This document shows, piece after piece, positions 1 through 64,000 of a stretch of DNA of 64,000 bases. The DNA is from Aequorivita sp. UBA3180 (GTDB lineage Bacteria; Bacteroidota; Bacteroidia; Flavobacteriales; Flavobacteriaceae), in NCBI GenBank assembly GCA_002364215.1, contig DEXQ01000018.1:183287-247286 (forward strand), in the 5' to 3' direction. The notes under the pieces were generated by a model, which saw only the letters and a list, made by a program, of their open reading frames with translations, ran no database searches and had not been told where the DNA came from. Every line of letters begins with the position of its first letter. Position 1 is the first letter of the stretch. Both the position numbers and the translations under genes were made by a program.

Positions 1-738
1 TTTAACAATGCTGAAAAAGATTACCAACGTTTTCAAAACTTATTTGCAGAAAATAGTGCAAGCCAGAAGGAACTTGACGACCAACGCGCCCGCTACGAAA
101 TGGCAAAAGCCAGATTGGAAGGCGCAAAACAGATGAAGAACGAAGTGCAATCGCAGTTTGCCTATGTAAATCTTCGTGCGCCTTTTAATGGAGTTGTAAC
201 AAGTAAGAATATTGAAGCTGGCGATATGGCAAACCCAGGAATGCCTTTAGTTTCAGTAGAGGGTCCGGGCAATTTTGAAGTAACCGCTTCAGTGCCCGAA
301 AGTGAGATTTCAAAAATAAAATCGGGAACGGCAGTACAGGTGATTGTAAAATCGTTTGATAAAACACTTCCGGGAACAGTAACCGAAGTAAGTACTTCCG
401 CCAAAAACACTGGCGGCCAATATTTGGTAAAAGTGGTTTTGGACAAAACAGAGGTAGATATTCTTTCGGGTATGTACGCTACGGTACAATTCCCCATAGA
501 AAAGAAAACGGATGTGAGTATGGTTTTAGTGCCACAGCAAGCTATTGTAAAACGCGGACAATTAACAGGGATATACACGGTGAGCCAAAGCAATACAGCA
601 ATGCTTCGTTGGTTGCGATTGGGAAGAACTTTCGGAGATAATGTGGAAGTACTTTCGGGTTTGGCCGCAGATGAAAACTATATAGTTTCAGCCGAGGGAA
701 AGCTCTATAACGGTGCAAACATAACCATTAAACAATAA
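1..738 (+). CDS. RND efflux periplasmic adaptor (MFP), 5'-truncated by window edge
   Basis: Frame is open from base 1 (FNNAEKDYQRFQNLFAENSASQKELDD...). Has the lipoyl-like motif LRAPFNGVVT..I.AGD...PG and sits directly upstream of an AcrB-type gene. Confidence 0.9.
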   Translation, partial: FNNAEKDYQRFQNLFAENSASQKELDDQRARYEMAKARLEGAKQMKNEVQSQFAYVNLRAPFNGVVTSKNIEAGDMANPGMPLVSVEGPGNFEVTASVPESEISKIKSGTAVQVIVKSFDKTLPGTVTEVSTSAKNTGGQYLVKVVLDKTEVDILSGMYATVQFPIEKKTDVSMVLVPQQAIVKRGQLTGIYTVSQSNTAMLRWLRLGRTFGDNVEVLSGLAADENYIVSAEGKLYNGANITIKQ

Positions 739-740
739 TC

Positions 741-3700
741 ATGAAGGACGGATTAGCAGGCAAAATTGCCAAGTTATTTATAGGCTCAAAGCTTACGGTG
801 CTGTTGATGATCGTGTTTATGGTCGTAGGCGTGTGGAGCTCGTTTTTAATACCGCGCGAGGAAGAACCGCAGATTGATGTGGCCATGGCCGACATCTTTG
901 TGGGCTACCCTGGCGCATCGCCAACCGAGGTAGAATCGAGGGTGGTAAAACCTTTAGAGAAATTGGTTTCCAACATTCCGGGAGTTGAATATGTGTATTC
1001 CACTTCCTCAAATGAAGGGGCAATGGTAATAGTACAGTTTTATGTGGGTGAGGATATTGAGCGTTCCTTCGTGAAACTTTACAACGAAATGAACAAGCAT
1101 ATGGACCAAATGCCCCCGGGCGTTACCATGCCGCTTGTAAAACCCCGTGCTATTGATGATGTTCCGATGTTGGGGATAACGCTATGGAGCGAAAATTATG
1201 ACGATTTTCAACTGAAACAGATTGCAGACGAGCTTACCCAGGAAATTGAAGAAGTAAACCAAGTTTCCGCTACCCAGAAAATAGGGGGTAGAAACAGACA
1301 GTTGCGGGTGGTATTGGATAAAGATAAACTGGCAGCAAGTGGTTTGGACTTTTTGGGCGTTGCCGAAATGATAAAGGCAAACAACCAGCAAATGGGCTCG
1401 GGCGGTTTTGATAAGAACGATACGGAGTTTTTGGTTACCACCGGAAATTTCCTAAAATCCGCAACCGATGTTGAAAACTTGGTTGTTGGGGTACAGCAGA
1501 ACCAGCCTATTTATTTAAAGCAAGTTGCAGCTATTTTTGACGGTCCCGAAATTCCGAGGCAATATGTTTCCTTTGGGTTTGGGGGCGCAAGTGATAATAT
1601 TTCAAAGTATCCTTCGGAATATCCAGCCGTGACCATTTCGGTAGCAAAAAGAAAAGGCGCCGATGCAATGAAAATTGCAGATGTGATTATTGATAAAGTA
1701 GATCATTTGCGAAGCAATTTAATTCCAGATGACGTTCACGTGGAAATCACGCGAAATTACGGGGAAACCGCTTCCCAAAAAGTTTCGGAATTGTTGATGC
1801 ACCTAATAGGGGCAATCCTTGCCGTTACCTTGATTGTAATGCTCGCAATGGGCTGGCGCGGTGGTTTGGTGGTATTTCTTTCAGTACCAATTACGTTTGC
1901 ACTAACGCTTTTGAGCTATTATTTGCTTGATTATACATTGAATAGAATTACACTTTTCGCCTTGGTATTTGTAACGGGAATTGTGGTGGACGACTCTATT
2001 ATAATTGCCGAAAATATGCACCGGCATTTCAAGATGAAACGCTTGCCTTTTAAGCAGGCTGCCATTTACGCCATAAACGAAGTAGGAAACCCAACCATTT
2101 TGGCAACCTTTACGGTAATCGCTTCGGTATTGCCAATGGCTTTTGTTTCGGGATTGATGGGGCCATATATGTCTCCAATGCCAATTGGAGCTTCCATTGC
2201 AATGATACTTTCATTGTTTGTGGCTTTAACGATAACACCTTATTTGGGCTACATTTTCCTAAGAGAAAAAGAGAAGAAAGGAAAAACTCCAAAAGAAGAA
2301 AAACCTTTGGAAAGTACATTCATTTACAGGATTTATTCAAAAATGGAAACGCCTTTAATTGAAAACAAAAAGACGCGTTGGCTGTTTTTAGGAATTACCG
2401 TTGTAATGCTTTTGGGTTCTGTAATGATGTTCTTTACAAAATCGGTTGCCGTGAAAATGCTGCCTTTCGACAATAAAAACGAAATGCAGGTAGTGATCGA
2501 TATGCCCGAGGGAACCACCTTGGAGCGCACCGCAGTGGTTGCCCGCGAAATTGGACAATACCTTTCCACACAACCGCTGGTAGTGAATTATCAAAATTAT
2601 GTGGGTACTTCGGCACCGATAACCTTTAACGGTTTGGTACGTCACTACGACCTGCGTGGCGGAAGTAATATGGCCGATATACAAGTGAATCTGGTAGGAA
2701 AGGGAGACCGGAGCGAACAGAGCCACGATATAGCAAAATTGATTCGTCCACGTATTCAAGAAATAGGAAAGAAGTTTGGCGCCAATGTGAAGATAGTAGA
2801 AGTGCCACCGGGACCGCCTGTGCTTTCTACTATAGTTGCTGAAATATATGGGCCGGATTATGACCAGCAAATTGCAGTTGCAAAAAGTGTTGAGAACATT
2901 CTAAACGAAACCCAAGATGTAGTAGATGTGGATTGGATGGTGGAAGCCGACCAAATAGAATACGAATTCGTAATAGACAAAGAAAAGGCAATGCGCTACG
3001 GCGTGGCGCCGCAACAGATTGTTTATACGATGAATATGGCGCTTTCGGATAGACCCGTTACCAATCTGTATGACGAAACCGTTACCAAACAAGTAGGGAT
3101 TTTGCTTGCATTGGATGAAAAGGAAAAATCGACCATTCAGGATATTTCACAGTTAAAGATTGCTTCCAAACAAGGCAATATGGTTACTGTGGGCGATTTG
3201 GTAAACATCCAGGAAAGCACCCGTGCAAAAAGCATTTATCGCAAAAACCAAAAACGTGTGGTTTATGTGTTGGCCGATATGGCGGGAGAACTCGAGAGTC
3301 CTGTTTACGCTATTTTAGGAATGACCGATAAGCTGAATAATATTGAACTACCAGCTGGTTACAAAATGAACGAATTGTATTTGCAACAGCCCGAGCACGA
3401 AGACGACTTTACCGTGAAATGGGATGGTGAATGGCAGATTACGCTGGAAGTATTCCGCGATTTGGGAATTGCTTTTTTGGGAGTAATCATAATTATTTAC
3501 ATTTTGATTGTAGGTTGGTTCCAAAACTTTAAAGCGCCTGTGGTAATGATGGTTGCAATACCATTATCTTTAATCGGGATTGTACTTGGCCACTGGATTA
3601 TGGGGGCGTTTTTCACCGCAACCTCCTTTATTGGGATGATCGCACTTGCGGGAATTATGGTACGGAACTCGGTATTGTTGATTGATTTCGTCAACCTTAG

Positions 3701-3935
3701 AACTGCGGAAGGAATTCCGTTAAAACAGGCCGTAATTGAAGCTGGCGCGGTGCGAACCACCCCAATATTATTGACGGCAGGAACTGTTGTTATTGGAGCA
3801 TTTGTAATTCTTTTCGATCCAATTTTTCAAGGGCTTGCCATTTCACTTATGGGTGGAACTATTGTTTCCACGGTGCTGACGCTACTAGTTGTGCCATTGG
3901 TTTACTATATGATTGAGCGGAAAAACTATAAATAG
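741..3935 (+). CDS. AcrB/AcrD/AcrF family RND transporter permease
   Basis: 1064 aa with 12-TM RND layout, PREEEPQI, TM4 IVVDDSIIIAEN and GAVRTTPILLTAG. Confidence 0.95.
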   Translation: MKDGLAGKIAKLFIGSKLTVLLMIVFMVVGVWSSFLIPREEEPQIDVAMADIFVGYPGASPTEVESRVVKPLEKLVSNIPGVEYVYSTSSNEGAMVIVQFYVGEDIERSFVKLYNEMNKHMDQMPPGVTMPLVKPRAIDDVPMLGITLWSENYDDFQLKQIADELTQEIEEVNQVSATQKIGGRNRQLRVVLDKDKLAASGLDFLGVAEMIKANNQQMGSGGFDKNDTEFLVTTGNFLKSATDVENLVVGVQQNQPIYLKQVAAIFDGPEIPRQYVSFGFGGASDNISKYPSEYPAVTISVAKRKGADAMKIADVIIDKVDHLRSNLIPDDVHVEITRNYGETASQKVSELLMHLIGAILAVTLIVMLAMGWRGGLVVFLSVPITFALTLLSYYLLDYTLNRITLFALVFVTGIVVDDSIIIAENMHRHFKMKRLPFKQAAIYAINEVGNPTILATFTVIASVLPMAFVSGLMGPYMSPMPIGASIAMILSLFVALTITPYLGYIFLREKEKKGKTPKEEKPLESTFIYRIYSKMETPLIENKKTRWLFLGITVVMLLGSVMMFFTKSVAVKMLPFDNKNEMQVVIDMPEGTTLERTAVVAREIGQYLSTQPLVVNYQNYVGTSAPITFNGLVRHYDLRGGSNMADIQVNLVGKGDRSEQSHDIAKLIRPRIQEIGKKFGANVKIVEVPPGPPVLSTIVAEIYGPDYDQQIAVAKSVENILNETQDVVDVDWMVEADQIEYEFVIDKEKAMRYGVAPQQIVYTMNMALSDRPVTNLYDETVTKQVGILLALDEKEKSTIQDISQLKIASKQGNMVTVGDLVNIQESTRAKSIYRKNQKRVVYVLADMAGELESPVYAILGMTDKLNNIELPAGYKMNELYLQQPEHEDDFTVKWDGEWQITLEVFRDLGIAFLGVIIIIYILIVGWFQNFKAPVVMMVAIPLSLIGIVLGHWIMGAFFTATSFIGMIALAGIMVRNSVLLIDFVNLRTAEGIPLKQAVIEAGAVRTTPILLTAGTVVIGAFVILFDPIFQGLAISLMGGTIVSTVLTLLVVPLVYYMIERKNYK

Positions 3936-4027
3936 ACTTAAGACCGCTGCGCTTTAGGACATAAGACATAAGAATAAAGAACAGATTTGTTTTAATAAAA
4001 AATATAATATCAATAAAAAATGAACCA

Positions 4028-4333
4028 ATGAAACTACTAATTGTAACCGTTGTGGACGAATATCAAAAAGACGTGCTGCAACTTTTCAAAAAAGCGAATA
4101 TTGAGAGCTACAGCGGCTCTGATATTGAAGGCTATAAAAATGCTTCGTCTTTCATGATGAATTCCAGTTGGTTTCCATCGGAAAAAGGAGGGGCGGACAG
4201 CAGTATGTTTTTCTCATTTACTGAAGATGAAAAGATTGATTTGTTTTTCAGCTTAGTGGTTCAATTCAATGAAACGTTGGAGACCAACAACCCAATTCAC
4301 GCGGTGGTGGTGCCCATAGAGCGGAGCATTTAA
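4028..4333 (+). CDS. Small conserved protein, possible P-II/GlnB-like fold
   Basis: 101 aa ORF after the RND gene. The beta-alpha-beta start MKLLIVTV...V..LFKKANI..YS resembles P-II-like proteins (fold is inference). Confidence 0.55.
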   Translation: MKLLIVTVVDEYQKDVLQLFKKANIESYSGSDIEGYKNASSFMMNSSWFPSEKGGADSSMFFSFTEDEKIDLFFSLVVQFNETLETNNPIHAVVVPIERSI

Positions 4334-4341
4334 GCAATTAA

Positions 4342-4418
4342 CAGTTATCAGTTATCAGTTATCAGTTGTCGGTTTTCTGTTGCTTGTTGTCTGTTTTGGG
4401 TTTTCAGTAATAAGTTAT
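4342..4418 (+). repeat. Degenerate 7-bp tandem repeat (CAGTTAT-type, about 11 units)
   Basis: cagttat x3, cagttgt, cggtttt, ctgttgc, ttgttgt, ctgtttt, gggtttt, cagtaat, aagttat read directly. Confidence 0.75.
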
Positions 4419-4479
4419 TAATTCTCACCACTCACTACTAAATATTAATAAACTCTATAAGAACTTAAATTAAATAATT

Positions 4480-4686
4480 ATGATTAACAGATATATTAGG
4501 GCAATTGCCGGAACTTTTATTTTGATCAGCCTTATTTTGGCTGTTTATGTGAATATAAATTGGTTGTGGTTCACAGGTTTTGTGGGTGCCAACTTGCTAC
4601 AATCATCATTTACAAAATGGTGCTTGATGGAAAAAATCCTTAAAAAACTTGGCGTAAAGGACGAAGGAGAGAGCTGTTGCGCTTAG
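4480..4686 (+). CDS. DUF2892 (YgaP-like) small membrane protein
   Basis: 68 aa; R..RAIAG.FIL.SL.L...VN.NWL.FT.FVGANL.QS.FTKWC.M pattern. Confidence 0.85.
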   Translation: MINRYIRAIAGTFILISLILAVYVNINWLWFTGFVGANLLQSSFTKWCLMEKILKKLGVKDEGESCCA

Positions 4687-4714
4687 TGTTCCTCATCAAA
4701 AAAACTATTTATAC

Positions 4715-4750
4715 AAATCCCGCTGCAGAAAATTGTAAGTGGGATTTTTT
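4715..4750 (+). terminator. Rho-independent terminator
   Basis: aaatcccgctgca...tgtaagtgggattt imperfect stem followed by a T tract. Confidence 0.6.
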
Positions 4751-4767
4751 ATGAATACCATTACAAT

Positions 4768-4781
4768 ATGACTTTAGTCAT
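4768..4781 (+). promoter_or_regulatory. FNR-like box upstream of hpf-usp
   Basis: ATGAC-TTTA-GTCAT; TATATTTG at 4804 (22-bp gap). Confidence 0.8.
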
Positions 4782-4837
4782 TTTAAAACCCACAAATTCT
4801 GGATATATTTGAGATGTATAAAAAAATTAAGAGTATC

Positions 4838-5137
4838 ATGACTATAAACATTCAGTATGTGAAAATGCCCACCAGTGAGGCGATGAACGAATATGTTGAA
4901 AAAAAACTTCAAAAACTTGCAGAAAAGTATGAGTGGCTTATTAGAGCCGATGTAAGTTTTAAGTTGGAAAACAACGTTTACGGCAAAGGCAATATATGTG
5001 AAATGGAACTGAGCCTTCCGGGACCTAAAATTTTTGCAACATCAAAAGAGGCAACTTTTGAAGCGGCCGCAAAAGAAACAATTTCAGACCTTGAAAAACA
5101 GCTTAAAAAGCGCAAGGCAAAATTCACAACACACTAA
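4838..5137 (+). CDS. hpf: Ribosome hibernation promoting factor / RaiA family (short form)
   Basis: MTINIQ...SEAMNEYVEKKLQKL...C.....LPG..IFA......FEAA..E....LEKQL.KRK. The ATG at 4838 is preferred over 4814 because of the promoter position. Confidence 0.85.
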   Translation: MTINIQYVKMPTSEAMNEYVEKKLQKLAEKYEWLIRADVSFKLENNVYGKGNICEMELSLPGPKIFATSKEATFEAAAKETISDLEKQLKKRKAKFTTH

Positions 5138-5149
5138 AAACCAGTACAG

Positions 5150-5986
5150 ATGAAAAAAATATTAGTCCCCGTAGATTTTTCCGACCATTCAGAATATGCG
5201 TTGGAAGTAGCTGCTAACATTGCAAAAAAGCAAAATGCCGAAATCGTTGCGGTACATATGATGGGTCTTAGTGACGCAGTTTTAACGCGCGATGAAAGCA
5301 AGGAAGTTTTTGAGGCGATGTTTTATATGAAACTTGCAGAAAAGCGTTTTGCCGAATTCCTTGACAAAGAATACCTAAAAGGAATTACGGTTACCGATGC
5401 GGTCCACAATTATAAAATTTTTAGTGAATTGAATGATGTGGCCCGAGATTTTGGAGCAGATTTAATAGTAATGGGATCTCACGGAAGTTCCGGTTTAAAA
5501 GAGGTTTTCGTAGGAAGTAACACAGAAAAAGTAGTGCGCACTTCCGAAATACCTGTTTTGGTAATAAAGCACCGTCATGAAAATTTCAATCCAGAATTTG
5601 GGGTGTTCGCCTGCGACTTTTTGGAAAACTCAATAGGACCGTACAAGCGCGCCCAAAAAATGTTTGATGCTTTGGGGATAGAGATGCAAACGCTTTATGT
5701 AAACCTAGCAGGCGATTTCCGCAGCACCCGTGAAATTGAAAAAAGAATCCTCGGGTTTTTGAAAAGCGCAGGAGAGGCAAACCCACTTGAAACACTGAAC
5801 AAAGTAGCACAGTACAATGAATATTCTGTAGAAGCTGGAATTTTTGGCTACAGCCAAGTAAGTAATGCCGATATTATTGCATTGCCTACGCAAGGCCGTC
5901 AAGGTTTGGCACATTTCTTTTCTGGAAGTATAGGCGAAGATGTAGTAAACCATTCTGACTTGCCGGTAATGACTTTTAAAGTTTAG
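5150..5986 (+). CDS. Universal stress protein (tandem USP domains)
   Basis: MKKILVPVDFS, DLIVMGSHGSSG...GSNTEKVVR...PVLVI. Confidence 0.95.
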   Translation: MKKILVPVDFSDHSEYALEVAANIAKKQNAEIVAVHMMGLSDAVLTRDESKEVFEAMFYMKLAEKRFAEFLDKEYLKGITVTDAVHNYKIFSELNDVARDFGADLIVMGSHGSSGLKEVFVGSNTEKVVRTSEIPVLVIKHRHENFNPEFGVFACDFLENSIGPYKRAQKMFDALGIEMQTLYVNLAGDFRSTREIEKRILGFLKSAGEANPLETLNKVAQYNEYSVEAGIFGYSQVSNADIIALPTQGRQGLAHFFSGSIGEDVVNHSDLPVMTFKV

Positions 5987-6016
5987 TTAATTGCTATCGA
6001 CATCAATTAACGATGA

Positions 6017-6054
6017 AAGAGCAGAAATTTCGTAGATGGGTTTCTGCTTTTTTT
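6017..6054. terminator. Bidirectional terminator between convergent usp and deoD
   Basis: agcagaaa / tttctgct stem with an A run before and a T run after. Confidence 0.65.
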
Positions 6055-6057
6055 ATT

Positions 6058-6768
6058 TCACAAAAGGGTGTTGAGCGCAATCTCAATCATTTTTGAAAAA
6101 CTGCCCTCACGTTCGTCGGCAGTTGTACTTTCACCTGTAACTAATGAATCGGAGATTGTTAAAATAGCCAAAGCCTTTACATTGAATTTTGCCGCTATGG
6201 TATAAAGTCCGGCGGCTTCCATTTCAACGCAGAGCACTCCAAAATCTGCCCACTTTTTATAGTTGTTGAAGTCATCTTCATAAAACTGATCGCTGGAAAG
6301 CACATTGCCTGCTTTTATGGGAATATTGTTTTCCTTGGCATAAAGTGCGGCTTTCATAAACAGATCGAAATCGGCAGTGGGCGAGTAGTCGCAATTTACA
6401 AAACGGGTGTTGTTAATGCCCGAAGTGGAAGAGGCTGCCATTGCAATAACGATATCACGAATATTAATATCCTTTTGATAGCTTCCAGCTGAACCAACGC
6501 GAATTAAATTTTTCACCCCGTAATCGTTAATAAGTTCGTGGCAATATATCAACGCTGAAGGAATGCCCATGCCCGTGCCTTGTACTGAAATAGGTTTTCC
6601 TTGGAAAGTCCCAGTATATCCCAACATGCCGCGTACGTCGTTATAGCATTTGGCATTGTCAAGAAAAGTTTCCGCAATCCATTTGGCGCGCATCGGGTCG
6701 CCGGGAAGTAAAACCGATTCTGCAATCTCACCTTTTTTTGCTTCAATATGTGTGCTCATCTTTGTCAT
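6058..6768 (-). CDS. deoD: Purine nucleoside phosphorylase (DeoD type)
   Basis: LLPGDPMRAKWIA, GTGMGIPS, LIRVGSAG, VEMEAAGLY, TISDSL. Confidence 0.95.
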   Translation of the reverse strand: MTKMSTHIEAKKGEIAESVLLPGDPMRAKWIAETFLDNAKCYNDVRGMLGYTGTFQGKPISVQGTGMGIPSALIYCHELINDYGVKNLIRVGSAGSYQKDINIRDIVIAMAASSTSGINNTRFVNCDYSPTADFDLFMKAALYAKENNIPIKAGNVLSSDQFYEDDFNNYKKWADFGVLCVEMEAAGLYTIAAKFNVKALAILTISDSLVTGESTTADEREGSFSKMIEIALNTLL

Positions 6769-7414
6769 TTTTGGCGGCGGTTACAATTTCAATTCCCGAA
6801 GAGGTTCCAATTCTGTTAACGCCTATTTCTATATATTTTTTGGCGGTAGCGGCATCTTTTATTCCGCCAGAGGCTTTTATTTTTAGACTATCGCCCACTT
6901 CTTCAACCATTATTTTTACTGCATTTTCAGTTGCGCCGCCTGTTCCGAAGCCTGTTGAGGTCTTTACATAATCGGCACCCGCCTGTTTCGCAATCTGGCA
7001 AGCTATCTGTATTTCATTATCTGTTAAATAGCAAGTTTCAAGGATTACTTTTAAGGTTTGGCTACCAATTGCTTTTTTCACGGCAGCAATTTCCTCTTGA
7101 ACTTGCTTGTGCAATTCAGCTTTAAGAAAACCTATGTTTAGTACCATATCAATTTCATCGGCACCGTCAATTATACATTGTTCTGCTTCACATACTTTGG
7201 CCTGAAGATTATTTGCACCCAAAGGAAATCCAACTACTGAAGCTACTTTTACATCGCTGTTCTTTAATTCATTTGCAGCTAATGAAACGTAACAACTGTT
7301 TACGCAAACCGCGTAAAAGTTATGTTTTTTTGCTTCATTACAGAGCTTTACAATTTCATTCGGAATAGCAGAGGCTTTTAGGAGGGTATGGTCTATGTAA
7401 TGGCTCAGTTCCAT
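6743..7414 (-). CDS. deoC: Deoxyribose-phosphate aldolase
   Basis: IDHTLLK, VVGFPLG, EIDMV.N, KVILET, YVKTSTGF, KASGGI, RIGTSSG. Likely ATG at 7414 overlaps the trxA stop. Confidence 0.95.
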   Translation of the reverse strand: MELSHYIDHTLLKASAIPNEIVKLCNEAKKHNFYAVCVNSCYVSLAANELKNSDVKVASVVGFPLGANNLQAKVCEAEQCIIDGADEIDMVLNIGFLKAELHKQVQEEIAAVKKAIGSQTLKVILETCYLTDNEIQIACQIAKQAGADYVKTSTGFGTGGATENAVKIMVEEVGDSLKIKASGGIKDAATAKKYIEIGVNRIGTSSGIEIVTAAKNDKDEHTY

Positions 7415-7716
7415 TAATTTTTGTGTTGATTGATGATGGAAACCAAATCGTTTTTCTGCAGGACGCCACTTTGTCGCCAAAGTTGCTTGCCGTTTTTGAA
7501 TAGAATCATCGTTGGCACCCCGCGCACTTGGAATTGCGCGGCCAAGGGTTGGTTTTTGTCAACATCTATTTTTACGATTTTTACGGCATCGCCCAATTCG
7601 TCTTTCACCTGTTTTAGGATGGGGGCAAGCATTTTGCAGGGGCCGCACCAATCTGCAAAAAAGTCAACCAATACGGGAGTATTGGAATTGATTATGTCTT
7701 TGAAGTTGCTTTTCAT
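7414..7716 (-). CDS. trxA: Thioredoxin
   Basis: VDFFADWCGPCKM, KIDVD, VRGVPT. Confidence 0.93.
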   Translation of the reverse strand: MKSNFKDIINSNTPVLVDFFADWCGPCKMLAPILKQVKDELGDAVKIVKIDVDKNQPLAAQFQVRGVPTMILFKNGKQLWRQSGVLQKNDLVSIINQHKN

Positions 7717-7767
7717 TGGAAGAGTTGTCGGTTATCTGTTGTCGGTTTTAATCTGTTTTCTTTTATT

Positions 7768-8637
7768 TCAACCAAGCAATGGGTTCTTTTTATACTTTCG
7801 TAAAACAGGCATTAGCATTTCCAGCGGAATTTTGATGGAATAGGTTCCTGTGTAGGATGGGCAGATTACGCAGTCGTCAAAATAAAACTCTACTACATCA
7901 TCATTTATTACGAAGTTGTTTTTTGCGTCAAAGAAATCGTCGGCAGAAATAGCCCAACAGTCGTAATACATTTCGCCCGAATTTATTTTTTCCTTTAAAA
8001 GTGTATTTAAGATTTCGCGAAGTTCCTCTTCAGAACCGCTGTTAAAAAAATCTTCGTAGTTCATAAAAACGGCCCGTTCCAGATCAAAGTTCAAACAATC
8101 AAACGTATAGGCTGCGTGGGCTGCGCCTGTGTAATGGTTTTCTTTGTAAAAAAGCACGCTGATAAGGCGGTCGTTTAGGTTGTAGATTTTATAATCAACT
8201 GTTCGCAATTCGTTTTGTTTTGGAATTCCTAGGGAGTCGCAGAGCCGCTTTTCTTCCAGAATCTGTTTTTCAACTCCTTTGGCATCCAGGTAATATTTGC
8301 TGATGTATTCGTTGAAATTTTCGAACTGAGGCCTTATTTTTTCGTTTAGATATGGATATTTAAAATCGAGGGTGTACCAATCGCCTTCCTTTAAAAATGA
8401 TTTTGAAATCAGTAGTTTCTCAAGTTCTTCTTTTGAGTCTTTTTTCTCAAGCAACTCCTTTCGTTTTATAATAAGGGTTTGTTGCTGCGTTTCCAGATTT
8501 TTATCAGAAACCTTTAGGGAATCAACAATTTCTTCTTGATTATTGATAGGGGTAGAAGTATCAACCTCCTCCTTTTTGGGATCGTTTTTACAGGCGATTA
8601 ATGTGAAAAAAAATAAAATTGGAAGAAAAACTTTCAT
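7768..8637 (-). CDS. Lipoprotein, DUF3298/RsiV-like
   Basis: Lipobox LIAC; C-terminal YTGAAH....F....FDL and F.I.DD...FYF...I.PSY.G...I.IP patterns. Confidence 0.65.
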   Translation of the reverse strand: MKVFLPILFFFTLIACKNDPKKEEVDTSTPINNQEEIVDSLKVSDKNLETQQQTLIIKRKELLEKKDSKEELEKLLISKSFLKEGDWYTLDFKYPYLNEKIRPQFENFNEYISKYYLDAKGVEKQILEEKRLCDSLGIPKQNELRTVDYKIYNLNDRLISVLFYKENHYTGAAHAAYTFDCLNFDLERAVFMNYEDFFNSGSEEELREILNTLLKEKINSGEMYYDCWAISADDFFDAKNNFVINDDVVEFYFDDCVICPSYTGTYSIKIPLEMLMPVLRKYKKNPLLG

Positions 8638-8710
8638 GTTTTTTGGGGTTTTAAATCATAAAAATAGGGAAAGAATGATAGTGATAAAAGCGAAAGTTTA
8701 ATTATGTATA

Positions 8711-9115
8711 TTAATTTTCCAACAGCATTTTTAATTTTGCAAGCATAATCACTTCACTTTTGTTCTTTGCTGCAAAGGAACTGGCAATAGCGTTTGCTGT
8801 CTTCCAGATTAGATCCTTTCGTTCTTTGGTGAAAAGCTTGGGGTTCTCTTTTTTATAATCTGCAAAACTCTCAAAACAATCGCTTGCGTCAAGCTGTTCG
8901 TAGTCAAACCAATCAAATACAACTTCTATCTGGTATGCGGCATCTGAATGGAAGGGATCCTCATAATCGTCCAGGTTTTTCCATTGTTCCGCCACAATGT
9001 TTTTCAAAATATCATATTCTGCTTTCCGCACCACTTTGTCCGCCGCGGCAATGGCGTAAAAAAGTTCGCCCATTTTTTGATAAAACAGGAGTTGAGGTTT
9101 ATCAACGGTTCCCAT
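8711..9115 (-). CDS. TerB-like protein
   Basis: LFYAIAAADKVVRKAE matches the TerB AADG....E motif. Confidence 0.6.
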   Translation of the reverse strand: MGTVDKPQLLFYQKMGELFYAIAAADKVVRKAEYDILKNIVAEQWKNLDDYEDPFHSDAAYQIEVVFDWFDYEQLDASDCFESFADYKKENPKLFTKERKDLIWKTANAIASSFAAKNKSEVIMLAKLKMLLEN

Positions 9116-9174
9116 ATTCTTTAATTTAATGATTCTTAAAGGTGTAAAACTAAATAGTTTTCAAACGAAATTTT

Positions 9175-9188
9175 ATGATAAAAATCAG
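9175..9188 (-). promoter_or_regulatory. FNR-like box in the divergent terB-like / kinase promoter
   Basis: Minus strand CTGAT-TTTT-ATCAT with TAGTTTTA (9145-9152) at a 22-bp gap. On the plus strand TACTTTTG (9213) is at 24 bp. Confidence 0.7.
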
Positions 9189-9224
9189 TTCCAAAAAACT
9201 GTTTAAAATCCTTACTTTTGGGGG

Positions 9225-10460
9225 ATGAAGGTTTTTGAGGGAAAAAAAGGCAATATTTTTAAGATTCTTTCCGAAGCAATATCGGAAGGTATTGTGATAG
9301 TTAACGAAAACCAGGAAATTGTGACCTCAAATGAAGCTGCAGACCGCATGTTTGGTTATGAAGCAAAGGAACTTTTGGGAGAAAATATAAACTTGCTGAT
9401 TCCTCGAGAGTATAGGCACAGCCATACCGAACAGGTTGAGGAATACTTGGAAAAGAGCGATCCGCGCCAAATGGGCCACGGGCGTGATCTTTACGGCCGG
9501 CGCAAGGACGGTAGCGTTTTTCCGGTGGAAGCGGGCTTGAACCCCTTTGAAATTTATGGCAGTAAATATGTAATGGCGCTAGTAACCGATATTACCGTTC
9601 GTAAAACCCAAGAGAAGGAAATTATAGAGCTCAACCTGCATTTGGAGCAAAAAGTGGAGGCGCGAACCAAAGAACTTAAGCAAACAATAAAAGAGTTAAA
9701 GGAGGAAGTTTCAAAACGCAAGGAAGCAGAATATAAAATCATGGAATCGCTTCGAAAAGAAAGAGAGCTCAACGAATTGAAAACGAAATTCCTCTCGTTG
9801 GTTTCCCATGAGTTCAAGACGCCTTTAAGCGGTATTCTTACTTCAGCTACCCTTGTGGGGAAATATACAGAGACAGAGCATCAGGAAAAGCGCGAAAAGC
9901 ATTTAAGAACTATTCAAAATAAAGTGAAATACCTGAATAATATTTTGAACGATTTCCTTTCTATTGAACGTTTAGAGTCTGGCAAGGCTACTTATAAATT
10001 TGATGTCTTCCCGCTGAGCAAAGTAGTGAACGAAGTGATTTATAACGCAAATATGCTTTTGAAGGATGGCCAGCGTATAAATTATCCACAGAACATAGAC
10101 GATATTTTGGTGAATTTTGATGAAAAGATCCTTGAATTATCACTTACCAATCTTATAAACAATGCCATAAAATATTCGCCAGCACACACAGTTATAGATG
10201 TAGTGGTAATTCCACAAAAAGATTCCTTGAGTATAAAAATTATAGATGAAGGGATGGGTATTCCCGAAAAGGAACAGAAATATATTTTCAATAGGTATTT
10301 CCGTGCAGAAAACGCTCTGCTAGACCAAGGCACAGGTATTGGTCTGAATATTGTGAAAAGCCATTTGGAAAGCCTAGATGGTACAATTACCTTTGAAAGC
10401 GAACAGAGCAAAGGCAGTACGTTTACAATTACCTTTCCCACAAATAACAATACAAATTAG
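9225..10460 (+). CDS. PAS-domain sensor histidine kinase, FixL-like heme PAS
   Basis: PAS LIPREYRHSHTEQVEEYL...DPRQMGHGRDLYGRRKDG; HisKA SHEFKTPL; HATPase NLINNAIKYS, DEGMGIP, GTGIGL. Confidence 0.9.
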   Translation: MKVFEGKKGNIFKILSEAISEGIVIVNENQEIVTSNEAADRMFGYEAKELLGENINLLIPREYRHSHTEQVEEYLEKSDPRQMGHGRDLYGRRKDGSVFPVEAGLNPFEIYGSKYVMALVTDITVRKTQEKEIIELNLHLEQKVEARTKELKQTIKELKEEVSKRKEAEYKIMESLRKERELNELKTKFLSLVSHEFKTPLSGILTSATLVGKYTETEHQEKREKHLRTIQNKVKYLNNILNDFLSIERLESGKATYKFDVFPLSKVVNEVIYNANMLLKDGQRINYPQNIDDILVNFDEKILELSLTNLINNAIKYSPAHTVIDVVVIPQKDSLSIKIIDEGMGIPEKEQKYIFNRYFRAENALLDQGTGIGLNIVKSHLESLDGTITFESEQSKGSTFTITFPTNNNTN

Positions 10461-10461
10461 C

Positions 10462-11514
10462 ATGAAGACAATACTTCTTATTGAAGACGATACCGCATTA
10501 AGAGAAAATACAGCTGAACTTTTGGAGCTTTCCGGCTATACCGTTTTTACCGCACCCAATGGTAAAATTGGCATTGAAAGAGCAAAAAAGGAAAACCCGA
10601 GCATCATTGTTTGTGACATAATGATGCCAGAAATTGACGGCTATGGAGTACTTGAAAGTGTAGCTTCGGAAGAAAAAACGAAGCATATCCCTTTTATCTT
10701 TCTTTCGGCAAAAACGGAGCACAAAGAAATTCGCAAAGGTATGGATATGGGGGCGGACGACTACCTTACCAAACCATTTGACGAAGAGGAGTTGTTAAGT
10801 GCCGTAGAAAGCCGTTTGGCAAAAGCGAGTATTTTGGCAATGCGCAAGAACAATAAAGTTGCGGAGACCGATGAGGGTGATGAAAACCCACAGAACCTGA
10901 ACCAGTTGAAAAACTTTTTTTGTGATGAAGGCGAAGTGTCCAATTATAAAAAAGGAGAAACCGTTTACCAAAAAGGTGACCACTCCAACAGTATGTTCCT
11001 AATCTTGAAAGGGGTTGTGAAAACACATACGATGGACGCCAATGCGAAAGAGTTAATTACAGGGCTATACAAAGCCGATGACTTTTTGGGTTTCACTTCT
11101 TTTGACGATAACATTCCCTATAATGAAACCGCTACAGCTGTGGAAGACACTGAAGTTGTGGGAATTTCAAAAACCTATGTGAAGGATATTCTGAAAAAAA
11201 GCCAAGATGTTTCCTTAGAATTGATGAATCTTTTAACCGATAATCTTTCTGAAATAAAGCAGCAATTGGTTAAAATGGCCTACAGCTCCGTTCGGAAAAA
11301 AACGGCCAGCACCATTCTTCAATTTGTGGAGATTATGGACAAAAAACCGGATGCGCCCCTTCGCATCTCACGCAATGACCTTGCTACAACTGCCGGAATT
11401 GCTACCGAAAGCTTGATAAGAACCCTTTCAGATTTCAAAAAAGATGGTATTATTGAAATTGAAGGCCGCGATATTCGCATCGTAGATTTGGATGGTCTTC
11501 GTGATATAAACTAA
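10462..11514 (+). CDS. Response regulator with REC + cNMP-binding + Crp/Fnr HTH domains
   Basis: ILLIEDD, CDIMMP, FLSAK, YLTKPF; then YKKGETVYQKGD..LILKG.VK and ISRNDLATTAGIATESLIRTLSDF. ATG at 10462 follows the kinase stop. Confidence 0.92.
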   Translation: MKTILLIEDDTALRENTAELLELSGYTVFTAPNGKIGIERAKKENPSIIVCDIMMPEIDGYGVLESVASEEKTKHIPFIFLSAKTEHKEIRKGMDMGADDYLTKPFDEEELLSAVESRLAKASILAMRKNNKVAETDEGDENPQNLNQLKNFFCDEGEVSNYKKGETVYQKGDHSNSMFLILKGVVKTHTMDANAKELITGLYKADDFLGFTSFDDNIPYNETATAVEDTEVVGISKTYVKDILKKSQDVSLELMNLLTDNLSEIKQQLVKMAYSSVRKKTASTILQFVEIMDKKPDAPLRISRNDLATTAGIATESLIRTLSDFKKDGIIEIEGRDIRIVDLDGLRDIN

Positions 11515-11539
11515 TATCCCAGGTCATTTTTTCTTAAAG

Positions 11540-11553
11540 CTGATTTTTATCAT
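11540..11553 (+). promoter_or_regulatory. FNR-like box upstream of usp
   Basis: CTGAT-TTTT-ATCAT; TAATTTTG at 11576 (22-bp gap). Confidence 0.8.
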
Positions 11554-11602
11554 TTTCTGTACCGACCTATAAAGATAATTTTGTCGGTAAGATTATGATG
11601 CT

Positions 11603-12442
11603 ATGATGAACGTATTGATCCCGACGGATTTTTCTGAAAATTCACACAACGCCATTAAGTATGCGCTGACATATTTTTCTGACGTTGCCGTTAATTTTTA
11701 TATTCTTCATGTCTCACCTAAAAATTCAGATTACAAAGAAGAAGAACAACACAGGTTTTCAGATTTTGAGGCTGAGATGCAGACAGTCCAGAGTACTTCC
11801 GTTTTATTAAAGGAAGAAATAAAGACATGCCAGTTTCAGTCCAAGAACCAAGCTCATAAATTCCTTCCCCTGCAGGAAAACATGAATTTGGTGGAAGCCA
11901 TTAGGAAGCAAGTGGCTGAAAAGGAAATAGACTATATTTTAATGGGCACCAAGGGCACTTCAAAATCCAATAGAAGTGAATTGGGAAGCAACACTTGTGA
12001 TGTAATTACTAAGGTAAAATGTCCCATACTTGTAATTCCCGAACATGCAAGGTTCAATGGCATTAAAAACATTGCTTTCTTAACGGATTATAATTGCATT
12101 TACCGCAACAAGGTAATCTCTTCGCTTTCTGAAACGTTGGATTTGCACCGTTCACCACTGCGAGTGCTTCACATAAAAGCGCGAAATAGTGATCTTACCG
12201 CATCACAAACTGACAACAAAGGGTTTTTACATTACTTTTTCAAAGATAAAAAGCACAGTTTCCATTTTGTTGAAAACAAAGACTTGGAAATAGGCATTCA
12301 GGATTTTGTAGAAACCTGGGAAATTAGTCTTGTTTCCATCGTGGCCAAAAACCTTAATCTTATACAAAGACTTTTATTGCGTCCTACGCTAAAATCTGTT
12401 AGTTACACTGCAGATGTGCCCTTTTTGGTACTTCATGAATAG
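11603..12442 (+). CDS. Universal stress protein (tandem)
   Basis: VLIPTDFSENS, ILMGTKG, GSNTCDVITKVKCPILVIP. Confidence 0.93.
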   Translation: MMNVLIPTDFSENSHNAIKYALTYFSDVAVNFYILHVSPKNSDYKEEEQHRFSDFEAEMQTVQSTSVLLKEEIKTCQFQSKNQAHKFLPLQENMNLVEAIRKQVAEKEIDYILMGTKGTSKSNRSELGSNTCDVITKVKCPILVIPEHARFNGIKNIAFLTDYNCIYRNKVISSLSETLDLHRSPLRVLHIKARNSDLTASQTDNKGFLHYFFKDKKHSFHFVENKDLEIGIQDFVETWEISLVSIVAKNLNLIQRLLLRPTLKSVSYTADVPFLVLHE

Positions 12443-12493
12443 TTATCAATAGTAGTTAAATTTGGCTATTACTGAAATTGGGGCATTACAAAT

Positions 12494-12718
12494 TCATTCT
12501 TCTCGACCAATTGGGTAATCCTCATAAAAATCCTCAAAGGTTTTAATGGTGGTGTAATTATCTTTTAAAACCTTAAAGACTGAGAATATTAAAAAAGCTT
12601 GACCAAAGACAGTTAAATAAAATACCCAACTAAACGGAAAATCCATAGTGGCAAAGACAGCAACTGTTACCAGAACAAAGGTGGTTATTACAAGATATGT
12701 GATAGCAGAAAAATTCAT
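12494..12718 (-). CDS. Small 2-TM membrane protein
   Basis: 74 aa with two hydrophobic segments and the C-terminal tail KVLKDNYTT.KTFEDFYED. It fills the gap between usp genes. Confidence 0.65.
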   Translation of the reverse strand: MNFSAITYLVITTFVLVTVAVFATMDFPFSWVFYLTVFGQAFLIFSVFKVLKDNYTTIKTFEDFYEDYPIGREE

Positions 12719-12791
12719 AACTTTTTAGTTTTAAATTACGAAATAAATAGTTGGTCTGCTCTTAATGATTCCTTAAAAATCAGGATGTTAA

Positions 12792-12805
12792 TTGATATTT
12801 GTCAT
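12792..12805 (+). promoter_or_regulatory. FNR-like box upstream of the usp-usp-usp-ATPcone-MBL operon
   Basis: TTGAT-ATTT-GTCAT; TATCTTTA at 12828 (22-bp gap). Confidence 0.78.
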
Positions 12806-12859
12806 ATTTTAACTCTACTGTAATGGTTATCTTTACGTAATTATTTTAAAGAGTTTGCT

Positions 12860-13705
12860 ATGCGAAAAATACTCATCCCAACTGATTTCTCTGAAAATTC
12901 AATGAATGCTGTTAAATATGCTACCGAGCTTTTTAAATATGAACGTTCAGAACTATACTTGCTTCACGCTTTTTCCGATTCGGTTTATGAAGATAAGGCC
13001 CGATTAGCCGATGCGGTTTTTGAGGAATTACAGCAAAAGGCACTTCAAAAAGCAAAGGATAATCTAGAGGAAACTCGGAAACAAATTATCGGTTTTTCCC
13101 CTAATCCAAAACACAATTTACACACCATTGCAGAGTTTGGCCTTTTAGTAGATTCGGTAAATGATTGGGTGGAAAAGGAAAATATAGATGTAGTAGTTAT
13201 GGGCACCAAGGGCGAAACTGCCGATAAAAAAATTACTTTTGGCAGCAACACACTTCAGGTAATAAAATATGTAAAATGCCCAGTGCTTGCTATTCCGGCT
13301 GTTTATGGTGATGTGCACCCGAAGCATCTACTGTTCCCAACCGATTATCAATTGCCGTACAAACGCCGCGAGTTAAAACTGGTGAGCAATATTGCAAAAT
13401 GTTTTGTTTCGAAAATGGATTTCCTTTACGTTTCAAAATTTCCGTCACTCTCATTGCGACAGCAGGATAACAAAAAATTTCTGGAAGTCTCTTTCTGTGA
13501 TAACCAAACCAATTTTCATCAAGTTTCTGGAACAAACGTTACAAAAGCCATCAATACCTTTATCATTGAAAACCCAATAGATATGCTTGTCATGGTAAAT
13601 ACCCGCCATTCCTATTTGGAAAACATACTCTACCAGTCTACCATTGAAAAGATAGGGCTCAAAATAGACATTCCTTTTTTAGTACTTCAAAATCTACCGA
13701 GATAA
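12860..13705 (+). CDS. Universal stress protein (tandem)
   Basis: MRKILIPTDFSENS, VVMGTKG, GSNTLQVIKYVKCPVLAIP. Confidence 0.95.
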   Translation: MRKILIPTDFSENSMNAVKYATELFKYERSELYLLHAFSDSVYEDKARLADAVFEELQQKALQKAKDNLEETRKQIIGFSPNPKHNLHTIAEFGLLVDSVNDWVEKENIDVVVMGTKGETADKKITFGSNTLQVIKYVKCPVLAIPAVYGDVHPKHLLFPTDYQLPYKRRELKLVSNIAKCFVSKMDFLYVSKFPSLSLRQQDNKKFLEVSFCDNQTNFHQVSGTNVTKAINTFIIENPIDMLVMVNTRHSYLENILYQSTIEKIGLKIDIPFLVLQNLPR

Positions 13706-13724
13706 ACCTTTAAAAATATTGACA

Positions 13725-14573
13725 ATGAAAAAAATTCTTGTTCCAACCGATTTCTCAAAAAACGCTTATGCTGCTTTGTTTTATGTTACAAAACTCTTTA
13801 GTGATGAAGCGCTGCAAATTACAATTCTCCATTCCTTTGGTGAAGAAGTAGGTAAGCTAACAAGCCGTGTGGATATTGGACGTTCTGAAAATATAATTGA
13901 AAAACTATATCGTCAATCAGATGAGGATGGAGAACAACTGGTTCATAAAATAAAACTTGATTCCTCTAAAGTTGCACACAATTTTGAAGTCATTTCCACC
14001 CCCGCCACTCTATCAAAGACCATTAATAAATTGGTTTCTACGGAAGGGATAGATCTCGTGGTAATGGGCAGCAAGGGCCGCACGGGTGCCGAAGATGTTC
14101 TGGTGGGAAGTACAACTGTAAAAATAACCAAATCTTTAGAAGGGTGTCCGCTGCTCATCGTACCTAGGGAAGTTGATTTTGTTGTTCCCACAAATATAGC
14201 TTTCGCGACAGACTACAATGATTTCTATCAACTTTCAAAATTGAGACCAATCGTTCGTTTGGTGCGACAGTACAATTCAAATATACATATGCTACACGTG
14301 GGGAGTGAAAATGAATTGGATGCCAAACAACAACAAAATCTTGAACAATACCGAAATGACCTTACTGAATATGACACAGAGTTCCATTTCATACCTAAAA
14401 AGGAAAATATTTCAAAAACACTGCACAACTTCATTGATAGCAATAAAATGGACTTATTGGCCTTGGTGTACCACAAACATGCTTTTTTAAAGCAACTCTT
14501 CCGCGAGCCAGTAGTTAGTAGGGTAGGGAAGCACACGCATACACCTACTTTGGTAATTCCTATTAAAAACTAA
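13725..14573 (+). CDS. Universal stress protein (tandem)
   Basis: MKKILVPTDFSKNA, LVVMGSKG..G......GSTT. ATG at 13725. Confidence 0.95.
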   Translation: MKKILVPTDFSKNAYAALFYVTKLFSDEALQITILHSFGEEVGKLTSRVDIGRSENIIEKLYRQSDEDGEQLVHKIKLDSSKVAHNFEVISTPATLSKTINKLVSTEGIDLVVMGSKGRTGAEDVLVGSTTVKITKSLEGCPLLIVPREVDFVVPTNIAFATDYNDFYQLSKLRPIVRLVRQYNSNIHMLHVGSENELDAKQQQNLEQYRNDLTEYDTEFHFIPKKENISKTLHNFIDSNKMDLLALVYHKHAFLKQLFREPVVSRVGKHTHTPTLVIPIKN

Positions 14574-14584
14574 AATTTCAAAAA

Positions 14585-15436
14585 ATGAAAAAGCGAATAT
14601 TAATACCCACAGATTTTTCAAGAAACGCATGGAATGCAATAAAATATGCCATGGAGCTCTATAAGAGGGAATATGTGGAGTTTTTCATATTGCACACCTA
14701 TTACCTTTCAGGGTATTCAAAAGAAAACCTATTGAGTCCTGAACCTACGGAAAAAGATCTAAAAAAAGTTCAGGAAGCTTCAGAGAAAGACATGGAGAAG
14801 CTGAAGGTGCAAATGGGTTTCTATGAAGAAAATGACAACCACACATTTCAATATATGAGTGAATTTGGCTCGTTCTTCGATGTGATGAAAAAGACTGTGG
14901 AAAAGCAGGACATAGAATTGGTAGTTATGGGAACCCAAGGAGAGACGGACAATAAAACCGTTATTTTGGGCAGTAACGCAGTAAATGCAATGGAAAAAAT
15001 TAGAAATTGCCCAGTGCTTGCCATTCCTTCAAATGTGTTATTCAAAGATCCGAATGAAATTGTATTTCCCACTAGCTTTAGAACACATTACAAAGAAAAG
15101 GAATTGGCTACTTTAGTAGAAATTTCACGCTGCACTAACTCCCCAATCCGTATTTTGCATATTCAAAAAGGAAAAAATCTTTCAAAATCGCAACTGGAAA
15201 ATAAAGCTTTGTTGGAAAAAATTCTGGAAGCTGCCAATTACACCCATCATACCCTATACGACATCGAGATTAATGACGGCGTACGCTGTTTCGTGCAAAG
15301 CCGACAGAGCGAGATGATTGCCATTGTAAACAAGAAGCACAATTTCTTTGGAAGTGTATTTTCAAATCCGATGGTCAAAGAACTCGGCAAGCACAGTAAC
15401 GTGCCACTTTTGGCGATGCACGATTTAAGAAATTGA
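14585..15436 (+). CDS. Universal stress protein (tandem)
   Basis: ILIPTDFSRNA, LVVMGTQG, GSNAV..M.K...CPVLAIP. Confidence 0.95.
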   Translation: MKKRILIPTDFSRNAWNAIKYAMELYKREYVEFFILHTYYLSGYSKENLLSPEPTEKDLKKVQEASEKDMEKLKVQMGFYEENDNHTFQYMSEFGSFFDVMKKTVEKQDIELVVMGTQGETDNKTVILGSNAVNAMEKIRNCPVLAIPSNVLFKDPNEIVFPTSFRTHYKEKELATLVEISRCTNSPIRILHIQKGKNLSKSQLENKALLEKILEAANYTHHTLYDIEINDGVRCFVQSRQSEMIAIVNKKHNFFGSVFSNPMVKELGKHSNVPLLAMHDLRN

Positions 15437-16287
15437 GCAAAATGTCAAAAAATCATCAGGATATTGAAGTAATAAAACATTCAGGCCAAAAGGCGAAGTT
15501 TTCAATTGAAAAACTAAAAGGCTCGCTACGGAAAAGCGGCGCGGATGAAGCATTGGTCAACGAAATTGCAAATAACGTCCGCGATGAGCTTTATCAGGGT
15601 ATTTCAACTAAAGAAATCTACAATCGTGCCTTTGCGCTTCTCAAAAAAAAGAAAAAAGGCTACGCTTCAAAATATAAGTTGAAAAAAGCAATTTACGAGC
15701 TTGGTCCCACAGGTTTTCCTTTTGAAAAATTTGTTGGGGCAATCCTTTTTTACAGTGGTTATGAAGTAAAGACAGGGCAGTTTTTACAGGGAAAATGCGT
15801 AACCCACGAAGTAGATGTGGTAGCGCATAAAAACGGACAGTATGTTGTGGCTGAGTGTAAATTCCATAGTGATGAGGGGCGTAATTGTGATATAAAAGTT
15901 CCACTCTATATACATTCCCGCTATCGCGACATTCTCAATTTTTACGCCAATAGTAACAATGGTGAAAAACCAAACGAAGGTTGGGTAGTTACCAATACCC
16001 GTTTTACCGAAGATGCCATAAAATATGGGGAATGCGTTGGCCTCCACCTTTTAAGCTGGGATCTTCCGAAAGATAATGGTATCAAGGACCGTATAGACCG
16101 TTTGGGACTCTATCCTGTTACCGTTTCCACCTTACTAAGTCAGCGAGAGAAACAGTTTTTGCTCAGCCGTGATGTAGTGCTCTGCAAGCAATTGATAAAT
16201 GATCATTTCTATTTGGACCATTTGGGAATTTCAGAAAAAAGAAAAGAGAGGATATTAAATGAGATTGAACAATTATGCAAAAAATAA
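15433..16287 (+). CDS. ATP-cone domain + Mrr-like PD-(D/E)xK restriction endonuclease domain protein (copy 1)
   Basis: N-terminal VIKHSG....F..EKL..SL..SG (ATP cone); C-terminal FEKFV..IL...GY, HEVDVVA, AECKFH. Confidence 0.8.
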   Translation: MSKMSKNHQDIEVIKHSGQKAKFSIEKLKGSLRKSGADEALVNEIANNVRDELYQGISTKEIYNRAFALLKKKKKGYASKYKLKKAIYELGPTGFPFEKFVGAILFYSGYEVKTGQFLQGKCVTHEVDVVAHKNGQYVVAECKFHSDEGRNCDIKVPLYIHSRYRDILNFYANSNNGEKPNEGWVVTNTRFTEDAIKYGECVGLHLLSWDLPKDNGIKDRIDRLGLYPVTVSTLLSQREKQFLLSRDVVLCKQLINDHFYLDHLGISEKRKERILNEIEQLCKK

Positions 16288-17645
16288 AAATCCATTTCCT
16301 CGGTGCAGCGGGAACCGTAACGGGTTCGAAATATTTAATTGAAACTTCTGAAAAGAATATTTTAATAGACTGTGGCATGTTTCAGGGTCTAAAGGAATTG
16401 CGCGAAAAGAATTGGGAGTATTTGCCTATAGATGTTTCAACGATAGATATAGTACTTTTAACACACGGCCATTTAGACCATACGGGCTATTTGCCGCGAT
16501 TGGTAAAACAAGGTTTCCGCGGAAAGATAATCGGAACTGCACCAACACTGGCAATTACTAAAATAATTTTGCTGGACAGTGCCAAAATCCACGAAGAAGA
16601 AGCTGAAAGAGCGAATGAAGGAGGCTATTCCAAACACAAACCCGCCGAGCCGTTTTATAGTGGTGAAGAAGCTGAGGTTACATTAGGTTTTTTCCATGCT
16701 GAAGAAAAAGATAAATGGATTAAACTTTCAGAAAATATACAATATCGGTTTCGGTATAACGGGCATATTATTGGTGCTACTTTCATTGAGCTGGAAATTT
16801 TCGGAAAAATATTTGTCTTTTCGGGTGATATTGGTCGTGAGCACGATTTATTGCTTTCCCCGCCCGAAAAACCGCAATGGGCAGACTATCTTTTTATGGA
16901 AAGCACTTACGGAAACAAATTGCATCCAAAGGAAAGCGTTACGGATAAATTGGTTGAACTCATCACGAAAACCATTCACAACCGCGGCAATTTGATAATT
17001 CCTTCCTTTGCGGTGGAACGCTTACAGACGCTGATGTTTTTACTTTGGAAATTGTATAACGAAAATAAAATTCCAAACATCCCAATTTTTATTGATAGTC
17101 CGATGGGCAATAATGTACTTTCGGTATTTCAAAATTTTCCGGATTGGCACAAACTGCCGATGAAGGATTTTAACGCAATGAACAACCGGATGAATATTAT
17201 TACTTCCTATAAGGAAACTTGGGAAACCATTGACAATCCGCAGCCGAAAGTTGTTATTGCAGGTAGTGGAATGGTTACCGGCGGAAGGGTTCTTACTTAT
17301 TTGAAACAGATGATTGATAAGACAAATACGACCGTTTTATTGGTAGGCTACCAAGCCGAAGGAACCCGAGGAAGACAACTTTTGGAAGGTGCGTATGAGT
17401 TGAAATTCTTTGGAAAATACTATCCCGTAAAAGCTGAAGTCCATCATATAGAAAGTCTTTCAGCCCACGCTGACCAGCAGGGACTTTTGGATTGGACGAG
17501 CAAAATAAAAAATATACCCGAAGAAGTATTTCTAATTCACGGCGAGCCTACGGCGCAGGATGCTTTTCGGGTGAAATTGCATGATACCTATGGATGGAAT
17601 GTAACCATTCCGATGTTATATGAAATAAAGGAGATTGTGATTTAA
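16275..17645 (+). CDS. MBL-fold beta-CASP hydrolase (RNA-processing family)
   Basis: FLGAAGTVTGS, THGHLDH, FSGDIG, MESTYG, PSFAVER, SAHAD, IHGE. Confidence 0.92.
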   Translation: MQKIKIHFLGAAGTVTGSKYLIETSEKNILIDCGMFQGLKELREKNWEYLPIDVSTIDIVLLTHGHLDHTGYLPRLVKQGFRGKIIGTAPTLAITKIILLDSAKIHEEEAERANEGGYSKHKPAEPFYSGEEAEVTLGFFHAEEKDKWIKLSENIQYRFRYNGHIIGATFIELEIFGKIFVFSGDIGREHDLLLSPPEKPQWADYLFMESTYGNKLHPKESVTDKLVELITKTIHNRGNLIIPSFAVERLQTLMFLLWKLYNENKIPNIPIFIDSPMGNNVLSVFQNFPDWHKLPMKDFNAMNNRMNIITSYKETWETIDNPQPKVVIAGSGMVTGGRVLTYLKQMIDKTNTTVLLVGYQAEGTRGRQLLEGAYELKFFGKYYPVKAEVHHIESLSAHADQQGLLDWTSKIKNIPEEVFLIHGEPTAQDAFRVKLHDTYGWNVTIPMLYEIKEIVI

Positions 17646-17650
17646 AATTT

Positions 17651-18226
17651 TTATGCAAATGCAACTACTCCATTGAGAAGGGTATAGATAATAGCGGTTA
17701 TTAACCCTATTAAAAAGATAATGACTGAAACAAATAGAAGTCGCTGTTTATGGGTGATTATTTTGCCTAAAAAATACAAATCGATTATCATTTCGTCATA
17801 AATATTTTGGCCTTTTTTCATTATTCGTTTAAACTCGTTTTTAAATTCAGTTAGCGACAGTTTTGCAAAATTTTCGGCATATAAGGTTCCTTTGTAACCA
17901 CTTTTTTTATAAGATGATCCAAAATATCGATGTGGCACCATACTGAATAGTGCGAAGATCATTGATAGCAAGCTGCAGATTATCAAAATTCGAGTGCCTA
18001 TTTCCAACGGAACTTTCTGCGATTTGGGAACTACAAATAACAAACCTAAAAGTAGTGACGTTATGATAGAATTTACCGTTAGCACTATCCTAGCTTTATT
18101 GTCAACCATTTTTAGAAGATTGTAGTGATTTCGAGAGAGGGTTTTAAATAAAGTTTGCACACCTCGGGCATCATAGCGCTCCAATTTTTCTTGTTTATGA
18201 ATGGTTTCTTTTTCCATAATAAGCAA
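17651..18226 (-). CDS. Pycsar-effector-family (DUF5706) transmembrane protein, stand-alone
   Basis: RNHYNLLKMVDNKARIVLTVNSII, S...ALFSMVP, IYDEM..DLYFLG.I...K..LL..S..IF.IG. Likely ATG at 18217. Confidence 0.75.
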   Translation of the reverse strand: MLIMEKETIHKQEKLERYDARGVQTLFKTLSRNHYNLLKMVDNKARIVLTVNSIITSLLLGLLFVVPKSQKVPLEIGTRILIICSLLSMIFALFSMVPHRYFGSSYKKSGYKGTLYAENFAKLSLTEFKNEFKRIMKKGQNIYDEMIIDLYFLGKIITHKQRLLFVSVIIFLIGLITAIIYTLLNGVVAFA

Positions 18227-19069
18227 TTATAAGTCACATAATTTTTTTATTTCGTTTAAAACTTTTTCCTTTCTCAGTGTAGAAATTCCAATTTTATCCA
18301 ACAAATGAGAGTCTTTATAAAGCTCTTTGGTAAGGATTACATTGTATTTAATGAGGAGATGTTTTTCATTTTTTGTCAATGTGGTTAAGGTGGTGATGGG
18401 GTAGAGGGCAAACTTGTCCACATTCTGTTTTATGCCGTTGTTTTTTGGATAGTCCCAACTCAATAAATGTAGCCCCACACACTTGGCGTAATCAATTGCA
18501 TCGGTTGAAAAGCGCGTGTTAGTTACCAACCAGCCTTGTTTTAAATGAGATGCTTTTTTTGAGTCGTTGTTCCAACATTTTTGAATATCCAAAAACCTGG
18601 AGTTTATGTATAGCGGGACTTTAACATTGCTAACGGCCTTGGGGTCTGCATGGAATTTACATTCAACCGTATAAGTATTACCATCTTTTTCGGCCAGAAC
18701 GTCTACTTCGTGGGTAATACATTCACCTTGCATAATAATGCCCACTTGCGTACTATAGCCGTGATGCTTCAGCAAGGCACTTACCAACTGTTCAAAAGGA
18801 TAGCCTGTTGGGCCTAAATCTAAAATTGCGCGCTTCAAACTGTATTTAGAAGCTGAAGTGCGATTGTGTTTCTTTAAAAGGGAAAAAGCTTTTTTGTAGA
18901 TTTCTTTGGAAGGCATACCATCATATAGCGTGGGCATTATTTGTTCCACAATTTCGTCTATTTCACTTTCTGAGGCTTTGCTTCGCCTTAGCGAAGTTTT
19001 CAACTTTTCCGCATTGAATGTTTCAATTTCTCCGTTGAATTTCTTTATTTCTATGCTGTCATTTTTCAT
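18227..19069 (-). CDS. ATP-cone + restriction endonuclease domain protein (copy 2)
   Basis: IKKFNGEIETFNAEKLKTSLRRS; LGPTGYPFEQLV, HEVDVLA, ECKFH, KVPLYINSR. Clear paralogue of 15433-16287. Confidence 0.8.
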   Translation of the reverse strand: MKNDSIEIKKFNGEIETFNAEKLKTSLRRSKASESEIDEIVEQIMPTLYDGMPSKEIYKKAFSLLKKHNRTSASKYSLKRAILDLGPTGYPFEQLVSALLKHHGYSTQVGIIMQGECITHEVDVLAEKDGNTYTVECKFHADPKAVSNVKVPLYINSRFLDIQKCWNNDSKKASHLKQGWLVTNTRFSTDAIDYAKCVGLHLLSWDYPKNNGIKQNVDKFALYPITTLTTLTKNEKHLLIKYNVILTKELYKDSHLLDKIGISTLRKEKVLNEIKKLCDL

Positions 19070-19080
19070 AATATATCAAG

Positions 19081-19980
19081 TCAAAATCGTAATATTTCAG
19101 TCATTAAACCGAAACGAATAATATCCAGTTGATGTTGAAAGTAAATATTATAATAATCCAAACCGTGATAAAACTTGATAAAAAAACCGATATCTTCCAA
19201 AAATTTTGGATGATAATAAAATGTGAAAGCACCGCTGAAACGTTTTGTATCAAAGATTTTCCAGTCGTTAATTTCATCAAACATCCAAGTGGTTTCAATT
19301 TTTAATGAAAAGTTTGCCTTTCTTTCCTTACTGAAAAAATCACGATCCAGTGGAAGCTTATAGGCAAAAAACGAATTGTGCCATCGCAGCCCGCTATATT
19401 GTCCCTTTAACTCGTCAAGCATCCAGCTTTTGGGATGGATTTCCAAAGAACTTTTAAAGAATTTTACTGCGTTTACCTGAGAACCATAAGAAGTGTCAAT
19501 GAAACCTATTTCAAGAAAATTGGTTGCAAAATTTCCAGATTGTAAATTTATGGAAGTATCGCTATTGTAAAAATTACCGTCTTGGCCATTGGAATGATGT
19601 GCTATTCTTGCAAACATAGTGGTGTGATGGGCCAATTTCGGGTAGCCAAAGAGATAATACAAAGAGAGTTGTGGAATATAGCTTGGCGTTTTCACAGGAT
19701 ACGACTCTTCATTAAACATTCTAATGGTAATCTGAGGTGTTAGGACCATCATCATTCTTGAATCTGCCCTTTTTCTGACCACAAAATTGGGGTTGAGGTT
19801 GGCCTCGAACATAAGCGGCTCAATATTTCCGACGTCCGTTGGAAATGTTATATAGCTATCGCTTTGATTAATGTGGGCAATTTGAACAAGATATAGTCGA
19901 GGGACTGTATCTGTTTGCTGTTGCGCAAAACTGCTGACAATGCACAATAGAAATACTACGATGTGGAATGTATGAGTCAT
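19081..19980 (-). CDS. Outer-membrane beta-barrel, phospholipase A (OMPLA/PldA)-like
   Basis: Signal peptide; RMFNEES.PV.TPSY.P and RIAHHSNGQ resemble the OMPLA HxSNG catalytic motif; aromatic C-terminus. Confidence 0.55.
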   Translation of the reverse strand: MTHTFHIVVFLLCIVSSFAQQQTDTVPRLYLVQIAHINQSDSYITFPTDVGNIEPLMFEANLNPNFVVRKRADSRMMMVLTPQITIRMFNEESYPVKTPSYIPQLSLYYLFGYPKLAHHTTMFARIAHHSNGQDGNFYNSDTSINLQSGNFATNFLEIGFIDTSYGSQVNAVKFFKSSLEIHPKSWMLDELKGQYSGLRWHNSFFAYKLPLDRDFFSKERKANFSLKIETTWMFDEINDWKIFDTKRFSGAFTFYYHPKFLEDIGFFIKFYHGLDYYNIYFQHQLDIIRFGLMTEILRF

Positions 19981-20369
19981 GTTTTTTTCTTCAAACCATA
20001 GTATATCATTCCTGCAAAAAACAATGTAACCAAAATCCTAAAAAGCATAGCTCCAATGGTACGGCTTTCATACAGGCCATCATTATTGATATAAATGAAC
20101 AGCCCAATATATGCCAGAACGAGTATTATGGCCGCAATTAGCATAACAGATAATGACCATTTTTTTAAAAAAAGATACCCGTAGGAAGCCAAAAGGTATA
20201 AAAGACTTACCATAAAATTTGCCCAAACCACCAAAGGCACATAATTGCCTTCCTTTGCACGTATTCCGAACCAATCAAATATTACGGAACTGCTCAAAAA
20301 AAGTGTGAGCAATGCAAATACAATTAGTAGAACTGCAATAACGTATCTAAATACTTTATTTTTTTTCAT
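19977..20369 (-). CDS. 4-TM membrane protein of unknown function
   Basis: 130 aa with four hydrophobic helices, translationally coupled to neighbours. Confidence 0.7.
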   Translation of the reverse strand: MKKNKVFRYVIAVLLIVFALLTLFLSSSVIFDWFGIRAKEGNYVPLVVWANFMVSLLYLLASYGYLFLKKWSLSVMLIAAIILVLAYIGLFIYINNDGLYESRTIGAMLFRILVTLFFAGMIYYGLKKKT

Positions 20370-20380
20370 GATTCAACGAT

Positions 20381-21130
20381 TTAAAATTTTCTTCGGTTTT
20401 CACCATACCACCATTTTGGTTTGTATTGTTTTTTCACCAATCCAAATCTTTTAATGGCGTGAATTTTTATATGCGCTACAACTTCTTCAGCAGAATCGGT
20501 TACGAAAAGTAGTTTCATATCCTCGTGGCTAATGCTTTCGTTATCTGCCATTGATTGAATGTGGTGACAAAGCTCTTTGTGGTATTCAGAATCGAAAATA
20601 ACAATAGGGAAATTTTCGATTAGTTTAGTTTGTATCAATGTAATTGCTTCAAAGAGTTCATCTAAAGTTCCCATTCCACCAGGCATTACTACGTAGGCAT
20701 AAGAATATTTCATCAATAAAAACTTTCTAACAAAGAAATAGGGAATGTCTATCCATTTGTGCAAATAGGGGTTTGGTTTTTGCTCAAAAGGCAGAATAAT
20801 ATTCACTCCCACAGAATAGCCGCCAGCCTCAAAAGCGCCTTTGTTGGCGGCTTCCATAATACCCGGACCACCTCCTGTCATAATAGTGAACCCTAATTTT
20901 GAAAGTTCAGCTCCAATTTTTTCTGCATTTTGATAGTGTTTGGAATCTGGAGTGAACCGTGCCGAGCCAAAAACAGTAACACAGGGTCCGATAAAGTGCA
21001 TTTTCCGAAAACCACGTACAAATTGGTACAACACCCTTAAAGCAAACCCCAATTCTTTAAACCTTGAAAGGGGCCCCCGAAGGAATGGCGATTCGCTTTT
21101 TTGTAAATGATATTTGATGTTATTTTCCAT
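20381..21130 (-). CDS. LOG family (TIGR00730 Rossmann-fold) nucleotide hydrolase
   Basis: TVFGSAR, TGGGPGIMEAANKG, YFFVRK, MPGGMGTLDELFE. Confidence 0.93.
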   Translation of the reverse strand: MENNIKYHLQKSESPFLRGPLSRFKELGFALRVLYQFVRGFRKMHFIGPCVTVFGSARFTPDSKHYQNAEKIGAELSKLGFTIMTGGGPGIMEAANKGAFEAGGYSVGVNIILPFEQKPNPYLHKWIDIPYFFVRKFLLMKYSYAYVVMPGGMGTLDELFEAITLIQTKLIENFPIVIFDSEYHKELCHHIQSMADNESISHEDMKLLFVTDSAEEVVAHIKIHAIKRFGLVKKQYKPKWWYGENRRKF

Positions 21131-22251
21131 TAATTTACTTTTTTATAGCTCCAAACCGCCAAACCGTTCATTATAATTGCATATAGCAGCGTTTTCCACA
21201 GCTGTGGTAAAATATCCATAAAGCCGGAGCCTTTCAGCATAACCATGCGTACAATCTCTACAAAATATTTTATAGGGTTAAATTCCGTAACTATCTGTGC
21301 CCATTTTGGCATGCTTTCTATTGGTGTAAACAAGCCGCTCATTAAAATAAAAATCACGACAAAAAACCAAGCGATAAACATAGCCTGTTGTTGGGTGTCG
21401 GTGAAATTTGAAATTAGTAGCCCCATTCCTAAAATCACTAAAATATAAATGGAAGTGTATGCGTATAGAAGTATTATGCTGCCTAACATTGGAACATTGA
21501 AAATTACTTTTGCAAGTATCAGCCCAATAGTTAGCAAGCCCATTCCAATTACCCAAAACGGAAATAATTTCCCGATAATAAACTGACTTTTGCGAATGGG
21601 GGTCACGTTGATTTGTTCCAAAGTGCCTATTTCTTTTTCTCTAACAATATTCATCCCAGAGAGAAATAGGGTAATCATAGTTACCAATAGCACTAAAATA
21701 CCTGGGACCATGAAGGTTTTATAATCTAAAGTAGTATTGTACCAAAAGGAAGGGATGCTCTCAATTGTAACGGGCCGTCCAATTTTCTTAGATTTATCCA
21801 TTAAATTAATTTTCACATCTTTATTAAAACTTTGGACAATTTGATTTACATAACCACTTTCCACTCCGGCAGCGGCACCGTCAATAGCGTTAATAGTGAT
21901 GGATAAATTGGTTGTTTTTTCCTTTAGGAGATTTAGTTCAAAATGATTTGGGATTTCCATCACCACATCAACTTCTCCAGCTAACATTGCAGAGCTCGCT
22001 TTTTCTTGTGAGGGAAAATCGGTTAATACATCGAAATAAGTAGAAGCATTAAACTTTTCAATCAATGCGCGGGAGGATGAGGTATGATCGTAATCTATGT
22101 ATGCGAATTTTATGTTTTTTACTTCATAAGTAGCTGCATTGGAGAGTATAACCAATTGGAGAATTGGAAGGATGAAAATGATTGGCAACATCCCTTTATT
22201 TCTAAAGATTTGTTTGAATTCTTTTTGTATTATGTAACCGATAGTCTTCAT
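21130..22251 (-). CDS. ABC-2 type permease (YbhR-like)
   Basis: IQKEFKQIFR, IVREKEIGTLEQINVTP, SGLFTPIESMP. Confidence 0.92.
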   Translation of the reverse strand: MKTIGYIIQKEFKQIFRNKGMLPIIFILPILQLVILSNAATYEVKNIKFAYIDYDHTSSSRALIEKFNASTYFDVLTDFPSQEKASSAMLAGEVDVVMEIPNHFELNLLKEKTTNLSITINAIDGAAAGVESGYVNQIVQSFNKDVKINLMDKSKKIGRPVTIESIPSFWYNTTLDYKTFMVPGILVLLVTMITLFLSGMNIVREKEIGTLEQINVTPIRKSQFIIGKLFPFWVIGMGLLTIGLILAKVIFNVPMLGSIILLYAYTSIYILVILGMGLLISNFTDTQQQAMFIAWFFVVIFILMSGLFTPIESMPKWAQIVTEFNPIKYFVEIVRMVMLKGSGFMDILPQLWKTLLYAIIMNGLAVWSYKKVN

Positions 22252-23357
22252 TATTCCAAGCGTATTTTATATTTTTTCACACTTAACCCAATAAAGAAAA
22301 GGGTCATTCCAATCAAAATCAGCGTTTCTTTCCAGACATATGCCATTCCAACGCCTTTCAGCATGATGCCCTTTATAATGATGATAAACCATTTAGCAGG
22401 AATGATGTTACTGATTACTTGTAATGGTGCTGGCATACTGGATATTGGAAAGATAAATCCAGAAAGTAATATTACGGGAAGCATCAAACCCATCAACGAA
22501 ATCATCATTGCAGACTGTTGAGTTTCTGCGATGGTTGAGATTAAAATTCCCAACGCTAATGATGTGATTATAAACAAAACACTTTCTGTACCCAATAAAA
22601 ATAGACTGCCCTGAACTGGCATCTTAAATATAAAAATGCTCAAAACAACTATTACCGCTGCATTTATAACAGATAGAAAAATATACGGAACCACTTTCCC
22701 GATAATAACCTGAAATGGTTTTAAGGGTGAAACAAGTAGAATTTCCATGGTGCCCAATTCCTTTTCGCGGGTTATGGAGATTGAGGTCATCATAGCCGAA
22801 ACCAGCATTAAAATAATAGTCATAACGCCGGGAACGAACATAAAAACACTTTTAAGTTCTGGATTGTAAACCATCCGTGTCTGCGGAATTATCTGATACT
22901 CTATTACTATATCTTTATTTTTAGATTGTTGATAGTTTTGAAGTATTGAATTGATATAGTTAGTGATCGAATTTGCAGTATTTGGGTCGGTGGCGTCAGT
23001 TATTATTTGAATGGTAGCCTTCTGCTCTTTTATAAGATTTTTGCTGAAATCTTTTTCAAAATTCAAAACTGCTTTTATTTTTCCTTTTTTGAAAGCTGTT
23101 TCAATATCGGTTTCCCGAACAATCATTTGTTTAATGGTGAAATATTTTGAAGCTGAAATCTTATTAATTATTTCTTCTGTGGTAGTATCTTTTGAATGGT
23201 CCAAAATGGCAATATCAACGTTATTGATTTCATTGGTGATAGCAAACCCGAAAAGCAATATTTGGGCAATGGGCATCCCAAAAAGAATGAACAACGACCG
23301 TCTATCCCTGAAGATATGGTAAAACTCCTTTTTTATAAAACCTATAAATCGTTTCAT
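22251..23357 (-). CDS. ABC-2 type permease (YbhS-like)
   Basis: KKEFYHIFRD, ITREKELGTMEILLVSP, LSGFIFPISSMP. Confidence 0.92.
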   Translation of the reverse strand: MKRFIGFIKKEFYHIFRDRRSLFILFGMPIAQILLFGFAITNEINNVDIAILDHSKDTTTEEIINKISASKYFTIKQMIVRETDIETAFKKGKIKAVLNFEKDFSKNLIKEQKATIQIITDATDPNTANSITNYINSILQNYQQSKNKDIVIEYQIIPQTRMVYNPELKSVFMFVPGVMTIILMLVSAMMTSISITREKELGTMEILLVSPLKPFQVIIGKVVPYIFLSVINAAVIVVLSIFIFKMPVQGSLFLLGTESVLFIITSLALGILISTIAETQQSAMMISLMGLMLPVILLSGFIFPISSMPAPLQVISNIIPAKWFIIIIKGIMLKGVGMAYVWKETLILIGMTLFFIGLSVKKYKIRLE

Positions 23358-23360
23358 TTT

Positions 23361-23457
23361 CCCCTCTAACTCCCCAAAGGGGAGAACTTATTTCGTTGTT
23401 AATTTTTAATTGCAATCGGTATTTTTTCCCTTTCCTTTGGGAAGGGTCGGGGATGGG
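23361..23457. repeat. Inverted pair of REP-like CCC..CCCCAAAGGGGAG hairpin elements
   Basis: cccctctaactccccaaaggggag (23361-23384, +) and cccatccccgacccttcccaaaggaaaggg (23428-23457, -). Confidence 0.65.
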
Positions 23458-24182
23458 ATTCTAGCCAATTTCAAAAACACATCGTTCATAGAGTCTACCT
23501 TAAATTGTTCTTTCAATTTCTTTGGTGTGTCCAAAGCTTCTATTTTTCCTTCCACCATTATAGAAACACGGTCGCAGTATTCGGCTTCGTCCATATAATG
23601 CGTGGTTACGAAAATAGTGGTGCCCTGGTCGGCGGCCTTATAGATCATTTCCCAAAACTGTCTTCGGGTTATGGGGTCAACGCCGCCAGTGGGCTCATCC
23701 AAGAAAACAATTTTTGGTTCGTGCAAAAGTGAAACCGAAAATGAAAGCTTTTGTTTCCAGCCCAAAGGCAAGGAGCCAACTAATTTATTACTGATATTTT
23801 CCAGCCCCAATTCAGAAATTAATTCTTCCCTTTTCTCCTTAATTTTTTTTTTGGACAAACCATAAATACCTCCAAAAAATGTAATGTTCTCTTTTACTGT
23901 TAAATCATCATAAAGTGCGAATTTTTGGCTCATATAGCCTATGTTTTTTTTGATGTTTTCGGGCTGGGAATACACATCAAACCCTGCAACAGTAGCTTGG
24001 CCCGAGGAAGGCTTTGAGATTCCTATCAGCATTTTCATAGCCGTGGTTTTTCCTGCGCCGTTCGCTCCCAAAAACCCAAAGATTTCACCTTTTTTGACTT
24101 CAAAACTGATAGTGTTTACAGCTGTGAAATCACCAAATGTTTTGGTTAATTGATTGACTTCTATTACATTTTCTTCTTTCAT
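23406..24182 (-). CDS. ABC transporter ATP-binding protein
   Basis: GANGAGKTT, LPLGWKQ, FLDEPTGG, TTHYMDEAE. Confidence 0.95.
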   Translation of the reverse strand: MKEENVIEVNQLTKTFGDFTAVNTISFEVKKGEIFGFLGANGAGKTTAMKMLIGISKPSSGQATVAGFDVYSQPENIKKNIGYMSQKFALYDDLTVKENITFFGGIYGLSKKKIKEKREELISELGLENISNKLVGSLPLGWKQKLSFSVSLLHEPKIVFLDEPTGGVDPITRRQFWEMIYKAADQGTTIFVTTHYMDEAEYCDRVSIMVEGKIEALDTPKKLKEQFKVDSMNDVFLKLARIPSPTLPKGKGKNTDCN

Positions 24183-25084
24183 TACCGCGCTAATTCCATA
24201 AAGGCATCCTCTATATTTGCTTTGGTAGATTCTATGTGAATAGCTGTTAGGCCTTCTTTTTCCAAATAGGATTGCAAATCACTTATTTCAAATAAATCCC
24301 TCTTGTCGGTATAATGCACAAATTCGCCAAAGGGAAAGACGCTATATACGTGCTCGTATTGCTGCAGCGATTGGATCAATTTGTACATATTAACTGCGCC
24401 CACATTGTAAATGGTTTTCGGGAATTGGCTTACAATGGCTTCGGGTGTGTCGATTTTTAAAATCTTGCCGCCCTGTATCAAGGCAATCCTGTCGCATAAT
24501 GCCGCTTCGTCCATATATGGAGTTGAAACCAAAATGGTAATCCCTTTTTTCTGTAAACGTTTCAACATTTCCCAAAATTCCTTTCGCGAAACCGGGTCAA
24601 CGCCGGTCGTGGGTTCGTCCAGAAAAAGCACTTTAGGTTTGTGAATCAATGCGCAACAGAGGGCGAGTTTTTGCTTCATTCCGCCAGAAAGTTTTCCTGC
24701 GCGTCGATTTTTGAAAGGTTCAATTTGAACGTAAATATCTTCAATCAAATCGTAATTTTCTTCAATCGTAGTTCCGAAAATAGTGGCGAAAAACGCCAGG
24801 TTTTCCTCTACAGTCAAATCTTGGTAAAGCGAAAAGCGCCCGGGCATATAGCCCACTGCCTTTCGAATGGCCTTATAATCTTTTACAACATCAAATCCGG
24901 CAACGGTGGCAGTCCCTTCATCGGAAATTAACAGCGTGGTCAAAATCCTGAAAATGGTGGTTTTCCCGGCGCCATCTGGCCCGATTAGGCCAAAGAGTTC
25001 GCCCGGGTTCACATCAAACGAAATGTCCTGAACTGCTTTTACCTTTTTATAGGATTTGCTGATATTGCTTAGGGAAATGCTCAT
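24182..25084 (-). CDS. ABC transporter ATP-binding protein
   Basis: GPDGAGKTT, LSGGMKQ, FLDEPTTG. Confidence 0.95.
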   Translation of the reverse strand: MSISLSNISKSYKKVKAVQDISFDVNPGELFGLIGPDGAGKTTIFRILTTLLISDEGTATVAGFDVVKDYKAIRKAVGYMPGRFSLYQDLTVEENLAFFATIFGTTIEENYDLIEDIYVQIEPFKNRRAGKLSGGMKQKLALCCALIHKPKVLFLDEPTTGVDPVSRKEFWEMLKRLQKKGITILVSTPYMDEAALCDRIALIQGGKILKIDTPEAIVSQFPKTIYNVGAVNMYKLIQSLQQYEHVYSVFPFGEFVHYTDKRDLFEISDLQSYLEKEGLTAIHIESTKANIEDAFMELAR

Positions 25085-25106
25085 TTCTTTTGTTATTAAA
25101 TTATTA

Positions 25107-25170
25107 AGTTATTGGGTTACTGAGTTATTGGGTTATTCTGAAGTGTTAATAACTGAGTAACCCAATAACT
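25107..25170. repeat. Intergenic inverted repeat built of heptamer-like units
   Basis: agttattgggttact (25107-25121) and its perfect complement agtaacccaataact (25156-25170), plus a second partial copy inside. Confidence 0.7.
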
Positions 25171-25184
25171 CCGTAACTTTTCCC

Positions 25185-25643
25185 TTAATTTTCAACTTTG
25201 ACGGTAACTTCCATTGTAACCTTCGATTTTATTGAGTTTGAAATCAAACAAGCCGCTTCCGATTTTTGGAGGATGCGTTCTGCTCGTTCCCGATCTTTTT
25301 CATCTTTAATGGTTACGATGGGTTGTAGAATTACTTCCGTCATTAAATATTTGCCGTCCACTTTTTCCAAAACACCTTTCGATTTACAGCTGAATCCTGT
25401 GAAATCCAGTTTTGAATTTTCAGCAATTGCCAAAAAAGTAGTCATCAAGCAACTGCTTACTGCTGCTGTAAAAAGATGTTCGGGCGACCAAATATTAGGC
25501 ATTCCCTTTGGAAATTCGGGAGGTGTAGCAACTTCAATGCAATTTGCTGAATGCGTATTACCTTCTGCCAATTCTGGCGAGCACATCATTCCTTTCCGGT
25601 CCTCGCGCCAAGTGATATCTATGTTATAATTATGTTTTTCCAT
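25185..25643 (-). CDS. OsmC/Ohr family protein
   Basis: WSPEHLFTAAVSSCLMTTF and AACLISNS (two conserved Cys). Confidence 0.9.
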   Translation of the reverse strand: MEKHNYNIDITWREDRKGMMCSPELAEGNTHSANCIEVATPPEFPKGMPNIWSPEHLFTAAVSSCLMTTFLAIAENSKLDFTGFSCKSKGVLEKVDGKYLMTEVILQPIVTIKDEKDRERAERILQKSEAACLISNSIKSKVTMEVTVKVEN

Positions 25644-25656
25644 GATTCAGAATATT

Positions 25657-26157
25657 TTATTGAAAGTAATTGTAATAACCTTCTAGGTTTTCTTTGATGC
25701 TTGCTAAAGTTTCAGCGCCTTCATCTGTATTTGAAACTTTTCCCAGAGCCTCAATTTTCTCGATAAGCGGATGTAGAAAAACGTGCAGGTTATCGTGCGA
25801 AGGACCTTCCATCGTACATTTTTTAACTACTACATTTTTATCCTCGTTCAGTTTTGAAGCAAGCGCGTGATAATCTTCCACGGTTTTGGGGGCGCTGGAT
25901 TTTACCAAATTGAGCATTTTGTCCACCCCTTCAGTTGTTTCCAGGTTGGCTTCCCATTTGTTGCCGTTGTCTAACTTTATCTCGTTTACCCAAGCGTTGT
26001 TCAGGGCATGGGTTTCTTCGGCCATTTCTTCCATATCGTGTTCGTGAACTCCTTCGGTGGTTTCAACGATATCAGTACTTTCCTGTTTATGTTTTGTTTC
26101 GTTACAGCTTATTAATAATGCTGAAATGATTGCTGTTGTTAAGATTGTTTTTTTCAT
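25657..26157 (-). CDS. His-rich lipoprotein, possibly DnrO-like
   Basis: Lipobox LISC; HEHDM, KLDNGNKWEANLETTEG, CTMEGPSHDNLHVFLHP. Family call is recollection. Confidence 0.5.
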   Translation of the reverse strand: MKKTILTTAIISALLISCNETKHKQESTDIVETTEGVHEHDMEEMAEETHALNNAWVNEIKLDNGNKWEANLETTEGVDKMLNLVKSSAPKTVEDYHALASKLNEDKNVVVKKCTMEGPSHDNLHVFLHPLIEKIEALGKVSNTDEGAETLASIKENLEGYYNYFQ

Positions 26158-26176
26158 AATATTAAATTTTACGTGT

Positions 26177-26575
26177 TTATAGTTTAGAGTTTATTGTTGT
26201 TTTGGCGAAAGCAATTATATGACCGTCCAGGTCGGCTATATATCCCACGGTGTCGCCCCAATCGCGTGTTTGAAATTCACTGATATTTTTTGCGCCCAAT
26301 TGGATGCCGCGTTCCAAATAATCGGCGGGATTTGTTACTTTTAAATATATTTCACAACGCGGGATACCGTTGGCAATTTTGGGATGTGGCATTGTTGGAC
26401 AAAGAATATTCGAGATACCGCTTTCGGGCATCAACCCAAGTTTTACGGTTTTTGAAAGGTGGAACTCTGTCATGCCCGGCACATTCAAAGTAGGAGTTAA
26501 ATCAAGCAATTTTCCATAAAATTTAGTACTCCGCACTTGATCTGAAACATATAATATAAATTCAACTGTTTTCAT
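26177..26575 (-). CDS. VOC/glyoxalase family protein
   Basis: ILYVSDQ.RS..FY..LL, EIYL.V, RDWGD.VGY.AD.DGHII.F. Confidence 0.85.
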   Translation of the reverse strand: MKTVEFILYVSDQVRSTKFYGKLLDLTPTLNVPGMTEFHLSKTVKLGLMPESGISNILCPTMPHPKIANGIPRCEIYLKVTNPADYLERGIQLGAKNISEFQTRDWGDTVGYIADLDGHIIAFAKTTINSKL

Positions 26576-26592
26576 ATTTTTTGTTTTTTTTC

Positions 26593-26662
26593 CTACTGAC
26601 TACTGACTACTGACTACTGACTACTGACTACTGACTACTGACTACTGACTACTGACTACTGA
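26593..26662 (+). repeat. Perfect heptamer tandem repeat (CTACTGA)10
   Basis: Ten exact copies counted. The last copy contains the stop codon of the hlyD-like gene. Confidence 0.95.
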
Positions 26663-27540
26663 GAAATCCACATTTCCGCAGGCATTCCAATTTTCAGGCT
26701 GCCGTTGTTTTTTACTATCACTTTCACGGCATAAACAAGGTTTACCCGTTCTTCTTTGGTTTGAATTATTTTTGGGGTGAATTCTGCCGAAGCTGAAATC
26801 CAGCTTATGATTCCAGCATAATCTTTCATTGCTTCACCAGAATCGATTTTTACGGTTACTTGCTGTCCTATTTTAATGTTTGGGAGCTGCGTTTCGCTTA
26901 TGTAAACACGCAGCGTCATTTCTTCCAAATCGGCAATTTTATAAAGCGGTTTTCCGAAGGAAACAATCTCGCCTGGCTCTGAATATTTCGTTAATACAGT
27001 TCCATTTATTGGATTGATAATACTGCTTTTTGAAAGTTGTTCTTCAATTTGAGCAACTTTCGCATCAATGGATTTTACCTCATTTACGATAGGTGCATTT
27101 TGTGTTTCCACATTTTGAATTTGTTTTTTCAAAACGTCCACTTGACTGTTGACTTGATCCAATTGGCGCTGGGTGGCAGCGTTTTCGGCAAACATATTTT
27201 GAATACGCTGTTGCTCCGTTTTTGCCGTTTGCAATTGTTGGTTCAAAACGCTCACTTGCGACCAAACGCCTCCAGATTTTGATGCAGCTGTTTCCTTTGA
27301 AGCAAGAAGTTGTTCTTTGCTTAAATAAAGTTGAAGGGTATCCACGAGTCCGACGACTGTTCCTTTTTCCAAAATTTGTCCTTCCTCCAAATTCAAAAAT
27401 TCCAGTTTTCCGTTTGCTTCGGACGAGATTGTGATTTCAGTGGCTTCAAAATTGCCATAGCCATCGGCTTTTTCGCTGTTGGAACAGGAGGAAAGAAATC
27501 CAATTAGGACTGCTGTTATAATAACAATTGATTTTTTCAT
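26656..27540 (-). CDS. HlyD family efflux adaptor lipoprotein (YbhG-like)
   Basis: Lipobox LSSC, YGNFEATE, coiled coil, I.NPINGTVL.K..E.GE, EFTPK.IQT..ER..LVY, LKIGMP. Confidence 0.9.
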   Translation of the reverse strand: MKKSIVIITAVLIGFLSSCSNSEKADGYGNFEATEITISSEANGKLEFLNLEEGQILEKGTVVGLVDTLQLYLSKEQLLASKETAASKSGGVWSQVSVLNQQLQTAKTEQQRIQNMFAENAATQRQLDQVNSQVDVLKKQIQNVETQNAPIVNEVKSIDAKVAQIEEQLSKSSIINPINGTVLTKYSEPGEIVSFGKPLYKIADLEEMTLRVYISETQLPNIKIGQQVTVKIDSGEAMKDYAGIISWISASAEFTPKIIQTKEERVNLVYAVKVIVKNNGSLKIGMPAEMWISQ

Positions 27541-27554
27541 CTATATGTTTTTTT

Positions 27555-27663
27555 ACCACGAACACACGAATTTTAGGTGTTTCGCAGGTTAGCTGTAATT
27601 TTTTCAATGCCCTGCCAGCAGGTTGTTGCATAAAAAATGATATAATATTCGTGTATTCGTGGT
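27555..27663. repeat. 109-bp element with 17-bp terminal inverted repeats (MITE/REPIN-like)
   Basis: accacgaacacacgaat ... attcgtgtattcgtggt (16/17 complementary). Confidence 0.65.
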
Positions 27664-27670
27664 CACTTTT

Positions 27671-28927
27671 TTAATTTCCTTTGATTATTTTATAATTCGC
27701 CTTTGCGAGCGCCAATTGAACTTCGTGCAATTGTTGGTCAATTTTTGCTTCGTAAAGATTATTCAGTTCTGTGATGTATTCCGAAGAAGTGATTGCGCCA
27801 TTCTGCAATTGGGAAGTCGTGGCCTGTAAAACTTGTTCACGCAATCCAATAATTTCTTCGTCTTTTTTTAACATTACTTCATATTTATTTATGTCACTTT
27901 CTGCTTCTTTTTGTTGCATTTCGTTGTTCAACAAAAAGGTTTCTTTTTCGGTGGAAACTATTTCTTTTGAAATATCAATGGCTTGTTTTTTCTTCTTCGT
28001 TTTTCCCCAATCGAAAATATTCCAGTTCAATTTCAAGCCAACCATATAGAAATCCTGAAAAGAATTGTCAAGCATATTCAATCCCGGATTGCCGTAACCA
28101 GCCTGCGCAAAACCTAATAATTTTGGATAATTGCTTTTAGAAATCACTTCTTTTGAAGTTTCCAATTGCGTTTCCTGCAAATTGAAAAGTTCCAATTCAG
28201 GTCGCTGTGATTCAGTTGCTGCCGTAACCAAAATCTCTGGATTTGTTAAAGTTGTAGTGTTGTCCAAATTCTGAAAAATCAACAAGGAGAGGTTTTTCAA
28301 CGCTTTTTCCCTGTCGAAATTTACTTGCGAAAGTTGCTGTTCCAGTTTCAGTTGTTCGGCTTTCAATAGCTGCTTGGAAGCGGGGAGGACCGCGCCATAT
28401 TTTACTCCAACACTTGTTTCTTTTAATCGTGCTTCGAGCTGTTCCATTTTTGAAAGCAGCAACTTTTCCTGTTCTTGAAAAAGTAAAACGTTGAAATAAT
28501 TTTGATTAATCCTCGACTTTAAGGTGTAAAGATTTACCGCAATTTGTTGTTGTTGCGCTGCAAGTTCGGCAGTTTTCAATTTTGTATTCGCCGCAATATT
28601 TCCGCCGTTATAAATTAATTGGTTTGCATCCAGCGTGGCGCGATACTGGTCTTTATTGGGCGGTTCAATATTTGAATTTGGAATTTGCAACGGAAACTCA
28701 ATAACATCTGATTGATAGGTGGCCTGTGCGTTCAGGTCTAATTTGGGCAGCCTTTCTTTTTCCAAAACCTTGATTTCAGAATTTGTTTTTGCTTCCAATA
28801 AAGCGGTTTGCTTCGACAAAGGGTAATTTTTTTCAGCAAGCGAATAACACTCTTCCAAAGTCAAAACTTGCTGTGCAGAAAGGAGTAGGGGGGCGAGGCT
28901 GAAGATTGTAAAGAGAAGCCGTTTCAT
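27671..28927 (-). CDS. TolC family outer membrane efflux protein
   Basis: Signal peptide, LPKLDLNAQATYQSD, WNIFDWG, repeated helical coiled-coil pattern. Confidence 0.9.
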   Translation of the reverse strand: MKRLLFTIFSLAPLLLSAQQVLTLEECYSLAEKNYPLSKQTALLEAKTNSEIKVLEKERLPKLDLNAQATYQSDVIEFPLQIPNSNIEPPNKDQYRATLDANQLIYNGGNIAANTKLKTAELAAQQQQIAVNLYTLKSRINQNYFNVLLFQEQEKLLLSKMEQLEARLKETSVGVKYGAVLPASKQLLKAEQLKLEQQLSQVNFDREKALKNLSLLIFQNLDNTTTLTNPEILVTAATESQRPELELFNLQETQLETSKEVISKSNYPKLLGFAQAGYGNPGLNMLDNSFQDFYMVGLKLNWNIFDWGKTKKKKQAIDISKEIVSTEKETFLLNNEMQQKEAESDINKYEVMLKKDEEIIGLREQVLQATTSQLQNGAITSSEYITELNNLYEAKIDQQLHEVQLALAKANYKIIKGN

Positions 28928-28930
28928 TTT

Positions 28931-29545
28931 TTACTTTTTTATGGAATTGATTATAAACTCAGAAACAGAGACTTTTCGTTCTTCCATCATTTTTTTGAAA
29001 GCCTTGTCGTCAATCTTCAAAAACCCTTTTATTAAGGGTGTTGCCACAAAAGGAAAAATATTCAGCGAAATAATATTTACAAAAAGTTGCTCCCCATCTA
29101 TGGGTTTCAGAATGCCCTTTTCCACTTCTTCGTTCACTTGATTTTTAAATTTTTCCAGTGTTGGAAAAGCTGCGTTTTGTTGGATTTTCTCAAAAAACTT
29201 AGGATTCCGATTCAATTCCTGAATTATGAAATTGGGCAGATAGGGATGCTTTGATATAAAAGTGATGTAATTGTGTGTGAAGTTTTTCACTTTGTCCTCA
29301 ATGGAGGAATCATCGTTCAGAATTTTATTGAGCTGTGGTGCTAAAAGAGAAAAGGCATTGCTGAAAACCGCTTCAAAAAGCAATTGTTTGCTTCGGTAGT
29401 AATAATGCAGCATCGCTTTGTTAATGCCCGCCTCGTCTGCAATTTCCTGCATACGCGCGCCATCCATTCCTTTCTTTTGGAATACGCTTTCGGCAGCGTT
29501 CAGTATTTGCCCCTCCGTATCCTGATTTTTATTTGTCTTTGCCAT
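28931..29545 (-). CDS. TetR/AcrR family regulator
   Basis: ILNAAESVFQKKGMDGARMQEIADEAGINKAMLHYYYRSK. Confidence 0.95.
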   Translation of the reverse strand: MAKTNKNQDTEGQILNAAESVFQKKGMDGARMQEIADEAGINKAMLHYYYRSKQLLFEAVFSNAFSLLAPQLNKILNDDSSIEDKVKNFTHNYITFISKHPYLPNFIIQELNRNPKFFEKIQQNAAFPTLEKFKNQVNEEVEKGILKPIDGEQLFVNIISLNIFPFVATPLIKGFLKIDDKAFKKMMEERKVSVSEFIINSIKK

Positions 29546-29561
29546 TTTTTAACTTTATGGT

Positions 29562-29577
29562 TTAACCATTTGGTTAA
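29562..29577. promoter_or_regulatory. Putative TetR operator
   Basis: Perfect inverted repeat TTAACCA-TT-TGGTTAA lying 17 bp upstream of the tetR start. Confidence 0.65.
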
Positions 29578-29645
29578 CAAAGATAGATAATTTACTTTTA
29601 CTAAAACTAATTTTAGAAATAAGTTTAAAAGTTTTTTGTGGATAA

Positions 29646-29659
29646 TTGATTTATATCAT
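29646..29659 (+). promoter_or_regulatory. FNR-like box upstream of lipoprotein gene
   Basis: TTGAT-TTAT-ATCAT; TAAGTTTA at 29682 (22-bp gap). Confidence 0.75.
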
Positions 29660-29780
29660 TCCTACAAGTGAAGAAATACCTTAAGTTTATTGCCTCTTTT
29701 GTAATTACTTAATAATTAGAAAAAGAGAAGCGTATATTTACATATCCTTCTGAAGAATTAACTTTTTAAAAAATAATAGT

Positions 29781-30413
29781 ATGCAAAAATTATTGGTCAT
29801 AACAATTTTTGTCACGTTACTTTCCGGGTGTTCCAGCAGCCGTTTGGTTGATGAATACATAAATACAGAAGCGCCAAATTTTCAGGCCAATAAAGTTTTG
29901 GTGGTTGGGTTAACACCAGACGCAGTTTTGCAGCGCCAATTTGAATATAGTCTTTCGCAAGCTTTGGAAGCCGAAGGGGTGATTACCGTAAAAAGTGTTG
30001 AATATTTTGAAAGTACCTTCTCAGAAAACAATCAAACGGAAGAAAATTTAAAAAGCATAGAAAATGAACTTTTAAATGCAGGTTTTGATGCGGTGCTTTT
30101 TTCAAAAGTTACGGGGCAGGAAAGCAAGGTAACCATTGGGCAATCTTATAGAAATCTTGCAAAATCCTTTGAGTCATTCAGTGATTATTATAATGAAAAT
30201 AGGCCTGTGTATGGCAATGAGCAGATTGAAGACTACCCAGTTTATAATACCGAAACCTCTTTGTATTGTCTCTGCCCCGGCAAGGAGCGTGATTTAATCT
30301 GGCGAGGAAAGATAGACATTGTCAATCCGCCGGGAGCTGCATCCACCATTCGTGATTATGTAAAAACAATTGTGCAAACGCTTAAAAGGAATAATCTTCT
30401 AATTTTATTGTGA
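29781..30413 (+). CDS. Lipoprotein of unknown function (DUF4136-like)
   Basis: Lipobox LSGC; alpha/beta domain ending ETSLY.L......LIW.G. Confidence 0.7.
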   Translation: MQKLLVITIFVTLLSGCSSSRLVDEYINTEAPNFQANKVLVVGLTPDAVLQRQFEYSLSQALEAEGVITVKSVEYFESTFSENNQTEENLKSIENELLNAGFDAVLFSKVTGQESKVTIGQSYRNLAKSFESFSDYYNENRPVYGNEQIEDYPVYNTETSLYCLCPGKERDLIWRGKIDIVNPPGAASTIRDYVKTIVQTLKRNNLLILL

Positions 30414-30419
30414 AATAAT

Positions 30420-31247
30420 TCACTTGTGAAGTACCAAAAGTGGTACAAGTGAACCATAATTTATTTTTGAGGTTTCTGAACCAAAGATAAAACGATCAAA
30501 AAAACTTTTGCGCTCCACAATCATGGCGTGAAGTTGAACGGGAATTAACTGCTCAAAAGCATTAATGGCCATTGAGGCAGGTATATTTTTAATTGAAAAA
30601 CGTTCAAATCCTATTTCTTTGAAAACCTCTTCAGTATGGTTTCTTTGTGAGGATAGCTCTATACTTTCTTCCTCTATTTCAAGAATTTTTAATGAGGCGT
30701 TGTGTTTGTTTACTATTTCCGAAATGATTTTGAGCGATTTGTTTGCTACATCATATTGATAATTTAGCGATAGCAAAACCGATTTAATTTTTTCAAAAGC
30801 AAAACCTTCGGGAATCACAATAACGGGACAATCAACGTTTCGTATAATTTTCAAGGTGTTACTTCCAAAAATAACTTCTGCAGCACCTGTTGCACCGTTG
30901 GACCCCATTATTATTAATTCAATATTGTTTAGCGCTACAGCTTGGTTTACAGCATCAACAATATTGTCAAAATCTACTTTTGGAACAAAGGTGAAATCTT
31001 CTCCCTCAGAAATTGATTTACAAAATTGGACCATTTTTTCAAGCTCCTTTTTATTGTCATTCAAAATGCCTTCATAGACCGATGTGCCGGGAGCGCCGTA
31101 AAGTACATCGGCAGTTATATAGCCAGAAGGTTTTTGCGAATTGAGAATGTGAAATGTACATTTTTCACCTTCAAAAAACTTCAGGGCATACTTAATTGCA
31201 TTCTTGGAGTTTTTTGAAAAATCTGTGGGCAAGAGTATGTTATTCAT
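30420..31247 (-). CDS. Universal stress protein (tandem)
   Basis: ILLPTDFSKNS, LIIMGSNGATG...IFGSNT..II..VDCPVIVIP. Confidence 0.95.
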   Translation of the reverse strand: MNNILLPTDFSKNSKNAIKYALKFFEGEKCTFHILNSQKPSGYITADVLYGAPGTSVYEGILNDNKKELEKMVQFCKSISEGEDFTFVPKVDFDNIVDAVNQAVALNNIELIIMGSNGATGAAEVIFGSNTLKIIRNVDCPVIVIPEGFAFEKIKSVLLSLNYQYDVANKSLKIISEIVNKHNASLKILEIEEESIELSSQRNHTEEVFKEIGFERFSIKNIPASMAINAFEQLIPVQLHAMIVERKSFFDRFIFGSETSKINYGSLVPLLVLHK

Positions 31248-31294
31248 CTTTTTTTGAATTTCTTCAAAATTAATTTTTAGACGTGATATCTAAA

Positions 31295-31308
31295 ATGATT
31301 TTCCTCAT
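31295..31308 (-). promoter_or_regulatory. FNR-like box for minus-strand usp
   Basis: Minus strand ATGAG-GAAA-ATCAT; TAATTTTG at 31265-31272 (22-bp gap). Confidence 0.72.
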
Positions 31309-31403
31309 ACTTTAAGCGGTAAAGTACATAGATATTTGTACTTGGAAGGGGGTTTTTAAGTAGCCTATTTCGAAGTAAAAAAAGAGATTAAATTATCTCG
31401 TAT

Positions 31404-31417
31404 ATGACAAAAATCAT
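31404..31417 (+). promoter_or_regulatory. FNR-like box for the nos operon
   Basis: ATGAC-AAAA-ATCAT; TAATTTTG at 31440 (22-bp gap). Confidence 0.82.
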
Positions 31418-31471
31418 ATTATATCTATTCCTTGAGTACTAATTTTGTCACGTAAATTAATCTTAACAACT

Positions 31472-31984
31472 ATGAAAATTATAATGAAATCACTAGCCGC
31501 ATTAGCAATTGTAACCTTGATAAGCTGTGGCGGAAAAGAAGAAAAGAAAAGTAACGATATTCAGATTGGCCAAAAGCCAGCTGCAACCGAAGCATCTGCT
31601 GACAGTACCACAAGCGCAGCCTCTGATGTGAAACCTTCAGAAACAGTTGATCTTACCAATAAGGGTATTGGGCCGATTAAAAATGTTGAGCTTGCAGCCG
31701 AAATTGACCAGGCAATGGCTGCCAAAGGAATGGAAGTTTATAAAACTAAATGTATGGCTTGCCATAAACCAGACAAGAAGTTTATTGGTCCTGCCCCAAC
31801 AGGAATTTTGGAAAGACGTACTCCGGAGTGGATTATGAACATGATCTTGAATCCTGAAGAAATGACCAAAAATGACCCGCTAGCGAAAGCGCTTTTGATT
31901 GAGTTCAACGGATCGCCTATGGCAAACCAGAACTTGACAGAGGAAGAGGCAAGACAAGTATTGGAATATTTTAGAACACTTTAA
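31472..31984 (+). CDS. Monoheme cytochrome c lipoprotein (probable NosZ electron donor)
   Basis: Lipobox LISC; CMACH; distal Met in GSPMANQ; first gene of the nos cluster. Confidence 0.9.
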   Translation: MKIIMKSLAALAIVTLISCGGKEEKKSNDIQIGQKPAATEASADSTTSAASDVKPSETVDLTNKGIGPIKNVELAAEIDQAMAAKGMEVYKTKCMACHKPDKKFIGPAPTGILERRTPEWIMNMILNPEEMTKNDPLAKALLIEFNGSPMANQNLTEEEARQVLEYFRTL

Positions 31985-32054
31985 TATATACTTAAGCAAC
32001 CAACCCCCTTGCAGGATTGTGATGGTCCTGCAAGGGTTAAAAACCACAATCAAG

Positions 32055-32633
32055 ATGAAAACAGCAATTAAACTACTATTTGTTTCGGCTGCACTGCTCG
32101 TGTTTTCGGCCTGCAAAAACGAAACTAAAACCGAAGGAGATGGAACTGTTGTAGATAATTCAGCAACTACAAGTGTAAGTTCCGAAAGACAAGGTCAAGC
32201 CTTTATTGAAGGGGACGAATCTACTCCAAACATTCTTCAAGTTGCAATTGGCTCTCCAGACCACACTACACTTGTGGCGGCGGTTCAAGCAGCCAATCTT
32301 GAAAATGCATTGGTAAACGCAGGTCCCTTGATGGTGTTTGCGCCTACAAATGCAGCTTTTGAAGCGCTACCTGCCGGAACTGTTGAAAATTTGCTAAAGC
32401 CTGAAAATAAAGATCAGCTTGCAAGCATTTTGAAAAATCACGTTACTCCGGGTAATTACTCCAAAGACTTTTTGAAAAAGTTTAAAAAATTGGGACAAGC
32501 CGGTGGTCAAGACGTAACCGTCGAAGTAAATGGAGATGATGTTTATGTTGGTGGTGCAAAGATCATTGCAAGCGTGGAGGCCGGAAACGGGATTATACAC
32601 GTAGTGGATAAAGTAATACTTCCTGCAAACTAA
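32055..32633 (+). CDS. Fasciclin (FAS1) domain lipoprotein
   Basis: Lipobox FSAC; HTTLVAAV.AA.L, VFAPTNAAF, NGIIHVVDKV. Confidence 0.92.
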   Translation: MKTAIKLLFVSAALLVFSACKNETKTEGDGTVVDNSATTSVSSERQGQAFIEGDESTPNILQVAIGSPDHTTLVAAVQAANLENALVNAGPLMVFAPTNAAFEALPAGTVENLLKPENKDQLASILKNHVTPGNYSKDFLKKFKKLGQAGGQDVTVEVNGDDVYVGGAKIIASVEAGNGIIHVVDKVILPAN

Positions 32634-32667
32634 ACAATTGAAAAACTTAAATTAAAACAATAGAACA

Positions 32668-34635
32668 ATGAAAAAAACAATTAATATTTTAGTTTCCCTT
32701 GTTATGGTTGCCGGATTGGTAAGCTGTAATAATGGTGATAACAAAAAACAAAGTAAGGGGCAGGGTGGTTTGGCCACCAACGCCGCTGAAAAAGTTTACG
32801 TAGCACCCGGCGAACACGATGATTATTACGCATTCTTCTCTGGAGGGTATAGTGGTAACCTTACCGTTTACGGGCTTCCATCTGGACGTATGTTCAAGGA
32901 AATTCCGGTATTTTCGCAATTCCCTACCAGTGGTTATGGCTATTCAGAAGAAACCTTGCCTATGTTCAACACCTCATTTGGTTTTGTGCCTTGGGACGAT
33001 TCCCACCACCCTGATATTTCACAAACAAACGGGAAATTGGACGGACGATGGATTTTTATAAATGGAAATAATACGCCCCGTATTGCCCGAATCGATTTGG
33101 AAACTTTTGAAACTGTAGAAATTATCGAGCTGCCAAATAGTGCAGGAAACCACAGTTCTTCCTTCATTACCGAAAATACCGAATACGTTGTAGCTGGAAC
33201 TCGTTTCTCTGTACCAGTGCCACAACGTGATATGCCGATAAAAGATTACAAAGGTAACTTTAAAGGCGCACTTTCATTCGTGAGTGTAGATCAGGAAACT
33301 GGTCGTATGGGCATTAAATTTCAATTGATGATGCCAGGTTTTAACTATGACCTTTCACACCCTGGACGTGACAAATCTCACGGATGGTTTTTCTTTACTA
33401 CCTATAATACTGAGGAAGCAAATACATTGATGGAGGTAAATTCATCACAAAATGACAAGGATTTCATTGCGGCTGTAAACTGGAAAGTAATTGAAGAATA
33501 TGTAAATAACGGAGGCGGAACAAAAATGCCGGCTAACTATGCGCATAACGTATATGATCATAATACGCATATGGCCACATCAACTATGGAAAAAGAGGTG
33601 CTAACTGTAGATCCTACCAAAGTTCCCGGCGCAGTTTTCTTTCTTCCTACACCAAAGTCTCCACACGGTTGTGACGTAGATCCAACTGGAGAATACATAA
33701 TAGGTAACGGTAAACTTTCTGCTGACCTTACAGTACACTCTTTCACTAAAATGATTGATGCTATTGAAAATAAAAAGTTTGATGGCGAAGCTTATGGAAT
33801 TCCTATCTTAAAATTTGAGGATGTATTGGCAGGTACTGTAAAACAACCAGGATTAGGCCCATTACACACTGAGTTTGATGGCAAAGGAAATGCTTATACC
33901 ACCTTCTTTATTTCTTCTGAAGTAGTAAAATGGAAACTAGGAACTTGGGAAGTTTTGGACCGCCAACCAGTATTTTATTCTGTGGGTCACGGCATGATTC
34001 CTGGTGGAAACTCACGTGAGCCTTTCGGTAAATATTTTGTTGCAATGAACAAGATTACAAAAGACCGTTACTTGCCAACAGGACCAGAACTGGAACACTC
34101 TGCACAGTTGTTTGATATTTCCGGAGACAAGATGGAATTGCTGTTAGATTTCCCAACCCATGGGGAACCACATTATGCTGCTGGTATTGCTGCAGATATA
34201 TTGAAGAAAAATGCTAAGCAATTTTACAAATTGTCAGAAAATACAAACCCTTATGCCACACTTTCTGAAGCAGATGCACGTGTAGAGCGCAAAGGCAACG
34301 AAGTTCATATTTATATGACTACCATACGAAGTCACTTTACTCCAGATAATATTGAGGGTGTAAAAGTGGGTGACAAGGTATTCTTCCATATTACAAACCA
34401 CGAACAGGATTTTGATGTACCACACGGATTTGCAATGATAGGCGCAAATAACGCTGAATTATTGATAATGCCTGGACAAACCAAAACCTTGGTTTGGGAA
34501 CCAAAACAAGTGGGAGTATGGCCATTCTATTGTACAGATTTCTGTTCTGCACTTCACCAGGAAATGCAAGGTTACGTTCGCGTGAGCCCAGCAAATTCCA
34601 ATATGGAGCTTAGTTGGTCCTTGGGTGAAGATTAA
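32668..34635 (+). CDS. nosZ: Nitrous oxide reductase, clade II (Sec/lipoprotein signal)
   Basis: FFSGGYSG, DDSHHP, GNHSS, KSPHGCD, GPLHT, CuA motif HGF...CTDFCSALHQEM. Signal LVSC with no twin-Arg. Confidence 0.97.
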   Translation: MKKTINILVSLVMVAGLVSCNNGDNKKQSKGQGGLATNAAEKVYVAPGEHDDYYAFFSGGYSGNLTVYGLPSGRMFKEIPVFSQFPTSGYGYSEETLPMFNTSFGFVPWDDSHHPDISQTNGKLDGRWIFINGNNTPRIARIDLETFETVEIIELPNSAGNHSSSFITENTEYVVAGTRFSVPVPQRDMPIKDYKGNFKGALSFVSVDQETGRMGIKFQLMMPGFNYDLSHPGRDKSHGWFFFTTYNTEEANTLMEVNSSQNDKDFIAAVNWKVIEEYVNNGGGTKMPANYAHNVYDHNTHMATSTMEKEVLTVDPTKVPGAVFFLPTPKSPHGCDVDPTGEYIIGNGKLSADLTVHSFTKMIDAIENKKFDGEAYGIPILKFEDVLAGTVKQPGLGPLHTEFDGKGNAYTTFFISSEVVKWKLGTWEVLDRQPVFYSVGHGMIPGGNSREPFGKYFVAMNKITKDRYLPTGPELEHSAQLFDISGDKMELLLDFPTHGEPHYAAGIAADILKKNAKQFYKLSENTNPYATLSEADARVERKGNEVHIYMTTIRSHFTPDNIEGVKVGDKVFFHITNHEQDFDVPHGFAMIGANNAELLIMPGQTKTLVWEPKQVGVWPFYCTDFCSALHQEMQGYVRVSPANSNMELSWSLGED

Positions 34636-34692
34636 TTAAGAAGTTTTTAGTTGTGGAAATACTAGATTAGTGATTGATGGTATTTTCAAAGG

Positions 34693-34731
34693 AAAGACGG
34701 GGGTTCGTTGATTTTCCCCCGTCTTTTAAAA
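34693..34731 (+). terminator. Hairpin/terminator after nosZ
   Basis: aaagacggggg / cccccgtcttt 11-bp stem. Confidence 0.7.
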
Positions 34732-34845
34732 AAATTGTAGAAGTGATTACACTTCATACATCTCAAAACCAACCCCACACCATCTGCACGAAGACTTAAA
34801 CCGAAAACCAACCGCACGGACGTTTAAGAATTAAAATTCAAAAAA

Positions 34846-35463
34846 ATGAAAAAAGCAGGAATAATAATGATAATTGGATCCTTGCTGCTATTGGGTCTCT
34901 TTAAATTCCCGTTGTGGAATATTATGCTGGGTGCGCCCCAGTATCCAGACCCATTGGGAATGGACATCTATATCCAGGGAATTCAGGGCGTAGAGGAATT
35001 TGACATTCAAAATATTGATGGCCTTAACCACTATATTGGAATGAAGACAATTCCAAAAGTAGAGGATATGTGGGAATTTGAAGTTTTTCCTATCGTAATA
35101 GGGATAATGGTTGCGCTGGGAGTAATAATAGGGTTGCTTGGTTTCTTAGGAAAATTGAGCTACAAATGGTTCTTGGGCTGGTTTTTGGTAATGTCCATAC
35201 TTGGAATAATGGGTATGTACGACTTTAACTTGTGGTTGATTGATTATGGAACCGATCTAGACCCCAAGGCTATCATGAAACTTGAAAATCCGGATGGAAC
35301 CCCAATGACTTATAAACCACCCTTGTTGGGTTATCAAAAAATGTTGAATTTTGATGTAGATTCTTGGCCAGGAGCGGGAGCATATATGATTTTTGTAGGG
35401 ATGATGCTTACCGTAGTAGCTTTCTTTGTTGGAAAGAAAGAATATAATAAAATAGAAAAATAA
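34846..35463 (+). CDS. NosB-like membrane protein of clade II nos clusters
   Basis: PLW.I.L.APQYP..LGM.IYI, IDGLNHYIGM, Y.PPLLG; located between nosZ and nosL. Confidence 0.75.
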   Translation: MKKAGIIMIIGSLLLLGLFKFPLWNIMLGAPQYPDPLGMDIYIQGIQGVEEFDIQNIDGLNHYIGMKTIPKVEDMWEFEVFPIVIGIMVALGVIIGLLGFLGKLSYKWFLGWFLVMSILGIMGMYDFNLWLIDYGTDLDPKAIMKLENPDGTPMTYKPPLLGYQKMLNFDVDSWPGAGAYMIFVGMMLTVVAFFVGKKEYNKIEK

Positions 35464-35489
35464 TCAACTTGTTAAAACAGTACAGCATA

Positions 35490-35924
35490 ATGAAACATTT
35501 CATCTTTTTGGGTATAATAACCGCTTTGCTTGTTTCCTGCAACGTGAGCCCGCAACATATAGAATACGGCTCAGACACTTGCCATTATTGCAATATGACT
35601 ATTGTGGACCGTCAGCATGCATCGCAGGTTGTAAGCACTAAAGGTAAAGCCTTTAAGTATGATGCCATTGAATGTATGGTTCATTCGTTACAGGATGATA
35701 TGAAAGATACAGAAATTGCATTGTATTTGGTTGCAGATTTCCATCAGCCAGGACAATTGATGGATGCTACAACGGCATCATATCTTATTAGCGATCAAAT
35801 TTCTAGCCCTATGGGTGCCAACCTTTCAGCTTTTGAAAATGAAAAGGTAGGTTTAAAGGCACAGGAGAAATTTACCGGAGAATTATATTCTTGGGAAGAA
35901 ATCCAAAAACACTTAAAGCTATAA
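35490..35924 (+). CDS. nosL: NosL copper chaperone lipoprotein
   Basis: Lipobox LVSC; CHYCNMTI, KYDAIECM, SPMGANL. Confidence 0.92.
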   Translation: MKHFIFLGIITALLVSCNVSPQHIEYGSDTCHYCNMTIVDRQHASQVVSTKGKAFKYDAIECMVHSLQDDMKDTEIALYLVADFHQPGQLMDATTASYLISDQISSPMGANLSAFENEKVGLKAQEKFTGELYSWEEIQKHLKL

Positions 35925-36130
35925 TGTTTTTGAAAATTAGGGCCTCAGAAAGTTTCACTTTTTATTTATAACAAAAGGGAGATTACTGAGGTCTTTCTTA
36001 TAGATTTTTTTGATAATAACATTCTCAGAAATTGTAAAAAGCACCAAAAAAATTCAAATTCCTTTTTATCCATTAAATTCAGTATCTTCCATCTTTTTTA
36101 ATTCAAAGCTGTTTTTTTTATGGCTTTGTA

Positions 36131-37405
36131 TTGTCTAATTTTGCTTCAGTTTTGAAAAAAATACTTCACATATTTACTCTCACTTTTTTGTTTTTTGCCA
36201 CAGCAACCAGTTTGGCCAAAACCATAACCGTTTGCAATACATGTGATGTAAAAACTATTCAGCAAGGCATAAACTTGGCTGCCGATGGCGATACCGTCTT
36301 GGTAAAAAAAGGGATTTATAAGGAGGTAAATATTATAGTTGATAAAAGTATTATCCTACTCGGCGAAAACCTGCCAACCATTGATGGAGAGGACAAAGGT
36401 GAAATCATTAAAATTGTAGCTGATAATGTTACGGTGGACGGTTTTAAGATTATAAACGTAGGCACCAGCTATACCTCAGATTATGCCGCTATTCGGGTAA
36501 TCAAAAAGAATGGATATCTCATCCAAAATCTTCAGCTCGAAAAACTTTTCTTCGGAATATATTTGGAAAGATCCAATAATGGCAAAGTATTGAACAATAC
36601 CATTAAGGGTGATGCCGTAAACGAATATAACTCCGGCAACGGTATCCAACTGTGGTACTGCAATGACGTTGAGGTACGTGGAAACAATGTCCAGAACGTT
36701 CGCGATGGCATTTATCTGGAATTTTCAGACAATATAAAAATAACTCGCAACCTTAGTAAAAACAACCTGCGTTATGGGCTACACTTTATGTTCAGCAACA
36801 ATGATATTTATGAGTACAATACTTTTGAGAACAATGGTGCCGGAGTAGCCGTGATGTTTTCAAAATTTATAGAAATGAACAGCAATATTTTCAAGGAAAA
36901 CTGGGGCACGGCAGCCTTCGGTCTTCTTTTGAAAGAAATAAACGATGCCACCATTTCTAACAATATCTTTAAGGAGAATACGGTAGGAATAAATATTGAG
37001 GGCAGTAACAGGGTAACCTATAAAAACAATGATTTCATTAGCAACGGTTGGGCCATAAAGGTTCGGGGTGCCTGTTATGCCAACGCTTTTACTGAAAATA
37101 ATTTTCTCTATAATTCCTTCGATATTTCATATAACAGTAATATGAACGATAATGAGTTTGACAATAACTATTGGAGCAATTACACAGGTTACGACCTTAA
37201 CCGAAACGGAATTGGCGATGTGCCTTATCGCCCAGTAAAACTCTTTACTTACATTGTAAACCGCACCCCCGAAACCATTATTTTAATGCGAAGTCTTTTT
37301 ATAGATATTATTGATTTTTCCGAAAAAGTTTCCCCTGTTTTCACACCAGATAATTTGGTGGACGAAAACCCAAAAATGAAGCCCATAGACCATGATAGAA
37401 GTTAA
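36131..37405 (+). CDS. nosD: NosD maturation protein (beta-helix)
   Basis: PbH1 repeats, RDGIYLEFS, RYGLHFMFS, NYWS.Y.GYDL...GIGD.PY. Start position uncertain. Confidence 0.93.
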   Translation: MSNFASVLKKILHIFTLTFLFFATATSLAKTITVCNTCDVKTIQQGINLAADGDTVLVKKGIYKEVNIIVDKSIILLGENLPTIDGEDKGEIIKIVADNVTVDGFKIINVGTSYTSDYAAIRVIKKNGYLIQNLQLEKLFFGIYLERSNNGKVLNNTIKGDAVNEYNSGNGIQLWYCNDVEVRGNNVQNVRDGIYLEFSDNIKITRNLSKNNLRYGLHFMFSNNDIYEYNTFENNGAGVAVMFSKFIEMNSNIFKENWGTAAFGLLLKEINDATISNNIFKENTVGINIEGSNRVTYKNNDFISNGWAIKVRGACYANAFTENNFLYNSFDISYNSNMNDNEFDNNYWSNYTGYDLNRNGIGDVPYRPVKLFTYIVNRTPETIILMRSLFIDIIDFSEKVSPVFTPDNLVDENPKMKPIDHDRS

Positions 37406-38102
37406 GGATTTATATAAAAAATTTGGGAAGAACGAAGTGCTCAAGGGCATTGATCTCAACATAGAGCGAGGTGGAATTTTCTCCGTTTTGGGGCCGAACG
37501 GCTCAGGAAAAACCACGCTCATTAAATGTATTCTGGGAATGGTTTTGCCCGATTCGGGAAATATTTCCATAAATGGTAAAGCGTTGAAAAACAATTACAA
37601 ATACCGAAATGAAATTGATTATCTGCCGCAAATAGCCAACTTTCCCGGAAACCTAAAGGTAAGCGAACTCATTGCCATGATCAAAGATTTGCGCGATTCA
37701 AAAGCCACCAAAGATCAGGAATTGATCGAGCTTTTTAAACTGCAGCCCTTTCTCAATAAAAAATTGGCTAACCTTTCAGGCGGTACTAAACAGAAAGTGA
37801 ATTTAGTACTCACCTTTATGTTTGACAGTCCTTTGATAATCCTCGATGAGCCTACGAGCGGCCTCGATCCAATTTCGCATTTGCGTTTAAAGAATTTAAT
37901 CTTTTCCGAAAGGGAAAAAGGCAAGACTATTTTGGTTACCTCGCACATCTTAAGTTTTGTGGAAGAAATTGCCGACGAGATTGTTTTTCTTTTGGAAGGA
38001 AAAATATATTTTAAAGGGAGTATTCCAGATTTGAAAGCAAAGACAGAACAACCCGATTTTGAACACGCCATAGCCTCCATTTTATCTTCAAGTTATGCTT
38101 AA
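37392..38102 (+). CDS. nosF: NosF ABC ATPase
   Basis: GPNGSGKTT, LSGGTKQ, LDEPTSG; located between nosD and nosY. Confidence 0.88.
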   Translation: MIEVKDLYKKFGKNEVLKGIDLNIERGGIFSVLGPNGSGKTTLIKCILGMVLPDSGNISINGKALKNNYKYRNEIDYLPQIANFPGNLKVSELIAMIKDLRDSKATKDQELIELFKLQPFLNKKLANLSGGTKQKVNLVLTFMFDSPLIILDEPTSGLDPISHLRLKNLIFSEREKGKTILVTSHILSFVEEIADEIVFLLEGKIYFKGSIPDLKAKTEQPDFEHAIASILSSSYA

Positions 38103-38877
38103 AATATTAAAATACAGTTTTTACGATTTAATGCGAAGCCGTTGGAGCTACGTCTATTTTCTGTTCTATTTATTGCTCGGCGTGGTGCTTCTATTTTTGA
38201 ACAACGACCTTTCAAAGGCTGTGATAACGCTGATGAACGTAATCATTATTTTGGTGCCGCTTATCGGGACTATTTTTGGGGTGATGTATTATTACAACTC
38301 CCGCGAGTTTACCGAACTGCTCTTGGCACAGCCCGTAAAGCGGAGCTCCATCTTTTTGGGGCAGTATTTTGGGGTTGCCACCTCACTGTCTATGAGTTTG
38401 GTAATTGGGCTGGGAATGCCCTTTGTTTTCTACGGAATTTTTAACAGTAACGCTATTTGGGATTTTTCATTATTGCTTGTAACCGGTGCGTTTTTGACCT
38501 TCATTTTTACGGCATTAGCTTTTGTAATAGCCCTTTCCAACGAAAACAAAATCAAGGGTTTCGGGTACGCCATCCTGCTTTGGCTGTTTATGGCCGTAAT
38601 TTATGACGGAATCTTTTTAATGTCACTATTATATTTTGAAGACTATCCATTAGATAATTTTTCGCTCATCGCCACCATGCTAAATCCAGTAGATTTATCG
38701 CGGGTTTTGATACTTTTAAAGCTGGATATTTCAGCACTTTTGGGTTATACCGGCGCCGTGTTTCAGAAATTCTTTGGAACCAACTTTGGGTTGTTGCTAT
38801 CGTCAGCAATGTTAATAGTTTGGGTAGTGGTACCTACTTTCTTTATTTGGCGAATTGCGAAACGGAAGGATTTTTAA
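38095..38877 (+). CDS. nosY: NosY ABC permease
   Basis: SREFTELLLAQPV.RS, NPVDLSR; multi-TM. Confidence 0.88.
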   Translation: MLKILKYSFYDLMRSRWSYVYFLFYLLLGVVLLFLNNDLSKAVITLMNVIIILVPLIGTIFGVMYYYNSREFTELLLAQPVKRSSIFLGQYFGVATSLSMSLVIGLGMPFVFYGIFNSNAIWDFSLLLVTGAFLTFIFTALAFVIALSNENKIKGFGYAILLWLFMAVIYDGIFLMSLLYFEDYPLDNFSLIATMLNPVDLSRVLILLKLDISALLGYTGAVFQKFFGTNFGLLLSSAMLIVWVVVPTFFIWRIAKRKDF

Positions 38878-38926
38878 AATAAGAATGACATTTCTTGTGT
38901 TTTAAAAAGACTAAAATGTATTTTTT

Positions 38927-38940
38927 ATGACTTTGGTCAT
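38927..38940 (+). promoter_or_regulatory. FNR-like box upstream of 600-aa gene
   Basis: ATGAC-TTTG-GTCAT; weak -7 element CACCTTTA at 38963 (22-bp gap). Confidence 0.72.
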
Positions 38941-38998
38941 ACTATAAAACTTTTTGAATCATCACCTTTACCGCATTTTCAATCCAAATTCTTTTTAA

Positions 38999-40801
38999 AT
39001 GCAAAGCACCAGTCCGCACACCTTCCACATCCCTGTTATGGGGATTTCATACACCATAGATAGTCCCATAAAAGTGGCATGTTTTGGCATAAACTCAGCA
39101 ATTTCGGTTATTGAGGACAATATTTTGGAAGTAATGCGGAAATACTACTACCAACAAAACAATGAGCCGTACATTGCCATAACCATAAAAGATGAAGATT
39201 ACCGGGCGCGGCGCATTACAGATTATCTAAACCTGATGCAGCGCATTGTTACTTCAAAAATGGATAAGATAAAAACTTCTACTTTCGAGGCAGGTTCAGA
39301 TTTGGTAAAATATTTTGAGATGCTACCCGATACAAGCATGCTAAAGGAAAAGTATCATGAATGGCTATTTACCTCCAATCCTGAAAAGAAGGGAATGTTG
39401 GAAAATTTTCTACGTAAACTCGTGGTTCCGGGTTCGGTGGAAGTAAATATAATGACCAAAGTTGACAAGGAAAATCTAGATAAAAACAAAGATATAATTG
39501 AAAACGGATCTGATGCTTTAACGGCGCTAAAAGGGTATGCTAAGAGCGAACTCACCAATTCGTCCCTTATTTTTTCTGCAGGAATGAATCCGCGGCTCTA
39601 TAATTATATGGAAAGCTTTTCAGACTTTGATGCATACCAATGGGGCTGTTTTCATAAAAAAGTAGTCATAAAGGTTAGCGATTACCGTTCGGCTTTGATC
39701 CAGGGAAAATATCTGGCAAAAAAAGGAATCTGGGTGAGTGAGTTTCGTATTGAGTCCGGACTTAATTGTGGCGGACACGTTTTTGCTACCCAAGGCTTGC
39801 TTATGGGACCAATACTTCAGGAATTTAAGGAGAATAAGCAGGAATTGCAGGACAGTCTTTTTGAACTTTACAATCCCGCTATTATCGCCAAAGGAAAGGT
39901 TGGTTTTTCACAGCCGCATCCCATAAAAATCACGGTTCAGGGTGGTATTGGAACAAATGAAGAAGATAACTTATTACGAGATTTTTACAAAGTGGACGGC
40001 ACGGGTTGGGGCACACCATTTTTGCTATGCCCAGAAGCAACCACCGTTGATGAAAGCACACTTAAGCTGCTCTGCCAATCAAAAAAAAAAGATGTGGTTC
40101 GCAGCAAGGCATCACCTTTGGGAGTACAGTTTAATTATTTAAAAGGAACCACTGCTGAAAAGGAACGACTTGACCGGATAGCAAAAAATAAGCCCGGTAG
40201 TCCGTGTACTGAAAAGCTATTGGTCTCAAATACCGAATTTACCAAAGAGCCAATTTGCACCGCTTCAAGCAAGTATCAAAAGTTGAAACTGGAACAATTG
40301 GGAACTCTTAATCTTTCCAAAGAGGAGCTGAAGCGCCAACGGGAAGATGTTTTGGCGAAGGAATGTCTTTGTATCGGCTTGAGTAATTCGGCTGCCATAA
40401 ATTATGATGTTCCATTTCTTAAAAAATTAACTGCGGTAACCATTTGTCCGGGGCCGAATATTGTGAATTTTTCAAAAGTTACAGGCTTACGTGAAATGAC
40501 AGACCATATTTACGGTCGTAAAAACGTAATGCAACAACCCCATAGACCAATGATGTTTATTGCCGAATTGAGGCTGTACATTGATTATCTGAAAAAAGAG
40601 ATAAAGAGTACCTTCTCGCCAACTGCCCGCGATTTTAAAGGATGGGAAAAATTTAGTGCGAATCTTCTCGATGGCATCGCGCATTACTATGATTTGGCCA
40701 CTACTTATACCTTGAACAATACCGAACAATTTGAGCATGATTTAAAGGAAGCCCAAAACGAAATTTTAAAAATTCAGGAATCGCAGTTGCAGTTGGGGTA
40801 G
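38999..40801 (+). CDS. Uncharacterised protein, probable NMO/FabK/FabX-like FMN TIM-barrel oxidoreductase with Cys cluster
   Basis: HIPVMG, IESGLNCGGH, VQGGIG, GTGWGTPFLLCPEA, SPLGVQF, and Cys in SPCTEK, PICTAS, ECLCIGL. Confidence 0.5.
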   Translation: MQSTSPHTFHIPVMGISYTIDSPIKVACFGINSAISVIEDNILEVMRKYYYQQNNEPYIAITIKDEDYRARRITDYLNLMQRIVTSKMDKIKTSTFEAGSDLVKYFEMLPDTSMLKEKYHEWLFTSNPEKKGMLENFLRKLVVPGSVEVNIMTKVDKENLDKNKDIIENGSDALTALKGYAKSELTNSSLIFSAGMNPRLYNYMESFSDFDAYQWGCFHKKVVIKVSDYRSALIQGKYLAKKGIWVSEFRIESGLNCGGHVFATQGLLMGPILQEFKENKQELQDSLFELYNPAIIAKGKVGFSQPHPIKITVQGGIGTNEEDNLLRDFYKVDGTGWGTPFLLCPEATTVDESTLKLLCQSKKKDVVRSKASPLGVQFNYLKGTTAEKERLDRIAKNKPGSPCTEKLLVSNTEFTKEPICTASSKYQKLKLEQLGTLNLSKEELKRQREDVLAKECLCIGLSNSAAINYDVPFLKKLTAVTICPGPNIVNFSKVTGLREMTDHIYGRKNVMQQPHRPMMFIAELRLYIDYLKKEIKSTFSPTARDFKGWEKFSANLLDGIAHYYDLATTYTLNNTEQFEHDLKEAQNEILKIQESQLQLG

Positions 40802-41100
40802 AGGTAATGGGTATTTTCATTTAGATATATTTTAGCCGTTATGTCGAGTGAATTTAAGGTCTTGCGATTTATTCTATACTTGAATAAATTGTGAGAATAA
40901 GTTCAGTATCCCTACATAAGCCTTTGCCCGTCAATAATGTCTTCACACGGAAATAGAAATAGTTTCCGAATATCTTTCTCCGCCTTTAGAATTCTTACAA
41001 ACATTCTAAATTTTAAATCCGTTATGAAGTAATAAAGCTGAAATCTTGCATTTTTCCATCGTACCTATTCTTAAAAAATTCGAAAATAACTTTTCTAAAT

Positions 41101-41114
41101 ATGATAATGGTCAT
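41101..41114 (+). promoter_or_regulatory. FNR-like box for the nor operon
   Basis: ATGAT-AATG-GTCAT; TTATTTTG at 41137 (22-bp gap). Confidence 0.78.
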
Positions 41115-41148
41115 AAATCATTTTTTGTGAATGTTTTTATTTTGCTAT

Positions 41149-41166
41149 TAAGATATATATGTCTTA
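41149..41166. promoter_or_regulatory. Putative Rrf2/NsrR-like operator upstream of norC
   Basis: TAAGATATATATGTCTTA near-perfect palindrome just downstream of the -7 element; matches sites at 56771 and 58147. Confidence 0.68.
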
Positions 41167-41192
41167 AATAAACAATTTAAAACCTGACCAAT

Positions 41193-41639
41193 ATGTTAAG
41201 CAAACAACAAGCACGGGCATTTTTCCTTGGCGGAACGCTCGTAACATTCCTGATTTTTATTGGCCTTACCATTTATTCATTTAGCGATGGCAACGACCAA
41301 ACCAACTATGAAAACATTACCGAACAAGTAGTGCGCGGCAAGGTTATCTGGGAAGAGAACAACTGTATGGGCTGCCACACCATTCTTGGGGAAGGTGCCT
41401 ATTATGCACCCGAACTTACCAAGGTAATTGAACGCCGTGGCGAAGGCTACGTAAAAGCAGTGCTTATGACTCCAGTGCCTTGGGCACCAAACGATCGCAA
41501 AATGGTAGCCTACGGTTTTTCCGAAGAAGAAGCTATGGATGTCATCGCCTTTTTTAATTGGATTGGGGAGATAGACCTAAATGGCTTTGACCGTATTGTG
41601 TCGCCGTTGGCAAAAGACAAGCAACTAACCAATAACTAA
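41193..41639 (+). CDS. norC: Nitric oxide reductase cytochrome c subunit
   Basis: N-terminal TM, GKVIWEENNCMGCHTILGEGAYYAPELT. Confidence 0.93.
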   Translation: MLSKQQARAFFLGGTLVTFLIFIGLTIYSFSDGNDQTNYENITEQVVRGKVIWEENNCMGCHTILGEGAYYAPELTKVIERRGEGYVKAVLMTPVPWAPNDRKMVAYGFSEEEAMDVIAFFNWIGEIDLNGFDRIVSPLAKDKQLTNN

Positions 41640-41661
41640 CCAAAAATAAAATTTTATACTG

Positions 41662-43011
41662 ATGAAATATAAATCTCAAAAAGTAGCGTACTGGTTTTTT
41701 GCACTCTCTATGCTTTTACTGGTACTTCAAATAACCTATGGCTTTATTATGGGTTTCGCCCGAATCGGAATGGATGGCTTGCACGAATTTATTCCTTTTA
41801 ACACAGCGCGTGCTGTTCATACCAACCTGCTTGTAGTTTGGTTGCTCTCCGGATTTATGGGAGCTGCCTATTACATTATCCCCGAAGAGGCCCAACGCGA
41901 GCTCGTTAGCGTAAAGTTGGCGTATGTGCAGCTTATTTCACTTGCAGCCGTGGGTGTTGCAGCAATTGTAGGCTATCACTTTAACTGGTGGGAAGGCCGT
42001 AAGTTTTTGGAAATTCCACGCCAGCTCGACTATTTGGTAGTTTTAAATGTATTATTGTTTTTGGCATTAATACTCTTGACGCTCTTCAAAGGAAAACGAA
42101 AAACCACAACGGCACTTGTGCTTACTATGGGGCTTTTGTTTGCTGCTTTGTTATACATTCCCGGAATGTTACCGTTTGACAGCCAGGTAACCGACAGCTT
42201 TTTCCGCTGGTGGGTTGTTCACCTTTGGGTTGAGGGCGTTTGGGAGCTTATCATGGGCGGTATCCTTGCCTTCCTATTAATAAAGTTAACAGGTGTTGAC
42301 CGTGAGGTTATCGAAAAATGGCTTTACGTAATCGTGGGTCTCACATTCCTTTCCGGAGTACTGGGTACCGGGCACCACTACTATTATATTGGTGTGAATA
42401 AAATCTGGCTTATCGTTGGTGGAATTTTCTCAGCTCTGGAGCCATTGGCTTTTCTTGCAATGGCACTTTTCGCAGTAAATATGTACCGCAAGGGTGAAAA
42501 GAAACACCCCAACAAAATAGCTTTGTTTTGGACGCTGGGCGCTGCAATTGTATCCTTCGTGGGTGCGGGACTTTTAGGATTTGCACACACTCTGCCACAA
42601 ACAAACCTTTATACCCACGGAACCTTGGTAACCGCGATGCACGGCCACTTAGCGTTTTGGGGTGCTTACGCCATGATTGTTTTGGCAATTATAAGCTACA
42701 GCCTTCCAAATATGACGGGACGTAAATTTTATGATGGCGTGCGTGGCCGCGTGGCATTTTGGACAGCCAATATAGGGATGATCGGGATGACGATGGCCTT
42801 TGGAGTAGCTGGGGTGGCACAGGTTTATTTGGAACGGAAATTTGGGATGGAATTTATGGCGGTTCAAAAAGAAATTAGCATCCACTTTGTAGTGTTGATT
42901 ATCTGCGCCAGTCTATTCGCCGTAGGTATTTTAACCTATATCTATGATTTTTATAAGCACGGTCGCCCAACAGATGAAGCTTTGGAAACCGTGGAAAGTA
43001 CATACCTATAA
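41662..43011 (+). CDS. norB: Nitric oxide reductase large subunit (cNOR)
   Basis: RAVHTN, WWVVHLWVEGVWE, GTGHHYY, ALEP, AMHGHLAFWG. All six His and the conserved Glu are present. Confidence 0.96.
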   Translation: MKYKSQKVAYWFFALSMLLLVLQITYGFIMGFARIGMDGLHEFIPFNTARAVHTNLLVVWLLSGFMGAAYYIIPEEAQRELVSVKLAYVQLISLAAVGVAAIVGYHFNWWEGRKFLEIPRQLDYLVVLNVLLFLALILLTLFKGKRKTTTALVLTMGLLFAALLYIPGMLPFDSQVTDSFFRWWVVHLWVEGVWELIMGGILAFLLIKLTGVDREVIEKWLYVIVGLTFLSGVLGTGHHYYYIGVNKIWLIVGGIFSALEPLAFLAMALFAVNMYRKGEKKHPNKIALFWTLGAAIVSFVGAGLLGFAHTLPQTNLYTHGTLVTAMHGHLAFWGAYAMIVLAIISYSLPNMTGRKFYDGVRGRVAFWTANIGMIGMTMAFGVAGVAQVYLERKFGMEFMAVQKEISIHFVVLIICASLFAVGILTYIYDFYKHGRPTDEALETVESTYL

Positions 43012-43133
43012 TAAATTAAAGGCCTGAAATGGGTTACGCTCTTATACCTGAAAACCTGGGAATTAATTCATATAAAACAGTTTTAAGTCATTCCCAACCA
43101 GAACCAAGTTTCGGGCCTTTTTAATAAATTGTT

Positions 43134-43230
43134 TGTCTGGTCGAGCCCTTCGGCAGACTCAGGATAAACTAAAGTCGTGATCTAATTAGCAGTAGGAAAC
43201 TTAGCGTTTTCGACTGCACTCGAACTGACA
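43134..43230. repeat. REP/REPIN-like palindromic intergenic element
   Basis: Outer arms tgtctggtcgag / ctcgaactgaca (10/12 complementary) with an internal cccttcggcagactcagg unit. Confidence 0.55.
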
Positions 43231-43247
43231 TTTAAAAATTTAGCATT

Positions 43248-44069
43248 ATGTCCACTACAGATACTATCAATATAAAACCATTAACAGAGCTTTCTTCGGA
43301 AACACCTTTTTATAAACCCATTTCGCGGGAGGTGGAAGTTTTTCAGCACGCGTTCAAAAATAAATTGCCTATTTTGCTGAAAGGCCCCACGGGAACTGGA
43401 AAAACTAGGTTTGTAGATTTTATGGCGCATCAGTTAGAGCAACCGCTCATCACCGTTTCCTGCCATGAGGAAACCTCTTCCACAGATCTTATTGGGCGCT
43501 ACATCATCAAGGGTGCCGAGACCATTTGGGTGGACGGGCCGTTGACGAAAGCCGTAAAAGAGGGCGCCATTCTTTATTTGGATGAAATTGCCGAAGCCCG
43601 TCCGGACGTTGTGGTTGCGATACATTCCTTGACGGATCACAGAAAGGAACTTTATATTGACAAATTAGGCATTACCGTAAAGGCACATCCCGATTTTATG
43701 CTCGTGGCGTCTTTCAATCCGGGTTACCAAAAAGGTTTTAAGGAATTAAAACCATCTACCCGCCAGCGTTTTGTGGCGCTTTCGTTTCAATATCCGACCT
43801 CAAAAGACGAAACCGAAATCGTTGCAACTGAAACTGGCTTGGACAAAGACACTTCAAAAAAACTGGTGAACATCGCCAATAAAATCCGCAATCTCACCGA
43901 GTTGGGGCTTACTGAAACCGTTTCCACCCGTTTGTTGGTGGACGCGGCAATGCTTATAAACAGTGGCCTTCCGAAGCGGCTTTCGGTAAAAGTAGCCATA
44001 GTGGAACCGTTGACCGACGACGCGGAAATTACCCAAGCACTCACCGACCTCTGCGATTTGATGATTTAA
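43248..44069 (+). CDS. norQ: NorQ (CbbQ/NirQ/NorQ) AAA+ ATPase
   Basis: KGPTGTGKTRFV, YLDEIAEAR, KPSTRQRF, VSTRLLV. Confidence 0.93.
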   Translation: MSTTDTINIKPLTELSSETPFYKPISREVEVFQHAFKNKLPILLKGPTGTGKTRFVDFMAHQLEQPLITVSCHEETSSTDLIGRYIIKGAETIWVDGPLTKAVKEGAILYLDEIAEARPDVVVAIHSLTDHRKELYIDKLGITVKAHPDFMLVASFNPGYQKGFKELKPSTRQRFVALSFQYPTSKDETEIVATETGLDKDTSKKLVNIANKIRNLTELGLTETVSTRLLVDAAMLINSGLPKRLSVKVAIVEPLTDDAEITQALTDLCDLMI

Positions 44070-44079
44070 GCCAAAAGCC

Positions 44080-45849
44080 ATGTTTGAACCCGATGAGTTT
44101 ATCTTTGCCAAGGTTGCAAAATTCCTAAAACACCGAAAAAAAAGTGCGAGGGAAGCCATTGCGCACACCGTAAAGCTTAGTGAAATAAAGTCTCGGCTTA
44201 CTTTGGTGGCCCGCGCCGTAACCGGCCATCCCATCGAAATTTTTGAGGCAGAGCAGGAGGGCGGTTATAAGAACAACGCCTTCTTTTTACCCGAACGGTT
44301 TTCGGGTTCTGATACTTCAGAAAAAAATCTGGCTTTTTATATTTTTAGGACGCTTTATCTTTCAATTCAAAAAAGTTTTCAGCTTAATTATGAATTGGGC
44401 GAAGAACATACGTTGGAAGCGGCCCGGCAAATTTCACAAGAAAATTCTGAAAAAGTCTTAAAGGAGATTTTCAGCCAATTCCCGGGAACTGAAACCATTT
44501 ATACCGAACTGAAATTGCTTTTTGAAGAAAATACTTCGGAAAAAAATCCGCCCGACTATTACTTCATCTATGGGAAATGGATGGAAAATTCTCCAGAAAC
44601 TCCGAAGAAAAAAGTGCTTCAGAATATTTCAGAAAAAGTAAAATCTGCTATCGGAGAAGAGATAAATACTATTTTGAAGGCTAATGCGGTGGAGGAGATT
44701 AAATCCATTGAAGTTGACAAAAAAGCGCAAGAAGATTACGTGCTCACCCACAATTTTGAAAAGGCCGAAACCGCGGAAGAGTGGGAGGGCGGCTGGCGCG
44801 ATTTTGATGGCGATGACGAGCTGAACGACCACGCCAACGCGCTCGAAGATTTAAATATGAAACAGACCGTGCGGGTGGACGACCCCACGCATTCCATATA
44901 TCAGGCGGAGTTTATTGAAAATACCACAATTTCAGAAAGCGCTGAAATTGAAAATGCCAACTACAACATTTTGTATGACGAATGGGACTATTCCAAACGT
45001 GTTTACAAACCAGATTTTTGCAAAGTTTATCCGCAAACACAGACTGAAACCGATTCTGATTATTATAGAAATACCCTACGGGAACACGCTTCGACTTTGA
45101 TGGGGCTTCGGAAAATGCTCACTTCGGTAAATAATAAATACCAGCAGCAACGCAGGCAGCTGCAGGGCGAAGAATTTGACCTCGATGCACTCACGGATTT
45201 ATATGTGGACGTTCATTCGGGCCACACGCCTTCGGAAAATATTTACCTATCAAAACGCAAAAAGGAAAAAGACCTTTCCATTTTGATGCTTTTAGACAGC
45301 AGCCTTTCCAGCGATGGCTATGCCGCGGACAATCGGGTAATTGATGTGGAAAAGCAGGTTTCCATCATTTTTGGAGAAATTTTGGAGGAATTCAACGTAG
45401 ATTTTTCTATTGCTGGTTTCTATTCCAAAACCCGCAACCACAGTTCCTATTTAACTTTAAAGGATTTTGACGAACCGTGGCAAAAGGCAAAACACAAAGT
45501 GGGAGCATTGCAGCCAAGTGGCTATACACGCATTGGTACGGCGTTGCGGCATTCCGGAGCTTTGCTGGACAAGCGCGACACCAAAAACAAATGGGTTATC
45601 CTGATTTCTGATGGAAAACCTAATGATTACGACAAGTACGAAGGCAAATACGGCATCAACGATGTGAAGCAGGCGCTTCGCGAGCTGAACCAGCGGAATA
45701 TCAATTCGTATGCATTGGCAATCGAAGCACAGGCAAAATATTACTTGCCGCAGATGTTTGGGCAGAACCATTTCCAGATTTTGACTACGCCCGTTGAATT
45801 GCTGCAATCGCTTGTAAAACTCTACGACAAAATAAAGCACCAAAGCTAA
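44080..45849 (+). CDS. norD: NorD von Willebrand factor A activation protein
   Basis: Y.EWDYS, GEEFDLDA, LLDSSLS (MIDAS), YTRIGTALRH, ISDGKPND.D.YEG.YG..D. Confidence 0.92.
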   Translation: MFEPDEFIFAKVAKFLKHRKKSAREAIAHTVKLSEIKSRLTLVARAVTGHPIEIFEAEQEGGYKNNAFFLPERFSGSDTSEKNLAFYIFRTLYLSIQKSFQLNYELGEEHTLEAARQISQENSEKVLKEIFSQFPGTETIYTELKLLFEENTSEKNPPDYYFIYGKWMENSPETPKKKVLQNISEKVKSAIGEEINTILKANAVEEIKSIEVDKKAQEDYVLTHNFEKAETAEEWEGGWRDFDGDDELNDHANALEDLNMKQTVRVDDPTHSIYQAEFIENTTISESAEIENANYNILYDEWDYSKRVYKPDFCKVYPQTQTETDSDYYRNTLREHASTLMGLRKMLTSVNNKYQQQRRQLQGEEFDLDALTDLYVDVHSGHTPSENIYLSKRKKEKDLSILMLLDSSLSSDGYAADNRVIDVEKQVSIIFGEILEEFNVDFSIAGFYSKTRNHSSYLTLKDFDEPWQKAKHKVGALQPSGYTRIGTALRHSGALLDKRDTKNKWVILISDGKPNDYDKYEGKYGINDVKQALRELNQRNINSYALAIEAQAKYYLPQMFGQNHFQILTTPVELLQSLVKLYDKIKHQS

Positions 45850-45850
45850 A

Positions 45851-46435
45851 ATGGAAAGTACGGCCAAAATAGATTACAAAAATATTTTTTACCCACCGGG
45901 AGGAATCCTGATATGGATTATTATTTATTTGGAATTGGTAACCTTCGGGATTGCCTTGGTTTTTATGGCGCTGAACGCAAGGGCAGAGCCCGAACTTTTT
46001 CACGAATCCCGCCTGTTGCTAAACACGGCTTATGGCGCCATAAACACCGTTTTTCTGCTCAGCAGCGGTTGGTGCATGGCGCAGTCGGTGCATTTTCTGA
46101 AATTGGGAAATTTTGGCAAAAGCAAGTTGTTTCTTCGGTTGACCATTCTCGGCGGAATGCTGTTTTTGGTTCTGAAAGCCGTGGAATACGTCGATAAGAT
46201 TGAAGCAGGATTGACGGTGGGTTACAATGCATTTTTTGAATATTATTGGATGCTCACCCTTTTTCACGTAATACACGTGGTGGTGGGGGTTATTATTTTG
46301 CTGGTTTTGGGAAGAACCCTCAGCAAAAAACCCGAAACTCTCAAAATTGCTGATTACGAATCGGGCGCAGCCTTTTGGCATATGTGCGATTTGATTTGGC
46401 TGTTGCTCTTCCCCATAATCTATTTACTTTTTTAA
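45851..46435 (+). CDS. Cytochrome c oxidase subunit III-like protein (NorE-like)
   Basis: NT.FLLSS, KAVEY..K, YWMLTLFHVIHV, FWHMCDLIW..LFP..Y. Confidence 0.85.
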   Translation: MESTAKIDYKNIFYPPGGILIWIIIYLELVTFGIALVFMALNARAEPELFHESRLLLNTAYGAINTVFLLSSGWCMAQSVHFLKLGNFGKSKLFLRLTILGGMLFLVLKAVEYVDKIEAGLTVGYNAFFEYYWMLTLFHVIHVVVGVIILLVLGRTLSKKPETLKIADYESGAAFWHMCDLIWLLLFPIIYLLF

Positions 46436-46437
46436 AA

Positions 46438-46671
46438 ATGGAACGCACTTTTAACATCACTTGGCTTGTTTTAATTGGCTTGACCCTCCTTTCCGCGGTG
46501 TTCGCCAATTTGGATTTTCCCTATGTTGCAATAATCATTTTAGGGCTTTCCTTTTTGAAATTTATAGGCGTGGCATTCTTTTTTATGGAACTTAAAAAGG
46601 CGAATGCTTTTTGGAAGGTACTGCTCGTGGCGTTTTTGACGCTATTGCTTGTTGTGGTTTGGGCGGTTTAA
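46438..46671 (+). CDS. Cytochrome c oxidase subunit IV-like protein (NorF-like)
   Basis: TWLVLIGLT, KF..VA.FFMELK.A; three TM helices; ATG at 46438. Confidence 0.75.
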   Translation: MERTFNITWLVLIGLTLLSAVFANLDFPYVAIIILGLSFLKFIGVAFFFMELKKANAFWKVLLVAFLTLLLVVVWAV

Positions 46672-46748
46672 ATAATCACGAAAAGTATTGCTTTTGAAGA
46701 ACGGAATTAGTGCTTTTCATAGGATGCGTTGTTGGTAACTGGCTATAT

Positions 46749-47351
46749 TCAGTCGTAAATTCTAATTATTTCGCCATTTCCTTTTCCGTTAACACTTCTA
46801 ACATATCCATTAATTACTTTCTTCATCGGTATAGGATTGTGTCCTGGAAAATAGTCTTTGTACTTTTCGTATGCATCTTCGACCATTCCAGAAGAAACGA
46901 CATTTACTCTAATTCCGTTTTCAATTTCAAGGGCAACTGCTTTTACAAAACTGTGTATTCCGCCATTAACCATAGCGGCACTTGTGGTCTTTACAACTGG
47001 GTCGTCTGCCAAAATTCCTGTTGACAAAGTAATCGAGCCATTCGAATTTAAATAATGCTGTCCTATACGTACAAGGTTGACTTGTCCCATTAATTTACTC
47101 TTTAATCCAATATAATAGTCATCCTCGGTAAGTTCATTAAAATCTGCCCATTTGGCTTCTCCAGCGATACAAATTATAGCGTCCACTTTACCAATCTTTT
47201 CAAACATTGATTTTATTGAGTTACTATCAACAATATCAACGGTCACGTCTCCATTGGTTCGTCCAGCTATTAAAATTTCGTTTTCTTCTTTAAAGTGTGA
47301 AACAACAGTTTTTCCTATTGTTCCGCTTCCTCCAATAATTAAAATTTTCAT
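46749..47351 (-). CDS. Short-chain dehydrogenase/reductase
   Basis: IIGGSGTIG, SK.MGQVNL, RVN.VS.G. Confidence 0.9.
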   Translation of the reverse strand: MKILIIGGSGTIGKTVVSHFKEENEILIAGRTNGDVTVDIVDSNSIKSMFEKIGKVDAIICIAGEAKWADFNELTEDDYYIGLKSKLMGQVNLVRIGQHYLNSNGSITLSTGILADDPVVKTTSAAMVNGGIHSFVKAVALEIENGIRVNVVSSGMVEDAYEKYKDYFPGHNPIPMKKVINGYVRSVNGKGNGEIIRIYD

Positions 47352-47361
47352 TATTCCTTTA

Positions 47362-47631
47362 TTAAGTTAAACATTGAGTTTTGGTGCAATTTTCTTTTTT
47401 ATTTCTTGATTTGTAAATGGTTAAAGTTGCAATCACGCTCCAAAGTAAATTGGTTACAAATGGTGGAATTGCATTGTAGTAATAACAGTTTATGGCTATT
47501 AAAAGTCCCCCAAGCAAATTCAAATATTTGCCAAAGCCCAAATATTTTTTGTTTTCAATTAGGGTTAGGGCATAGGCAAAGATTATGAATCCTGAACCTG
47601 ACCAACCTAAAATATCAATGAATAATTTCAT
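47362..47631 (-). CDS. Small membrane protein (CBU_0592-like)
   Basis: DILGW.GS..II.AY, LNLLGG.L.AIN, P..TN..W..IA. Confidence 0.7.
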   Translation of the reverse strand: MKLFIDILGWSGSGFIIFAYALTLIENKKYLGFGKYLNLLGGLLIAINCYYYNAIPPFVTNLLWSVIATLTIYKSRNKKENCTKTQCLT

Positions 47632-47675
47632 AGTTTGTTATATTGCGAAATGTAGATATGTATTAGTAAATTTTT

Positions 47676-47978
47676 TTACATCAGAAAGTTCATAAACTGT
47701 TTAATTGTTTTTTCGTTCCTTTTCAGATATGACCATTTCCCGTGTCTTGTCGATATTAAAAGGCCACACTTTTCCATATTGGTTAGATAGGTTGAAATAG
47801 TGGATTGGGAGAGTCCAGCTTTTTCTTGAATATAGGTAACACAAACACCATCATTAAAATGTTTTAGTGTTTCGTGGGGTGGAAAGTGTTTTTCTGGTTG
47901 CTTCAGCCATTCCAATATTTGGAACCTGGTTTGGTTAGATAAACATTTACCGATTTCTGTCGCTGTTTTCAAATCCAT
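47676..47978 (-). CDS. ArsR/SmtB family regulator
   Basis: K.LSN.TR.QIL.WL, CV..I..K.GLSQSTIS.YL, GKW.Y. Confidence 0.9.
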   Translation of the reverse strand: MDLKTATEIGKCLSNQTRFQILEWLKQPEKHFPPHETLKHFNDGVCVTYIQEKAGLSQSTISTYLTNMEKCGLLISTRHGKWSYLKRNEKTIKQFMNFLM

Positions 47979-48191
47979 AGCGCAAACATATCTATAATTC
48001 CCGATATATGAAAATGAATTCTTATTTTTTTGAAGTTATATATTTTTTCAGATTGTTGCCAACTATTGTATATATGCAATTTACCAAAAAAAATGCGTAT
48101 ATACATCGTAATCAGTACGGTAAACATCAAGTTTTAGTGCAAGTGCGTATATACGTACTTTTAAGATTATAAAGTTTTTATAAATAAAACT

Positions 48192-50246
48192 TTACCCAAC
48201 CCGCACCCGAGCATCAACGGCAACTATATTTTTCTGGGTGCCAATCAACGGATTGATGTCCATTTCGGTAATTTCCGGGGCGGCCTCCACCAAAGCCGAA
48301 AGCCGTTGGATGATTTCCACAAACTGGTTTTCGTCAACGCCCTCTCGGCCCCGCGCACCTTGAATGAGTTTATACCCGCGAAGCGATTGTACCATTTGCT
48401 GCGCTTCGTTATTTGAAATAGGGCTTAAACCCGCCGAAATATCGTTCAGCACTTCTATAAAAATCCCACCCAAACCGCATAGAATGGTGTGGTTGAAACC
48501 GGGCTCCTTCATTACGCCCACAAACAGTTCCAGTCCCGCCAGTTGCGGCTGCACCATTACGGCAGTGGCCGAATCTATTTTCATCAGTAAATCGAAAGTT
48601 TCGGCGGCTTCAGTTTCGTTGGCTATATTTAAAACCACGCCTTGCGCATCACTTTTATGGAGCGGGCCAACCACTTTCATCACTACGGGAAAGTCTGTTG
48701 CTTCCATAGCTGCAAGCAATTTTTCTTTTGAATTTTCTACAATTTCATGAACCCGCGGAATGCCAGCCGAATCCAATAAAGCTACAGATTGTTTGGGAGA
48801 TAGATATCCGTCAGTCGCGGCATCAATGATTTTTCTAATGCCTATAACATCAATTTTTGGCAGTGATATTTTTTGAGATTGCGGGTCGGGCGTATTATAA
48901 ACTTGTGAAAGCGCCTTTCCCAAAACCACTTCATCGGGAAAATGAATGTGCCCCTTCTTTAGAAATGATTGAATTTCGCGCTGTGCATTTACAACGGAAG
49001 GCAAAACGGGAAAAATTGGTTTGTTGCAGATTTCGAGTTTTACGCTTAAAACGTTGTACACATTTTCAACATCAAAAAGGCCCGCACTTCCAAAAACTAC
49101 GACCATAGCATCTATAGAATCAAATTTATGCTCGCAATAATCTATAATGATGCCCAACTGCTCGGCGGTACCGGTTGCCAAAAAGTCTATGGGATTTGCA
49201 ATTGAAGAACCGGGATAAAGAAACGATTTTAATTTTTCTGCGTCGGGTCCTGAAATTTCGGGAACTTTTAATCCACCTTTTGAAAGCTGGTCTGCCAACA
49301 TTACCGCCGAACCACCTGCATGGGTGATAATGGCAATATTCTTCCCCTTTAATTTTTTATAGTTGAAAATAGCCGCCACGCTCAACAATTGTTCTCTACT
49401 GCTGCAATACACAATTCCAGCTTTGTTGAACAGGGCGCGCACCGTCATATCGCTACTGGCAATGGCGCCCGTGTGCGAAGTGGCGGCACGGCTGCCCTCG
49501 GCGGTGCTTCCTGCTTTTATGGCCGCTATTTTCGCGCCTTTTTTTATGAGGGAAGACGCGTGTTTCAGCAATTTTTGCGGATTGGAAATGGTTTCCAAAT
49601 AAAGCAATTTTATAAGCGGATCTTTTTCAGCATCAAAATGATCGTCCATATATTCCAAAATATCCTCAACGCTGGTCTGTGCGGCATTCCCGACGGAAAA
49701 AACGTTGGCAAAAGTAACGCCTAGCGACATTCCCGCCTCCATAATAAAAACCGCCGTTGCGCCCGAACCCGAAATAAGGTCGCAGCCTTTTGGATTGAAA
49801 GGCGGCACCGGGGCGGTAAAAACACCCTTATAATTTTTGGTTATAACCCCAATGCAGTTTGGACCAATTAGGCAACCATTAACCGAATCGACCGTCGAAA
49901 CTATCTGCTGTTCCCATTTTTTTCCCTGTTCACCAGCTTCGCCAAAACCTGCGGAAATTATTATAAAAGCTTTCGTATTCTTTTCTTCAGCTAAAATATT
50001 TACAGTTTCGGGACAGTATTTTGCGGGAATGGCAAGAATGGCAAGGTCGGTTTGGGGAATTTCATTTACTTCAGCATAACTTTTTATGCCCTGAACCTTT
50101 TCCTCCTTGGGGTTAACAACATACAATTCTCCACCGAAATTCCCTGAAATTATATTTTTCAGCATATTGCCGCCAGGTTTTGTGGAGTCGTTGGAAGCGC
50201 CGATTATAGCGATGCTTTTTGGGTTAAGAAGTTGTTTGTTAACCAT
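48192..50246 (-). CDS. ADP-forming acetate/acyl-CoA ligase (single chain, CoA-binding + ATP-grasp)
   Basis: PKSIAIIGAS, IGPNCIG, SHTGAIAS, NPIDF, PVVMKV....HKSD..GV, EMDINP. Confidence 0.9.
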   Translation of the reverse strand: MVNKQLLNPKSIAIIGASNDSTKPGGNMLKNIISGNFGGELYVVNPKEEKVQGIKSYAEVNEIPQTDLAILAIPAKYCPETVNILAEEKNTKAFIIISAGFGEAGEQGKKWEQQIVSTVDSVNGCLIGPNCIGVITKNYKGVFTAPVPPFNPKGCDLISGSGATAVFIMEAGMSLGVTFANVFSVGNAAQTSVEDILEYMDDHFDAEKDPLIKLLYLETISNPQKLLKHASSLIKKGAKIAAIKAGSTAEGSRAATSHTGAIASSDMTVRALFNKAGIVYCSSREQLLSVAAIFNYKKLKGKNIAIITHAGGSAVMLADQLSKGGLKVPEISGPDAEKLKSFLYPGSSIANPIDFLATGTAEQLGIIIDYCEHKFDSIDAMVVVFGSAGLFDVENVYNVLSVKLEICNKPIFPVLPSVVNAQREIQSFLKKGHIHFPDEVVLGKALSQVYNTPDPQSQKISLPKIDVIGIRKIIDAATDGYLSPKQSVALLDSAGIPRVHEIVENSKEKLLAAMEATDFPVVMKVVGPLHKSDAQGVVLNIANETEAAETFDLLMKIDSATAVMVQPQLAGLELFVGVMKEPGFNHTILCGLGGIFIEVLNDISAGLSPISNNEAQQMVQSLRGYKLIQGARGREGVDENQFVEIIQRLSALVEAAPEITEMDINPLIGTQKNIVAVDARVRVG

Positions 50247-50334
50247 TTTGTATAAAGATGATTTTAAAATAAAAATATTAGGAAAAACATTGGTTCGCCA
50301 AAAGCGAAATTAAAAGATGTTTTAGTCCTAAAAA

Positions 50335-50348
50335 CTGATATTTATCAT
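50335..50348 (+). promoter_or_regulatory. FNR-like box, possibly bidirectional
   Basis: CTGAT-ATTT-ATCAT; TATTTTTA at 50371 (+, 22-bp gap) and TAATTTCG at 50305-50312 (-, 22-bp gap). Confidence 0.78.
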
Positions 50349-50400
50349 ATTTCAGGCAAGAGTGATAGGGTATTTTTACGACCAAATAATTCAATTTGAA

Positions 50401-50832
50401 ATGGTCTCCAATCCAAGGCCTTATATTTTTATTATGGCGGTTCTGCTCGCCCTCTTCGGTTTTTATAATTATATAATCTATAATACCGATGGGTACGTGG
50501 CCGTGGAAAAATTATCCCCTGTGGCAGTACAAGGCCAGCAACTGTTCCAAAGCAACCGTTGTTGGTCCTGTCATCAATTGTACGGTTTGGGTGGCTATTT
50601 GGGTCCGGATTTAACAAACGTATATTCCGCCGAAGGCAAAGGTGCAAATTATATAAAAGCGTTTTTGAACAGTGGTGTGAAAAGTATGCCACAATTCCAC
50701 TTTACGGAAGAGGAGAAAGAGGCGCTGGTGCAATACTTAAAACAAGTAGATGAAACGGGAATTTACCCAAATTACGATGCCGAAATTGAAGCAACGGGCT
50801 GGGTGAAAATAAAATATAGAAATGAAGAATAA
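50401..50832 (+). CDS. NorC-like membrane-anchored monoheme cytochrome c (second copy)
   Basis: N-terminal TM, GQQLFQSNRCWSCHQLYGLGGYLGPDLT, SMPQF. Confidence 0.85.
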   Translation: MVSNPRPYIFIMAVLLALFGFYNYIIYNTDGYVAVEKLSPVAVQGQQLFQSNRCWSCHQLYGLGGYLGPDLTNVYSAEGKGANYIKAFLNSGVKSMPQFHFTEEEKEALVQYLKQVDETGIYPNYDAEIEATGWVKIKYRNEE

Positions 50833-52147
50833 AGTGCCGCTCCTGTTTTTGTTGTTTGCGCTCACCGCCCTCTTTTTGGGAATGCTCTTTGGGCTTACAG
50901 CTTCACTTCAGTATTTGTTGCCAGAATTTTTAAAGGAAACGGTGCCCTTTTCCAAACTTCGACCATTTCACGTAACTTCTGAAACTTCTTGGATTGTGCT
51001 TGCAGCCACGGGCAGTATTTATTTTTTTATCGCTTCGGTTGAGAAGTTTGAGCTCTTTTCACCAAAATTCCAGTTGCTTCATTTCATACTTTTCCTGTTG
51101 ACGGGCGTTGCCATTTATTTTTCTTTCGCTTTCGATTATACCGAGGGCCGCGAATATTTCGCATTTAAACCTATTTTAATGATTCCAATTTTGATAGGTT
51201 GGGTACTTTTCGCAATCAACTATTTTAAAACGCTCTACACCAATATGAAGGGCTGGCCTGTCTATTACTGGATGTGGGGCACGGGCATCGTCTTTATGTG
51301 CTATCATTTAATGGAGGCACATTTTTGGCTGTTCGATTTTTTTAGGTTGAATTTTATAAAAGATTTTGCCGTCCAGTGGAAATCGACCGGTTCGTTTACG
51401 GGCTCGTGGAATATGCTGGTTTACGGTATTTCAATTTATCTGATGTCCGAAATCAAAAAGGATACCGATGTGGCCACCAATAAAATTGCGTTTTTCTTTT
51501 ACTTTTTGGGGTTGACGAATTTAATGTTCGGCTGGGCGCACCATACCTATTTATTGCCAACCCAACCGTGGATTCGGTATGTGGCTTACGCAATAAGTAT
51601 GACGGAGTGGATTGTGCTTGCATCGATAATTTACAATTGGAAACGTTCGGTTTTAAAGATTGAAAAGGAAAATCACCCCATGGCATACAGGTTTTTGTTG
51701 GCAACCGATTTTTGGATTTTTATCAACATTATTTTGGCGCTATTATTCTCCATTCCCGCCATTAATTTCTTTACCCACGGCACGCACGTTACCGTGGCAC
51801 ATTCCATGGGCACTACCATTGGCATTAATACAACGATACTTTTTTCGGCCTTGTTTTTTATTGCGCATTATGTGCGGCCACAGCTAAAAACCGATACCAA
51901 ATGGGTTAAGCGTGGGTTTGTTGCTTTCAATATCTCGCTGTTTATCTTTTTCGTTTCATTGATAATTGCCGGTGCTAAACGCAGCTACTGGATGTACGTT
52001 TCAAAGGAAGGATCGTTTGCGGAAATGCAGGATTCAATCGTGCCGTACTATATTTCGTTTTTCATCTTTGGAATTGGGATATTTATTTCGCTTTTAATAG
52101 TAGCGACGCCTATTTTCAAAGTTTTGCTTCACAAAATAAAATCATAA
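50822..52147 (+). CDS. Divergent NorB-like heme-copper oxidase superfamily subunit I with substituted metal ligands
   Basis: LRPFHV, GWAHHTY, GTHVTVAHSMG align with NorB helices II, VII and X. Helix VI lacks the His and Glu. Confidence 0.75.
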   Translation: MKNKVPLLFLLFALTALFLGMLFGLTASLQYLLPEFLKETVPFSKLRPFHVTSETSWIVLAATGSIYFFIASVEKFELFSPKFQLLHFILFLLTGVAIYFSFAFDYTEGREYFAFKPILMIPILIGWVLFAINYFKTLYTNMKGWPVYYWMWGTGIVFMCYHLMEAHFWLFDFFRLNFIKDFAVQWKSTGSFTGSWNMLVYGISIYLMSEIKKDTDVATNKIAFFFYFLGLTNLMFGWAHHTYLLPTQPWIRYVAYAISMTEWIVLASIIYNWKRSVLKIEKENHPMAYRFLLATDFWIFINIILALLFSIPAINFFTHGTHVTVAHSMGTTIGINTTILFSALFFIAHYVRPQLKTDTKWVKRGFVAFNISLFIFFVSLIIAGAKRSYWMYVSKEGSFAEMQDSIVPYYISFFIFGIGIFISLLIVATPIFKVLLHKIKS

Positions 52148-52153
52148 GTACCG

Positions 52154-53080
52154 ATGGATTTACATCAAAAAATAAAAGAGCTTAAAACGCAAAAAAATGC
52201 TGTAATTCTCGCACACTATTACCAAGTGCCCGAAATTCAGGAAGTGGCAGATTATGTGGGCGATAGCTTGGGGCTTTCGCAAAAAGCAGCAGAAACCGAT
52301 GCCGAAATGATCGTCTTTGCTGGCGTGCATTTTATGGCGGAAACGGCCAAAATTTTGAACCCCGCTAAAAAAGTTTTGCTTCCCGATTTAATGGCGGGCT
52401 GTTCGCTGGCAGATTCGTGTCCGCCCATTGCTTTTAAAAAATTGGTGGACGCCCATCCGGACCACGTGGTAATAACGTATGTGAATTGTTCTGCAGAAGT
52501 AAAGGCCTTGAGTGATATTATTTGCACCTCTTCCAACGCCGAAAAAATAGTGAATTCGGTGCCAAAGGACGTACCGATTATTTTTGCGCCCGATAAAAAT
52601 TTGGGGAAATATATTCAGAAGAAAACTGGGCGGAACATGCTGCTTTGGGATGGAGCTTGCATTGTGCACGAAGCCTTTTCGATGGATAAACTGCTGAAAT
52701 TATACAAAGAAAATCCGGGTTCAAAAATAATTGCCCACCCCGAAAGCGAGAGCCATATTTTGGAAACTGCAACCTATATCGGTTCCACGGCGGGAATGAT
52801 TGATTATGTGAAAAAGCATCCTTCGGAAAAATTTATTGTTGCCACTGAAGCTGGAATTCTTCATAAAATGCAGCAGGAAGTACCGCAAGCGGTACTGATT
52901 CCAGCCCCTGCGGAAGAAGACAACACCTGCGCATGCAGCGAATGTGCGTTTATGAAAATGAACACTTTGCAAAAATTATACTACTGTCTGCTGAATGAAA
53001 ATCCACAAATAGAAGTTACCGAAGAAATACGTAAAAAAGCAATTCTGCCCATTGAGCGAATGCTGGAATTATCGAAGTAG
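52154..53080 (+). CDS. nadA: Quinolinate synthase
   Basis: [38 protein letters not shown]. Confidence 0.96.
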
Positions 53081-53082
53081 TG

Positions 53083-54651
53083 ATGGAAACCAATTTTTTG
53101 ATTATCGGTTCGGGCGCTGCGGGTTTGACGCTTGCAGTGAAACTTGCTGCGGAATTTCCAAAGAAAAAAATCACGGTGGTGACCAAGGCGCACCAGTCGG
53201 AATCGAACACCAAATATGCGCAGGGCGGCGTGGCGGCGGTTTTTGATTTAAAGGAAGATTCCTTTCAAAAACACATTGAGGATACGCTGATTGCGGGTGA
53301 CGGACTATGCGACAGAGCGGTTGTGGAAATGGTCATAAAAGAAGGCCCAAAAAGATTGCGCGAACTGATGGCATGGGGCGCCAAATTTGATACCGATGCC
53401 AATGGCGAACTCAATTTAGGTAGGGAAGGAGGCCATTCAGAATTTAGGGTAATCCATCATAAAGACACAACGGGCAACGAGATTGAGCGTGCGCTTTTGG
53501 AACGTACCAATCAACTTTCGAATCTTATGTTGCTGCCGCATCATTTCGCAATAGACTTGATTACGGAGCATCATTTTTCAGAAAATAAAACTGAAAATCT
53601 TTCGTGTTACGGGGCTTATGTTTTGGACCAAATTTCGGGGAATATTTTTACCATAAAAGCAGACTGCACCACACTCGCTTCGGGCGGAATGGGGCAGGTT
53701 TACGGCCATACCACCAATCCCAAAGTAGCAACGGGCGATGGTATTGCCATGGCATATCGGGCAAAGGCGAGGATCAAAAACATGGAGTTTATCCAGTTTC
53801 ATCCCACCGCGCTTTACGACGGGAATAATGGCGCTTCGTTTTTAATTTCTGAGGCAGTTCGTGGTTTTGGAGCGTTTCTTCGGAATAAAAATGGCGAACG
53901 GTTTATGTTGAATTATGATGAACGGGGCGAATTGGCTTCCCGTGATATTGTTTCGCGTGCCATAGATTCTGAAATAAAAAAATCGGGCGATGACTGTGTT
54001 TTCTTAGATTGTACACATTTGAATATCGAAGATTTCAAAAAACATTTTCCAAACATATATGAAACTTGTTTGCAGAAGAATATAAAAATTGCGAAAGATT
54101 GGATTCCCGTGGTTCCCGCATCGCATTATTTGTGCGGCGGGGTGGTTGTGGATATGGATGGAAAGACTTCGGTGAAAAATCTTTTTGCCTGTGGCGAATG
54201 TTCGTACACCGGTTTGCACGGCGCCAACCGGCTGGCATCCAATTCGTTGTTGGAAGCTTTGGTCTATGCAGACCGTATTTTTAAATATCTCTGTAAACAT
54301 CAGCCCTCACAGACGACCAAAGCCATTCCGGAATGGAATGATGCTGGGACGGTTTTATTGAAGGATTCTGAAACACTTCAGCAAAAAACCTTAGAATTAC
54401 AAGAATTAATGCGAAGATTTGCCGGGGTGGTGCGAGAAAGTGAAGATTTAAGAAAGGCATCCCTTCAACTTGAAAAATTGTATTTTGAAACGGAAGCGCT
54501 TTATCAGAAACACAAACTAAACACGGTACTTTCAGAGCTTCGGAATATGGTAAATGTGGCGCATTTGATCATCCAGCAATCCCTGAAACGAAAGGAAAAC
54601 CGTGGTGGATATTTTAATGAAGATTATATAAAAGTAAAAGAAATAAGATGA
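53083..54651 (+). CDS. nadB: L-aspartate oxidase
   Basis: IIGSGAAG, NT.YAQGG, REGGHS..R..H, EFIQFHPT, SEAVRG, SHYLCGG, HGANRLASNSLLE. Confidence 0.96.
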   Translation: METNFLIIGSGAAGLTLAVKLAAEFPKKKITVVTKAHQSESNTKYAQGGVAAVFDLKEDSFQKHIEDTLIAGDGLCDRAVVEMVIKEGPKRLRELMAWGAKFDTDANGELNLGREGGHSEFRVIHHKDTTGNEIERALLERTNQLSNLMLLPHHFAIDLITEHHFSENKTENLSCYGAYVLDQISGNIFTIKADCTTLASGGMGQVYGHTTNPKVATGDGIAMAYRAKARIKNMEFIQFHPTALYDGNNGASFLISEAVRGFGAFLRNKNGERFMLNYDERGELASRDIVSRAIDSEIKKSGDDCVFLDCTHLNIEDFKKHFPNIYETCLQKNIKIAKDWIPVVPASHYLCGGVVVDMDGKTSVKNLFACGECSYTGLHGANRLASNSLLEALVYADRIFKYLCKHQPSQTTKAIPEWNDAGTVLLKDSETLQQKTLELQELMRRFAGVVRESEDLRKASLQLEKLYFETEALYQKHKLNTVLSELRNMVNVAHLIIQQSLKRKENRGGYFNEDYIKVKEIR

Positions 54652-55244
54652 AAAATTTGATAGAAAGCTCGGTAAACAAAGCAATGGATTATACACAATA
54701 CAACTTGCTTTTTAAAAAACTGGTGGCGGAAGGCCGAACTACTGGCGAAGAAACCCAAGAAAAAATTGATTATACAAAACTGAATTTTAGTCGAACAAAG
54801 CGTTTGGACAAAACCGCTGAAATTTCTGAAGAAGCAATTGAGGTTTTCAAGAATATTTCAGAAAAACAAACTTGGCTCGTAATCAGCGAACCATGGTGTG
54901 GTGATGCCGCGCAAACGCTTCCGTTTTTGAATAAAATTGCACAACTTTTAGAAATCATCGATTTGAAGATTGTGCTTCGCGATGAAAATCCGGAGTTGAT
55001 GGATAAATTTCTTACCAATGGCTCCCAATCCATACCTGTGGTTATTATGCTCGATTCGGACTTCAACGTAATAAATACTTTTGGTCCGCGCTCTAAGGCC
55101 GCGACAAAATTGGTTATCGATTACAAGGAACATCACGGAAAAATAGACGACGCCTTTAAGGAAATGCTACAGCTTTGGTATAATAATGATAAGGGAATTT
55201 CAATAATTAATGATATTTTGGAAACCCTGAGTGTAAAAGCGTAA
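54648..55244 (+). CDS. Thioredoxin-fold protein (single-Cys WCGD type)
   Basis: ISEPWCGDAAQ, RDEN.ELMD.FLTNG..SIP, FGPR. Confidence 0.85.
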   Translation: MKNLIESSVNKAMDYTQYNLLFKKLVAEGRTTGEETQEKIDYTKLNFSRTKRLDKTAEISEEAIEVFKNISEKQTWLVISEPWCGDAAQTLPFLNKIAQLLEIIDLKIVLRDENPELMDKFLTNGSQSIPVVIMLDSDFNVINTFGPRSKAATKLVIDYKEHHGKIDDAFKEMLQLWYNNDKGISIINDILETLSVKA

Positions 55245-55395
55245 AAGGAATCAAGACGACGATTTGACCCACGACCGCTTCGCTACAAGACCCACGACAA
55301 AAAGAATAATTACTATTACTCGGGTTTCTAACCGTTGTGCTTCCAATAGTCGTAATTTCAACCGTCGTGGCTCAAAAGTTCAATTTCCAAAAAAT

Positions 55396-55409
55396 CTGAC
55401 CAAAGTCAT
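55396..55409 (+). promoter_or_regulatory. FNR-like box upstream of CoA transferase
   Basis: CTGAC-CAAA-GTCAT; AACCTTTG at 55432 (22-bp gap). Confidence 0.72.
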
Positions 55410-55454
55410 TTCAGGAACAGTTTAGATTCCCAACCTTTGACAAAAATTAAAATT

Positions 55455-56723
55455 ATGCAAATCGTTTCCGCACAAGAGGCCGTATCCATAGTAAAATCTG
55501 ATAATCGTGTATTTTTTCAGGGAGCTGCGATGACTCCAAATTTGTTGATAGACACTTTATGCGAGCGCTATCTAGAATTGAACAATGTTGAAATAATACA
55601 AATACATACCCACGGCGAAGCCAAATATACCCAGGCTCCATACACTGACGCTTTTAAACTTTCAAGCTGTTTTGTAGGCGATAACGTTCGGAAAGGCGTG
55701 AACACCATTCACGGCGATTATATTCCAGTATTTCTAAGTGAAATCCATTGGCTTTTCAGAAGAAATATCCTTCCATTAGATGTGGCTTTTATCCAAGTTT
55801 CTACGCCAGACAAGCACGGGTACTGCTCTTTGGGTGTTTCGGTTGATGTCACCTTGCCAGCAATTCAAACTGCAAAACACGTTGTTGCCCTTATCAACCC
55901 AAATGTACCAAGAACCCACGGCGACGGAATTATTCATATAAATAGTATTGATTTTGGAGTAGAAATAGATACGCCCATTTATGCTTCCATTTTAGGGGAA
56001 CCTTCCCAAATTGAAGCGACCATCGGTAGAAATGTGGCTGAGTTGGTGGAAGATGGCGCCACCCTTCAAATGGGCATCGGCAATATTCCAAATGCGGTGC
56101 TCCACAACCTGGGCAACCATAAACGATTGGGAATCCACACCGAAATGTTCAGCGATGGCATACTTCCTTTGGTTGAAAAGGGAATAATCACGGGCGAGGA
56201 CAAAGAAATAAAAACGGGTAAAATAGTAACCTGTTTCGCCATGGGTACCAAAAAATTATACGATTTTATTGATGATAACCCAATAGTTCATTTTAAGGAA
56301 GCTGGATATACAAACGATACGGCAATAATTCGCCGTAACCCAAAAGTAACTGCAATTAACAGTGCCATTGAAATTGATTTGACCGGACAGGTTTGTGCAG
56401 ATAGTATTGGAATGTACCAGTATTCTGGAGTTGGAGGGCAGATGGATTTTATTCGTGGTGCTTCGCTTTCGGAAGGAGGGAAGCCTATTATTGCGATGCC
56501 ATCAATCACCAATAAAGGCATTTCCAAAATCACCCCCTTTTTAAAGGAAGGTGCCAGCGTTACTACCACCAGGGCTCACGTTCATTATGTGGTAACCGAA
56601 TATGGAGTAGTGAATCTTTTCGGAAAAGGGATTGAGCAACGAGCCAAAGCGCTTATTTCAATTGCACATCCCGATCATCGGGAAGCGTTGGAACGTGAGG
56701 CGCGAATGCGTTTTCACAGCTAA
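55455..56723 (+). CDS. Acetyl-CoA hydrolase/transferase family (4-hydroxybutyrate CoA-transferase-like)
   Basis: LQMGIG.IP, IHTEMF, AINSAIEIDLTGQV, SGVGGQ.DF, VTEYG. Confidence 0.92.
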   Translation: MQIVSAQEAVSIVKSDNRVFFQGAAMTPNLLIDTLCERYLELNNVEIIQIHTHGEAKYTQAPYTDAFKLSSCFVGDNVRKGVNTIHGDYIPVFLSEIHWLFRRNILPLDVAFIQVSTPDKHGYCSLGVSVDVTLPAIQTAKHVVALINPNVPRTHGDGIIHINSIDFGVEIDTPIYASILGEPSQIEATIGRNVAELVEDGATLQMGIGNIPNAVLHNLGNHKRLGIHTEMFSDGILPLVEKGIITGEDKEIKTGKIVTCFAMGTKKLYDFIDDNPIVHFKEAGYTNDTAIIRRNPKVTAINSAIEIDLTGQVCADSIGMYQYSGVGGQMDFIRGASLSEGGKPIIAMPSITNKGISKITPFLKEGASVTTTRAHVHYVVTEYGVVNLFGKGIEQRAKALISIAHPDHREALEREARMRFHS

Positions 56724-56770
56724 AGATATAATTTTGCTGTTTTTAGGGTGGATGAAAGAGTGCTGTTTTT

Positions 56771-56788
56771 TAAGATAGATTTATCCTT
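56771..56788. promoter_or_regulatory. Putative Rrf2 autoregulatory operator
   Basis: TAAGATAGATTTATCCTT lying 43 bp upstream of the rrf2 start. Confidence 0.65.
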
Positions 56789-56831
56789 GAATAATATTGT
56801 TATTACTTACTTTTGAAGAAAATAAATCTAT

Positions 56832-57260
56832 ATGTTTTCAAAAGCTTGTGAATATGGTATTCGGGCCGTTCTATTTATAGCAAAACAATCTCAAAAAGAT
56901 TTGCGACCAAATATCTCAGAAATATCCAAAGCAGTGGACTCACCGGAACCATTTACTGCCAAGGTTTGCCAACAACTTGCACGTGCGGGTATAATCTTAT
57001 CCAAAAAAGGGCCCAACGGTGGGTTTTATTTAGAAAAGAATTCGACCCTGCGATTGGCCGATATTGTTTCTGAAATAGATGGCGATCAAATATTTAACGG
57101 TTGTAGTCTCGGCTTACGCGAGTGCTCCTCGGAGCATCCCTGTCCCGTACACGATCAATTTATGGACGTACGCAACGGTTTAAGACAAATGTGCGAGAAT
57201 ACGTTGGTGATGGATCTTGCCAGTAATTTGGAAGAAGGCCAAACATTTTTAAAAGTTTAA
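56832..57260 (+). CDS. Rrf2 family regulator with Fe-S Cys motif (NsrR/IscR-like)
   Basis: MFSKACEYGIRA, S.KGPNGGF.L, CSLGLRECSSEHPCPVH. Confidence 0.92.
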   Translation: MFSKACEYGIRAVLFIAKQSQKDLRPNISEISKAVDSPEPFTAKVCQQLARAGIILSKKGPNGGFYLEKNSTLRLADIVSEIDGDQIFNGCSLGLRECSSEHPCPVHDQFMDVRNGLRQMCENTLVMDLASNLEEGQTFLKV

Positions 57261-57269
57261 GACAGAAGT

Positions 57270-57662
57270 ATGACGACGGATATAATGAAATTGAATGATG
57301 TAAAGCATTTGGTAGATTCCTTTTATGGAAAAATACGGGAAGATATCCTATTGAAGGATATTTTCAACAATATAATCCAAGACCGCTGGCCCGAGCATCT
57401 TGAAAAAATGTATACCTTTTGGCAAACCGTTCTTTTGAGTGAGCATACTTATTACGGCAGCCCTTTCCCGCCCCATGCAAAAATGCCCATTGATAAAGAG
57501 CACTTTGACCGATGGTTACAATTATTCTTTGAAACCATCGATGAAAATTTTACGGGTGAAGTGGCCGAGGAAGCAAAATGGCGCTCATCTAAAATGGCCG
57601 AGATGTTTCAGTTTAAAATAAATTATATGCGTGAAAACTCAGGCTCTAAATACGTTCAATAA
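57270..57662 (+). CDS. Group III truncated hemoglobin
   Basis: LVDSFYGKIRED.LL..IF, W..HL.KMY.FW..VLL, Y.G.PF..H, F.RWL.LF. Confidence 0.92.
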   Translation: MTTDIMKLNDVKHLVDSFYGKIREDILLKDIFNNIIQDRWPEHLEKMYTFWQTVLLSEHTYYGSPFPPHAKMPIDKEHFDRWLQLFFETIDENFTGEVAEEAKWRSSKMAEMFQFKINYMRENSGSKYVQ

Positions 57663-58129
57663 TGGAAAAGAAAAAACCGATTAAAAGACACACTGCCTTA
57701 CAGCCCTTAAGCCGGCAGCATCATTTTGGGCTACTTTTCAGTTGGAAATTGCGCAAGGGTTTCAGCAAAAATATTGCTCCCGAAAGACTTCAAAAATATG
57801 CCGCTTGGTTTTTTGAGGAAGAAATAAAGCCTCATTTTGAAGCCGAGGAAAAGCATGTTTTTACGGTTTTGAATGAAGACAATGAGTTAATTGTCCGTGC
57901 CTTAAAAGAACACAGGCGAATAGAGCGCCTTTTTAAGGAAAACGAAAATCCTGAAAAATCCCTAAGCCAGTTGGAGGAAGAGCTCGATGCGCATATCCGT
58001 TTTGAGGAGCGTATTCTTTTTAATGAAATCCAAAAAGTAGCCACCGAAAGTCAACTCCAAAAAATTTCAGAAATCCATTCTGAAAATGTAACACCACCTG
58101 AATATTCTGATCCATTCTGGGAAAATTAA
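57662..58129 (+). CDS. Hemerythrin/HHE domain protein
   Basis: LSRQHH, PHFEAEE, EH..I, HIRFEER.LF. Confidence 0.88.
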   Translation: MEKKKPIKRHTALQPLSRQHHFGLLFSWKLRKGFSKNIAPERLQKYAAWFFEEEIKPHFEAEEKHVFTVLNEDNELIVRALKEHRRIERLFKENENPEKSLSQLEEELDAHIRFEERILFNEIQKVATESQLQKISEIHSENVTPPEYSDPFWEN

Positions 58130-58146
58130 CCTTATTAAGTCTATTT

Positions 58147-58164
58147 TAAGATAAAAATATCCTT
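58147..58164. promoter_or_regulatory. Putative Rrf2 operator upstream of ric
   Basis: TAAGATAAAAATATCCTT, 2 bp from the FNR-like box. Confidence 0.68.
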
Positions 58165-58166
58165 TT

Positions 58167-58180
58167 ATGATTTAGGTCAT
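58167..58180 (+). promoter_or_regulatory. FNR-like box upstream of ric
   Basis: ATGAT-TTAG-GTCAT; GAAATTTG at 58203 (22-bp gap). Confidence 0.75.
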
Positions 58181-58240
58181 ATTTTGGGTGTGAATTTATG
58201 CTGAAATTTGCCCCATATTATTCATAAAAAGATATTTACC

Positions 58241-58966
58241 ATGACAACACTTCAAGAAAAAACAGTAGCCGATGTGGTTACGGAAAACATAAAAGCAGCC
58301 CACATTTTCAAAAAGCACGGCATTGATTTTTGCTGTGGGGGTGGAGTTAGCATTAAGAGAGCCTGTGAAAAAGCTAAGATAGATCCCGCTATTTTGATGG
58401 CAGAACTATTGAGTCTAGACACAGTGCAGGATAGAGCAAAAGATTATAACAGTTGGAAACTGGATTTTCTAACAGACCACATAATTAACGTACACCATAC
58501 CTATGTAGAAGAAAATAGCCCTATGCTACTTCAATATGCGCAGCGAGTAAACCATGTACATGGACATCATTACACAGAGCTCGGACAGATTGAGGCTTTG
58601 GTAAAACAAGTGGTGCAGGAGTTGGCTTCGCATATGAAAAAGGAAGAGTTGATACTTTTTCCTTTCATAAAAAAATTGGTAAAAGCTGAACGCGATGGAG
58701 AGGAAATTCCCGCAATTCATTTTGGAACTGTTGAGAATCCCATAAAAATGATGGAAGCTGAACACGAGGAGGCTGGCGAAATATTGCGTCAAATTGCAAA
58801 GTTGAGCAATAACTTCACACCACCACAGGGTGCTTGCAATACCTACCGTGCTTTTTATGCCAAACTTGATGAATTTGAGCAGGATTTGCATCAGCATGTT
58901 CATTTGGAAAATAATATTCTTTTCCCAAAAGCCTTGAACTTGGAAAAGAAATTAAAGAAAGATTAA
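58241..58966 (+). CDS. ric: Iron-sulfur cluster repair di-iron protein (Ric/YtfE/ScdA)
   Basis: IDFCCGG, HHTY, HMKKEELILFP, EH..AG, H.HLENNILFP. Confidence 0.95.
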   Translation: MTTLQEKTVADVVTENIKAAHIFKKHGIDFCCGGGVSIKRACEKAKIDPAILMAELLSLDTVQDRAKDYNSWKLDFLTDHIINVHHTYVEENSPMLLQYAQRVNHVHGHHYTELGQIEALVKQVVQELASHMKKEELILFPFIKKLVKAERDGEEIPAIHFGTVENPIKMMEAEHEEAGEILRQIAKLSNNFTPPQGACNTYRAFYAKLDEFEQDLHQHVHLENNILFPKALNLEKKLKKD

Positions 58967-59025
58967 CCTTCGTTTAAGATTATCCCCAGCCCCAAATCTT
59001 GATTTTTATTTGATTGGTTTTTAGG

Positions 59026-59088
59026 ACAGTTCGGAAAATTGGCAACTTTGAATGTTTGCTGCCAAAAATCCGGACTGTTTTTTTAATT
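59026..59088 (+). terminator. Long hairpin/terminator after ric
   Basis: acagttcgga...tccggactgt outer stem, ttggca/tgccaa inner stem, then a T tract. Confidence 0.5.
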
Positions 59089-59098
59089 TTGAACCTTG

Positions 59099-60310
59099 AT
59101 GGATTTACGAAAACACATAGCCATTGGGCTTTTCTATTTTCTGCTCGTGGCGCTGATGGGAGTTCTACTTCGTTTTTTTTTCGTAACGCCCATCTCGCTC
59201 AATTATAAATATATTCTACATGCGCATTCGCATACGGCTCTGCTCGGTTGGATTTATTTGGGGTTGACAACCTTAATTTATAAAGTATTTCTTTCAAAAG
59301 CAGAAAAGACAAAACATTATAAACGCATTTATATATTTACGAATCTTTGCATTGTAGGGATGCTCATAACCTTTCCCATTCAGGGTTATGCCTTGTATTC
59401 CATTATTTTTTCTACGCTGTTTCTATTTGCTTCGTACTGGTTTGCCTGGTTTGCGATGAAGCATATTCCGGCGCATTTTAAGCAACGCTTTTCTTGGAAG
59501 CTTATAAAAACCGCCCTATGGTATTTGGTTATTTCCAGTATTGGTCCCTGGGCGATCGGTGGGGTGATGGCGACTCTGGGGCCGGAGTCCATTTGGTATA
59601 AATCCTCCATTTATTTCTATCTCCATTTTCAGTATAATGGTTGGTTCATTTTCGCTTTGCTCGGTATTTTGTTTTACGTTTTTGAAGAAAAGGGAATCAA
59701 GTTTAATCCTGAAAAACTCAAATCGTTTTTTCTTCTCTTGAATTTTGGCGTCCTGTTCACTGTCTTTCTATCGTTCCTTTGGTTTGTCCCGCCCACGGTA
59801 ATTTATGTTTTAGGATTGGCTGGAGCCGTGGCGCAGCTATTGGCATTTTCGGAACTCTATTCAATGTTAAAAATAAATTTTCAGTTCCTAAAAAATGAAT
59901 TTGGCCCAAGCTGTTTGTTTCTTTTGAAATTTGCCGGTATTCTATTTGTTCTAAAACTGTTTATGCAGCTTTTCTCGGCTTTTCCCTATCTGGCCGACTT
60001 AGCTTTTCGGTTGAAGGATTTTGTAATTGGGTATCTACATATGGTTTTTTTGGGAATCGTAATTACCGCAATGCTCGCTTTTCTGAAATATTTTAAATTA
60101 ATACTGTTGCCCAAAAGCTTTTTTTGGCTCTATATGTTTGCATTCCTAAGCACGGAAGTGCTCATTTTTTATAAAGCCTGCGCACTTTGGCTAGGTTTGC
60201 CATTCGTTGCGGAATACTATTGGTTGCTTACCATTTTAAGCTGCGCGTTCCCCATTGCGGTGGGAATTTTATTTTTCAGAAACATTAAAAGTTTATATCT
60301 TTCTGCTTGA
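59099..60310 (+). CDS. Polytopic membrane protein with His motifs (NnrS/HCO-fold-like)
   Basis: About 12 TM; LHAHSHTALLGW, YLHFQYNGW, GYLHMVFLG. Confidence 0.6.
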   Translation: MDLRKHIAIGLFYFLLVALMGVLLRFFFVTPISLNYKYILHAHSHTALLGWIYLGLTTLIYKVFLSKAEKTKHYKRIYIFTNLCIVGMLITFPIQGYALYSIIFSTLFLFASYWFAWFAMKHIPAHFKQRFSWKLIKTALWYLVISSIGPWAIGGVMATLGPESIWYKSSIYFYLHFQYNGWFIFALLGILFYVFEEKGIKFNPEKLKSFFLLLNFGVLFTVFLSFLWFVPPTVIYVLGLAGAVAQLLAFSELYSMLKINFQFLKNEFGPSCLFLLKFAGILFVLKLFMQLFSAFPYLADLAFRLKDFVIGYLHMVFLGIVITAMLAFLKYFKLILLPKSFFWLYMFAFLSTEVLIFYKACALWLGLPFVAEYYWLLTILSCAFPIAVGILFFRNIKSLYLSA

Positions 60311-60341
60311 AGTGAAAAACCTGCGATAATTAAGGTAAAAG

Positions 60342-60355
60342 CTGATAATTGTCAT
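60342..60355 (+). promoter_or_regulatory. FNR-like box upstream of ccoI
   Basis: CTGAT-AATT-GTCAT; AACCTTTG at 60378 (22-bp gap). Confidence 0.75.
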
Positions 60356-60415
60356 TTGGCGAAACCAAATCTCTTTCAACCTTTGCAACAGGTATAACGA
60401 GCAATTTTTTAATTG

Positions 60416-62821
60416 ATGGCAAACTGTTTCCATTGTGGTGATGCGTGTTTGGACGTTGAAATTAAACATGAGGAAAAATCCTTCTGCTGTCACGGCTGTA
60501 AGACGGTTTTTGATATTCTACACGACAACGATTTAAGTTACTATTACGATCTTGAAAAAACCCCGGGCATTTCCCCAAAGGAAATCGCCGGTAAATACGA
60601 TTTTCTCGACAATGAGGCCATTGTTGAAAAGTTACTGGAATTTAACGATGGCACTACCCAGATTGTTTCATTTTTAATTCCGTCGATACATTGCAGCAGT
60701 TGCATTTGGATATTGGAAAATCTGAATAAACTAAATCCTACCGTTACATCCTCACAAGTTAACTTTCCCGAAAAAACGGTACGGATTACTTTTTCTGCTG
60801 AAGAGAATTCGCTTAAAAATTTAGTGATTCTTTTAAGCCGAATAGGTTACGAACCCTATATTTCGCTGGAGGATTCCGAAAAAAAAGAAAAATATATCAA
60901 CCGAAGCCTGATCTACAAACTGGGCATTGCGGGATTTGCCTTTGGAAATATTATGTTCCTCTCATTTCCTGAATATTTTGAGCCTTCCGAATTCTGGCTG
61001 GACCAGTTTAAGCCGTTTTTCCGTTGGTTGATGTTTGCGTTTTCACTACCGGTGGTTTTTTACTCAGGGAGTGCGTATTTTACTTCGGCATACAAGGGGC
61101 TTCGTTCCAAAATCTTAAATATAGACGTCCCCATAGCTTTGGGAATTGCGGTTCTTTTTATACGAAGCACGATAGACATAGTATTCGACTTGGGCACAGG
61201 CTTTTTTGACAGTCTCTCTGGCTTGGTTTTCTTTTTATTATTGGGGAAATTTTTTCAGCAGAAAACCTATAGCTATCTTTCCTTTGAACGCGATTACAAA
61301 TCATACTTCCCGATTGCCGTTACACGACTTTTCAAAAATGCTGATGGAAATACCGTAGAAGAACAAGCTGAGGTTTACACCGTAAAAAAAGGCGACCGCT
61401 TGCTTATTCGCAACAATGAAATATTACCAGTGGATGCCATATTAATTAAAGGGAATGCGCTTATTGACTACAGTTTTGTAACTGGTGAAGCAGAACCTAT
61501 TACAAAACAAAGCGGCGACAAACTTTTTGCGGGCGGAAAGCAACAAGCCGGTATTTTGGAAGTGGAAGTTCTTAAACCCGTAGCCCAAAGCTACCTTACC
61601 CAACTGTGGAGCAACGACGTTTTCAGCAAGGATAAAACCGGCCTTTTTGAATCGATTACGGACAGTATCAGCAAACGATTTACGGTCGTTCTGCTTACCA
61701 TAGCATTTATTTCTACCATTTTTTGGCTTGTGGTCGATCCTTCCAAAGCCTTTAATGTGTTCACCTCGGTTTTAATTGTGGCCTGTCCGTGCGCCATTGC
61801 ACTTGCCGCGCCATTTACTTTGGGCAATGTGCTGCGCATTTTCGGAAGGGAAAAACTCTATTTGAAGGAAGCCTCAGTAATCGAACAAATGGCGAAGCTG
61901 GACACCGTTGTATTTGACAAAACGGGAACCCTCACTACCAACCAAAAAAATATGATTAGCTATGAAGGCATTGCGCTTTCAGAGGAAGAAAAGCAATTGC
62001 TCACGAGTACACTTCGGGCATCGAGCCATCCTTTGAGTCGCTCGCTTTACAATATGCTCGACAAAAATAATATCCAAACCTTGGATGAATTTGCAGAAGA
62101 AGTAGGGAAGGGGATTTCCGCAACTGCTAAAAACAATTCCATAAAAGTGGGATCCTATGAATTTGTGGGGTATTCTGATCAATTGACTTTCGAAGTAAAA
62201 AATAGAACCACGGTACACATCAGTGCAAATCAAGTTTACAAAGGCTGTTACATTTTTAACAGTGAGTACAGAAAAGGTGTTGCCGAAATTTTTGAACAAT
62301 TGGGTGCCAATAAAGATGTGGTTGTCCTTTCGGGCGACAACGAAGGCGAGCGTGAACGGCTTGAAGAATTACTGCCCAAAGGCACGAAACTATATTTCAA
62401 CCAAAAACCGGACGACAAGTTGAATTTTATAAAAACCCTTCAGCAAAAAGGAAAGCAGGTGCTTATGATTGGAGACGGTCTGAACGATGCAGGAGCGCTA
62501 AAACAGAGCAATGTAGGTTTTGTGATTTCAGAAAATACAAACGTTTTTTCACCAGCCTGTGATGGTATTTTGGATGCTTCACAGTTTCACAGAATTGGCG
62601 ATTTTTTAAATCTTTCCATTAAAGGTGTGAAAATCATAAAATGGGCGTTTTTATTTTCGCTATTTTACAATTTAATAGGTTTGGCATTTGCTGTTACAGG
62701 ACATTTAAAACCGGTAGTTGCGGCAATATTAATGCCTTTAAGCTCAATAAGCATTGTTGTTTTCACCACAGTTGCAACCCAATTTGTGGGAAAGAAATTA
62801 AGAACGGATATAAATAAGTAA
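60416..62821 (+). CDS. ccoI: Cu-translocating P1B ATPase for cbb3 oxidase assembly (CcoI/FixI)
   Basis: CFHCG, FCCHGC, CSSC, TGEA, ACPCA, DKTGT, GDGLND; adjacent to ccoS and ccoN. Confidence 0.9.
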   Translation: MANCFHCGDACLDVEIKHEEKSFCCHGCKTVFDILHDNDLSYYYDLEKTPGISPKEIAGKYDFLDNEAIVEKLLEFNDGTTQIVSFLIPSIHCSSCIWILENLNKLNPTVTSSQVNFPEKTVRITFSAEENSLKNLVILLSRIGYEPYISLEDSEKKEKYINRSLIYKLGIAGFAFGNIMFLSFPEYFEPSEFWLDQFKPFFRWLMFAFSLPVVFYSGSAYFTSAYKGLRSKILNIDVPIALGIAVLFIRSTIDIVFDLGTGFFDSLSGLVFFLLLGKFFQQKTYSYLSFERDYKSYFPIAVTRLFKNADGNTVEEQAEVYTVKKGDRLLIRNNEILPVDAILIKGNALIDYSFVTGEAEPITKQSGDKLFAGGKQQAGILEVEVLKPVAQSYLTQLWSNDVFSKDKTGLFESITDSISKRFTVVLLTIAFISTIFWLVVDPSKAFNVFTSVLIVACPCAIALAAPFTLGNVLRIFGREKLYLKEASVIEQMAKLDTVVFDKTGTLTTNQKNMISYEGIALSEEEKQLLTSTLRASSHPLSRSLYNMLDKNNIQTLDEFAEEVGKGISATAKNNSIKVGSYEFVGYSDQLTFEVKNRTTVHISANQVYKGCYIFNSEYRKGVAEIFEQLGANKDVVVLSGDNEGERERLEELLPKGTKLYFNQKPDDKLNFIKTLQQKGKQVLMIGDGLNDAGALKQSNVGFVISENTNVFSPACDGILDASQFHRIGDFLNLSIKGVKIIKWAFLFSLFYNLIGLAFAVTGHLKPVVAAILMPLSSISIVVFTTVATQFVGKKLRTDINK

Positions 62822-62823
62822 AA

Positions 62824-62837
62824 TTGACAAATGTCAT
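62824..62837 (+). promoter_or_regulatory. FNR-like box upstream of ccoS-ccoN
   Basis: TTGAC-AAAT-GTCAT; TAATTTTG at 62860 (22-bp gap). Confidence 0.8.
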
Positions 62838-62884
62838 ATTTTAAGGACCTTTGCAATAATAATTTTGAATACTAATTATCAGGT

Positions 62885-63091
62885 ATGACCATAATCTATA
62901 TGCTATTGGCAATCAGTGTTTTTGTAGCGCTCATATTTTTTGTGCTGTTTATCTTTTCAGTAAAAAAGGGCCAGTATGATGATACCTATACTCCTTCCGT
63001 GCGTATGCTTTTTGATGATGAACTGGTAAAAGAAGGTCCTTCAAATAAAAAGAATACTTCAAAAGAAATTAAAACCAATCCAGAAAAATAA
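62885..63091 (+). CDS. ccoS: cbb3 oxidase maturation protein CcoS/FixS
   Basis: N-terminal TM, then [18 protein letters not shown]. Confidence 0.92.
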
Positions 63092-63104
63092 CTCTATTAA
63101 CACT

Positions 63105-64000
63105 ATGCAAACAGAACAGTTTTACTACGACAACCAGATTGTCAAAAAATTCATCAATGCGACCATTTTTTGGGGCCTCATTGGTATGAGCGTGGGCTTA
63201 TTGCTGGCCTTTATGTTTTTGTTCCCAAACCTAACCGACGGGATATCGTGGCTCAGTTTCGGGCGTTTACGGCCTTTGCACACAAACGCGGTTATTTTTG
63301 CATTTGTGGGCAACGCTATTTTTGCTGGGGTATATTATTCTACCCAGCGTTTGTTGAAAGCGCGTATGTGGAGTGACTTTCTTAGCAACCTGAATTTTTG
63401 GGGTTGGCAAGCCATTATTGTTGGTGCCGCCATTACACTGCCGTTGGGATACACCACTTCAAAGGAATATGCAGAATTGGAGTGGCCATTTGATATTGCC
63501 ATTGCGGTAATCTGGGTGGCGTTTGGTATAAACCTGATAATGACAATGGTGAAAAGACGCCAGCGCCATTTGTATGTTGCGCTTTGGTTTTATCTGGGAA
63601 CTTGGGTAACTGTGGCGGTACTGCATATTGTTAATAGTATGGCCATTCCCGTAGGAGCATTGAAAAGTTATTCAATGTACTCAGGCGTTCAGGATGCACT
63701 GGTACAGTGGTGGTACGGGCATAATGCGGTAGCGTTTTTCCTTACTACGCCTTTCCTTGGTTTAATGTATTATTTTGTGCCGAAAGCGGCCAACAGACCA
63801 GTATATTCTTACCGACTTTCCATTGTACACTTTTGGTCATTAATCTTTATTTATATCTGGGCTGGACCTCACCACTTGTTATACTCTGCTCTTCCAGAAT
63901 GGGCTCAAAATTTGGGGGTAGCATTCTCGGTAATGCTAATTGCTCCATCTTGGGGAGGTATGATAAATGGACTCTTGACCCTACGCGGCGCTTGGGATAA
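63105..64000 (+). CDS. ccoN: cbb3-type cytochrome c oxidase subunit I (3'-truncated; absent from the ORF track)
   Basis: Translated by hand: [16 protein letters not shown]...[17 protein letters not shown]...KEYAELEWP...[14 protein letters not shown]...WAGPHHLLY. The frame is open to the window end. Confidence 0.95.

Follow-up and report, generated by a model that had tools for sequence, protein, structure and literature searches.

About 15 promoters of a gene island in Aequorivita share an FNR-type box at one fixed position. We consider it likely that these boxes are the binding sites of a dimeric Crp/Fnr-type activator, here a hybrid response regulator (REC-Crp) working with a haem-PAS histidine kinase as a low-O2 switch. 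The island was studied in a 64,000-nt stretch of DNA, the whole of which is called the window here, and the pattern HTGAY-N4-RTCAT, searched as HTGAYNNNNRTCAT on both strands, occurs in it at 14 distinct places (19 matches when each strand is counted).

Placement of the boxes and promoter geometry

A sequence-only reading of this DNA had listed 14 boxes. Thirteen of these were exact matches in our scan, and the remaining one, at 31295(-), has one mismatch, as that reading had itself noted (Table 1). The 14th exact match, 14218(-), lies within a USP gene, lacks a -7 element and is probably due to chance. When checked against the window genes, all 14 listed boxes were intergenic and gene-facing, and the claimed orientation, with the RTCAT half toward the gene, held at each of the non-palindromic boxes (8/8). 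The claimed spacing was equally exact: a -7 element starts 22 nt past the box in 14/14 cases, with the full TAnnTTTR at 9 boxes and TTTR alone in register at 5/14. Predicted 5'UTRs of these promoters are 11-87 nt long. The boxes have an invariant core, TGAY-N4-RTCA, flanked by H on the 5' side and T on the 3' side (99%). This is an inverted repeat of the FNR/FixK type (TTGAT-N4-ATCAA or a close variant) whose outer base is unlike the FNR consensus. The gene identities proposed earlier (hpf, USPs, nos, nor, nor-like/nad, CoA enzymes, ric and cco) were confirmed by Pfam. The island also holds a globin, a hemerythrin and an Rrf2 regulator, besides nor and ric.

The description of the regulon as window-wide turned out to be too narrow, because composite boxes also occur upstream on the same contig and elsewhere. 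Of the 13 boxes in the whole genome that are followed at 22 nt by the complete TAnnTTTR, 8 belong to the window; another 3 lie a short way upstream of it on its contig, and the last 2 are located elsewhere. Matches to a PWM in the genome scan were concentrated in contig C12 at ~145-259 kb. The predicted regulon outside the window includes hemN, and the presence of ccoS/N, ccoI, hemN, nor and nos among the box-bearing genes is typical of a FixK/FNR regulon.

Table 1 Boxes, -7 elements and candidate regulator genes in the window (window coordinates).
Feature	Position (strand)	Sequence	Gap (nt)	-7 element	-7 position	-7 match	Domains or predicted targets
Box	4768..4781 (+)	ATGACTTTAGTCAT	22	TATATTTG	4804-4811	full	hpf (true start probably 4838), tandem USP gene 5150-5986
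Box, shared, divergent	9175..9188 (-)	CTGATTTTTATCAT	22	TAGTTTTA	9145-9152	full	134-aa gene 8711-9115, then DUF3298/deoC/PNP genes
Same box, other reading	9175..9188 (+)	ATGATAAAAATCAG	24	TACTTTTG	9213-9220		kinase (ATG 9225)
Sensor histidine kinase	9225..10460 (+)						PAS-HisKA-HATPase_c
REC-Crp hybrid response regulator, 350 aa	10462..11514 (+)						REC, cNMP_binding, HTH_Crp_2
Box	11540..11553 (+)	CTGATTTTTATCAT	22	TAATTTTG	11576-11583	full	USP gene 11603-12442
Box	12792..12805 (+)	TTGATATTTGTCAT	22	TATCTTTA	12828-12835	full	operon: USP genes 12860, 13719, 14585; ATP-cone/Mrr-like nuclease 15433; beta-CASP hydrolase 16275-17645
Box	29646..29659 (+)	TTGATTTATATCAT	22	TAAGTTTA	29682-29689	full	210-aa gene 29781-30413
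Box (one mismatch)	31295..31308 (-)	ATGAGGAAAATCAT	22	TAATTTTG	31265-31272	full	USP gene 30420-31247
Box	31404..31417 (+)	ATGACAAAAATCAT	22	TAATTTTG	31440-31447	full	operon: cytochrome c, fasciclin protein, nosZ 32668-34635, nosL, nosDFY
Box	38927..38940 (+)	ATGACTTTGGTCAT	22	CACCTTTA	38963-38970	partial	600-aa gene 38999-40801
Box	41101..41114 (+)	ATGATAATGGTCAT	22	TTATTTTG	41137-41144	partial	norC, norB, norQ, norD, COX3-like gene
Box	50335..50348 (+)	CTGATATTTATCAT	22	TATTTTTA	50371-50378	full	cytochrome c, NorB-like COX1, nadA, nadB, thioredoxin-like gene
Same box, other reading	50335..50348 (-)		22	TAATTTCG	50305-50312		toward ADP-forming acyl-CoA synthetase gene 48192-50246
Box	55396..55409 (+)	CTGACCAAAGTCAT	22	AACCTTTG	55432-55439	partial	acetyl-CoA hydrolase/CoA-transferase gene (to 56723)
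Box	58167..58180 (+)	ATGATTTAGGTCAT	22	GAAATTTG	58203-58210	partial	ric/scdA (to 58966), 404-aa gene
Box	60342..60355 (+)	CTGATAATTGTCAT	22	AACCTTTG	60378-60385	partial	ccoI/fixI-type P-type ATPase gene 60413-62821
Box	62824..62837 (+)	TTGACAAATGTCAT	22	TAATTTTG	62860-62867	full	ccoS/fixS 62885-63088, ccoN from 63105

The spacing is also found in related loci, 80 of which contained 1024 boxes: the -7 element lay exactly 22 nt past the box in 387/1024, and every other offset accounted for 34 or fewer. The spacer itself carries no sequence information and is not conserved among these loci, which argues that the pattern is not a repeat element. In the transcription start site (TSS) map of Flavobacterium psychrophilum, the flavobacterial TAnnTTTG lies at -12 to -5 (PMC9723704). 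One of the mapped TSSs, T_0050, is that of a cytochrome c gene; this gene is part of the hypoxia-induced cluster C52, together with the cbb3 operon and hemN (PMC9723704). We found that the T_0050 promoter has ATGATATTTATCAT at -48 to -35, followed after 22 nt by TACTTTTG at -12 to -5; this centres its box on -41.5, as is classical for class II promoters of FNR and CRP. In a second such F. psychrophilum promoter, box and -7 element are spaced in the same way and the TSS lies 2 nt closer. Applying the F. psychrophilum rule to the Aequorivita boxes gives a predicted centre of -41.5. The occupied region of the boxed promoters contains no -33 TTTG element, so they look activator-dependent. On the (+) strand of the shared box, the placement of the -7 element and the kinase ATG predicts a leaderless, autoregulated kinase/regulator operon, and this 24-nt arrangement before the kinase is kept in 33 related loci.

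That the pattern is a product of chance or of the composition of AT-rich intergenic DNA is hardly credible. TTTR is frequent in AT-rich spacers, but shuffled windows had 1.73 matches on average and never more than 6, so that none of 100 shuffles got to 19; a reversed control pattern had 0-2 matches per genome, compared with up to 59 for the real one, and the histogram of box-to-(-7) offsets has one sharp peak only. These three results refute this reading. It is also very unlikely that the boxes are repressor operators overlapping the -35 region of constitutive promoters. Although a protein placed at -48 to -35 would occlude RNA polymerase too, the missing -33 TTTG points to activator-dependent promoters, the single rigid spacing and the promoter-proximal RTCAT suit a contact between protein and polymerase, and the geometry is the same as in class II activation by FNR and CRP.

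The candidate regulator pair and its association with the boxes

The activator of the boxes in this genome is most probably REC-Crp, with the adjacent haem-PAS kinase as its partner. The PAS domain of the kinase is of the haem-PAS type (FixL/DosP-like): its top PDB matches are haem-PAS O2 sensors only (DosP, E = 2.8e-20; FixL, E = 1.4e-17), and one of its His residues aligns with the proximal His of DosP and is the putative haem ligand. In 10/78 kinase orthologues this His is replaced by Y or F, and haem sensing is therefore not universal in the kinase family. The kinase lies directly 5' of REC-Crp in 80/80 loci. The receiver of REC-Crp is that of a response regulator (Response_reg, E = 4e-29), with D9/D10, D52, S82 and K104-P105 all present. 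Its recognition helix, ATESLIRTL (E..IR), retains E and R of the E--SR motif of FNR, with Ile in place of Ser; it is nearly identical to the helix GTATESAIRVL of a Cys-rich, stand-alone FNR-like paralogue in other genera (C4, C7, C53, C59 and C106), which was not found in a search of this Aequorivita genome. A search of REC-Crp for the FNR Cys cluster found none, its Crp module having a single Cys, so the protein is not an FNR proper. We infer that REC-Crp binds DNA, activates rather than represses, is controlled by phosphorylation and responds to an O2 signal; its cNMP-like domain might bind a ligand.

Composite sites were counted per genome across 201 Flavobacteriaceae genera, without phylogenetic correction. 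The median was 26 in genomes with both regulators, 14 with REC-Crp only, 10.5 with the FNR-like paralogue only and 1 with neither, and every REC-Crp-only genome had at least 6. An ordinary least squares (OLS) fit, likewise phylogenetically uncorrected, attributed +14.1 sites to REC-Crp (t = 12.2) and +10.2 to the FNR-like paralogue (t = 8.8), with a background of ~2; in the same 201 genera the effect of the other Crp paralogue with an E..IR helix was not significant. Five of the 39 genomes with neither regulator still had 6-10 sites, and four of these five are incomplete assemblies. Composite sites lie within 10 kb of REC-Crp in 40/40 other-genus loci (mean 5.2). Where only the FNR-like paralogue is present, the same targets bear boxes, including cytochrome c genes orthologous to that of the 31404 operon; in one genome (G023), the orthologues of the 600-aa gene and of ccoS carry the box. 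These sequence comparisons suggest that in other genera this box may also be read by the Cys-rich FNR-like protein. The earlier proposal of one Crp/Fnr-type activator acting at a fixed position agrees with every computational test applied to it and gains support from the confirmed gene identities, the rigid 22 nt across genera and the -41.5 geometry, and from the dependence of site numbers on two Crp/Fnr-type regulators with a common FNR-like recognition helix.

We regard it as quite unlikely that the class II boxes are bound by another Crp/Fnr paralogue and that REC-Crp controls at most its immediate neighbours. The candidates for such a paralogue are a 195-aa protein (C15:226086-226670, helix RVETVIR) and a weak Crp-like ORF (C15, ~351.4-351.9 kb). 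The 195-aa protein has the E..IR recognition-helix core in common with REC-Crp, and two of the five outliers with neither regulator (G130 and G187) carry its orthologue, but this orthologue is present in 42/201 genera only, has no significant effect on site counts (coefficient -1.8) and is also found in genomes with as few as 1-3 sites (G053, G091 and G200). No composite sites lie near it, in contrast to their clustering at REC-Crp in other genera. REC-Crp could also bind the boxes while the kinase senses NO, CO, redox state or a metabolite, making this a nitrosative or general-stress regulon. The nor, ric, globin, hemerythrin and Rrf2 genes of the island would fit such a role, as would the binding of NO and CO by haem-PAS domains and the missing proximal His of some kinase orthologues. 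We nevertheless find this unlikely: low-O2 control classically targets cbb3 oxidase, ccoI/S and hemN, O2 limitation in F. psychrophilum induces their orthologues as well as the cytochrome c gene that bears the box (PMC9723704), and in genera with only the FNR-like paralogue the same box appears to serve a Cys-rich, presumably O2-labile regulator.

Proposed mechanism and significance

In the low-O2 switch that we favour, with hypoxia as the presumed signal in this organism, an activator dimer would occupy -48 to -35, centred at -41.5, of sigma-A promoters that have a -7 but no -33 element. As O2 drops, the deoxy-haem kinase would autophosphorylate and pass the phosphoryl group to D52 of the receiver, and the phosphorylated REC-Crp dimer would bind TGAY-N4-RTCA(T) and recruit RNA polymerase. 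This would induce the cbb3 oxidase and its maturation genes, hemN, nor, nos and NO-repair genes, together with acyl-CoA/ATP-yielding enzymes, NAD synthesis, HPF and six tandem USPs. The kinase/REC-Crp operon itself would be switched on, probably as a leaderless transcript. We lean slightly towards a broader proposal, in which REC-Crp is a phosphorylation-gated class II activator (FixJ and FixK in one) that acts with Bacteroidota sigma-A on promoters whose sole element is the -7. In Aequorivita it would have displaced an ancestral Fe-S FNR and inherited all of its cis-regulatory network, the boxes being kept, and it would form a family-wide hypoxia and dormancy switch of marine Flavobacteriaceae with control over clade II N2O reductase.

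Flavobacteriaceae have a major part in degrading marine particles and algal blooms, settings in which oxygen drops steeply, and their clade II nosZ is a sink for the greenhouse gas N2O. We found no literature description of oxygen sensing, or of nos, nor or cbb3 regulation, in this family. In the transcriptome of the fish pathogen F. psychrophilum, cbb3 and hemN are hypoxia-induced, with neither regulator nor site named (PMC9723704). The fused regulator and its kinase would give marine flavobacteria a low-oxygen switch, not described before, that governs genes for respiration and denitrification as well as dormancy-type genes. The analysis offers a precise cis-element (TGAY-N4-RTCAT, 22 nt, TAnnTTTG), a named candidate regulator pair and a predicted regulon that can be scanned for in any Flavobacteriaceae genome. 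It also predicts a natural example in which a Crp/Fnr fold is gated by a receiver domain and class II activation works with the unusual sigma-A of the Bacteroidota.

Comparison with known systems

One close parallel is the FixL-FixJ-FixK cascade of rhizobia and Caulobacter, in which FixK boxes (TTGA-N6-TCAA) lie at about -41.5. Both systems have a haem-PAS kinase, a TGA-N6-TCA palindrome and, as predicted here, a Crp/Fnr-type activator at a class II position, and their known or predicted targets include fixNOQP/cco, fixGHIS (ccoI, ccoS), hemN, nor, nos and USPs. Aequorivita differs in having neither a FixJ, with its NarL/LuxR-type output, nor a separate fixK for it to activate; the receiver is instead fused to the Crp/Fnr module. 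The pair would thus work like the cascade without being a member of it, reducing a three-protein relay to two proteins. Unlike FixK promoters, those of Aequorivita use the Bacteroidota sigma-A -7 element TAnnTTTG rather than a -10/-35 pair, the outer box bases differ (HTGAY...RTCAT versus TTGAT...ATCAA), and a leaderless, autoregulated regulatory operon is predicted.

Class II promoters of Escherichia coli FNR likewise have a 14-bp inverted repeat, with 22 nt between it and the TA of the downstream promoter element, and the -41.5 centre that is predicted here; in FNR, too, the recognition helix has conserved E and R. Unlike FNR, REC-Crp lacks the N-terminal Cys cluster of a [4Fe-4S] centre, carries Ile for the Ser of E--SR and is proposed to receive its signal by phosphotransfer. 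In Mycobacterium tuberculosis, hypoxia or NO acts through the haem kinases DosS and DosT and the response regulator DosR to induce a ribosome-hibernation factor and many USPs. The output domain of DosR is of the NarL type and its 20-bp motif is a different one, DosS and DosT use GAF rather than PAS haem domains, and the DosR regulon lacks the respiratory and denitrification arm predicted for Aequorivita. The genes and predicted sites described here resemble that system in combining a haem-type kinase and a response regulator with USPs and a ribosome-hibernation factor.

A fixed distance between box and -7 element

Scanning the 64-kb window with HTGAY-N4-RTCAT, an FNR-like 14-mer that we call the box, gave 19 matches, counted by strand, which fall at 14 distinct places. 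None of 100 dinucleotide-preserving shuffles reached 19 (mean 1.73, maximum 6), and it is almost inconceivable that the pattern arose by chance. Thirteen of the 14 places coincide with boxes listed in the sequence-only reading, and the box at 31295(-) has the single mismatch ascribed to it. All listed boxes are intergenic, as claimed, and each has the Bacteroidota -7 element (TAnnTTTG/A) in register 22 nt away, in full as TAnnTTTR at nine sites and, from reading the flanks, as TTTR alone at the other five. The claim that the RTCAT half always faces the gene narrows to the eight non-palindromic boxes and holds at all eight. A bare pattern match at 14218(-) was rejected as a site; it lies inside a universal stress protein (USP) gene without a -7 element and is probably chance.

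Boxes, associated features and side observations (positions are those of the window unless a contig, C2 or C12, is named)
Feature	Position	-7 element at 22 nt	Genes or remarks
Box	4768	TAnnTTTR	hpf and tandem USP
Box	9175(-)	TAnnTTTR	134-aa gene of no known family, then DUF3298, deoC and PNP genes
Box	11540	TAnnTTTR	
Box	12792	TAnnTTTR	operon of three USPs, ATP-cone/Mrr-like nuclease, beta-CASP hydrolase
Box	29646	TAnnTTTR	
Box	31295(-)	TAnnTTTR	
Box	31404	TAnnTTTR	
Box	38927	TTTR only	
Box	41101	TTTR only	
Box	50335	TAnnTTTR	cytochrome c, NorB-like COX1, nadA, nadB, thioredoxin-like gene; divergent ADP-forming acyl-CoA synthetase
Box	55396	TTTR only	
Box	58167	TTTR only	
Box	60342	TTTR only	
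Box	62824	TAnnTTTR	
Longest hpf ORF, start	4814		Pfam match starts at residue 11
Kinase promoter	9189-9227		-7 element TACTTTTG at 9213-9220, 24 nt from the shared box; ATG at 9225
Kinase	9225-10460		
REC-Crp hybrid	10462-11514		
End of the 12792 USP operon	15433-17645		ATP-cone and Mrr_cat/AF1548-like nuclease, then beta-CASP/RMMBL hydrolase; odd company for stress proteins
Two-sided -7-like elements	50305-50348		TATTTTTA (+) and TAATTTCG (-), each 22 nt off the 50335 box
Genes for Rrf2-type regulator, truncated globin, hemerythrin	56832-58129		no box here; the rrf2 orthologue in genome G023 has one (locus L094)
Third Crp-family gene of the island (outside the window)	C12:152688-153320		CAMTLTCC motif; adjoins a cytochrome c gene
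Peptidase-U32 gene (outside the window)	C2:243015-244323		weaker composite: CTAACAAATATCAT, 22 nt, GACTTTTG

Genes were identified from Pfam/NCBIfam. Besides the targets placed in the table, boxes precede a single USP (two cases), a 210-aa gene and a 600-aa gene of no known family, a nos cluster (cytochrome c, fasciclin protein, nosZ, nosL, nosDFY), norCBQD, a CoA-transferase gene, ric, ccoI, and ccoS with ccoN. Predicted transcription starts lie 11-87 nt before the start codons across the listed boxes. Because the longest hpf ORF would begin ahead of its own predicted transcription start (about 4816), hpf translation probably begins at the ATG at 4838 instead. The 50335 box, flanked by -7-like elements on both strands, may drive the nor-like/nadAB operon and the divergent synthetase gene alike.

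The spacing recurs in relatives. Across 80 loci around regulator homologues in Aequorivita, Aquimarina, Mesonia, Bizionia, Dokdonia, Sediminicola, Ulvibacter and others, TAnnTTTR lay exactly 22 nt beyond 387 of 1024 boxes, bearing out the fixed distance that had been proposed; the runner-up offset, 24 nt, accounted for 34 cases and every remaining offset for 12 or fewer. The 22-nt spacing is a functional constraint. The spacers of this set carry no sequence information, so the boxes are not repeat copies, and a mobile repeat cassette was rejected. In 99% of sites RTCA is followed by T; this confirms the asymmetry of the box seen in the first reading.

In a map of transcription start sites (TSSs) from Flavobacterium psychrophilum, the sigma-A element TAnnTTTG occupies -12 to -5 (PMC9723704). 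Given the 22-nt gap, the 14-mer would therefore span -48 to -35, with its centre at -41.5. E. coli class II FNR/CRP promoters have the same 22-nt interval, there between the box and the TA of the -10 hexamer, and the predicted flavobacterial geometry is the same as theirs. Among the rows examined from Table S2 of the F. psychrophilum study, two promoters provide direct examples. That of TSS T_0050 has ATGATATTTATCAT at -48 to -35, 22 nt, and TACTTTTG at -12 to -5; its gene, for cytochrome c551/c552, belongs to expression cluster C52, described by the authors as that of the hypoxia-induced cbb3 operon, hemN and a monohaem cytochrome c (PMC9723704). T_0388, which adjoins T_0050 in the promoter-activity tree, shows the same layout of box, 22 nt and -7-like element, and its mapped TSS lies 2 nt closer. 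PMC9723704 names neither a regulator nor a site.

The regulon exceeds the window. A position weight matrix scan of the 3.2-Mb Aequorivita genome returned roughly 25 best composite sites (box, 22 nt, -7 element), nearly all at about 145-259 kb of contig C12, around the window (C12:183287-247286). This adds to the target list a hemN-like radical-SAM gene, a porin, a P-type ATPase, an outer-membrane beta-barrel protein, an MlaE-like permease and a small number of genes elsewhere. O2-independent hydroxylases occur among U32 proteins, and the U32 gene as a target would fit an anaerobic regulon.

A putative haem-PAS kinase and a REC-Crp hybrid

Within the window lie genes for a PAS-HisKA-HATPase kinase and, starting one base further on, a 350-aa hybrid of Response_reg, cNMP_binding and HTH_Crp_2 domains. 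The solved structures closest to the kinase PAS domain all come from haem-PAS oxygen sensors (DosP, 2.8e-20; FixL, 1.4e-17), and the proximal His is aligned. The receiver of the hybrid has D9/D10, D52, S82 and K104, and the Glu and Arg of the FNR E--SR motif are both present in the recognition helix, ATESLIRTL. At each of the 80 loci the kinase is immediately 5' of the hybrid. In the 40 loci from other genera, composite sites invariably occur within 10 kb of the hybrid (mean 5.2), mostly before USP, 134-aa, DUF3298 and hpf genes. No curated NCBIfam family names the hybrid (all matches fell under cut-off), and we found no solved full-length REC-Crp structure in the PDB.

Nearly the whole 24-nt offset peak (33 of 34 cases) is a single promoter, in which the box of the divergent region is read towards the kinase. 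Its layout at these 33 loci is ATGAYnnnnATCAG, 24 nt, the -7 element TACTTTTG and, 4 nt past it, the start codon. With the -7 element at -12 to -5, the first base of the kinase transcript would be the A of the ATG. From this layout we predict a leaderless, box-dependent kinase/hybrid operon that has one box in common with the divergent 134-aa gene.

We propose that the hybrid would bind the boxes as a dimer and would activate the promoters, because these lack a -33 TTTG where the box sits. The same absence argues against repression through the boxes, which is very improbable. The kinase would phosphorylate D52 and thereby switch the hybrid on, its deoxy-haem form presumably being the active one, by analogy with FixL. 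That the system responds to a signal other than O2 is unlikely. Some lineages may sense a different signal, since Y or F replaces the proximal His in 10 of 78 kinase orthologues (L053, L065, L069, L077 and others), which share about 52-54% identity with the kinase of the window.

Regulators and site numbers across genera

We counted TGAYN4RTCA-N23-TANNTTTR in 201 Flavobacteriaceae genomes, about one per genus, without phylogenetic correction; a reversed-pattern control gave 0-2 per genome. Besides the hybrid, 119 of the 201 genera have a stand-alone, Cys-rich Crp/Fnr protein of roughly 228 aa (the FNR-like paralogue), which starts MSKCEQC, conserves C4, C7, C53, C59 and C106 (loci L081-L090) and has a helix, GTATESAIRVL, almost the same as the recognition helix of the hybrid. 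Site numbers depend on both regulators: the median was 26 in 47 genomes with both, 14 in 43 with the hybrid only (all at least 6), 10.5 in 72 with the FNR-like paralogue only and 1 in 39 with neither. A linear fit, also uncorrected for phylogeny, gave sites = 2.1 + 14.1 (hybrid, t = 12.2) + 10.2 (FNR-like, t = 8.8). The single Crp/Fnr-type activator at a fixed promoter position that the sequence-only reading had envisaged is supported by these regulator-dependent counts together with the rigid spacing.

That a different Crp paralogue binds the boxes is quite unlikely. One at C15:226 kb has an E..IR helix and contributes nothing to site counts in the fit over the 201 genomes, and it was rejected as the main binder. 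So was the product of the third Crp-family gene of the island, whose NtcA/HcpR-like helix (TSRVVVSRLL) is without E..R. The FNR-like paralogue was not found in the Aequorivita genome or its congener, so the hybrid is the sole protein with that recognition helix in this genome.

Where the FNR-like paralogue is the only one of the two regulators, the composite lies ahead of hemN, ccoS, the nos cytochrome c, the 600-aa gene, rrf2 and a thioredoxin-like gene, and also of apparent pfl, pta and nrfH genes identified by eye. Because the same composite precedes these genes there, the hybrid in Aequorivita appears to serve classical FNR targets plus the USP/hpf set. The near-identical helix and the missing paralogue suggest that one regulator took the place of the other and that the cis-elements were kept unchanged. 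Other families of the class have the hybrid as well (41 of 301 genomes in a sample spanning the phylum); the composite is enriched in the class, and other classes are almost without it. One genome of another class, G455, has 32 composite sites versus 0-3 in its neighbours; a transfer or a wrongly placed taxon could account for this.

Comparison with known systems

These findings bear on how bacteria sense oxygen, on transcription in Bacteroidota and on N2O reduction. A full-text literature search turned up neither an FNR-type regulon nor REC-Crp regulators described for Flavobacteriaceae, which is not proof of absence; a meta-regulon study handles Flavobacteriales Crp/Fnr homologues only as MalR-like (PMC8510549). 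In operation the Aequorivita system would resemble FixL-FixJ-FixK, yet it does not belong there, having neither a FixJ-type output nor a separate fixK gene. Nor is the hybrid FNR proper, because it lacks the FNR Cys cluster. The USP/hpf arm resembles the DosR dormancy regulon by analogy only.

What the first reader, a model, noticed from the sequence alone, without database searches (positions are those of the whole stretch)
9225..11514. FixL-like heme-PAS kinase plus REC-Crp hybrid: FixL-FixJ-FixK cascade collapsed into two genes
Seen: the PAS segment LIPREYRHSHTEQVEEYL..SDPRQMGHGRDLYGRRKDG aligns by eye with FixL (LMPEPDRSRHDSYISRY..SDPHIIGIGRIVTGKRRDG), keeping the proximal His and the distal Arg. 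The partner carries a receiver Asp fused to a Crp/Fnr domain whose recognition helix is ATESLIR (E...R, as in FNR ETVSR). It has no FNR Cys cluster. Inference: O2 is sensed by heme and passed by phosphotransfer directly to an FNR-type DNA-binding protein, the best candidate for binding the 14 boxes.
Basis: partly seen in the sequence, partly recalled or inferred. Interest (0 to 1): 0.78.

Follow-up and report, generated by a model that had tools for sequence, protein, structure and literature searches.

The report
Haem-sensor kinase driving receiver-FNR regulator
An Aequorivita-like marine flavobacterium has a two-gene switch, a probable oxygen-sensing haem kinase and a regulator that fuses a phospho-receiver to an FNR-type DNA-binding protein; this genome has no iron-sulfur FNR, so the switch is the best candidate for turning on low-oxygen, denitrification (including N2O reductase) and dormancy genes.

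Summary
9225-10460 encodes a soluble PAS-HisKA-HATPase kinase. Its PAS domain matches the haem-PAS domains of DosP and FixL best, with the proximal His (H67) invariant in 27 orthologues and the distal Arg (R87) 20 residues later. One base downstream, 10462-11514 encodes a canonical receiver fused to an FNR-like effector domain and Crp-type HTH (helix ATESLIR), with no Cys cluster.

The "14 boxes" are TGAY-N4-RTCA: 14 in the window against 2.5 expected from the genome-wide rate. They precede hpf, the tandem Usp genes, the kinase operon itself, nos, nor, ric, ccoI and ccoS-ccoN. The Bacteroidetes -7 element starts exactly 29 nt from the box centre, which is class II (-41.5) geometry.

Flavobacteria without the hybrid carry a Cys-cluster FNR with nearly the same recognition helix (TATESAIR) and the same boxes. 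This genome lacks that FNR. The box persists in 19 hybrid-only genera and is mostly absent where neither regulator exists. The genome's other three Crp/Fnr paralogues do not track the box.

Haem binding, the O2 signal and DNA binding remain untested. This is an uncharacterised variant of known parts, widespread in Bacteroidota.

The parts
9176..9187 (+). Box TGATAAAAATCA in the promoter of the kinase-regulator operon (autoregulation). It also lies 66 nt from the divergent 134-aa gene 8711-9115.
   Evidence: A box upstream of the kinase is also found in most orthologous loci.
9213..9220 (+). Bacteroidetes -7 promoter element TACTTTTG, 31 nt from the box centre. It ends 4 nt before the ATG, so the mRNA may be leaderless.
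9225..10460 (+). Soluble sensor histidine kinase, 411 aa, no Cys, no membrane segment: PAS, coiled coil, HisKA, HATPase_c.
9273..9590 (+). PAS domain of FixL/DosP haem type. H67 (9423-9425) is the predicted proximal haem ligand, H85 (9477-9479) sits at the DosP Met95 position, and R87 (9483-9485) is the predicted distal Arg.
9780..10442 (+). Transmitter module: phospho-His H195 (9807-9809, SHEFKTP), N box N309, G1 DEGMGI, G2 GTGIGL.
10462..11514 (+). Hybrid response regulator, 350 aa: receiver, about 40 aa of variable linker, FNR-like beta-roll effector domain, Crp-type HTH.
10471..10809 (+). Receiver domain with the full catalytic set: D9/D10, phospho-acceptor D52 (10615-10617), S82, K104.
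10942..11508 (+). FNR-like effector domain plus HTH. Recognition helix ATESLIR is at 11401-11421. Residues 163-349 align with residues 36-224 of the flavobacterial Cys-FNR at 33% identity, with every FNR Cys replaced.
11541..11552 (+). Box TGATTTTTATCA of the first downstream tandem-Usp gene, with -7 element TAATTTTG at 11576-11583.
   Evidence: The box and the 29-nt spacing are conserved in 27/27 orthologous loci.
11603..12442 (+). Tandem universal stress protein, the conserved third gene of the HK-RR-Usp module.
4769..4780 (+). Box upstream of hpf (4814-5137, ribosome hibernation factor) and a tandem Usp (5150-5986).
12793..12804 (+). Box upstream of the tandem Usp at 12860-13705, which is followed by Usp genes 13719-14573 and 14585-15436.
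14219..14230 (+). Box inside the Usp gene 13719-14573. A -7-like motif lies at +29. This may be an internal promoter or chance.
29647..29658 (.). Box between the divergent TetR gene (28931-29545, minus strand) and the 210-aa gene 29781-30413.
31405..31416 (+). Box upstream of the nos cluster: cytochrome c 31445, fasciclin, nosZ 32668-34635, nosL, nosD, nosF, nosY.
38928..38939 (+). Box upstream of the 600-aa hypothetical gene 38999-40801. No -7 match at +29.
41102..41113 (+). Box upstream of norC-norB-norQ-norD-norE (41193-46435).
50336..50347 (.). Box between the ADP-forming acetyl-CoA synthetase (48192-50246, minus strand) and the second norCB-like pair (50362-52147).
55397..55408 (+). Box upstream of the acetyl-CoA hydrolase/transferase gene (55437-56723).
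58168..58179 (+). Box upstream of the ScdA/RIC iron-centre repair gene (58208-58966).
60343..60354 (+). Box upstream of the ccoI/fixI-type P-type ATPase gene (60413-62821).
62825..62836 (+). Box upstream of ccoS (62885-63091, 68 aa) and ccoN (63105 onward), the cbb3 oxidase genes.

Best explanation
The two genes form a cognate two-component system that serves as this bacterium's FNR.

Signal (inferred): the kinase's N-terminal PAS domain most likely holds a b-type haem on His67, with Arg87 over the distal pocket. As in FixL and DosP, ligand state (most likely loss of O2) sets kinase activity.

Phosphotransfer: the kinase autophosphorylates on His195 and passes the phosphate to Asp52 of the regulator. 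The motifs are shown; the reaction is inferred.

Output: the regulator is an FNR-lineage protein in which a receiver domain and a flexible linker stand where FNR has its N-terminal Fe-S arm. Phosphorylation-driven receiver dimerisation would then do what [4Fe-4S] assembly does in FNR. It would promote a dimer that binds TGAY-N4-RTCA boxes centred about -41.5 and activates transcription as a class II activator (geometry shown relative to the -7 element; binding and activation inferred).

Targets in the window: its own operon, hpf and the tandem Usp genes, nosZ and its accessory genes, norCBQDE, a second nor-like pair, acetate/acetyl-CoA enzymes, ric, ccoI and ccoS-ccoN.

Because the genome lacks the Cys-cluster FNR found in many relatives, the hybrid is the sole FNR-type factor for this regulon.
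For: Kinase:
- Domain content.
- PAS best hits are all haem-PAS: DosP 2.8e-20, FixL about 1e-17.
- AF2 model (pLDDT 78) best fold matches are FixL (TM 0.82) and the EcDOS haem domain at 36% identity.
- H67 is invariant in 27/27 orthologues from different genera; R87 is present in 22/27.
- No Cys, so it is not a LOV domain.

Pairing:
- A 1-nt gap separates the genes.
- The order kinase, hybrid, tandem Usp holds in 27 of 28 three-gene loci; in the 28th (L029) the downstream gene shows no Usp start.
- All receiver catalytic residues are present and conserved.

Boxes:
- 14 in the window against 2.5 expected, P = 5e-7.
- 12 of 14 window boxes are promoter-placed, against 20 of 112 elsewhere, P = 7e-7.
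- TAnnTTTG starts exactly 29 nt after the box centre in 27/27 orthologous Usp promoters and in 13 of 16 box orientations in the window.

Who binds:
- The genome has only 4 Crp/Fnr proteins.
- The hybrid's C-terminal half scores 100-111 bits against the flavobacterial Cys-FNR, which is autoregulated by the same box and has helix TATESAIR. It scores 49, 46 and 29 bits against the other three paralogues.
- That FNR is absent from this genome.
- Across 151 genera: 38 have both, 34 the hybrid only, 52 FNR only, 27 neither.
- The box upstream of a tandem Usp is present in 27/27 hybrid loci (19 from hybrid-only genomes), 17/26 FNR-only loci and 1/5 'neither' loci.
- Paralogue (b) is in only 32/151 genomes. 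Paralogue (c) types are absent from three box-bearing hybrid-only genomes and present in box-less genomes.
Against: - No experiment: haem binding, ligand identity, phosphotransfer and DNA binding are all inferred.
- The distal Arg is replaced (M, S, I, L, Q) in 5 of 27 orthologues. FixL Arg206 corresponds to Glu here.
- Position 85 is His, where DosP has its axial Met95. This could make a six-coordinate haem that behaves as a redox or NO/CO sensor rather than a simple O2 sensor.
- Fold search separates haem-PAS from LOV domains only weakly (5e-11 against 5e-10).
- Paralogue (b) (helix VETVIR, no Cys) could share the boxes at nor/nos as a DNR-like factor.
- 38 genera keep both FNR and the hybrid, so the two are not simply interchangeable.
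Confidence: 0.6

Rival explanations
1. The system works as described, but the haem senses NO, CO or redox state rather than O2. It would then act as a denitrification or nitrosative-stress switch, comparable to DosP's redox-sensitive Met95-ligated haem or to NO-responsive haem sensors.
For: His85 occupies the position of DosP's axial ligand Met95, and that position is His in 16/27 orthologues. The regulon in this window includes nor, nos, ric and a truncated globin next to an Rrf2 regulator.
Against: The most conserved targets across genera are the Usp genes, and cbb3 maturation genes in this window. These are classic low-O2 targets, and the module is found in many genera of the family. I did not check which of them denitrify. 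The same boxes are served by an O2-labile-type Cys-FNR in relatives.
Confidence: 0.2
2. The PAS domain binds no haem. It carries another ligand or none, and the kinase reports a different signal such as metabolic or energy state. The likeness to FixL/DosP would reflect shared ancestry only.
For: Haem cannot be read from sequence. Arg87 is not universal (22/27). FixL Arg206 and His214 are not conserved as such. LOV domains score almost as well in the fold search. pLDDT is only 67-69 over residues 61-90.
Against: The sequence search separates haem-PAS hits from all others by about 8 orders of magnitude. The proximal His is invariant over 27 genera while its neighbours vary. There is no Cys for a flavin adduct. 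Low confidence in the F-helix/FG loop is expected for a cofactor pocket modelled without its cofactor.
Confidence: 0.12
3. The hybrid controls only its own operon and the adjacent Usp gene. Most of the 14 boxes (nor, nos, cco) would be bound by another Crp/Fnr protein of this genome, chiefly the Cys-free paralogue (b) at C15:226086-226718 (helix VETVIR), acting like DNR/NnrR.
For: (b) has an E-x3-R recognition helix. In classical denitrifiers two FNR-family factors share one box type. (b) is present in this genome and in 11 of the 20 hybrid-only genomes among the fetched loci.
Against: (b) scores only 55-68 bits against the box-associated Cys-FNR, against 100-111 for the hybrid. It occurs in only 32/151 genera and is missing from 9 hybrid-only genomes that keep the box at Usp. 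All window boxes share one consensus and one spacing to the -7 element.
Confidence: 0.12

Closest known systems
FixL-FixJ-FixK cascade of rhizobia and Caulobacter, and the hFixL-FxkR-FixK variant of Rhizobium leguminosarum (PMC7888657)
   Same: A haem-PAS histidine kinase sits at the top. At the bottom a Crp/Fnr-family protein binds a TTGAT-N4-ATCAA-like palindrome in front of fixNOQP/fixGHIS (cco) and denitrification genes. The window has boxes before ccoI, ccoS-ccoN, nor and nos.
   Different: Here there are two tiers, not three: the receiver is on the same polypeptide as the Crp/Fnr module, so no fixK transcription step exists. The regulator has no LuxR-type FixJ output. The kinase is far below the FixL model cut-off (101 against 850 bits). 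The output half descends from the flavobacterial FNR lineage, not from FixK.
FNR of E. coli and the Cys-cluster FNR-like protein of Flavobacteriaceae found here (225 aa, MxKCxQC...CFIP)
   Same: Same effector-domain and HTH fold (33% identity to the flavobacterial one). The recognition helix is nearly identical, the box is the same, and the promoter geometry is class II.
   Different: All Cys ligands are lost. The N-terminal Fe-S arm is replaced by a receiver domain plus linker, so the O2 signal would arrive by phosphorylation from a separate haem sensor instead of by cluster destruction.
DosS/DosT-DosR dormancy system of Mycobacterium tuberculosis (from my own knowledge)
   Same: Haem-based sensor kinases drive a response regulator whose regulon is rich in tandem universal stress proteins and dormancy functions. 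This window has six tandem Usp genes, five with a box upstream or within their array, plus hpf.
   Different: DosS/T sense through GAF-haem, not PAS-haem. DosR has a LuxR/NarL-type output and a different DNA motif.
E. coli DosP (EcDOS) haem-PAS domain
   Same: Best sequence match of the PAS domain (E 2.8e-20, 36% identity in the fold alignment). His77 and Arg97 are matched by H67 and R87.
   Different: DosP's output is a c-di-GMP phosphodiesterase. Its axial Met95 is His85 here.

Membership tests
Haem-binding PAS domain (FixL/DosP class) | PAS fold | tested here: met
   Pfam PAS 2.8e-14. AF2 model has TM 0.82 to the FixL PAS domain.
Haem-binding PAS domain (FixL/DosP class) | Proximal His on the F-alpha helix (BjFixL H200 / DosP H77) | tested here: met
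   H67 aligns with DosP H77. It is invariant in 27/27 and 16/16 orthologues.
Haem-binding PAS domain (FixL/DosP class) | Distal Arg 20 residues after the His (BjFixL R220 / DosP R97) | tested here: met
   R87 aligns with DosP R97. It is present in 22/27 orthologues, so it is not universal in the family.
Haem-binding PAS domain (FixL/DosP class) | Haem actually bound, with reversible O2 binding | not testable with these tools
   Needs UV-visible spectroscopy of the purified domain.
FixL (equivalog, NCBIfam NF041777) | Score above the curated cut-off of 850 bits | tested here: not met
   100.9 bits, and only the PAS part matches.
FixJ | Receiver domain plus LuxR/GerE-type HTH output | tested here: not met
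   The output is cNMP_binding + HTH_Crp_2. No GerE hit.
Response regulator (receiver domain) | Acidic pair, phospho-acceptor Asp, Ser/Thr and Lys | tested here: met
   D9/D10, D52, S82 and K104 are present. The DD pair, CDIMMP and TKP are invariant in 29 orthologues; the FLSAK Ser is kept in at least 80%. Pfam Response_reg 3e-29.
Crp/Fnr family transcription factor | Beta-roll effector domain followed by a Crp-type HTH with an E-x3-R recognition helix | tested here: met
   PF00027 4e-17, PF13545 1.5e-13. Helix ATESLIR is conserved in the 29 orthologues, with its Glu in at least 80%.
FNR proper ([4Fe-4S] O2 sensor) | N-terminal Cys cluster plus the Cys equivalent to E. coli C122 | tested here: not met
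   Only C51 (in the receiver) and C154 are present. The positions of flavobacterial FNR C53, C59 and C106 are L, V and V.
Class II CRP/FNR-dependent promoter | Dimer site centred near -41.5 | tested here: inconclusive
   The box centre lies 29 nt before the TAnnTTTG -7 element in 27/27 orthologous promoters and at most window boxes. This equals -41.5 if the element starts at -12. Start sites are not mapped.
LOV photosensor PAS | Conserved flavin-adduct Cys (NCRFL motif) | tested here: not met
   The kinase contains no Cys.

The most novel reading that the evidence does not exclude
In a large part of the Flavobacteriaceae (34 of 151 sampled genera have the hybrid and no Fe-S FNR) and in other Bacteroidota families, the master low-oxygen regulator is not an Fe-S protein. 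It is a haem-based two-component system whose receiver replaces the Fe-S arm of FNR, so that phosphorylation-driven dimerisation substitutes for cluster-driven dimerisation. In this organism that one switch would gate clade II N2O reductase, NO reductase, cbb3 oxidase and a DosR-like dormancy set.
Probability: 0.5. Interest if true: 0.72.

Novelty: new variant of a known kind. Interest (0 to 1): 0.62.

Why it matters
O2 control of respiration in Bacteroidota is almost unstudied. These bacteria are abundant marine and soil N2O consumers with clade II nosZ.

If the reading is right, it gives:
- a defined sensor, regulator, DNA box and promoter geometry for predicting when flavobacterial N2O and NO reductases, cbb3 oxidase and dormancy genes are expressed;
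- a natural example of one transcription-factor scaffold (FNR) being rewired from a direct Fe-S sensor to a phosphorylation-controlled output. This is useful for understanding how Crp/Fnr dimerisation is controlled and for building synthetic O2 switches;
- a ready comparative system of hybrid-only, FNR-only and both-type genera for asking why two O2-sensing chemistries coexist.

Tried and rejected
- **Canonical FNR box.** TTGAT-N4-ATCAA is not enriched (10 hits against 5.8 expected with one mismatch). The real consensus is the shorter TGAY-N4-RTCA.
- **LOV photoreceptor reading of the PAS domain.** Rejected because the kinase has no Cys.
- **Paralogue (a)** (C12:152643-153317, Cys-rich, helix RVVVSR). 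It lacks the Glu of the E-x3-R helix and scores 29 bits against the hybrid.
- **Paralogue (b) as box binder.** Its distribution does not fit.
- **Paralogue (c) types as box binder.** Absent from three box-bearing genomes and present in box-less ones.
- **Literature.** Eight searches found no study of a receiver-Crp/Fnr regulator or a flavobacterial haem-PAS kinase. Two guessed PMC ids for response-regulator census papers are not held.
- **Not done.** I did not run a second large homologue search for the kinase. Twenty-seven orthologues from whole genomes were enough.
Full report
**What is there**

The window is contig C12:183287-247286 of a 3.2-Mb, 99.99%-complete genome. Its closest protein relatives are named Aequorivita/Vitellibacter.

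ORF 9225-10460 encodes a 411-aa protein with PAS (17-122), HisKA and HATPase_c. It has the H box (H195), N, G1 and G2 motifs, no Cys and no membrane segment.

One base after its TAG stop, ATG 10462 opens a 350-aa protein with Response_reg (4-116), cNMP_binding (161-246) and HTH_Crp_2 (282-349). The longer frame from 10378 is not conserved; orthologues start at MKTILLIEDD.

**The PAS domain**

- phmmer against all PDB sequences puts only haem-PAS proteins on top: DosP 2.8e-20, EcDOS haem domain 2.6e-19, FixL of three species about 1e-17. Next come a 2026 entry that the fold library names a haem-binding PAS domain (1e-9), then LOV domains (1e-8).
- The printed alignment places H67 on DosP His77 and R87 on DosP Arg97. 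H85 falls on the axial Met95 (residue roles are from the DosP/FixL literature as I know it).
- In 27 orthologous kinases from different genera H67 is invariant. R87 is kept in 22, and position 85 is His in 16. A 16-sequence alignment gives the same picture.
- An AlphaFold model (pLDDT 78, lower over residues 61-90, the predicted haem pocket) finds FixL (TM 0.82) and the EcDOS haem domain (36% identity) as best folds. LOV domains follow closely, so the fold alone does not decide.
- The protein is not a FixL orthologue: 101 bits against the 850-bit cut-off.

**The regulator**

- All receiver residues are present: D9, D10, D52, S82, K104. The acidic pair, CDIMMP and TKP are invariant in 29 orthologues; the FLSAK Ser is kept in at least 80%.
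- Residues about 120-160 form a variable linker.
- The C-terminal half has the conserved HTH ...GIATESLIRTLS....
- There are only two Cys, neither at an FNR ligand position.

**The boxes**

The canonical FNR box is not enriched. The intergenic regions next to the pair showed TGAT-N4-ATCA.

| Measure | Window | Comparison |
|---|---|---|
| TGAY-N4-RTCA sites | 14 | 126 in the genome, 2.5 expected per 64 kb, P = 5e-7 |
| Sites with an A/T spacer | 9 | 28 in the whole genome |
| Sites 39-128 nt upstream of an ATG-start ORF of at least 90 aa | 12 of 14 | 20 of 112 elsewhere, P = 7e-7 |

The genes behind the boxes are:
- hpf and a tandem Usp;
- the kinase operon;
- the two box-preceded Usp genes 11603 and 12860 and the two that follow them, with a further box inside 13719-14573;
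- a cytochrome c-nosZ-nosLDFY cluster;
- a 600-aa hypothetical gene;
- norCBQDE;
- a second nor-like pair, divergent from an ADP-forming acetyl-CoA synthetase;
- an acetyl-CoA transferase;
- ric;
- ccoI;
- ccoS-ccoN.

More boxed genes lie just upstream of the window, at C12:145-181 kb.

**Promoter geometry**

The Bacteroidetes -7 element TAnnTTTG begins exactly 29 nt after the box centre in 27 of 27 orthologous Usp promoters. The same holds, with at most one mismatch in the element, in 13 of 16 box orientations in the window; the kinase promoter has 31 nt. If that element starts at -12, the box is centred at -41.5, the class II CRP/FNR position. This is inference, because no start sites are mapped.

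**Conservation**

- Full-length hybrids (41-93% identity over residues 1-350) occur in 72 of 151 Flavobacteriaceae genomes, one genome per genus apart from the window's own.
- They occur in 41 of 301 genomes sampled across the phylum, including several other families of the class and one other class.
- In 27 of the 28 loci with three genes resolved the order is PAS-kinase, hybrid, tandem Usp; in L029 the third gene shows no Usp start.
- All 27 have the box 54-76 nt before the Usp ATG, and most have one before the kinase.
- A kinase from another family keeps the IP...H...GKGR motif.

**Who binds the boxes**

The genome has four Crp/Fnr proteins:
- the hybrid;
- (a), Cys-rich, helix RVVVSR;
- (b), no Cys, helix VETVIR;
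- (c), helix PESLSR.

Tandem Usp genes in genomes without the hybrid still carry the same box at the same distance, in 17 of 26 loci. So the box is not specific to the hybrid.

Those genomes have a 225-aa FNR-like protein:
- It carries N-terminal Cys (MxKCxQC, C29), further Cys at C53 and C59, and a CFIP Cys that matches E. coli C122 from my recollection of that sequence.
- Its helix is GTATESAIR.
- It has its own box about 42 nt before the ATG.

The hybrid's residues 163-349 align with residues 36-224 of this protein at 33% identity (100-111 bits). The hybrid scores only 49, 46 and 29 bits against (c), (b) and (a). The window's genome and its congener lack this FNR.

Across 151 genera the split is 38 both, 34 hybrid only, 52 FNR only and 27 neither.
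- Nineteen of the box-bearing Usp loci come from hybrid-only genomes.
- In the 'neither' class only 7 of 27 genomes have a tandem Usp at all.
- Only 1 of 5 analysable promoters there has the box, and that genome is 80% complete.
- (b)-type proteins occur in 32 of 151 genomes and are missing from nine hybrid-only, box-bearing genomes.
- (c)-type proteins are missing from three of those nine and are present in box-less genomes.

The box therefore follows 'FNR or hybrid' and nothing else I could test. In this genome that leaves the hybrid.

**Mechanism**

Shown:
- a complete transmitter and a complete receiver, tightly linked and co-conserved;
- an FNR-lineage DNA-binding half with the helix of the box-associated FNR;
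- boxes at fixed class II-like spacing in front of low-O2 genes.

Inferred:
- haem on H67;
- O2 (or another diatomic gas, or redox state) controlling the kinase;
- phosphotransfer to D52;
- receiver dimerisation replacing Fe-S-driven dimerisation;
- activation of transcription.

By analogy with FixL, and given the targets (cbb3 oxidase, nos, nor, Usp, hpf), the deoxy state should be the active one. H85 at the DosP Met95 position leaves room for a six-coordinate, redox- or NO-responsive haem.

**Comparison with known systems**

In logic this is FixL-FixJ-FixK with the middle tier removed, and it resembles DosS/T-DosR in its Usp-rich regulon. In ancestry it is an FNR relative with a receiver in place of the cluster arm.

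Databases call it only 'response regulator'.

Earlier notes of this scan describe the same pair in other flavobacteria. I read them after my own tests. They agree but are not independent evidence.

**Verdict**

It is a new variant of a known kind, of moderate to high interest.

Noticed in passing
G000:C15:226086-226718 (outside the window): A Cys-free Crp/Fnr paralogue (b) with an FNR-like helix RVETVIR. It is present in only 32 of 151 Flavobacteriaceae genera and could be a DNR/HcpR-like NO-responsive partner of the hybrid.
   Followed up: partly
G000:C12:152643-153317 (about 30 kb upstream of the window): A Crp/Fnr paralogue (a) with a Cys-rich loop (GDTCAMTLTCCLG) and helix RVVVSR. It sits inside the upstream extension of the boxed island. 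Its function is unknown.
   Followed up: no
G000:C12:145284-180836 (upstream of the window): Five more promoter-placed boxes lie before a P-type cation ATPase, an outer-membrane-like protein, an MlaE permease, a Pyr_redox_2 flavoprotein and a cytochrome b561. The regulon island is therefore about 100 kb long.
   Followed up: partly
window 9213-9227: The -7 element of the kinase promoter ends 4 nt before the kinase ATG, so the kinase mRNA may be leaderless.
   Followed up: no
window 14219-14230: A perfect box lies inside the coding region of the third Usp gene, with a -7-like motif at the usual 29-nt spacing. It may be an internal promoter for the next Usp gene (14585).
   Followed up: no
window 4769-5986: An hpf (ribosome hibernation factor, 4814-5137) and tandem Usp operon sits behind a box. 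Together with five further Usp genes this gives the regulon a DosR-like dormancy character.
   Followed up: partly
L075 (G134:C19) and L076 (G116:C1): In two genera the Cys-FNR gene lies next to the hybrid operon, has Thr changed to Ile in the recognition helix (GTAIESAIR) and lacks its own upstream box.
   Followed up: no
rows, e.g. G041:C22, G029:C4, G054:C97, G015:C16: Several genomes carry a second hybrid paralogue (about 42% identity), often within 15-25 kb of the first.
   Followed up: no
L006, L010-L013, L015, L017, L019, L024-L027: About a dozen genera have a longer kinase (at least 495 aa, running off the fetched locus) with an extra N-terminal region before the haem-type PAS domain.
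   Followed up: no
window 15433-19069: Two ATP-cone + Mrr-type nuclease genes flank a beta-CASP metallo-hydrolase and a PycTM-domain gene, between the Usp array and a LOG-family gene.
   Followed up: no
window 62885-63091: A 68-aa ORF with the look of CcoS/FixS lies between the last box and ccoN. It falls below the usual ORF length cut-offs.
   Followed up: partly

Follow-up and report, generated by a model that had tools for sequence, protein, structure and literature searches.

An ATP-cone nuclease paralogue at each of two operon ends that meet in an Aequorivita genome

Genes and features of the convergent locus

The window, which here means the whole stretch of DNA analysed, comprises 64,000 nucleotides of Aequorivita sp. 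UBA3180 (GCA_002364215.1 DEXQ01000018.1:183287-247286). It contains two paralogous genes, termed ConeA and ConeB, each encoding an ATP-cone fused to a PD-(D/E)xK nuclease. ConeA and an adjacent beta-CASP MBL gene lie on the plus strand (arm 1), and converge on ConeB and a gene for a PycTM-like membrane protein on the minus strand (arm 2). All four genes had been noted by the original prediction and are present as follows, together with their neighbours.

9225-10460, plus strand: PAS-histidine kinase (Pfam)
10378-11514, plus strand: receiver-cNMP-binding-Crp-HTH regulator (Pfam)
11541-11552, no strand: palindromic box TGATTTTTATCA, 51 bp upstream of Usp1
11603-12442: first tandem-Usp gene (Usp1), preceded by the box at 11541
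12793-12804, plus strand: box TGATATTTGTCA, 56 bp upstream of Usp2
12860-13705, 13719-14573 and 14585-15436, plus strand: Usp2, Usp3 and Usp4, tandem-domain universal stress proteins directly before ConeA (Pfam Usp match for 14585-15436)
15433-16287, plus strand: ConeA, ATP-cone, AF1548/Mrr-type PD-(D/E)xK nuclease and AF1548-like C-terminal domain (Pfam)
16275-17645, plus strand: beta-CASP MBL nuclease of the RNA-specific clade, HxHxDH motif THGHLDH (Pfam, PDB matches)
17646-17650, no strand: 5-bp spacer between the convergent stop codons, without terminator-like structure
17651-18226, minus strand: PycTM/DUF5706-like three-helix membrane protein of 191 aa, facultative last operon gene (PF18967, PADLOC)
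18227-19069, minus strand: ConeB, ConeA paralogue sharing its three domains, D/E/K triad intact
19081-19980, minus strand: u299, signal peptide and HxSNG motif, no family match
19977-20369, minus strand: u130, four predicted membrane helices, read from sequence
20381-21130, minus strand: LOG/SLOG-family protein (Pfam Lysine_decarbox, 113.8 bits)
21130-22251 and 22251-23357, minus strand: ABC-2 permeases (Pfam), part of a conserved operon core
23406-24182 and 24182-25084, minus strand: ABC ATPases (Pfam), part of the same core

The two Cone paralogues align over 273 aa with 51% identity (E 1e-104), and every motif originally quoted as shared is seen in this alignment. The genes from Usp2 through Usp3, Usp4 and ConeA to the MBL gene are separated by 13, 11, -4 and -13 nt, the last value reflecting a 13-nt overlap of the MBL gene start with the ConeA end in the ORF coordinates. 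The start of ConeA is listed as TTG at 15433, with an alternative ATG at 15442. At the junction of the two arms, the predicted 5-bp spacing of the inner stops was confirmed, and scanning and folding yielded no convincing terminator, only a weak stem inside the coding end of the MBL gene (folding z-scores -0.17 and -0.75). No cyclase, methyltransferase or HD domain was found by Pfam among the neighbour genes, in agreement with the original prediction. Upstream of ConeB, u299 and u130 are conserved yet dispensable tail genes, and members of the adjacent LOG/SLOG family carry the annotation of nucleotide 5'-monophosphate nucleosidases.

The Cone nucleases and their beta-CASP partner

ConeA and ConeB both match the Pfam families ATP-cone, Mrr_cat and AF1548-like_C, although the ATP-cone scores (PF03477; 29.2 bits in ConeA, 28.9 bits in ConeB) only just pass the cut-off of 25.8. 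In an AlphaFold2 model of ConeA (pLDDT 92.8), the N-terminal ~85 residues superpose on the cones of NrdR and ribonucleotide reductase (RNR) with an rmsd of 1.5-2.5 Å over ~80 residues (Foldseek). The nuclease triad D128/E141/K143 is invariant in 43 homologues, including ConeA and ConeB. Judged by sequence and model, the two proteins therefore appear to be intact, sensor-fused nucleases, as had been proposed. In the ATP-cones of RNR and NrdR, a K-R dyad and later lysines bind nucleotide phosphates. Their putative counterparts in the Cone proteins are the invariant lysines K15 and K84 and the lysine K27, with a conservation of at least 90%; K15 is followed by H, F, A, Y or others and not by R. 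Given this divergence, with K-[H/F/A/Y] for K-R and Pfam scores near the cut-off, the ligand may not be ATP or dATP.

Several known proteins share parts of this architecture. Similarity to AF1548 of Archaeoglobus fulgidus (PDB 1Y88) extends over the nuclease core and the helical domain at the C-terminus (target-normalised TM-score 0.81 and E 3.7e-15 by Foldseek; phmmer E 1e-33 for ConeB), and the Cone D, E and K residues align with the predicted catalytic residues D38, E51 and K53 of AF1548 (PMC1821046). AF1548 has no ATP-cone, whereas the Cone proteins add one at the N-terminus, together with a conserved LGPxGxPFE linker. The activity sites of class I and class III RNRs and NrdR have the N-terminal fold and the Pfam ATP-cone in common with the Cone proteins, but their output domains are a reductase and a zinc-ribbon repressor, respectively, instead of a nuclease. 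The type III CRISPR proteins Can2, Card1 and Cdn1 follow the same logic of a small-molecule sensor fused to a PD-(D/E)xK nuclease, and their nuclease domains are alike in fold (Foldseek), with weak PADLOC CARF_PDDEXK matches. Their sensor is a CARF domain rather than an ATP-cone, and the Cone genes, in contrast, have no CRISPR or cyclase context, are vertically inherited and reside in stress operons. The occurrence of defence-type ligand-gated nucleases among the structural neighbours counts against the recycling role considered below.

The MBL protein contains Lactamase_B, Beta-Casp (114 bits) and RMMBL (72 bits) domains by Pfam, and its THGHLDH motif is visible in the translation. Its best PDB matches are the RNase TTHA0252 of Thermus thermophilus and Cas14 of type VII CRISPR (E about 1e-70 for both), which have the MBL, beta-CASP and RMMBL architecture in common with it. 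Identity as Cas14 was rejected, because the NCBIfam score is 395 bits against a cut-off of 800 and covers model positions 1-425 of 612 only; no cas genes were found among the annotated neighbours. Unlike TTHA0252, the window MBL is paired with an ATP-cone nuclease. In a sample of 301 Bacteroidota genomes, 44 of which have a Cone gene, coupling was counted in the other 43, where the Cone gene is followed directly by an MBL gene on the same strand in 26 of 46 cases. The same order is seen in almost every ConeA-type metagenome locus whose sequence extends far enough downstream, and in one genome (L088) the two are joined in a natural fusion of 765 aa, ATP-cone-Mrr_cat-AF1548_C-MBL-betaCASP-RMMBL. 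Cone and MBL thus form a robust two-gene module in Bacteroidota.

This module belongs to a cross-phylum cassette with beta-CASP, AMP-phosphorylase-like and PRPP-synthase-like genes. Exactly these genes are carried by the third Cone locus of the genome, on contig C11, in the order Usp, ConeC, an 84-aa ORF, MBL (58% identical to the window copy), a thymidine/AMP-phosphorylase family gene and a PRPP-synthase family gene. The four-gene cassette of the ConeC locus is also found on Pontibacter and Criblamydia plasmids; elsewhere, Cone is followed by the phosphorylase and synthase genes without MBL (L119), or is directly adjoined by a LOG homologue in another family of the class (L125). The phosphorylase-like protein is ~40% identical to archaeal AMP phosphorylases, whose pathway is a biochemical analogue of the cassette. 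In Bradyrhizobium diazoefficiens, the adjacent genes bll3115-3117 are annotated as MBL fold metallo-hydrolase, ribose-phosphate pyrophosphokinase and thymidine phosphorylase family protein (PMC6515984), matching the Aequorivita genes by annotation and gene order only. They belong to the core microoxic proteome, with log2 fold changes of 2.9, 4.4 and 2.1, and their transcripts change 15.4-, 7.7- and 5.1-fold in microoxia (PMC6515984, Table 2). A Cone gene is absent from among these three annotated genes and from a cassette copy on an Agrobacterium plasmid, and 2 plasmid records match Cone versus 127 that match the phosphorylase. Unlike the cassette, the ConeA-MBL arm of the window has no phosphorylase or PRPP synthase gene; the link of arm 1 to these enzymes derives from the paralogous locus and from other genomes.

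Conservation and putative regulation of the two arms

Arm 1 is the tail of a putative low-oxygen operon comprising a box, three tandem Usp genes, ConeA and MBL. Of the 10 distinct TGAT-N4-RTCA sites in the window, 9 lie a short distance before a gene, among them those at 11541 and 12793; counting both strands, there are 15 matches versus 4.3 ± 2.8 in shuffled sequences. The earlier assignment of one arm to a hypoxia box thus holds at the sequence level, with a box before Usp1 and another before the string from Usp2 to MBL. The box at 12793 is a candidate control site of the Usp2-Usp3-Usp4-ConeA-MBL transcription unit, and the PAS-histidine kinase and receiver-Crp regulator are likely the regulators of the box regulon. 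From this box and the adjacent kinase/regulator pair, we infer that arm 1 is induced by low oxygen. The kinase/regulator pair also precedes Usp-Cone-MBL strings in other genera (L084, L085, L093, L094), and runs of Usp genes precede ConeA-type genes in many loci. Other neighbours of Cone genes in this stress and low-oxygen context are receiver-Crp regulators, P-type ATPase, D-2-hydroxyacid dehydrogenase, M50-CBS peptidase, glutaredoxin and CDGSH proteins.

Arm 2 forms the tail, variable in content, of a conserved ABC-exporter/LOG operon. ConeB orthologues occupy a syntenic position in dozens of genera across the Flavobacteriaceae, and PycTM follows directly in 16 of 69 orthologous loci. The expected co-occurrence of PycTM with the ATP-cone nuclease is seen for ConeB in several genera, and PycTM never adjoins a Cone gene in the phylum-wide sample. 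PycTM is found at the tail of the ABC/LOG operon in three different arrangements, including one without ConeB (L228). Its orthologues are strongly conserved, with 70% mean column identity in their alignment, which together with the three arrangements argues for some real functional tie beyond the recycling explanation. A cognate MBL for ConeB is missing from most genomes, and the two paralogues may therefore have different roles.

The two arms had originally been viewed as one mirror-image system of four genes. This did not survive comparison: beyond Aequorivita and its closest relatives (L009-L016, L033, L231) the arms do not adjoin, and in other genera they lie at separate loci (L083-L087 versus L019-L082). 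Even among close relatives, L009, L012, L013, L146 and L147 lack PycTM or the ConeB tail as a whole; in the last two, where ConeA is 90-93% identical, the string LOG-u130-u299-ConeB-PycTM is absent altogether. In L011 and L016, 2.9-3.4 kb are inserted between the arms. The region is therefore a meeting point of two separate, independently conserved operon ends.

Proposed nucleotide recycling and the competing explanations

The evidence from both arms suggests that nucleic acids and nucleotides are recycled at low oxygen or under stress, rather than that the arms make up one phage-defence system. We consider it fairly probable that the locus consists of two independent operon ends, each terminating in a paralogue of an ATP-cone-gated AF1548-type nuclease, with a recycling role of the following kind. 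Going by domain content and gene context, the Cone proteins would most likely be adenylate-gated nucleases that feed RNA and nucleotide recycling in hypoxic stress. ConeA and the beta-CASP RNase, as a conserved two-gene module, would be co-transcribed with the tandem Usp genes, and the Crp/FNR-type box before these genes would be served by the adjacent PAS-kinase and receiver-Crp regulator. At low oxygen or low energy charge, the ATP-cone may read the adenylate or dATP state and license the PD-(D/E)xK endonuclease, the cuts of which would provide entry points from which the beta-CASP enzyme could degrade the nucleic acid to mononucleotides. These could then be split by NMP-cleaving enzymes and recycled, with the AMP-phosphorylase-like and PRPP-synthase-like proteins of the C11 sister locus and the LOG protein of arm 2 as candidates. 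ConeB would be a vertically inherited paralogue that works without an MBL of its own at the tail of the ABC-exporter/LOG operon. The PycTM-like protein, finally, would be a facultative membrane tail gene product of that operon and not a Pycsar effector, probably corresponding to the membrane half of a housekeeping HD-DUF5706 protein in stand-alone form. Of this picture, the domains, the intact catalytic residues, the order of the genes, the conservation counts and the natural fusion are observed, and the operon structure, the control by the box, the ligand, the substrate and the role in the cell are inferred.

A wider joint reading, which we regard as speculative and rather unlikely, would combine the ATP-cone/AF1548 nuclease and the beta-CASP RNase into an energy-charge-gated degradosome with DUF5706/PycTM as an add-on. 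In hypoxic or dormant cells, stable RNA would be opened and NMPs fed to the AMP-phosphorylase-like or LOG enzymes, amounting to an undescribed bacterial route from RNA to ribose-phosphate for salvage or energy, of which this genome would hold three differently wired copies. The DUF5706/PycTM modules, which stand alone here and elsewhere are joined to an HD phosphohydrolase, would be membrane proteins that respond to nucleotides independently of a cyclase and connect this nucleotide traffic with the envelope or with the ABC exporter.

A quite different role has to be weighed for ConeB and PycTM, with or without ConeA and MBL, namely that of an anti-phage abortive-infection system in which the ATP-cone senses a phage-caused change in the nucleotide pool, the nuclease degrades nucleic acid and PycTM permeabilises the membrane. 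The 191-aa protein does resemble stand-alone PycTM effectors of Pycsar in domain and size (PF18967, 64.5 bits versus a cut-off of 27.2; PADLOC PycTM, E 1.6e-13), the ConeB stop and PycTM start are spaced by 0-12 bp in several genera, PycTM presence is patchy with at least 12 gain or loss events, and the nuclease fold is like that of Can2, Card1 and Cdn1. However, Pycsar needs an adjacent PycC cyclase, and none lies beside or anywhere near this gene: the only PF00211 (class III cyclase) match of the genome is at C12:318780, 117 kb away, and in related loci the conserved flanking genes are ConeB, the ABC/LOG operon or MBL. The gene product is a paralogue, at 33% identity, of the C-terminal half of the HD-DUF5706 protein of this genome, which is present in nearly all sampled Flavobacteriaceae, and the PycTM subfamily has a housekeeping context in genome G100. 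Its setting is not that of a patchy mobile element or defence island, being a syntenic operon tail in several genera with efflux pump, LOG and stress genes as neighbours and no restriction-modification, integrase or other defence genes. Cone nucleases have no phage homologues and occur on only 2 of 72,556 plasmids; the fixed position of ConeB and the unusual conservation of PycTM also speak against abortive infection, which we consider improbable. The PycTM domain of the original assignment stands, while a role as a Pycsar effector is unlikely. Of the two physiological options raised originally, dormancy fits, because the ConeA/MBL arm lies in a putative low-oxygen regulon, and defence is disfavoured by the lack of a cyclase, phage matches and plasmid spread and by the stress and metabolic neighbours.

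It is similarly doubtful, and if anything slightly more so, that the convergent layout itself is regulatory, with antisense read-through across the junction allowing either the hypoxia arm or the ABC/ConeB/PycTM arm to be expressed, but not both. The 5-bp spacing without terminator-like structure would permit this, and within the window the box is present in arm 1 and not in arm 2. Convergent gene ends with short spacers are, however, common in compact genomes, and the confinement of the layout to one group, the tail losses and the inserts within that group imply that selection is not maintaining the junction. Any mutual exclusion that arises from convergent transcription would be no more than a side effect specific to this lineage. 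The Cone proteins could also cleave DNA, as type IV restriction enzymes of the Mrr kind or as DNA-repair endonucleases, and have no part in the recycling of RNA or nucleotides, a reading to which we give an equally small chance. Mrr_cat matches, fold matches to MspJI and AspBHI, the NCBI name 'restriction endonuclease' and a C-terminal AF1548-like domain that could bind DNA are in its favour. Against this, the proteins have no modification-reading domain, methyltransferase or McrBC-like partner, their conserved and once fused partner is an RNA-clade beta-CASP enzyme with RMMBL, their neighbours are nucleotide-cleaving and stress genes, and their genes are inherited vertically and are single-copy in most genomes.

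For the prediction of defence systems, these observations call for caution: PF18967 ('Pycsar effector') matches in Bacteroidota are mostly not Pycsar, the domain making up the membrane part of an almost universal protein with an HD fusion and also occurring as a conserved operon tail gene without any cyclase. The Aequorivita genome is a convenient test case for the recycling role, with three Cone copies in a hypoxia operon, a nucleotide-cleavage cassette and an efflux/LOG operon, and the natural Cone-MBL fusion in a relative is useful for structural work. If the proposed recycling role is true, the ATP-cone nuclease/beta-CASP pair would be a direct link from adenylate status to bulk nucleic-acid turnover in oxygen-starved bacteria, and the regulated entry step of a widespread low-oxygen-induced cassette of beta-CASP, NMP phosphorylase and PRPP synthase.

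Two gene pairs that meet by synteny

The original prediction was of four genes converging on a common junction, and all four open reading frames are found exactly where it placed them.

Genes at the junction (window coordinates)
15433-16287, + strand: ConeA, an ATP-cone protein with an AF1548-type PD-(D/E)xK nuclease domain
16275-17645, + strand: beta-CASP metallo-beta-lactamase nuclease (MBL), its first 13 nt shared with the end of ConeA
17651-18226, - strand: PycTM-like membrane protein, 191 aa
18227-19069, - strand: ConeB, paralogue of ConeA

ConeA and ConeB share 51% identity over 273 residues, and every motif that had been quoted for their paralogy is seen in the alignment. The inner stop codons do lie 5 bp apart, and neither a pattern scan nor folding places a terminator between them. 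Folding of the junction is no better than that of shuffled sequences on either strand, and scans for sigma-70 promoters and intrinsic terminators across 11-30 kb of the window give background levels. Consistent with the prediction, there is no cyclase, methyltransferase or HD domain among the neighbours.

These genes had been interpreted as one mirror-image, nucleotide-gated nuclease/membrane-effector system, in defence or dormancy. The observation holds and the interpretation finds partial support, but the unit does not hold. The arrangement with ConeB facing an MBL gene is restricted to Aequorivita and the relatives closest to it (loci L009-L016, L033 and L231). Within this group the PycTM gene is missing from L009, L012 and L013, and L011 and L016 carry an insertion of 2.9-3.4 kb between the arms. 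In two relatives from metagenomes (L146 and L147, with ConeA 93% and 90% identical), the MBL stop abuts an ABC-2 permease gene and the whole LOG-u130-u299-ConeB-PycTM tail is absent. Other genera have the two arms at separate loci (L083-L087 versus L019-L082). As the arms are separate in other genera and the junction varies within the group, the junction is an accident of synteny. Antisense interference across it, if any, would be a local side effect. We read the locus as two independent nuclease-bearing operon ends.

Cone nucleases and a putative nucleotide-cleavage cassette

Both Cone proteins contain ATP-cone, Mrr_cat and AF1548-like_C domains (Pfam), and for ConeB the match to AF1548, a protein from structural genomics (PDB 1Y88), has an E-value of 1e-33. 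An AlphaFold2 model of ConeA built from an alignment of 43 sequences has high confidence (pLDDT 92.8, pTM 0.86); its best fold match in the PDB is again 1Y88 (target-normalised TM-score 0.81), followed by the ligand-gated PD-(D/E)xK nucleases Cdn1, Can2 and Card1 and by MspJI-type enzymes. The catalytic residues D128, E141 and K143 are invariant across the 43 sequences, including both window copies. The N-terminal ~85 residues superpose on the ATP-cones of NrdR and ribonucleotide reductase at 1.5-2.5 Å. The ATP-cone of these proteins is divergent, scoring barely above the Pfam cut-off and carrying K-[H/F/A/Y] in place of the canonical K-R dyad, and therefore its ligand is not certain. Neither the Cone proteins nor PycTM have a model in NCBIfam, and literature searches on AF1548, on ATP-cone with endonuclease and beta-CASP, and on PycTM/DUF5706 brought up no functional work on a Cone nuclease or on PycTM without a cyclase.

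The MBL partner has Lactamase_B, Beta-Casp and RMMBL domains (Pfam) with an HxHxDH motif, the RMMBL domain being that of the RNA clade. RNase TTHA0252 and Cas14 are equally close to it (E ~1e-70 each). Its assignment to Cas14/type VII was rejected, with 395 bits against a cut-off of 800 for the NCBIfam model and the C-terminal third of that model unmatched. Cone nucleases are carried by 44 of 301 Bacteroidota genomes; in the 43 of these other than the present genome, a same-strand MBL gene directly follows 26 of 46 Cone genes. The pair also exists as a natural fusion, a new observation: a single open reading frame of 765 aa and six domains in another class of Bacteroidota (genome G045, L088:5903-8200, - strand). 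The fusion gene is flanked by AhpC and Hsp33 genes.

A third paralogue in the same genome, ConeC on contig C11, lies in the order Usp > ConeC > 84-aa ORF > MBL > thymidine/AMP-phosphorylase family (TP) > PRPP-synthase family (PRS), its MBL being 58% identical to that of the window. Three paralogues, each wired differently, within one genome are a new observation. The Cone > MBL > phosphorylase > PRPP-synthase cassette recurs on a Pontibacter plasmid and on a plasmid of Criblamydia sequanensis (Chlamydiota; L134, NZ_LK031773.1 5885-18634). In the latter it forms part of a single-strand island, in the order P-type ATPase, phosphoketolase, glycogen phosphorylase, ATP-cone nuclease, MBL, thymidine/AMP-phosphorylase family, PRPP synthase and acetate kinase, which suggests that the cassette is tied to fermentative ATP generation. 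Other families of the class have Cone directly beside the phosphorylase and PRPP synthase, with no MBL (L119), or beside a LOG protein (L125).

The cassette phosphorylase is ~40% identical to archaeal AMP phosphorylases and is common on proteobacterial plasmids (127 matching plasmid records, compared with 2 for Cone). An Agrobacterium plasmid carries MBL, phosphorylase and PRPP synthase together without a Cone gene. In Bradyrhizobium diazoefficiens, bll3115-3117 are annotated as MBL fold metallo-hydrolase, ribose-phosphate pyrophosphokinase and thymidine phosphorylase family protein, and all three belong to the core microoxic proteome, with their transcripts induced as well (PMC6515984, Table 2); they are likened to the cassette genes here by annotation and gene order alone.

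The ~84-aa ORF between the ConeC-type nuclease and MBL is kept in loci of the Usp > Cone > ORF > MBL > TP > PRS type (L188:8889-9143, also L184, L191, L202, L219 and L178; own genome L006 ~9000-9375). Its product is acidic and helical with an invariant PSCCGGH (or PPCCGGH) tail. In the present genome, the sequence is N at L006 ~9020-9160 (G000:C11 ~39.0 kb), covering the 3′ end of ConeC and the start of this ORF.

Putative Usp and ABC/LOG operons

Upstream of ConeA on the same strand lie genes for a PAS-histidine kinase, a receiver-cNMP-Crp regulator and four tandem-Usp proteins, and the gene spacings from Usp2 to MBL are 13, 11, -4 and -13 nt. The window has 10 distinct sites of the box TGAT-N4-(A/G)TCA, nine of them just 5′ of genes; counted on both strands there are 15 matches, compared with 4.3 ± 2.8 in shuffled sequences. 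One site, at 12793, is 56 bp before Usp2, and further sites precede Usp1 and the kinase gene. The classical FNR box TTGAT-N4-ATCAA, allowing one mismatch, gave 10 matches versus 5.8 expected and was set aside as not enriched, in contrast to the shorter box. From the sequence we infer an operon under box control, and metagenome loci have the same order of kinase, regulator, Usp run, ConeA and MBL. Placement of one Cone copy in such a putatively box-controlled Usp operon is new here. Across the phylum, Cone neighbours include genes for Usp, P-type ATPases, D-2-hydroxyacid dehydrogenase, M50-CBS peptidase, glutaredoxin and CDGSH proteins; this is a stress and low-oxygen neighbourhood, not one of defence.

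Several other features are found around this arm. A 74-aa ORF with two hydrophobic stretches (12494-12718, - strand) splits Usp1 from the Usp2-MBL string. At 5150-7480, just upstream of the kinase/regulator pair, a tandem-Usp gene sits beside genes for PNP_UDP_1 (purine/uridine nucleoside phosphorylase) and a DeoC-type aldolase, placing further nucleoside-catabolic genes next to the putative low-oxygen regulon. A perfect TGATTTATATCA box at 29647-29658 occupies the divergent gap between a TetR gene (start 29545, - strand) and a gene at 29781 (+ strand), and through it the putative low-oxygen regulator could also control either TetR, the regulator of the efflux operon, or an uncharacterised gene for 210 aa.

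ConeB orthologues, 57-91% identical, were found at 75 genome loci. Most of these have a string of ABC ATPases, ABC-2 permeases, LOG, u130, u299 and ConeB, with ConeB as the last conserved gene; further upstream in the window are genes for TetR, an outer-membrane efflux protein (OEP, TolC-like) and HlyD. The u299 product (19081-19980, - strand; 299 aa), secreted or outer-membrane and encoded upstream of ConeB in most Flavobacteriaceae loci, has no match in Pfam or PDB sequence searches. Its HHSNGQDG stretch recalls the HxSNG motif of outer-membrane phospholipase A, the one feature behind this tentative likeness. An inverted repeat at 25098-25179 (32-nt arms, 84% complementary, 18-nt loop, GTTATTGGGTTA-like units) separates an OsmC-like gene from the first ABC ATPase gene and could, as a terminator or operator, divide the minus-strand gene string.

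The membrane protein and the question of defence

The membrane protein had been taken for a stand-alone Pycsar-type effector. Its match to PycTM (PF18967) scores 64.5 bits versus a cut-off of 27.2, and PADLOC also calls it PycTM, but membership of Pycsar fails on cyclase and context. The sole class III cyclase of the genome is 117 kb away. The genome also encodes a 394-aa protein (L007:7799-8983, C12 ~431.8-433.0 kb) in which an N-terminal motif of HD type, recognised by eye, is fused to a PycTM/DUF5706 membrane domain; it scores 131 bits against PF18967, far above the stand-alone copy, which is 33% identical to its C-terminal half. Nearly every sampled genome of the Flavobacteriaceae encodes a single protein of ~400 aa with this domain, and therefore PF18967 matches in Bacteroidota are mostly not Pycsar.

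A ~190-aa PycTM gene directly follows ConeB at 16 of the 69 ConeB loci with enough downstream sequence. Its presence on the Cone tree requires at least 12 gains or losses versus 18.6 ± 1.4 for shuffled labels, so it is clustered but labile. Among 300 other genomes, about one per genus across Flavobacteriaceae, five carry this subfamily: after ConeB in two (G356, G571), as the last gene of an ABC-LOG-u130 operon without ConeB in one (L228), 4 kb from such an operon on the other strand in one (L229) and elsewhere in one (L230). Therefore, the tie is to the operon tail and not to ConeB as such. In one distantly related genome of the Bacteroidota, a copy with 59% identity is flanked by two methyltransferase genes, one of them for an RNA methyltransferase. 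The orthologues are strongly conserved (mean column identity 70%); the structure model is mediocre (pLDDT 72), and a PDB fold search with it gave no significant match. We read the protein as a membrane module, and a PF18967 protein as the cyclase-less tail gene of an ABC/LOG operon is new here.

That ConeB and PycTM act together in defence is improbable: the phage collection searched holds zero Cone homologues, and the nuclease is found on only 2 of 72,556 plasmids. We consider best supported a role in nucleotide turnover; beyond the domains and the gene linkage, we infer every step of it. The components belong to catalogued families with functions that are predicted only. The ATP-cone would sense adenylate or dATP status and gate the PD-(D/E)xK endonuclease. 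In the ConeA-MBL arm and at the C11 locus, the beta-CASP RNase would then turn the cut substrates into mononucleotides, from which NMP-cleaving enzymes, either the AMP-phosphorylase-like and PRPP-synthase-like pair or LOG, may recycle the base and the ribose phosphate when cells face hypoxic or energy stress.
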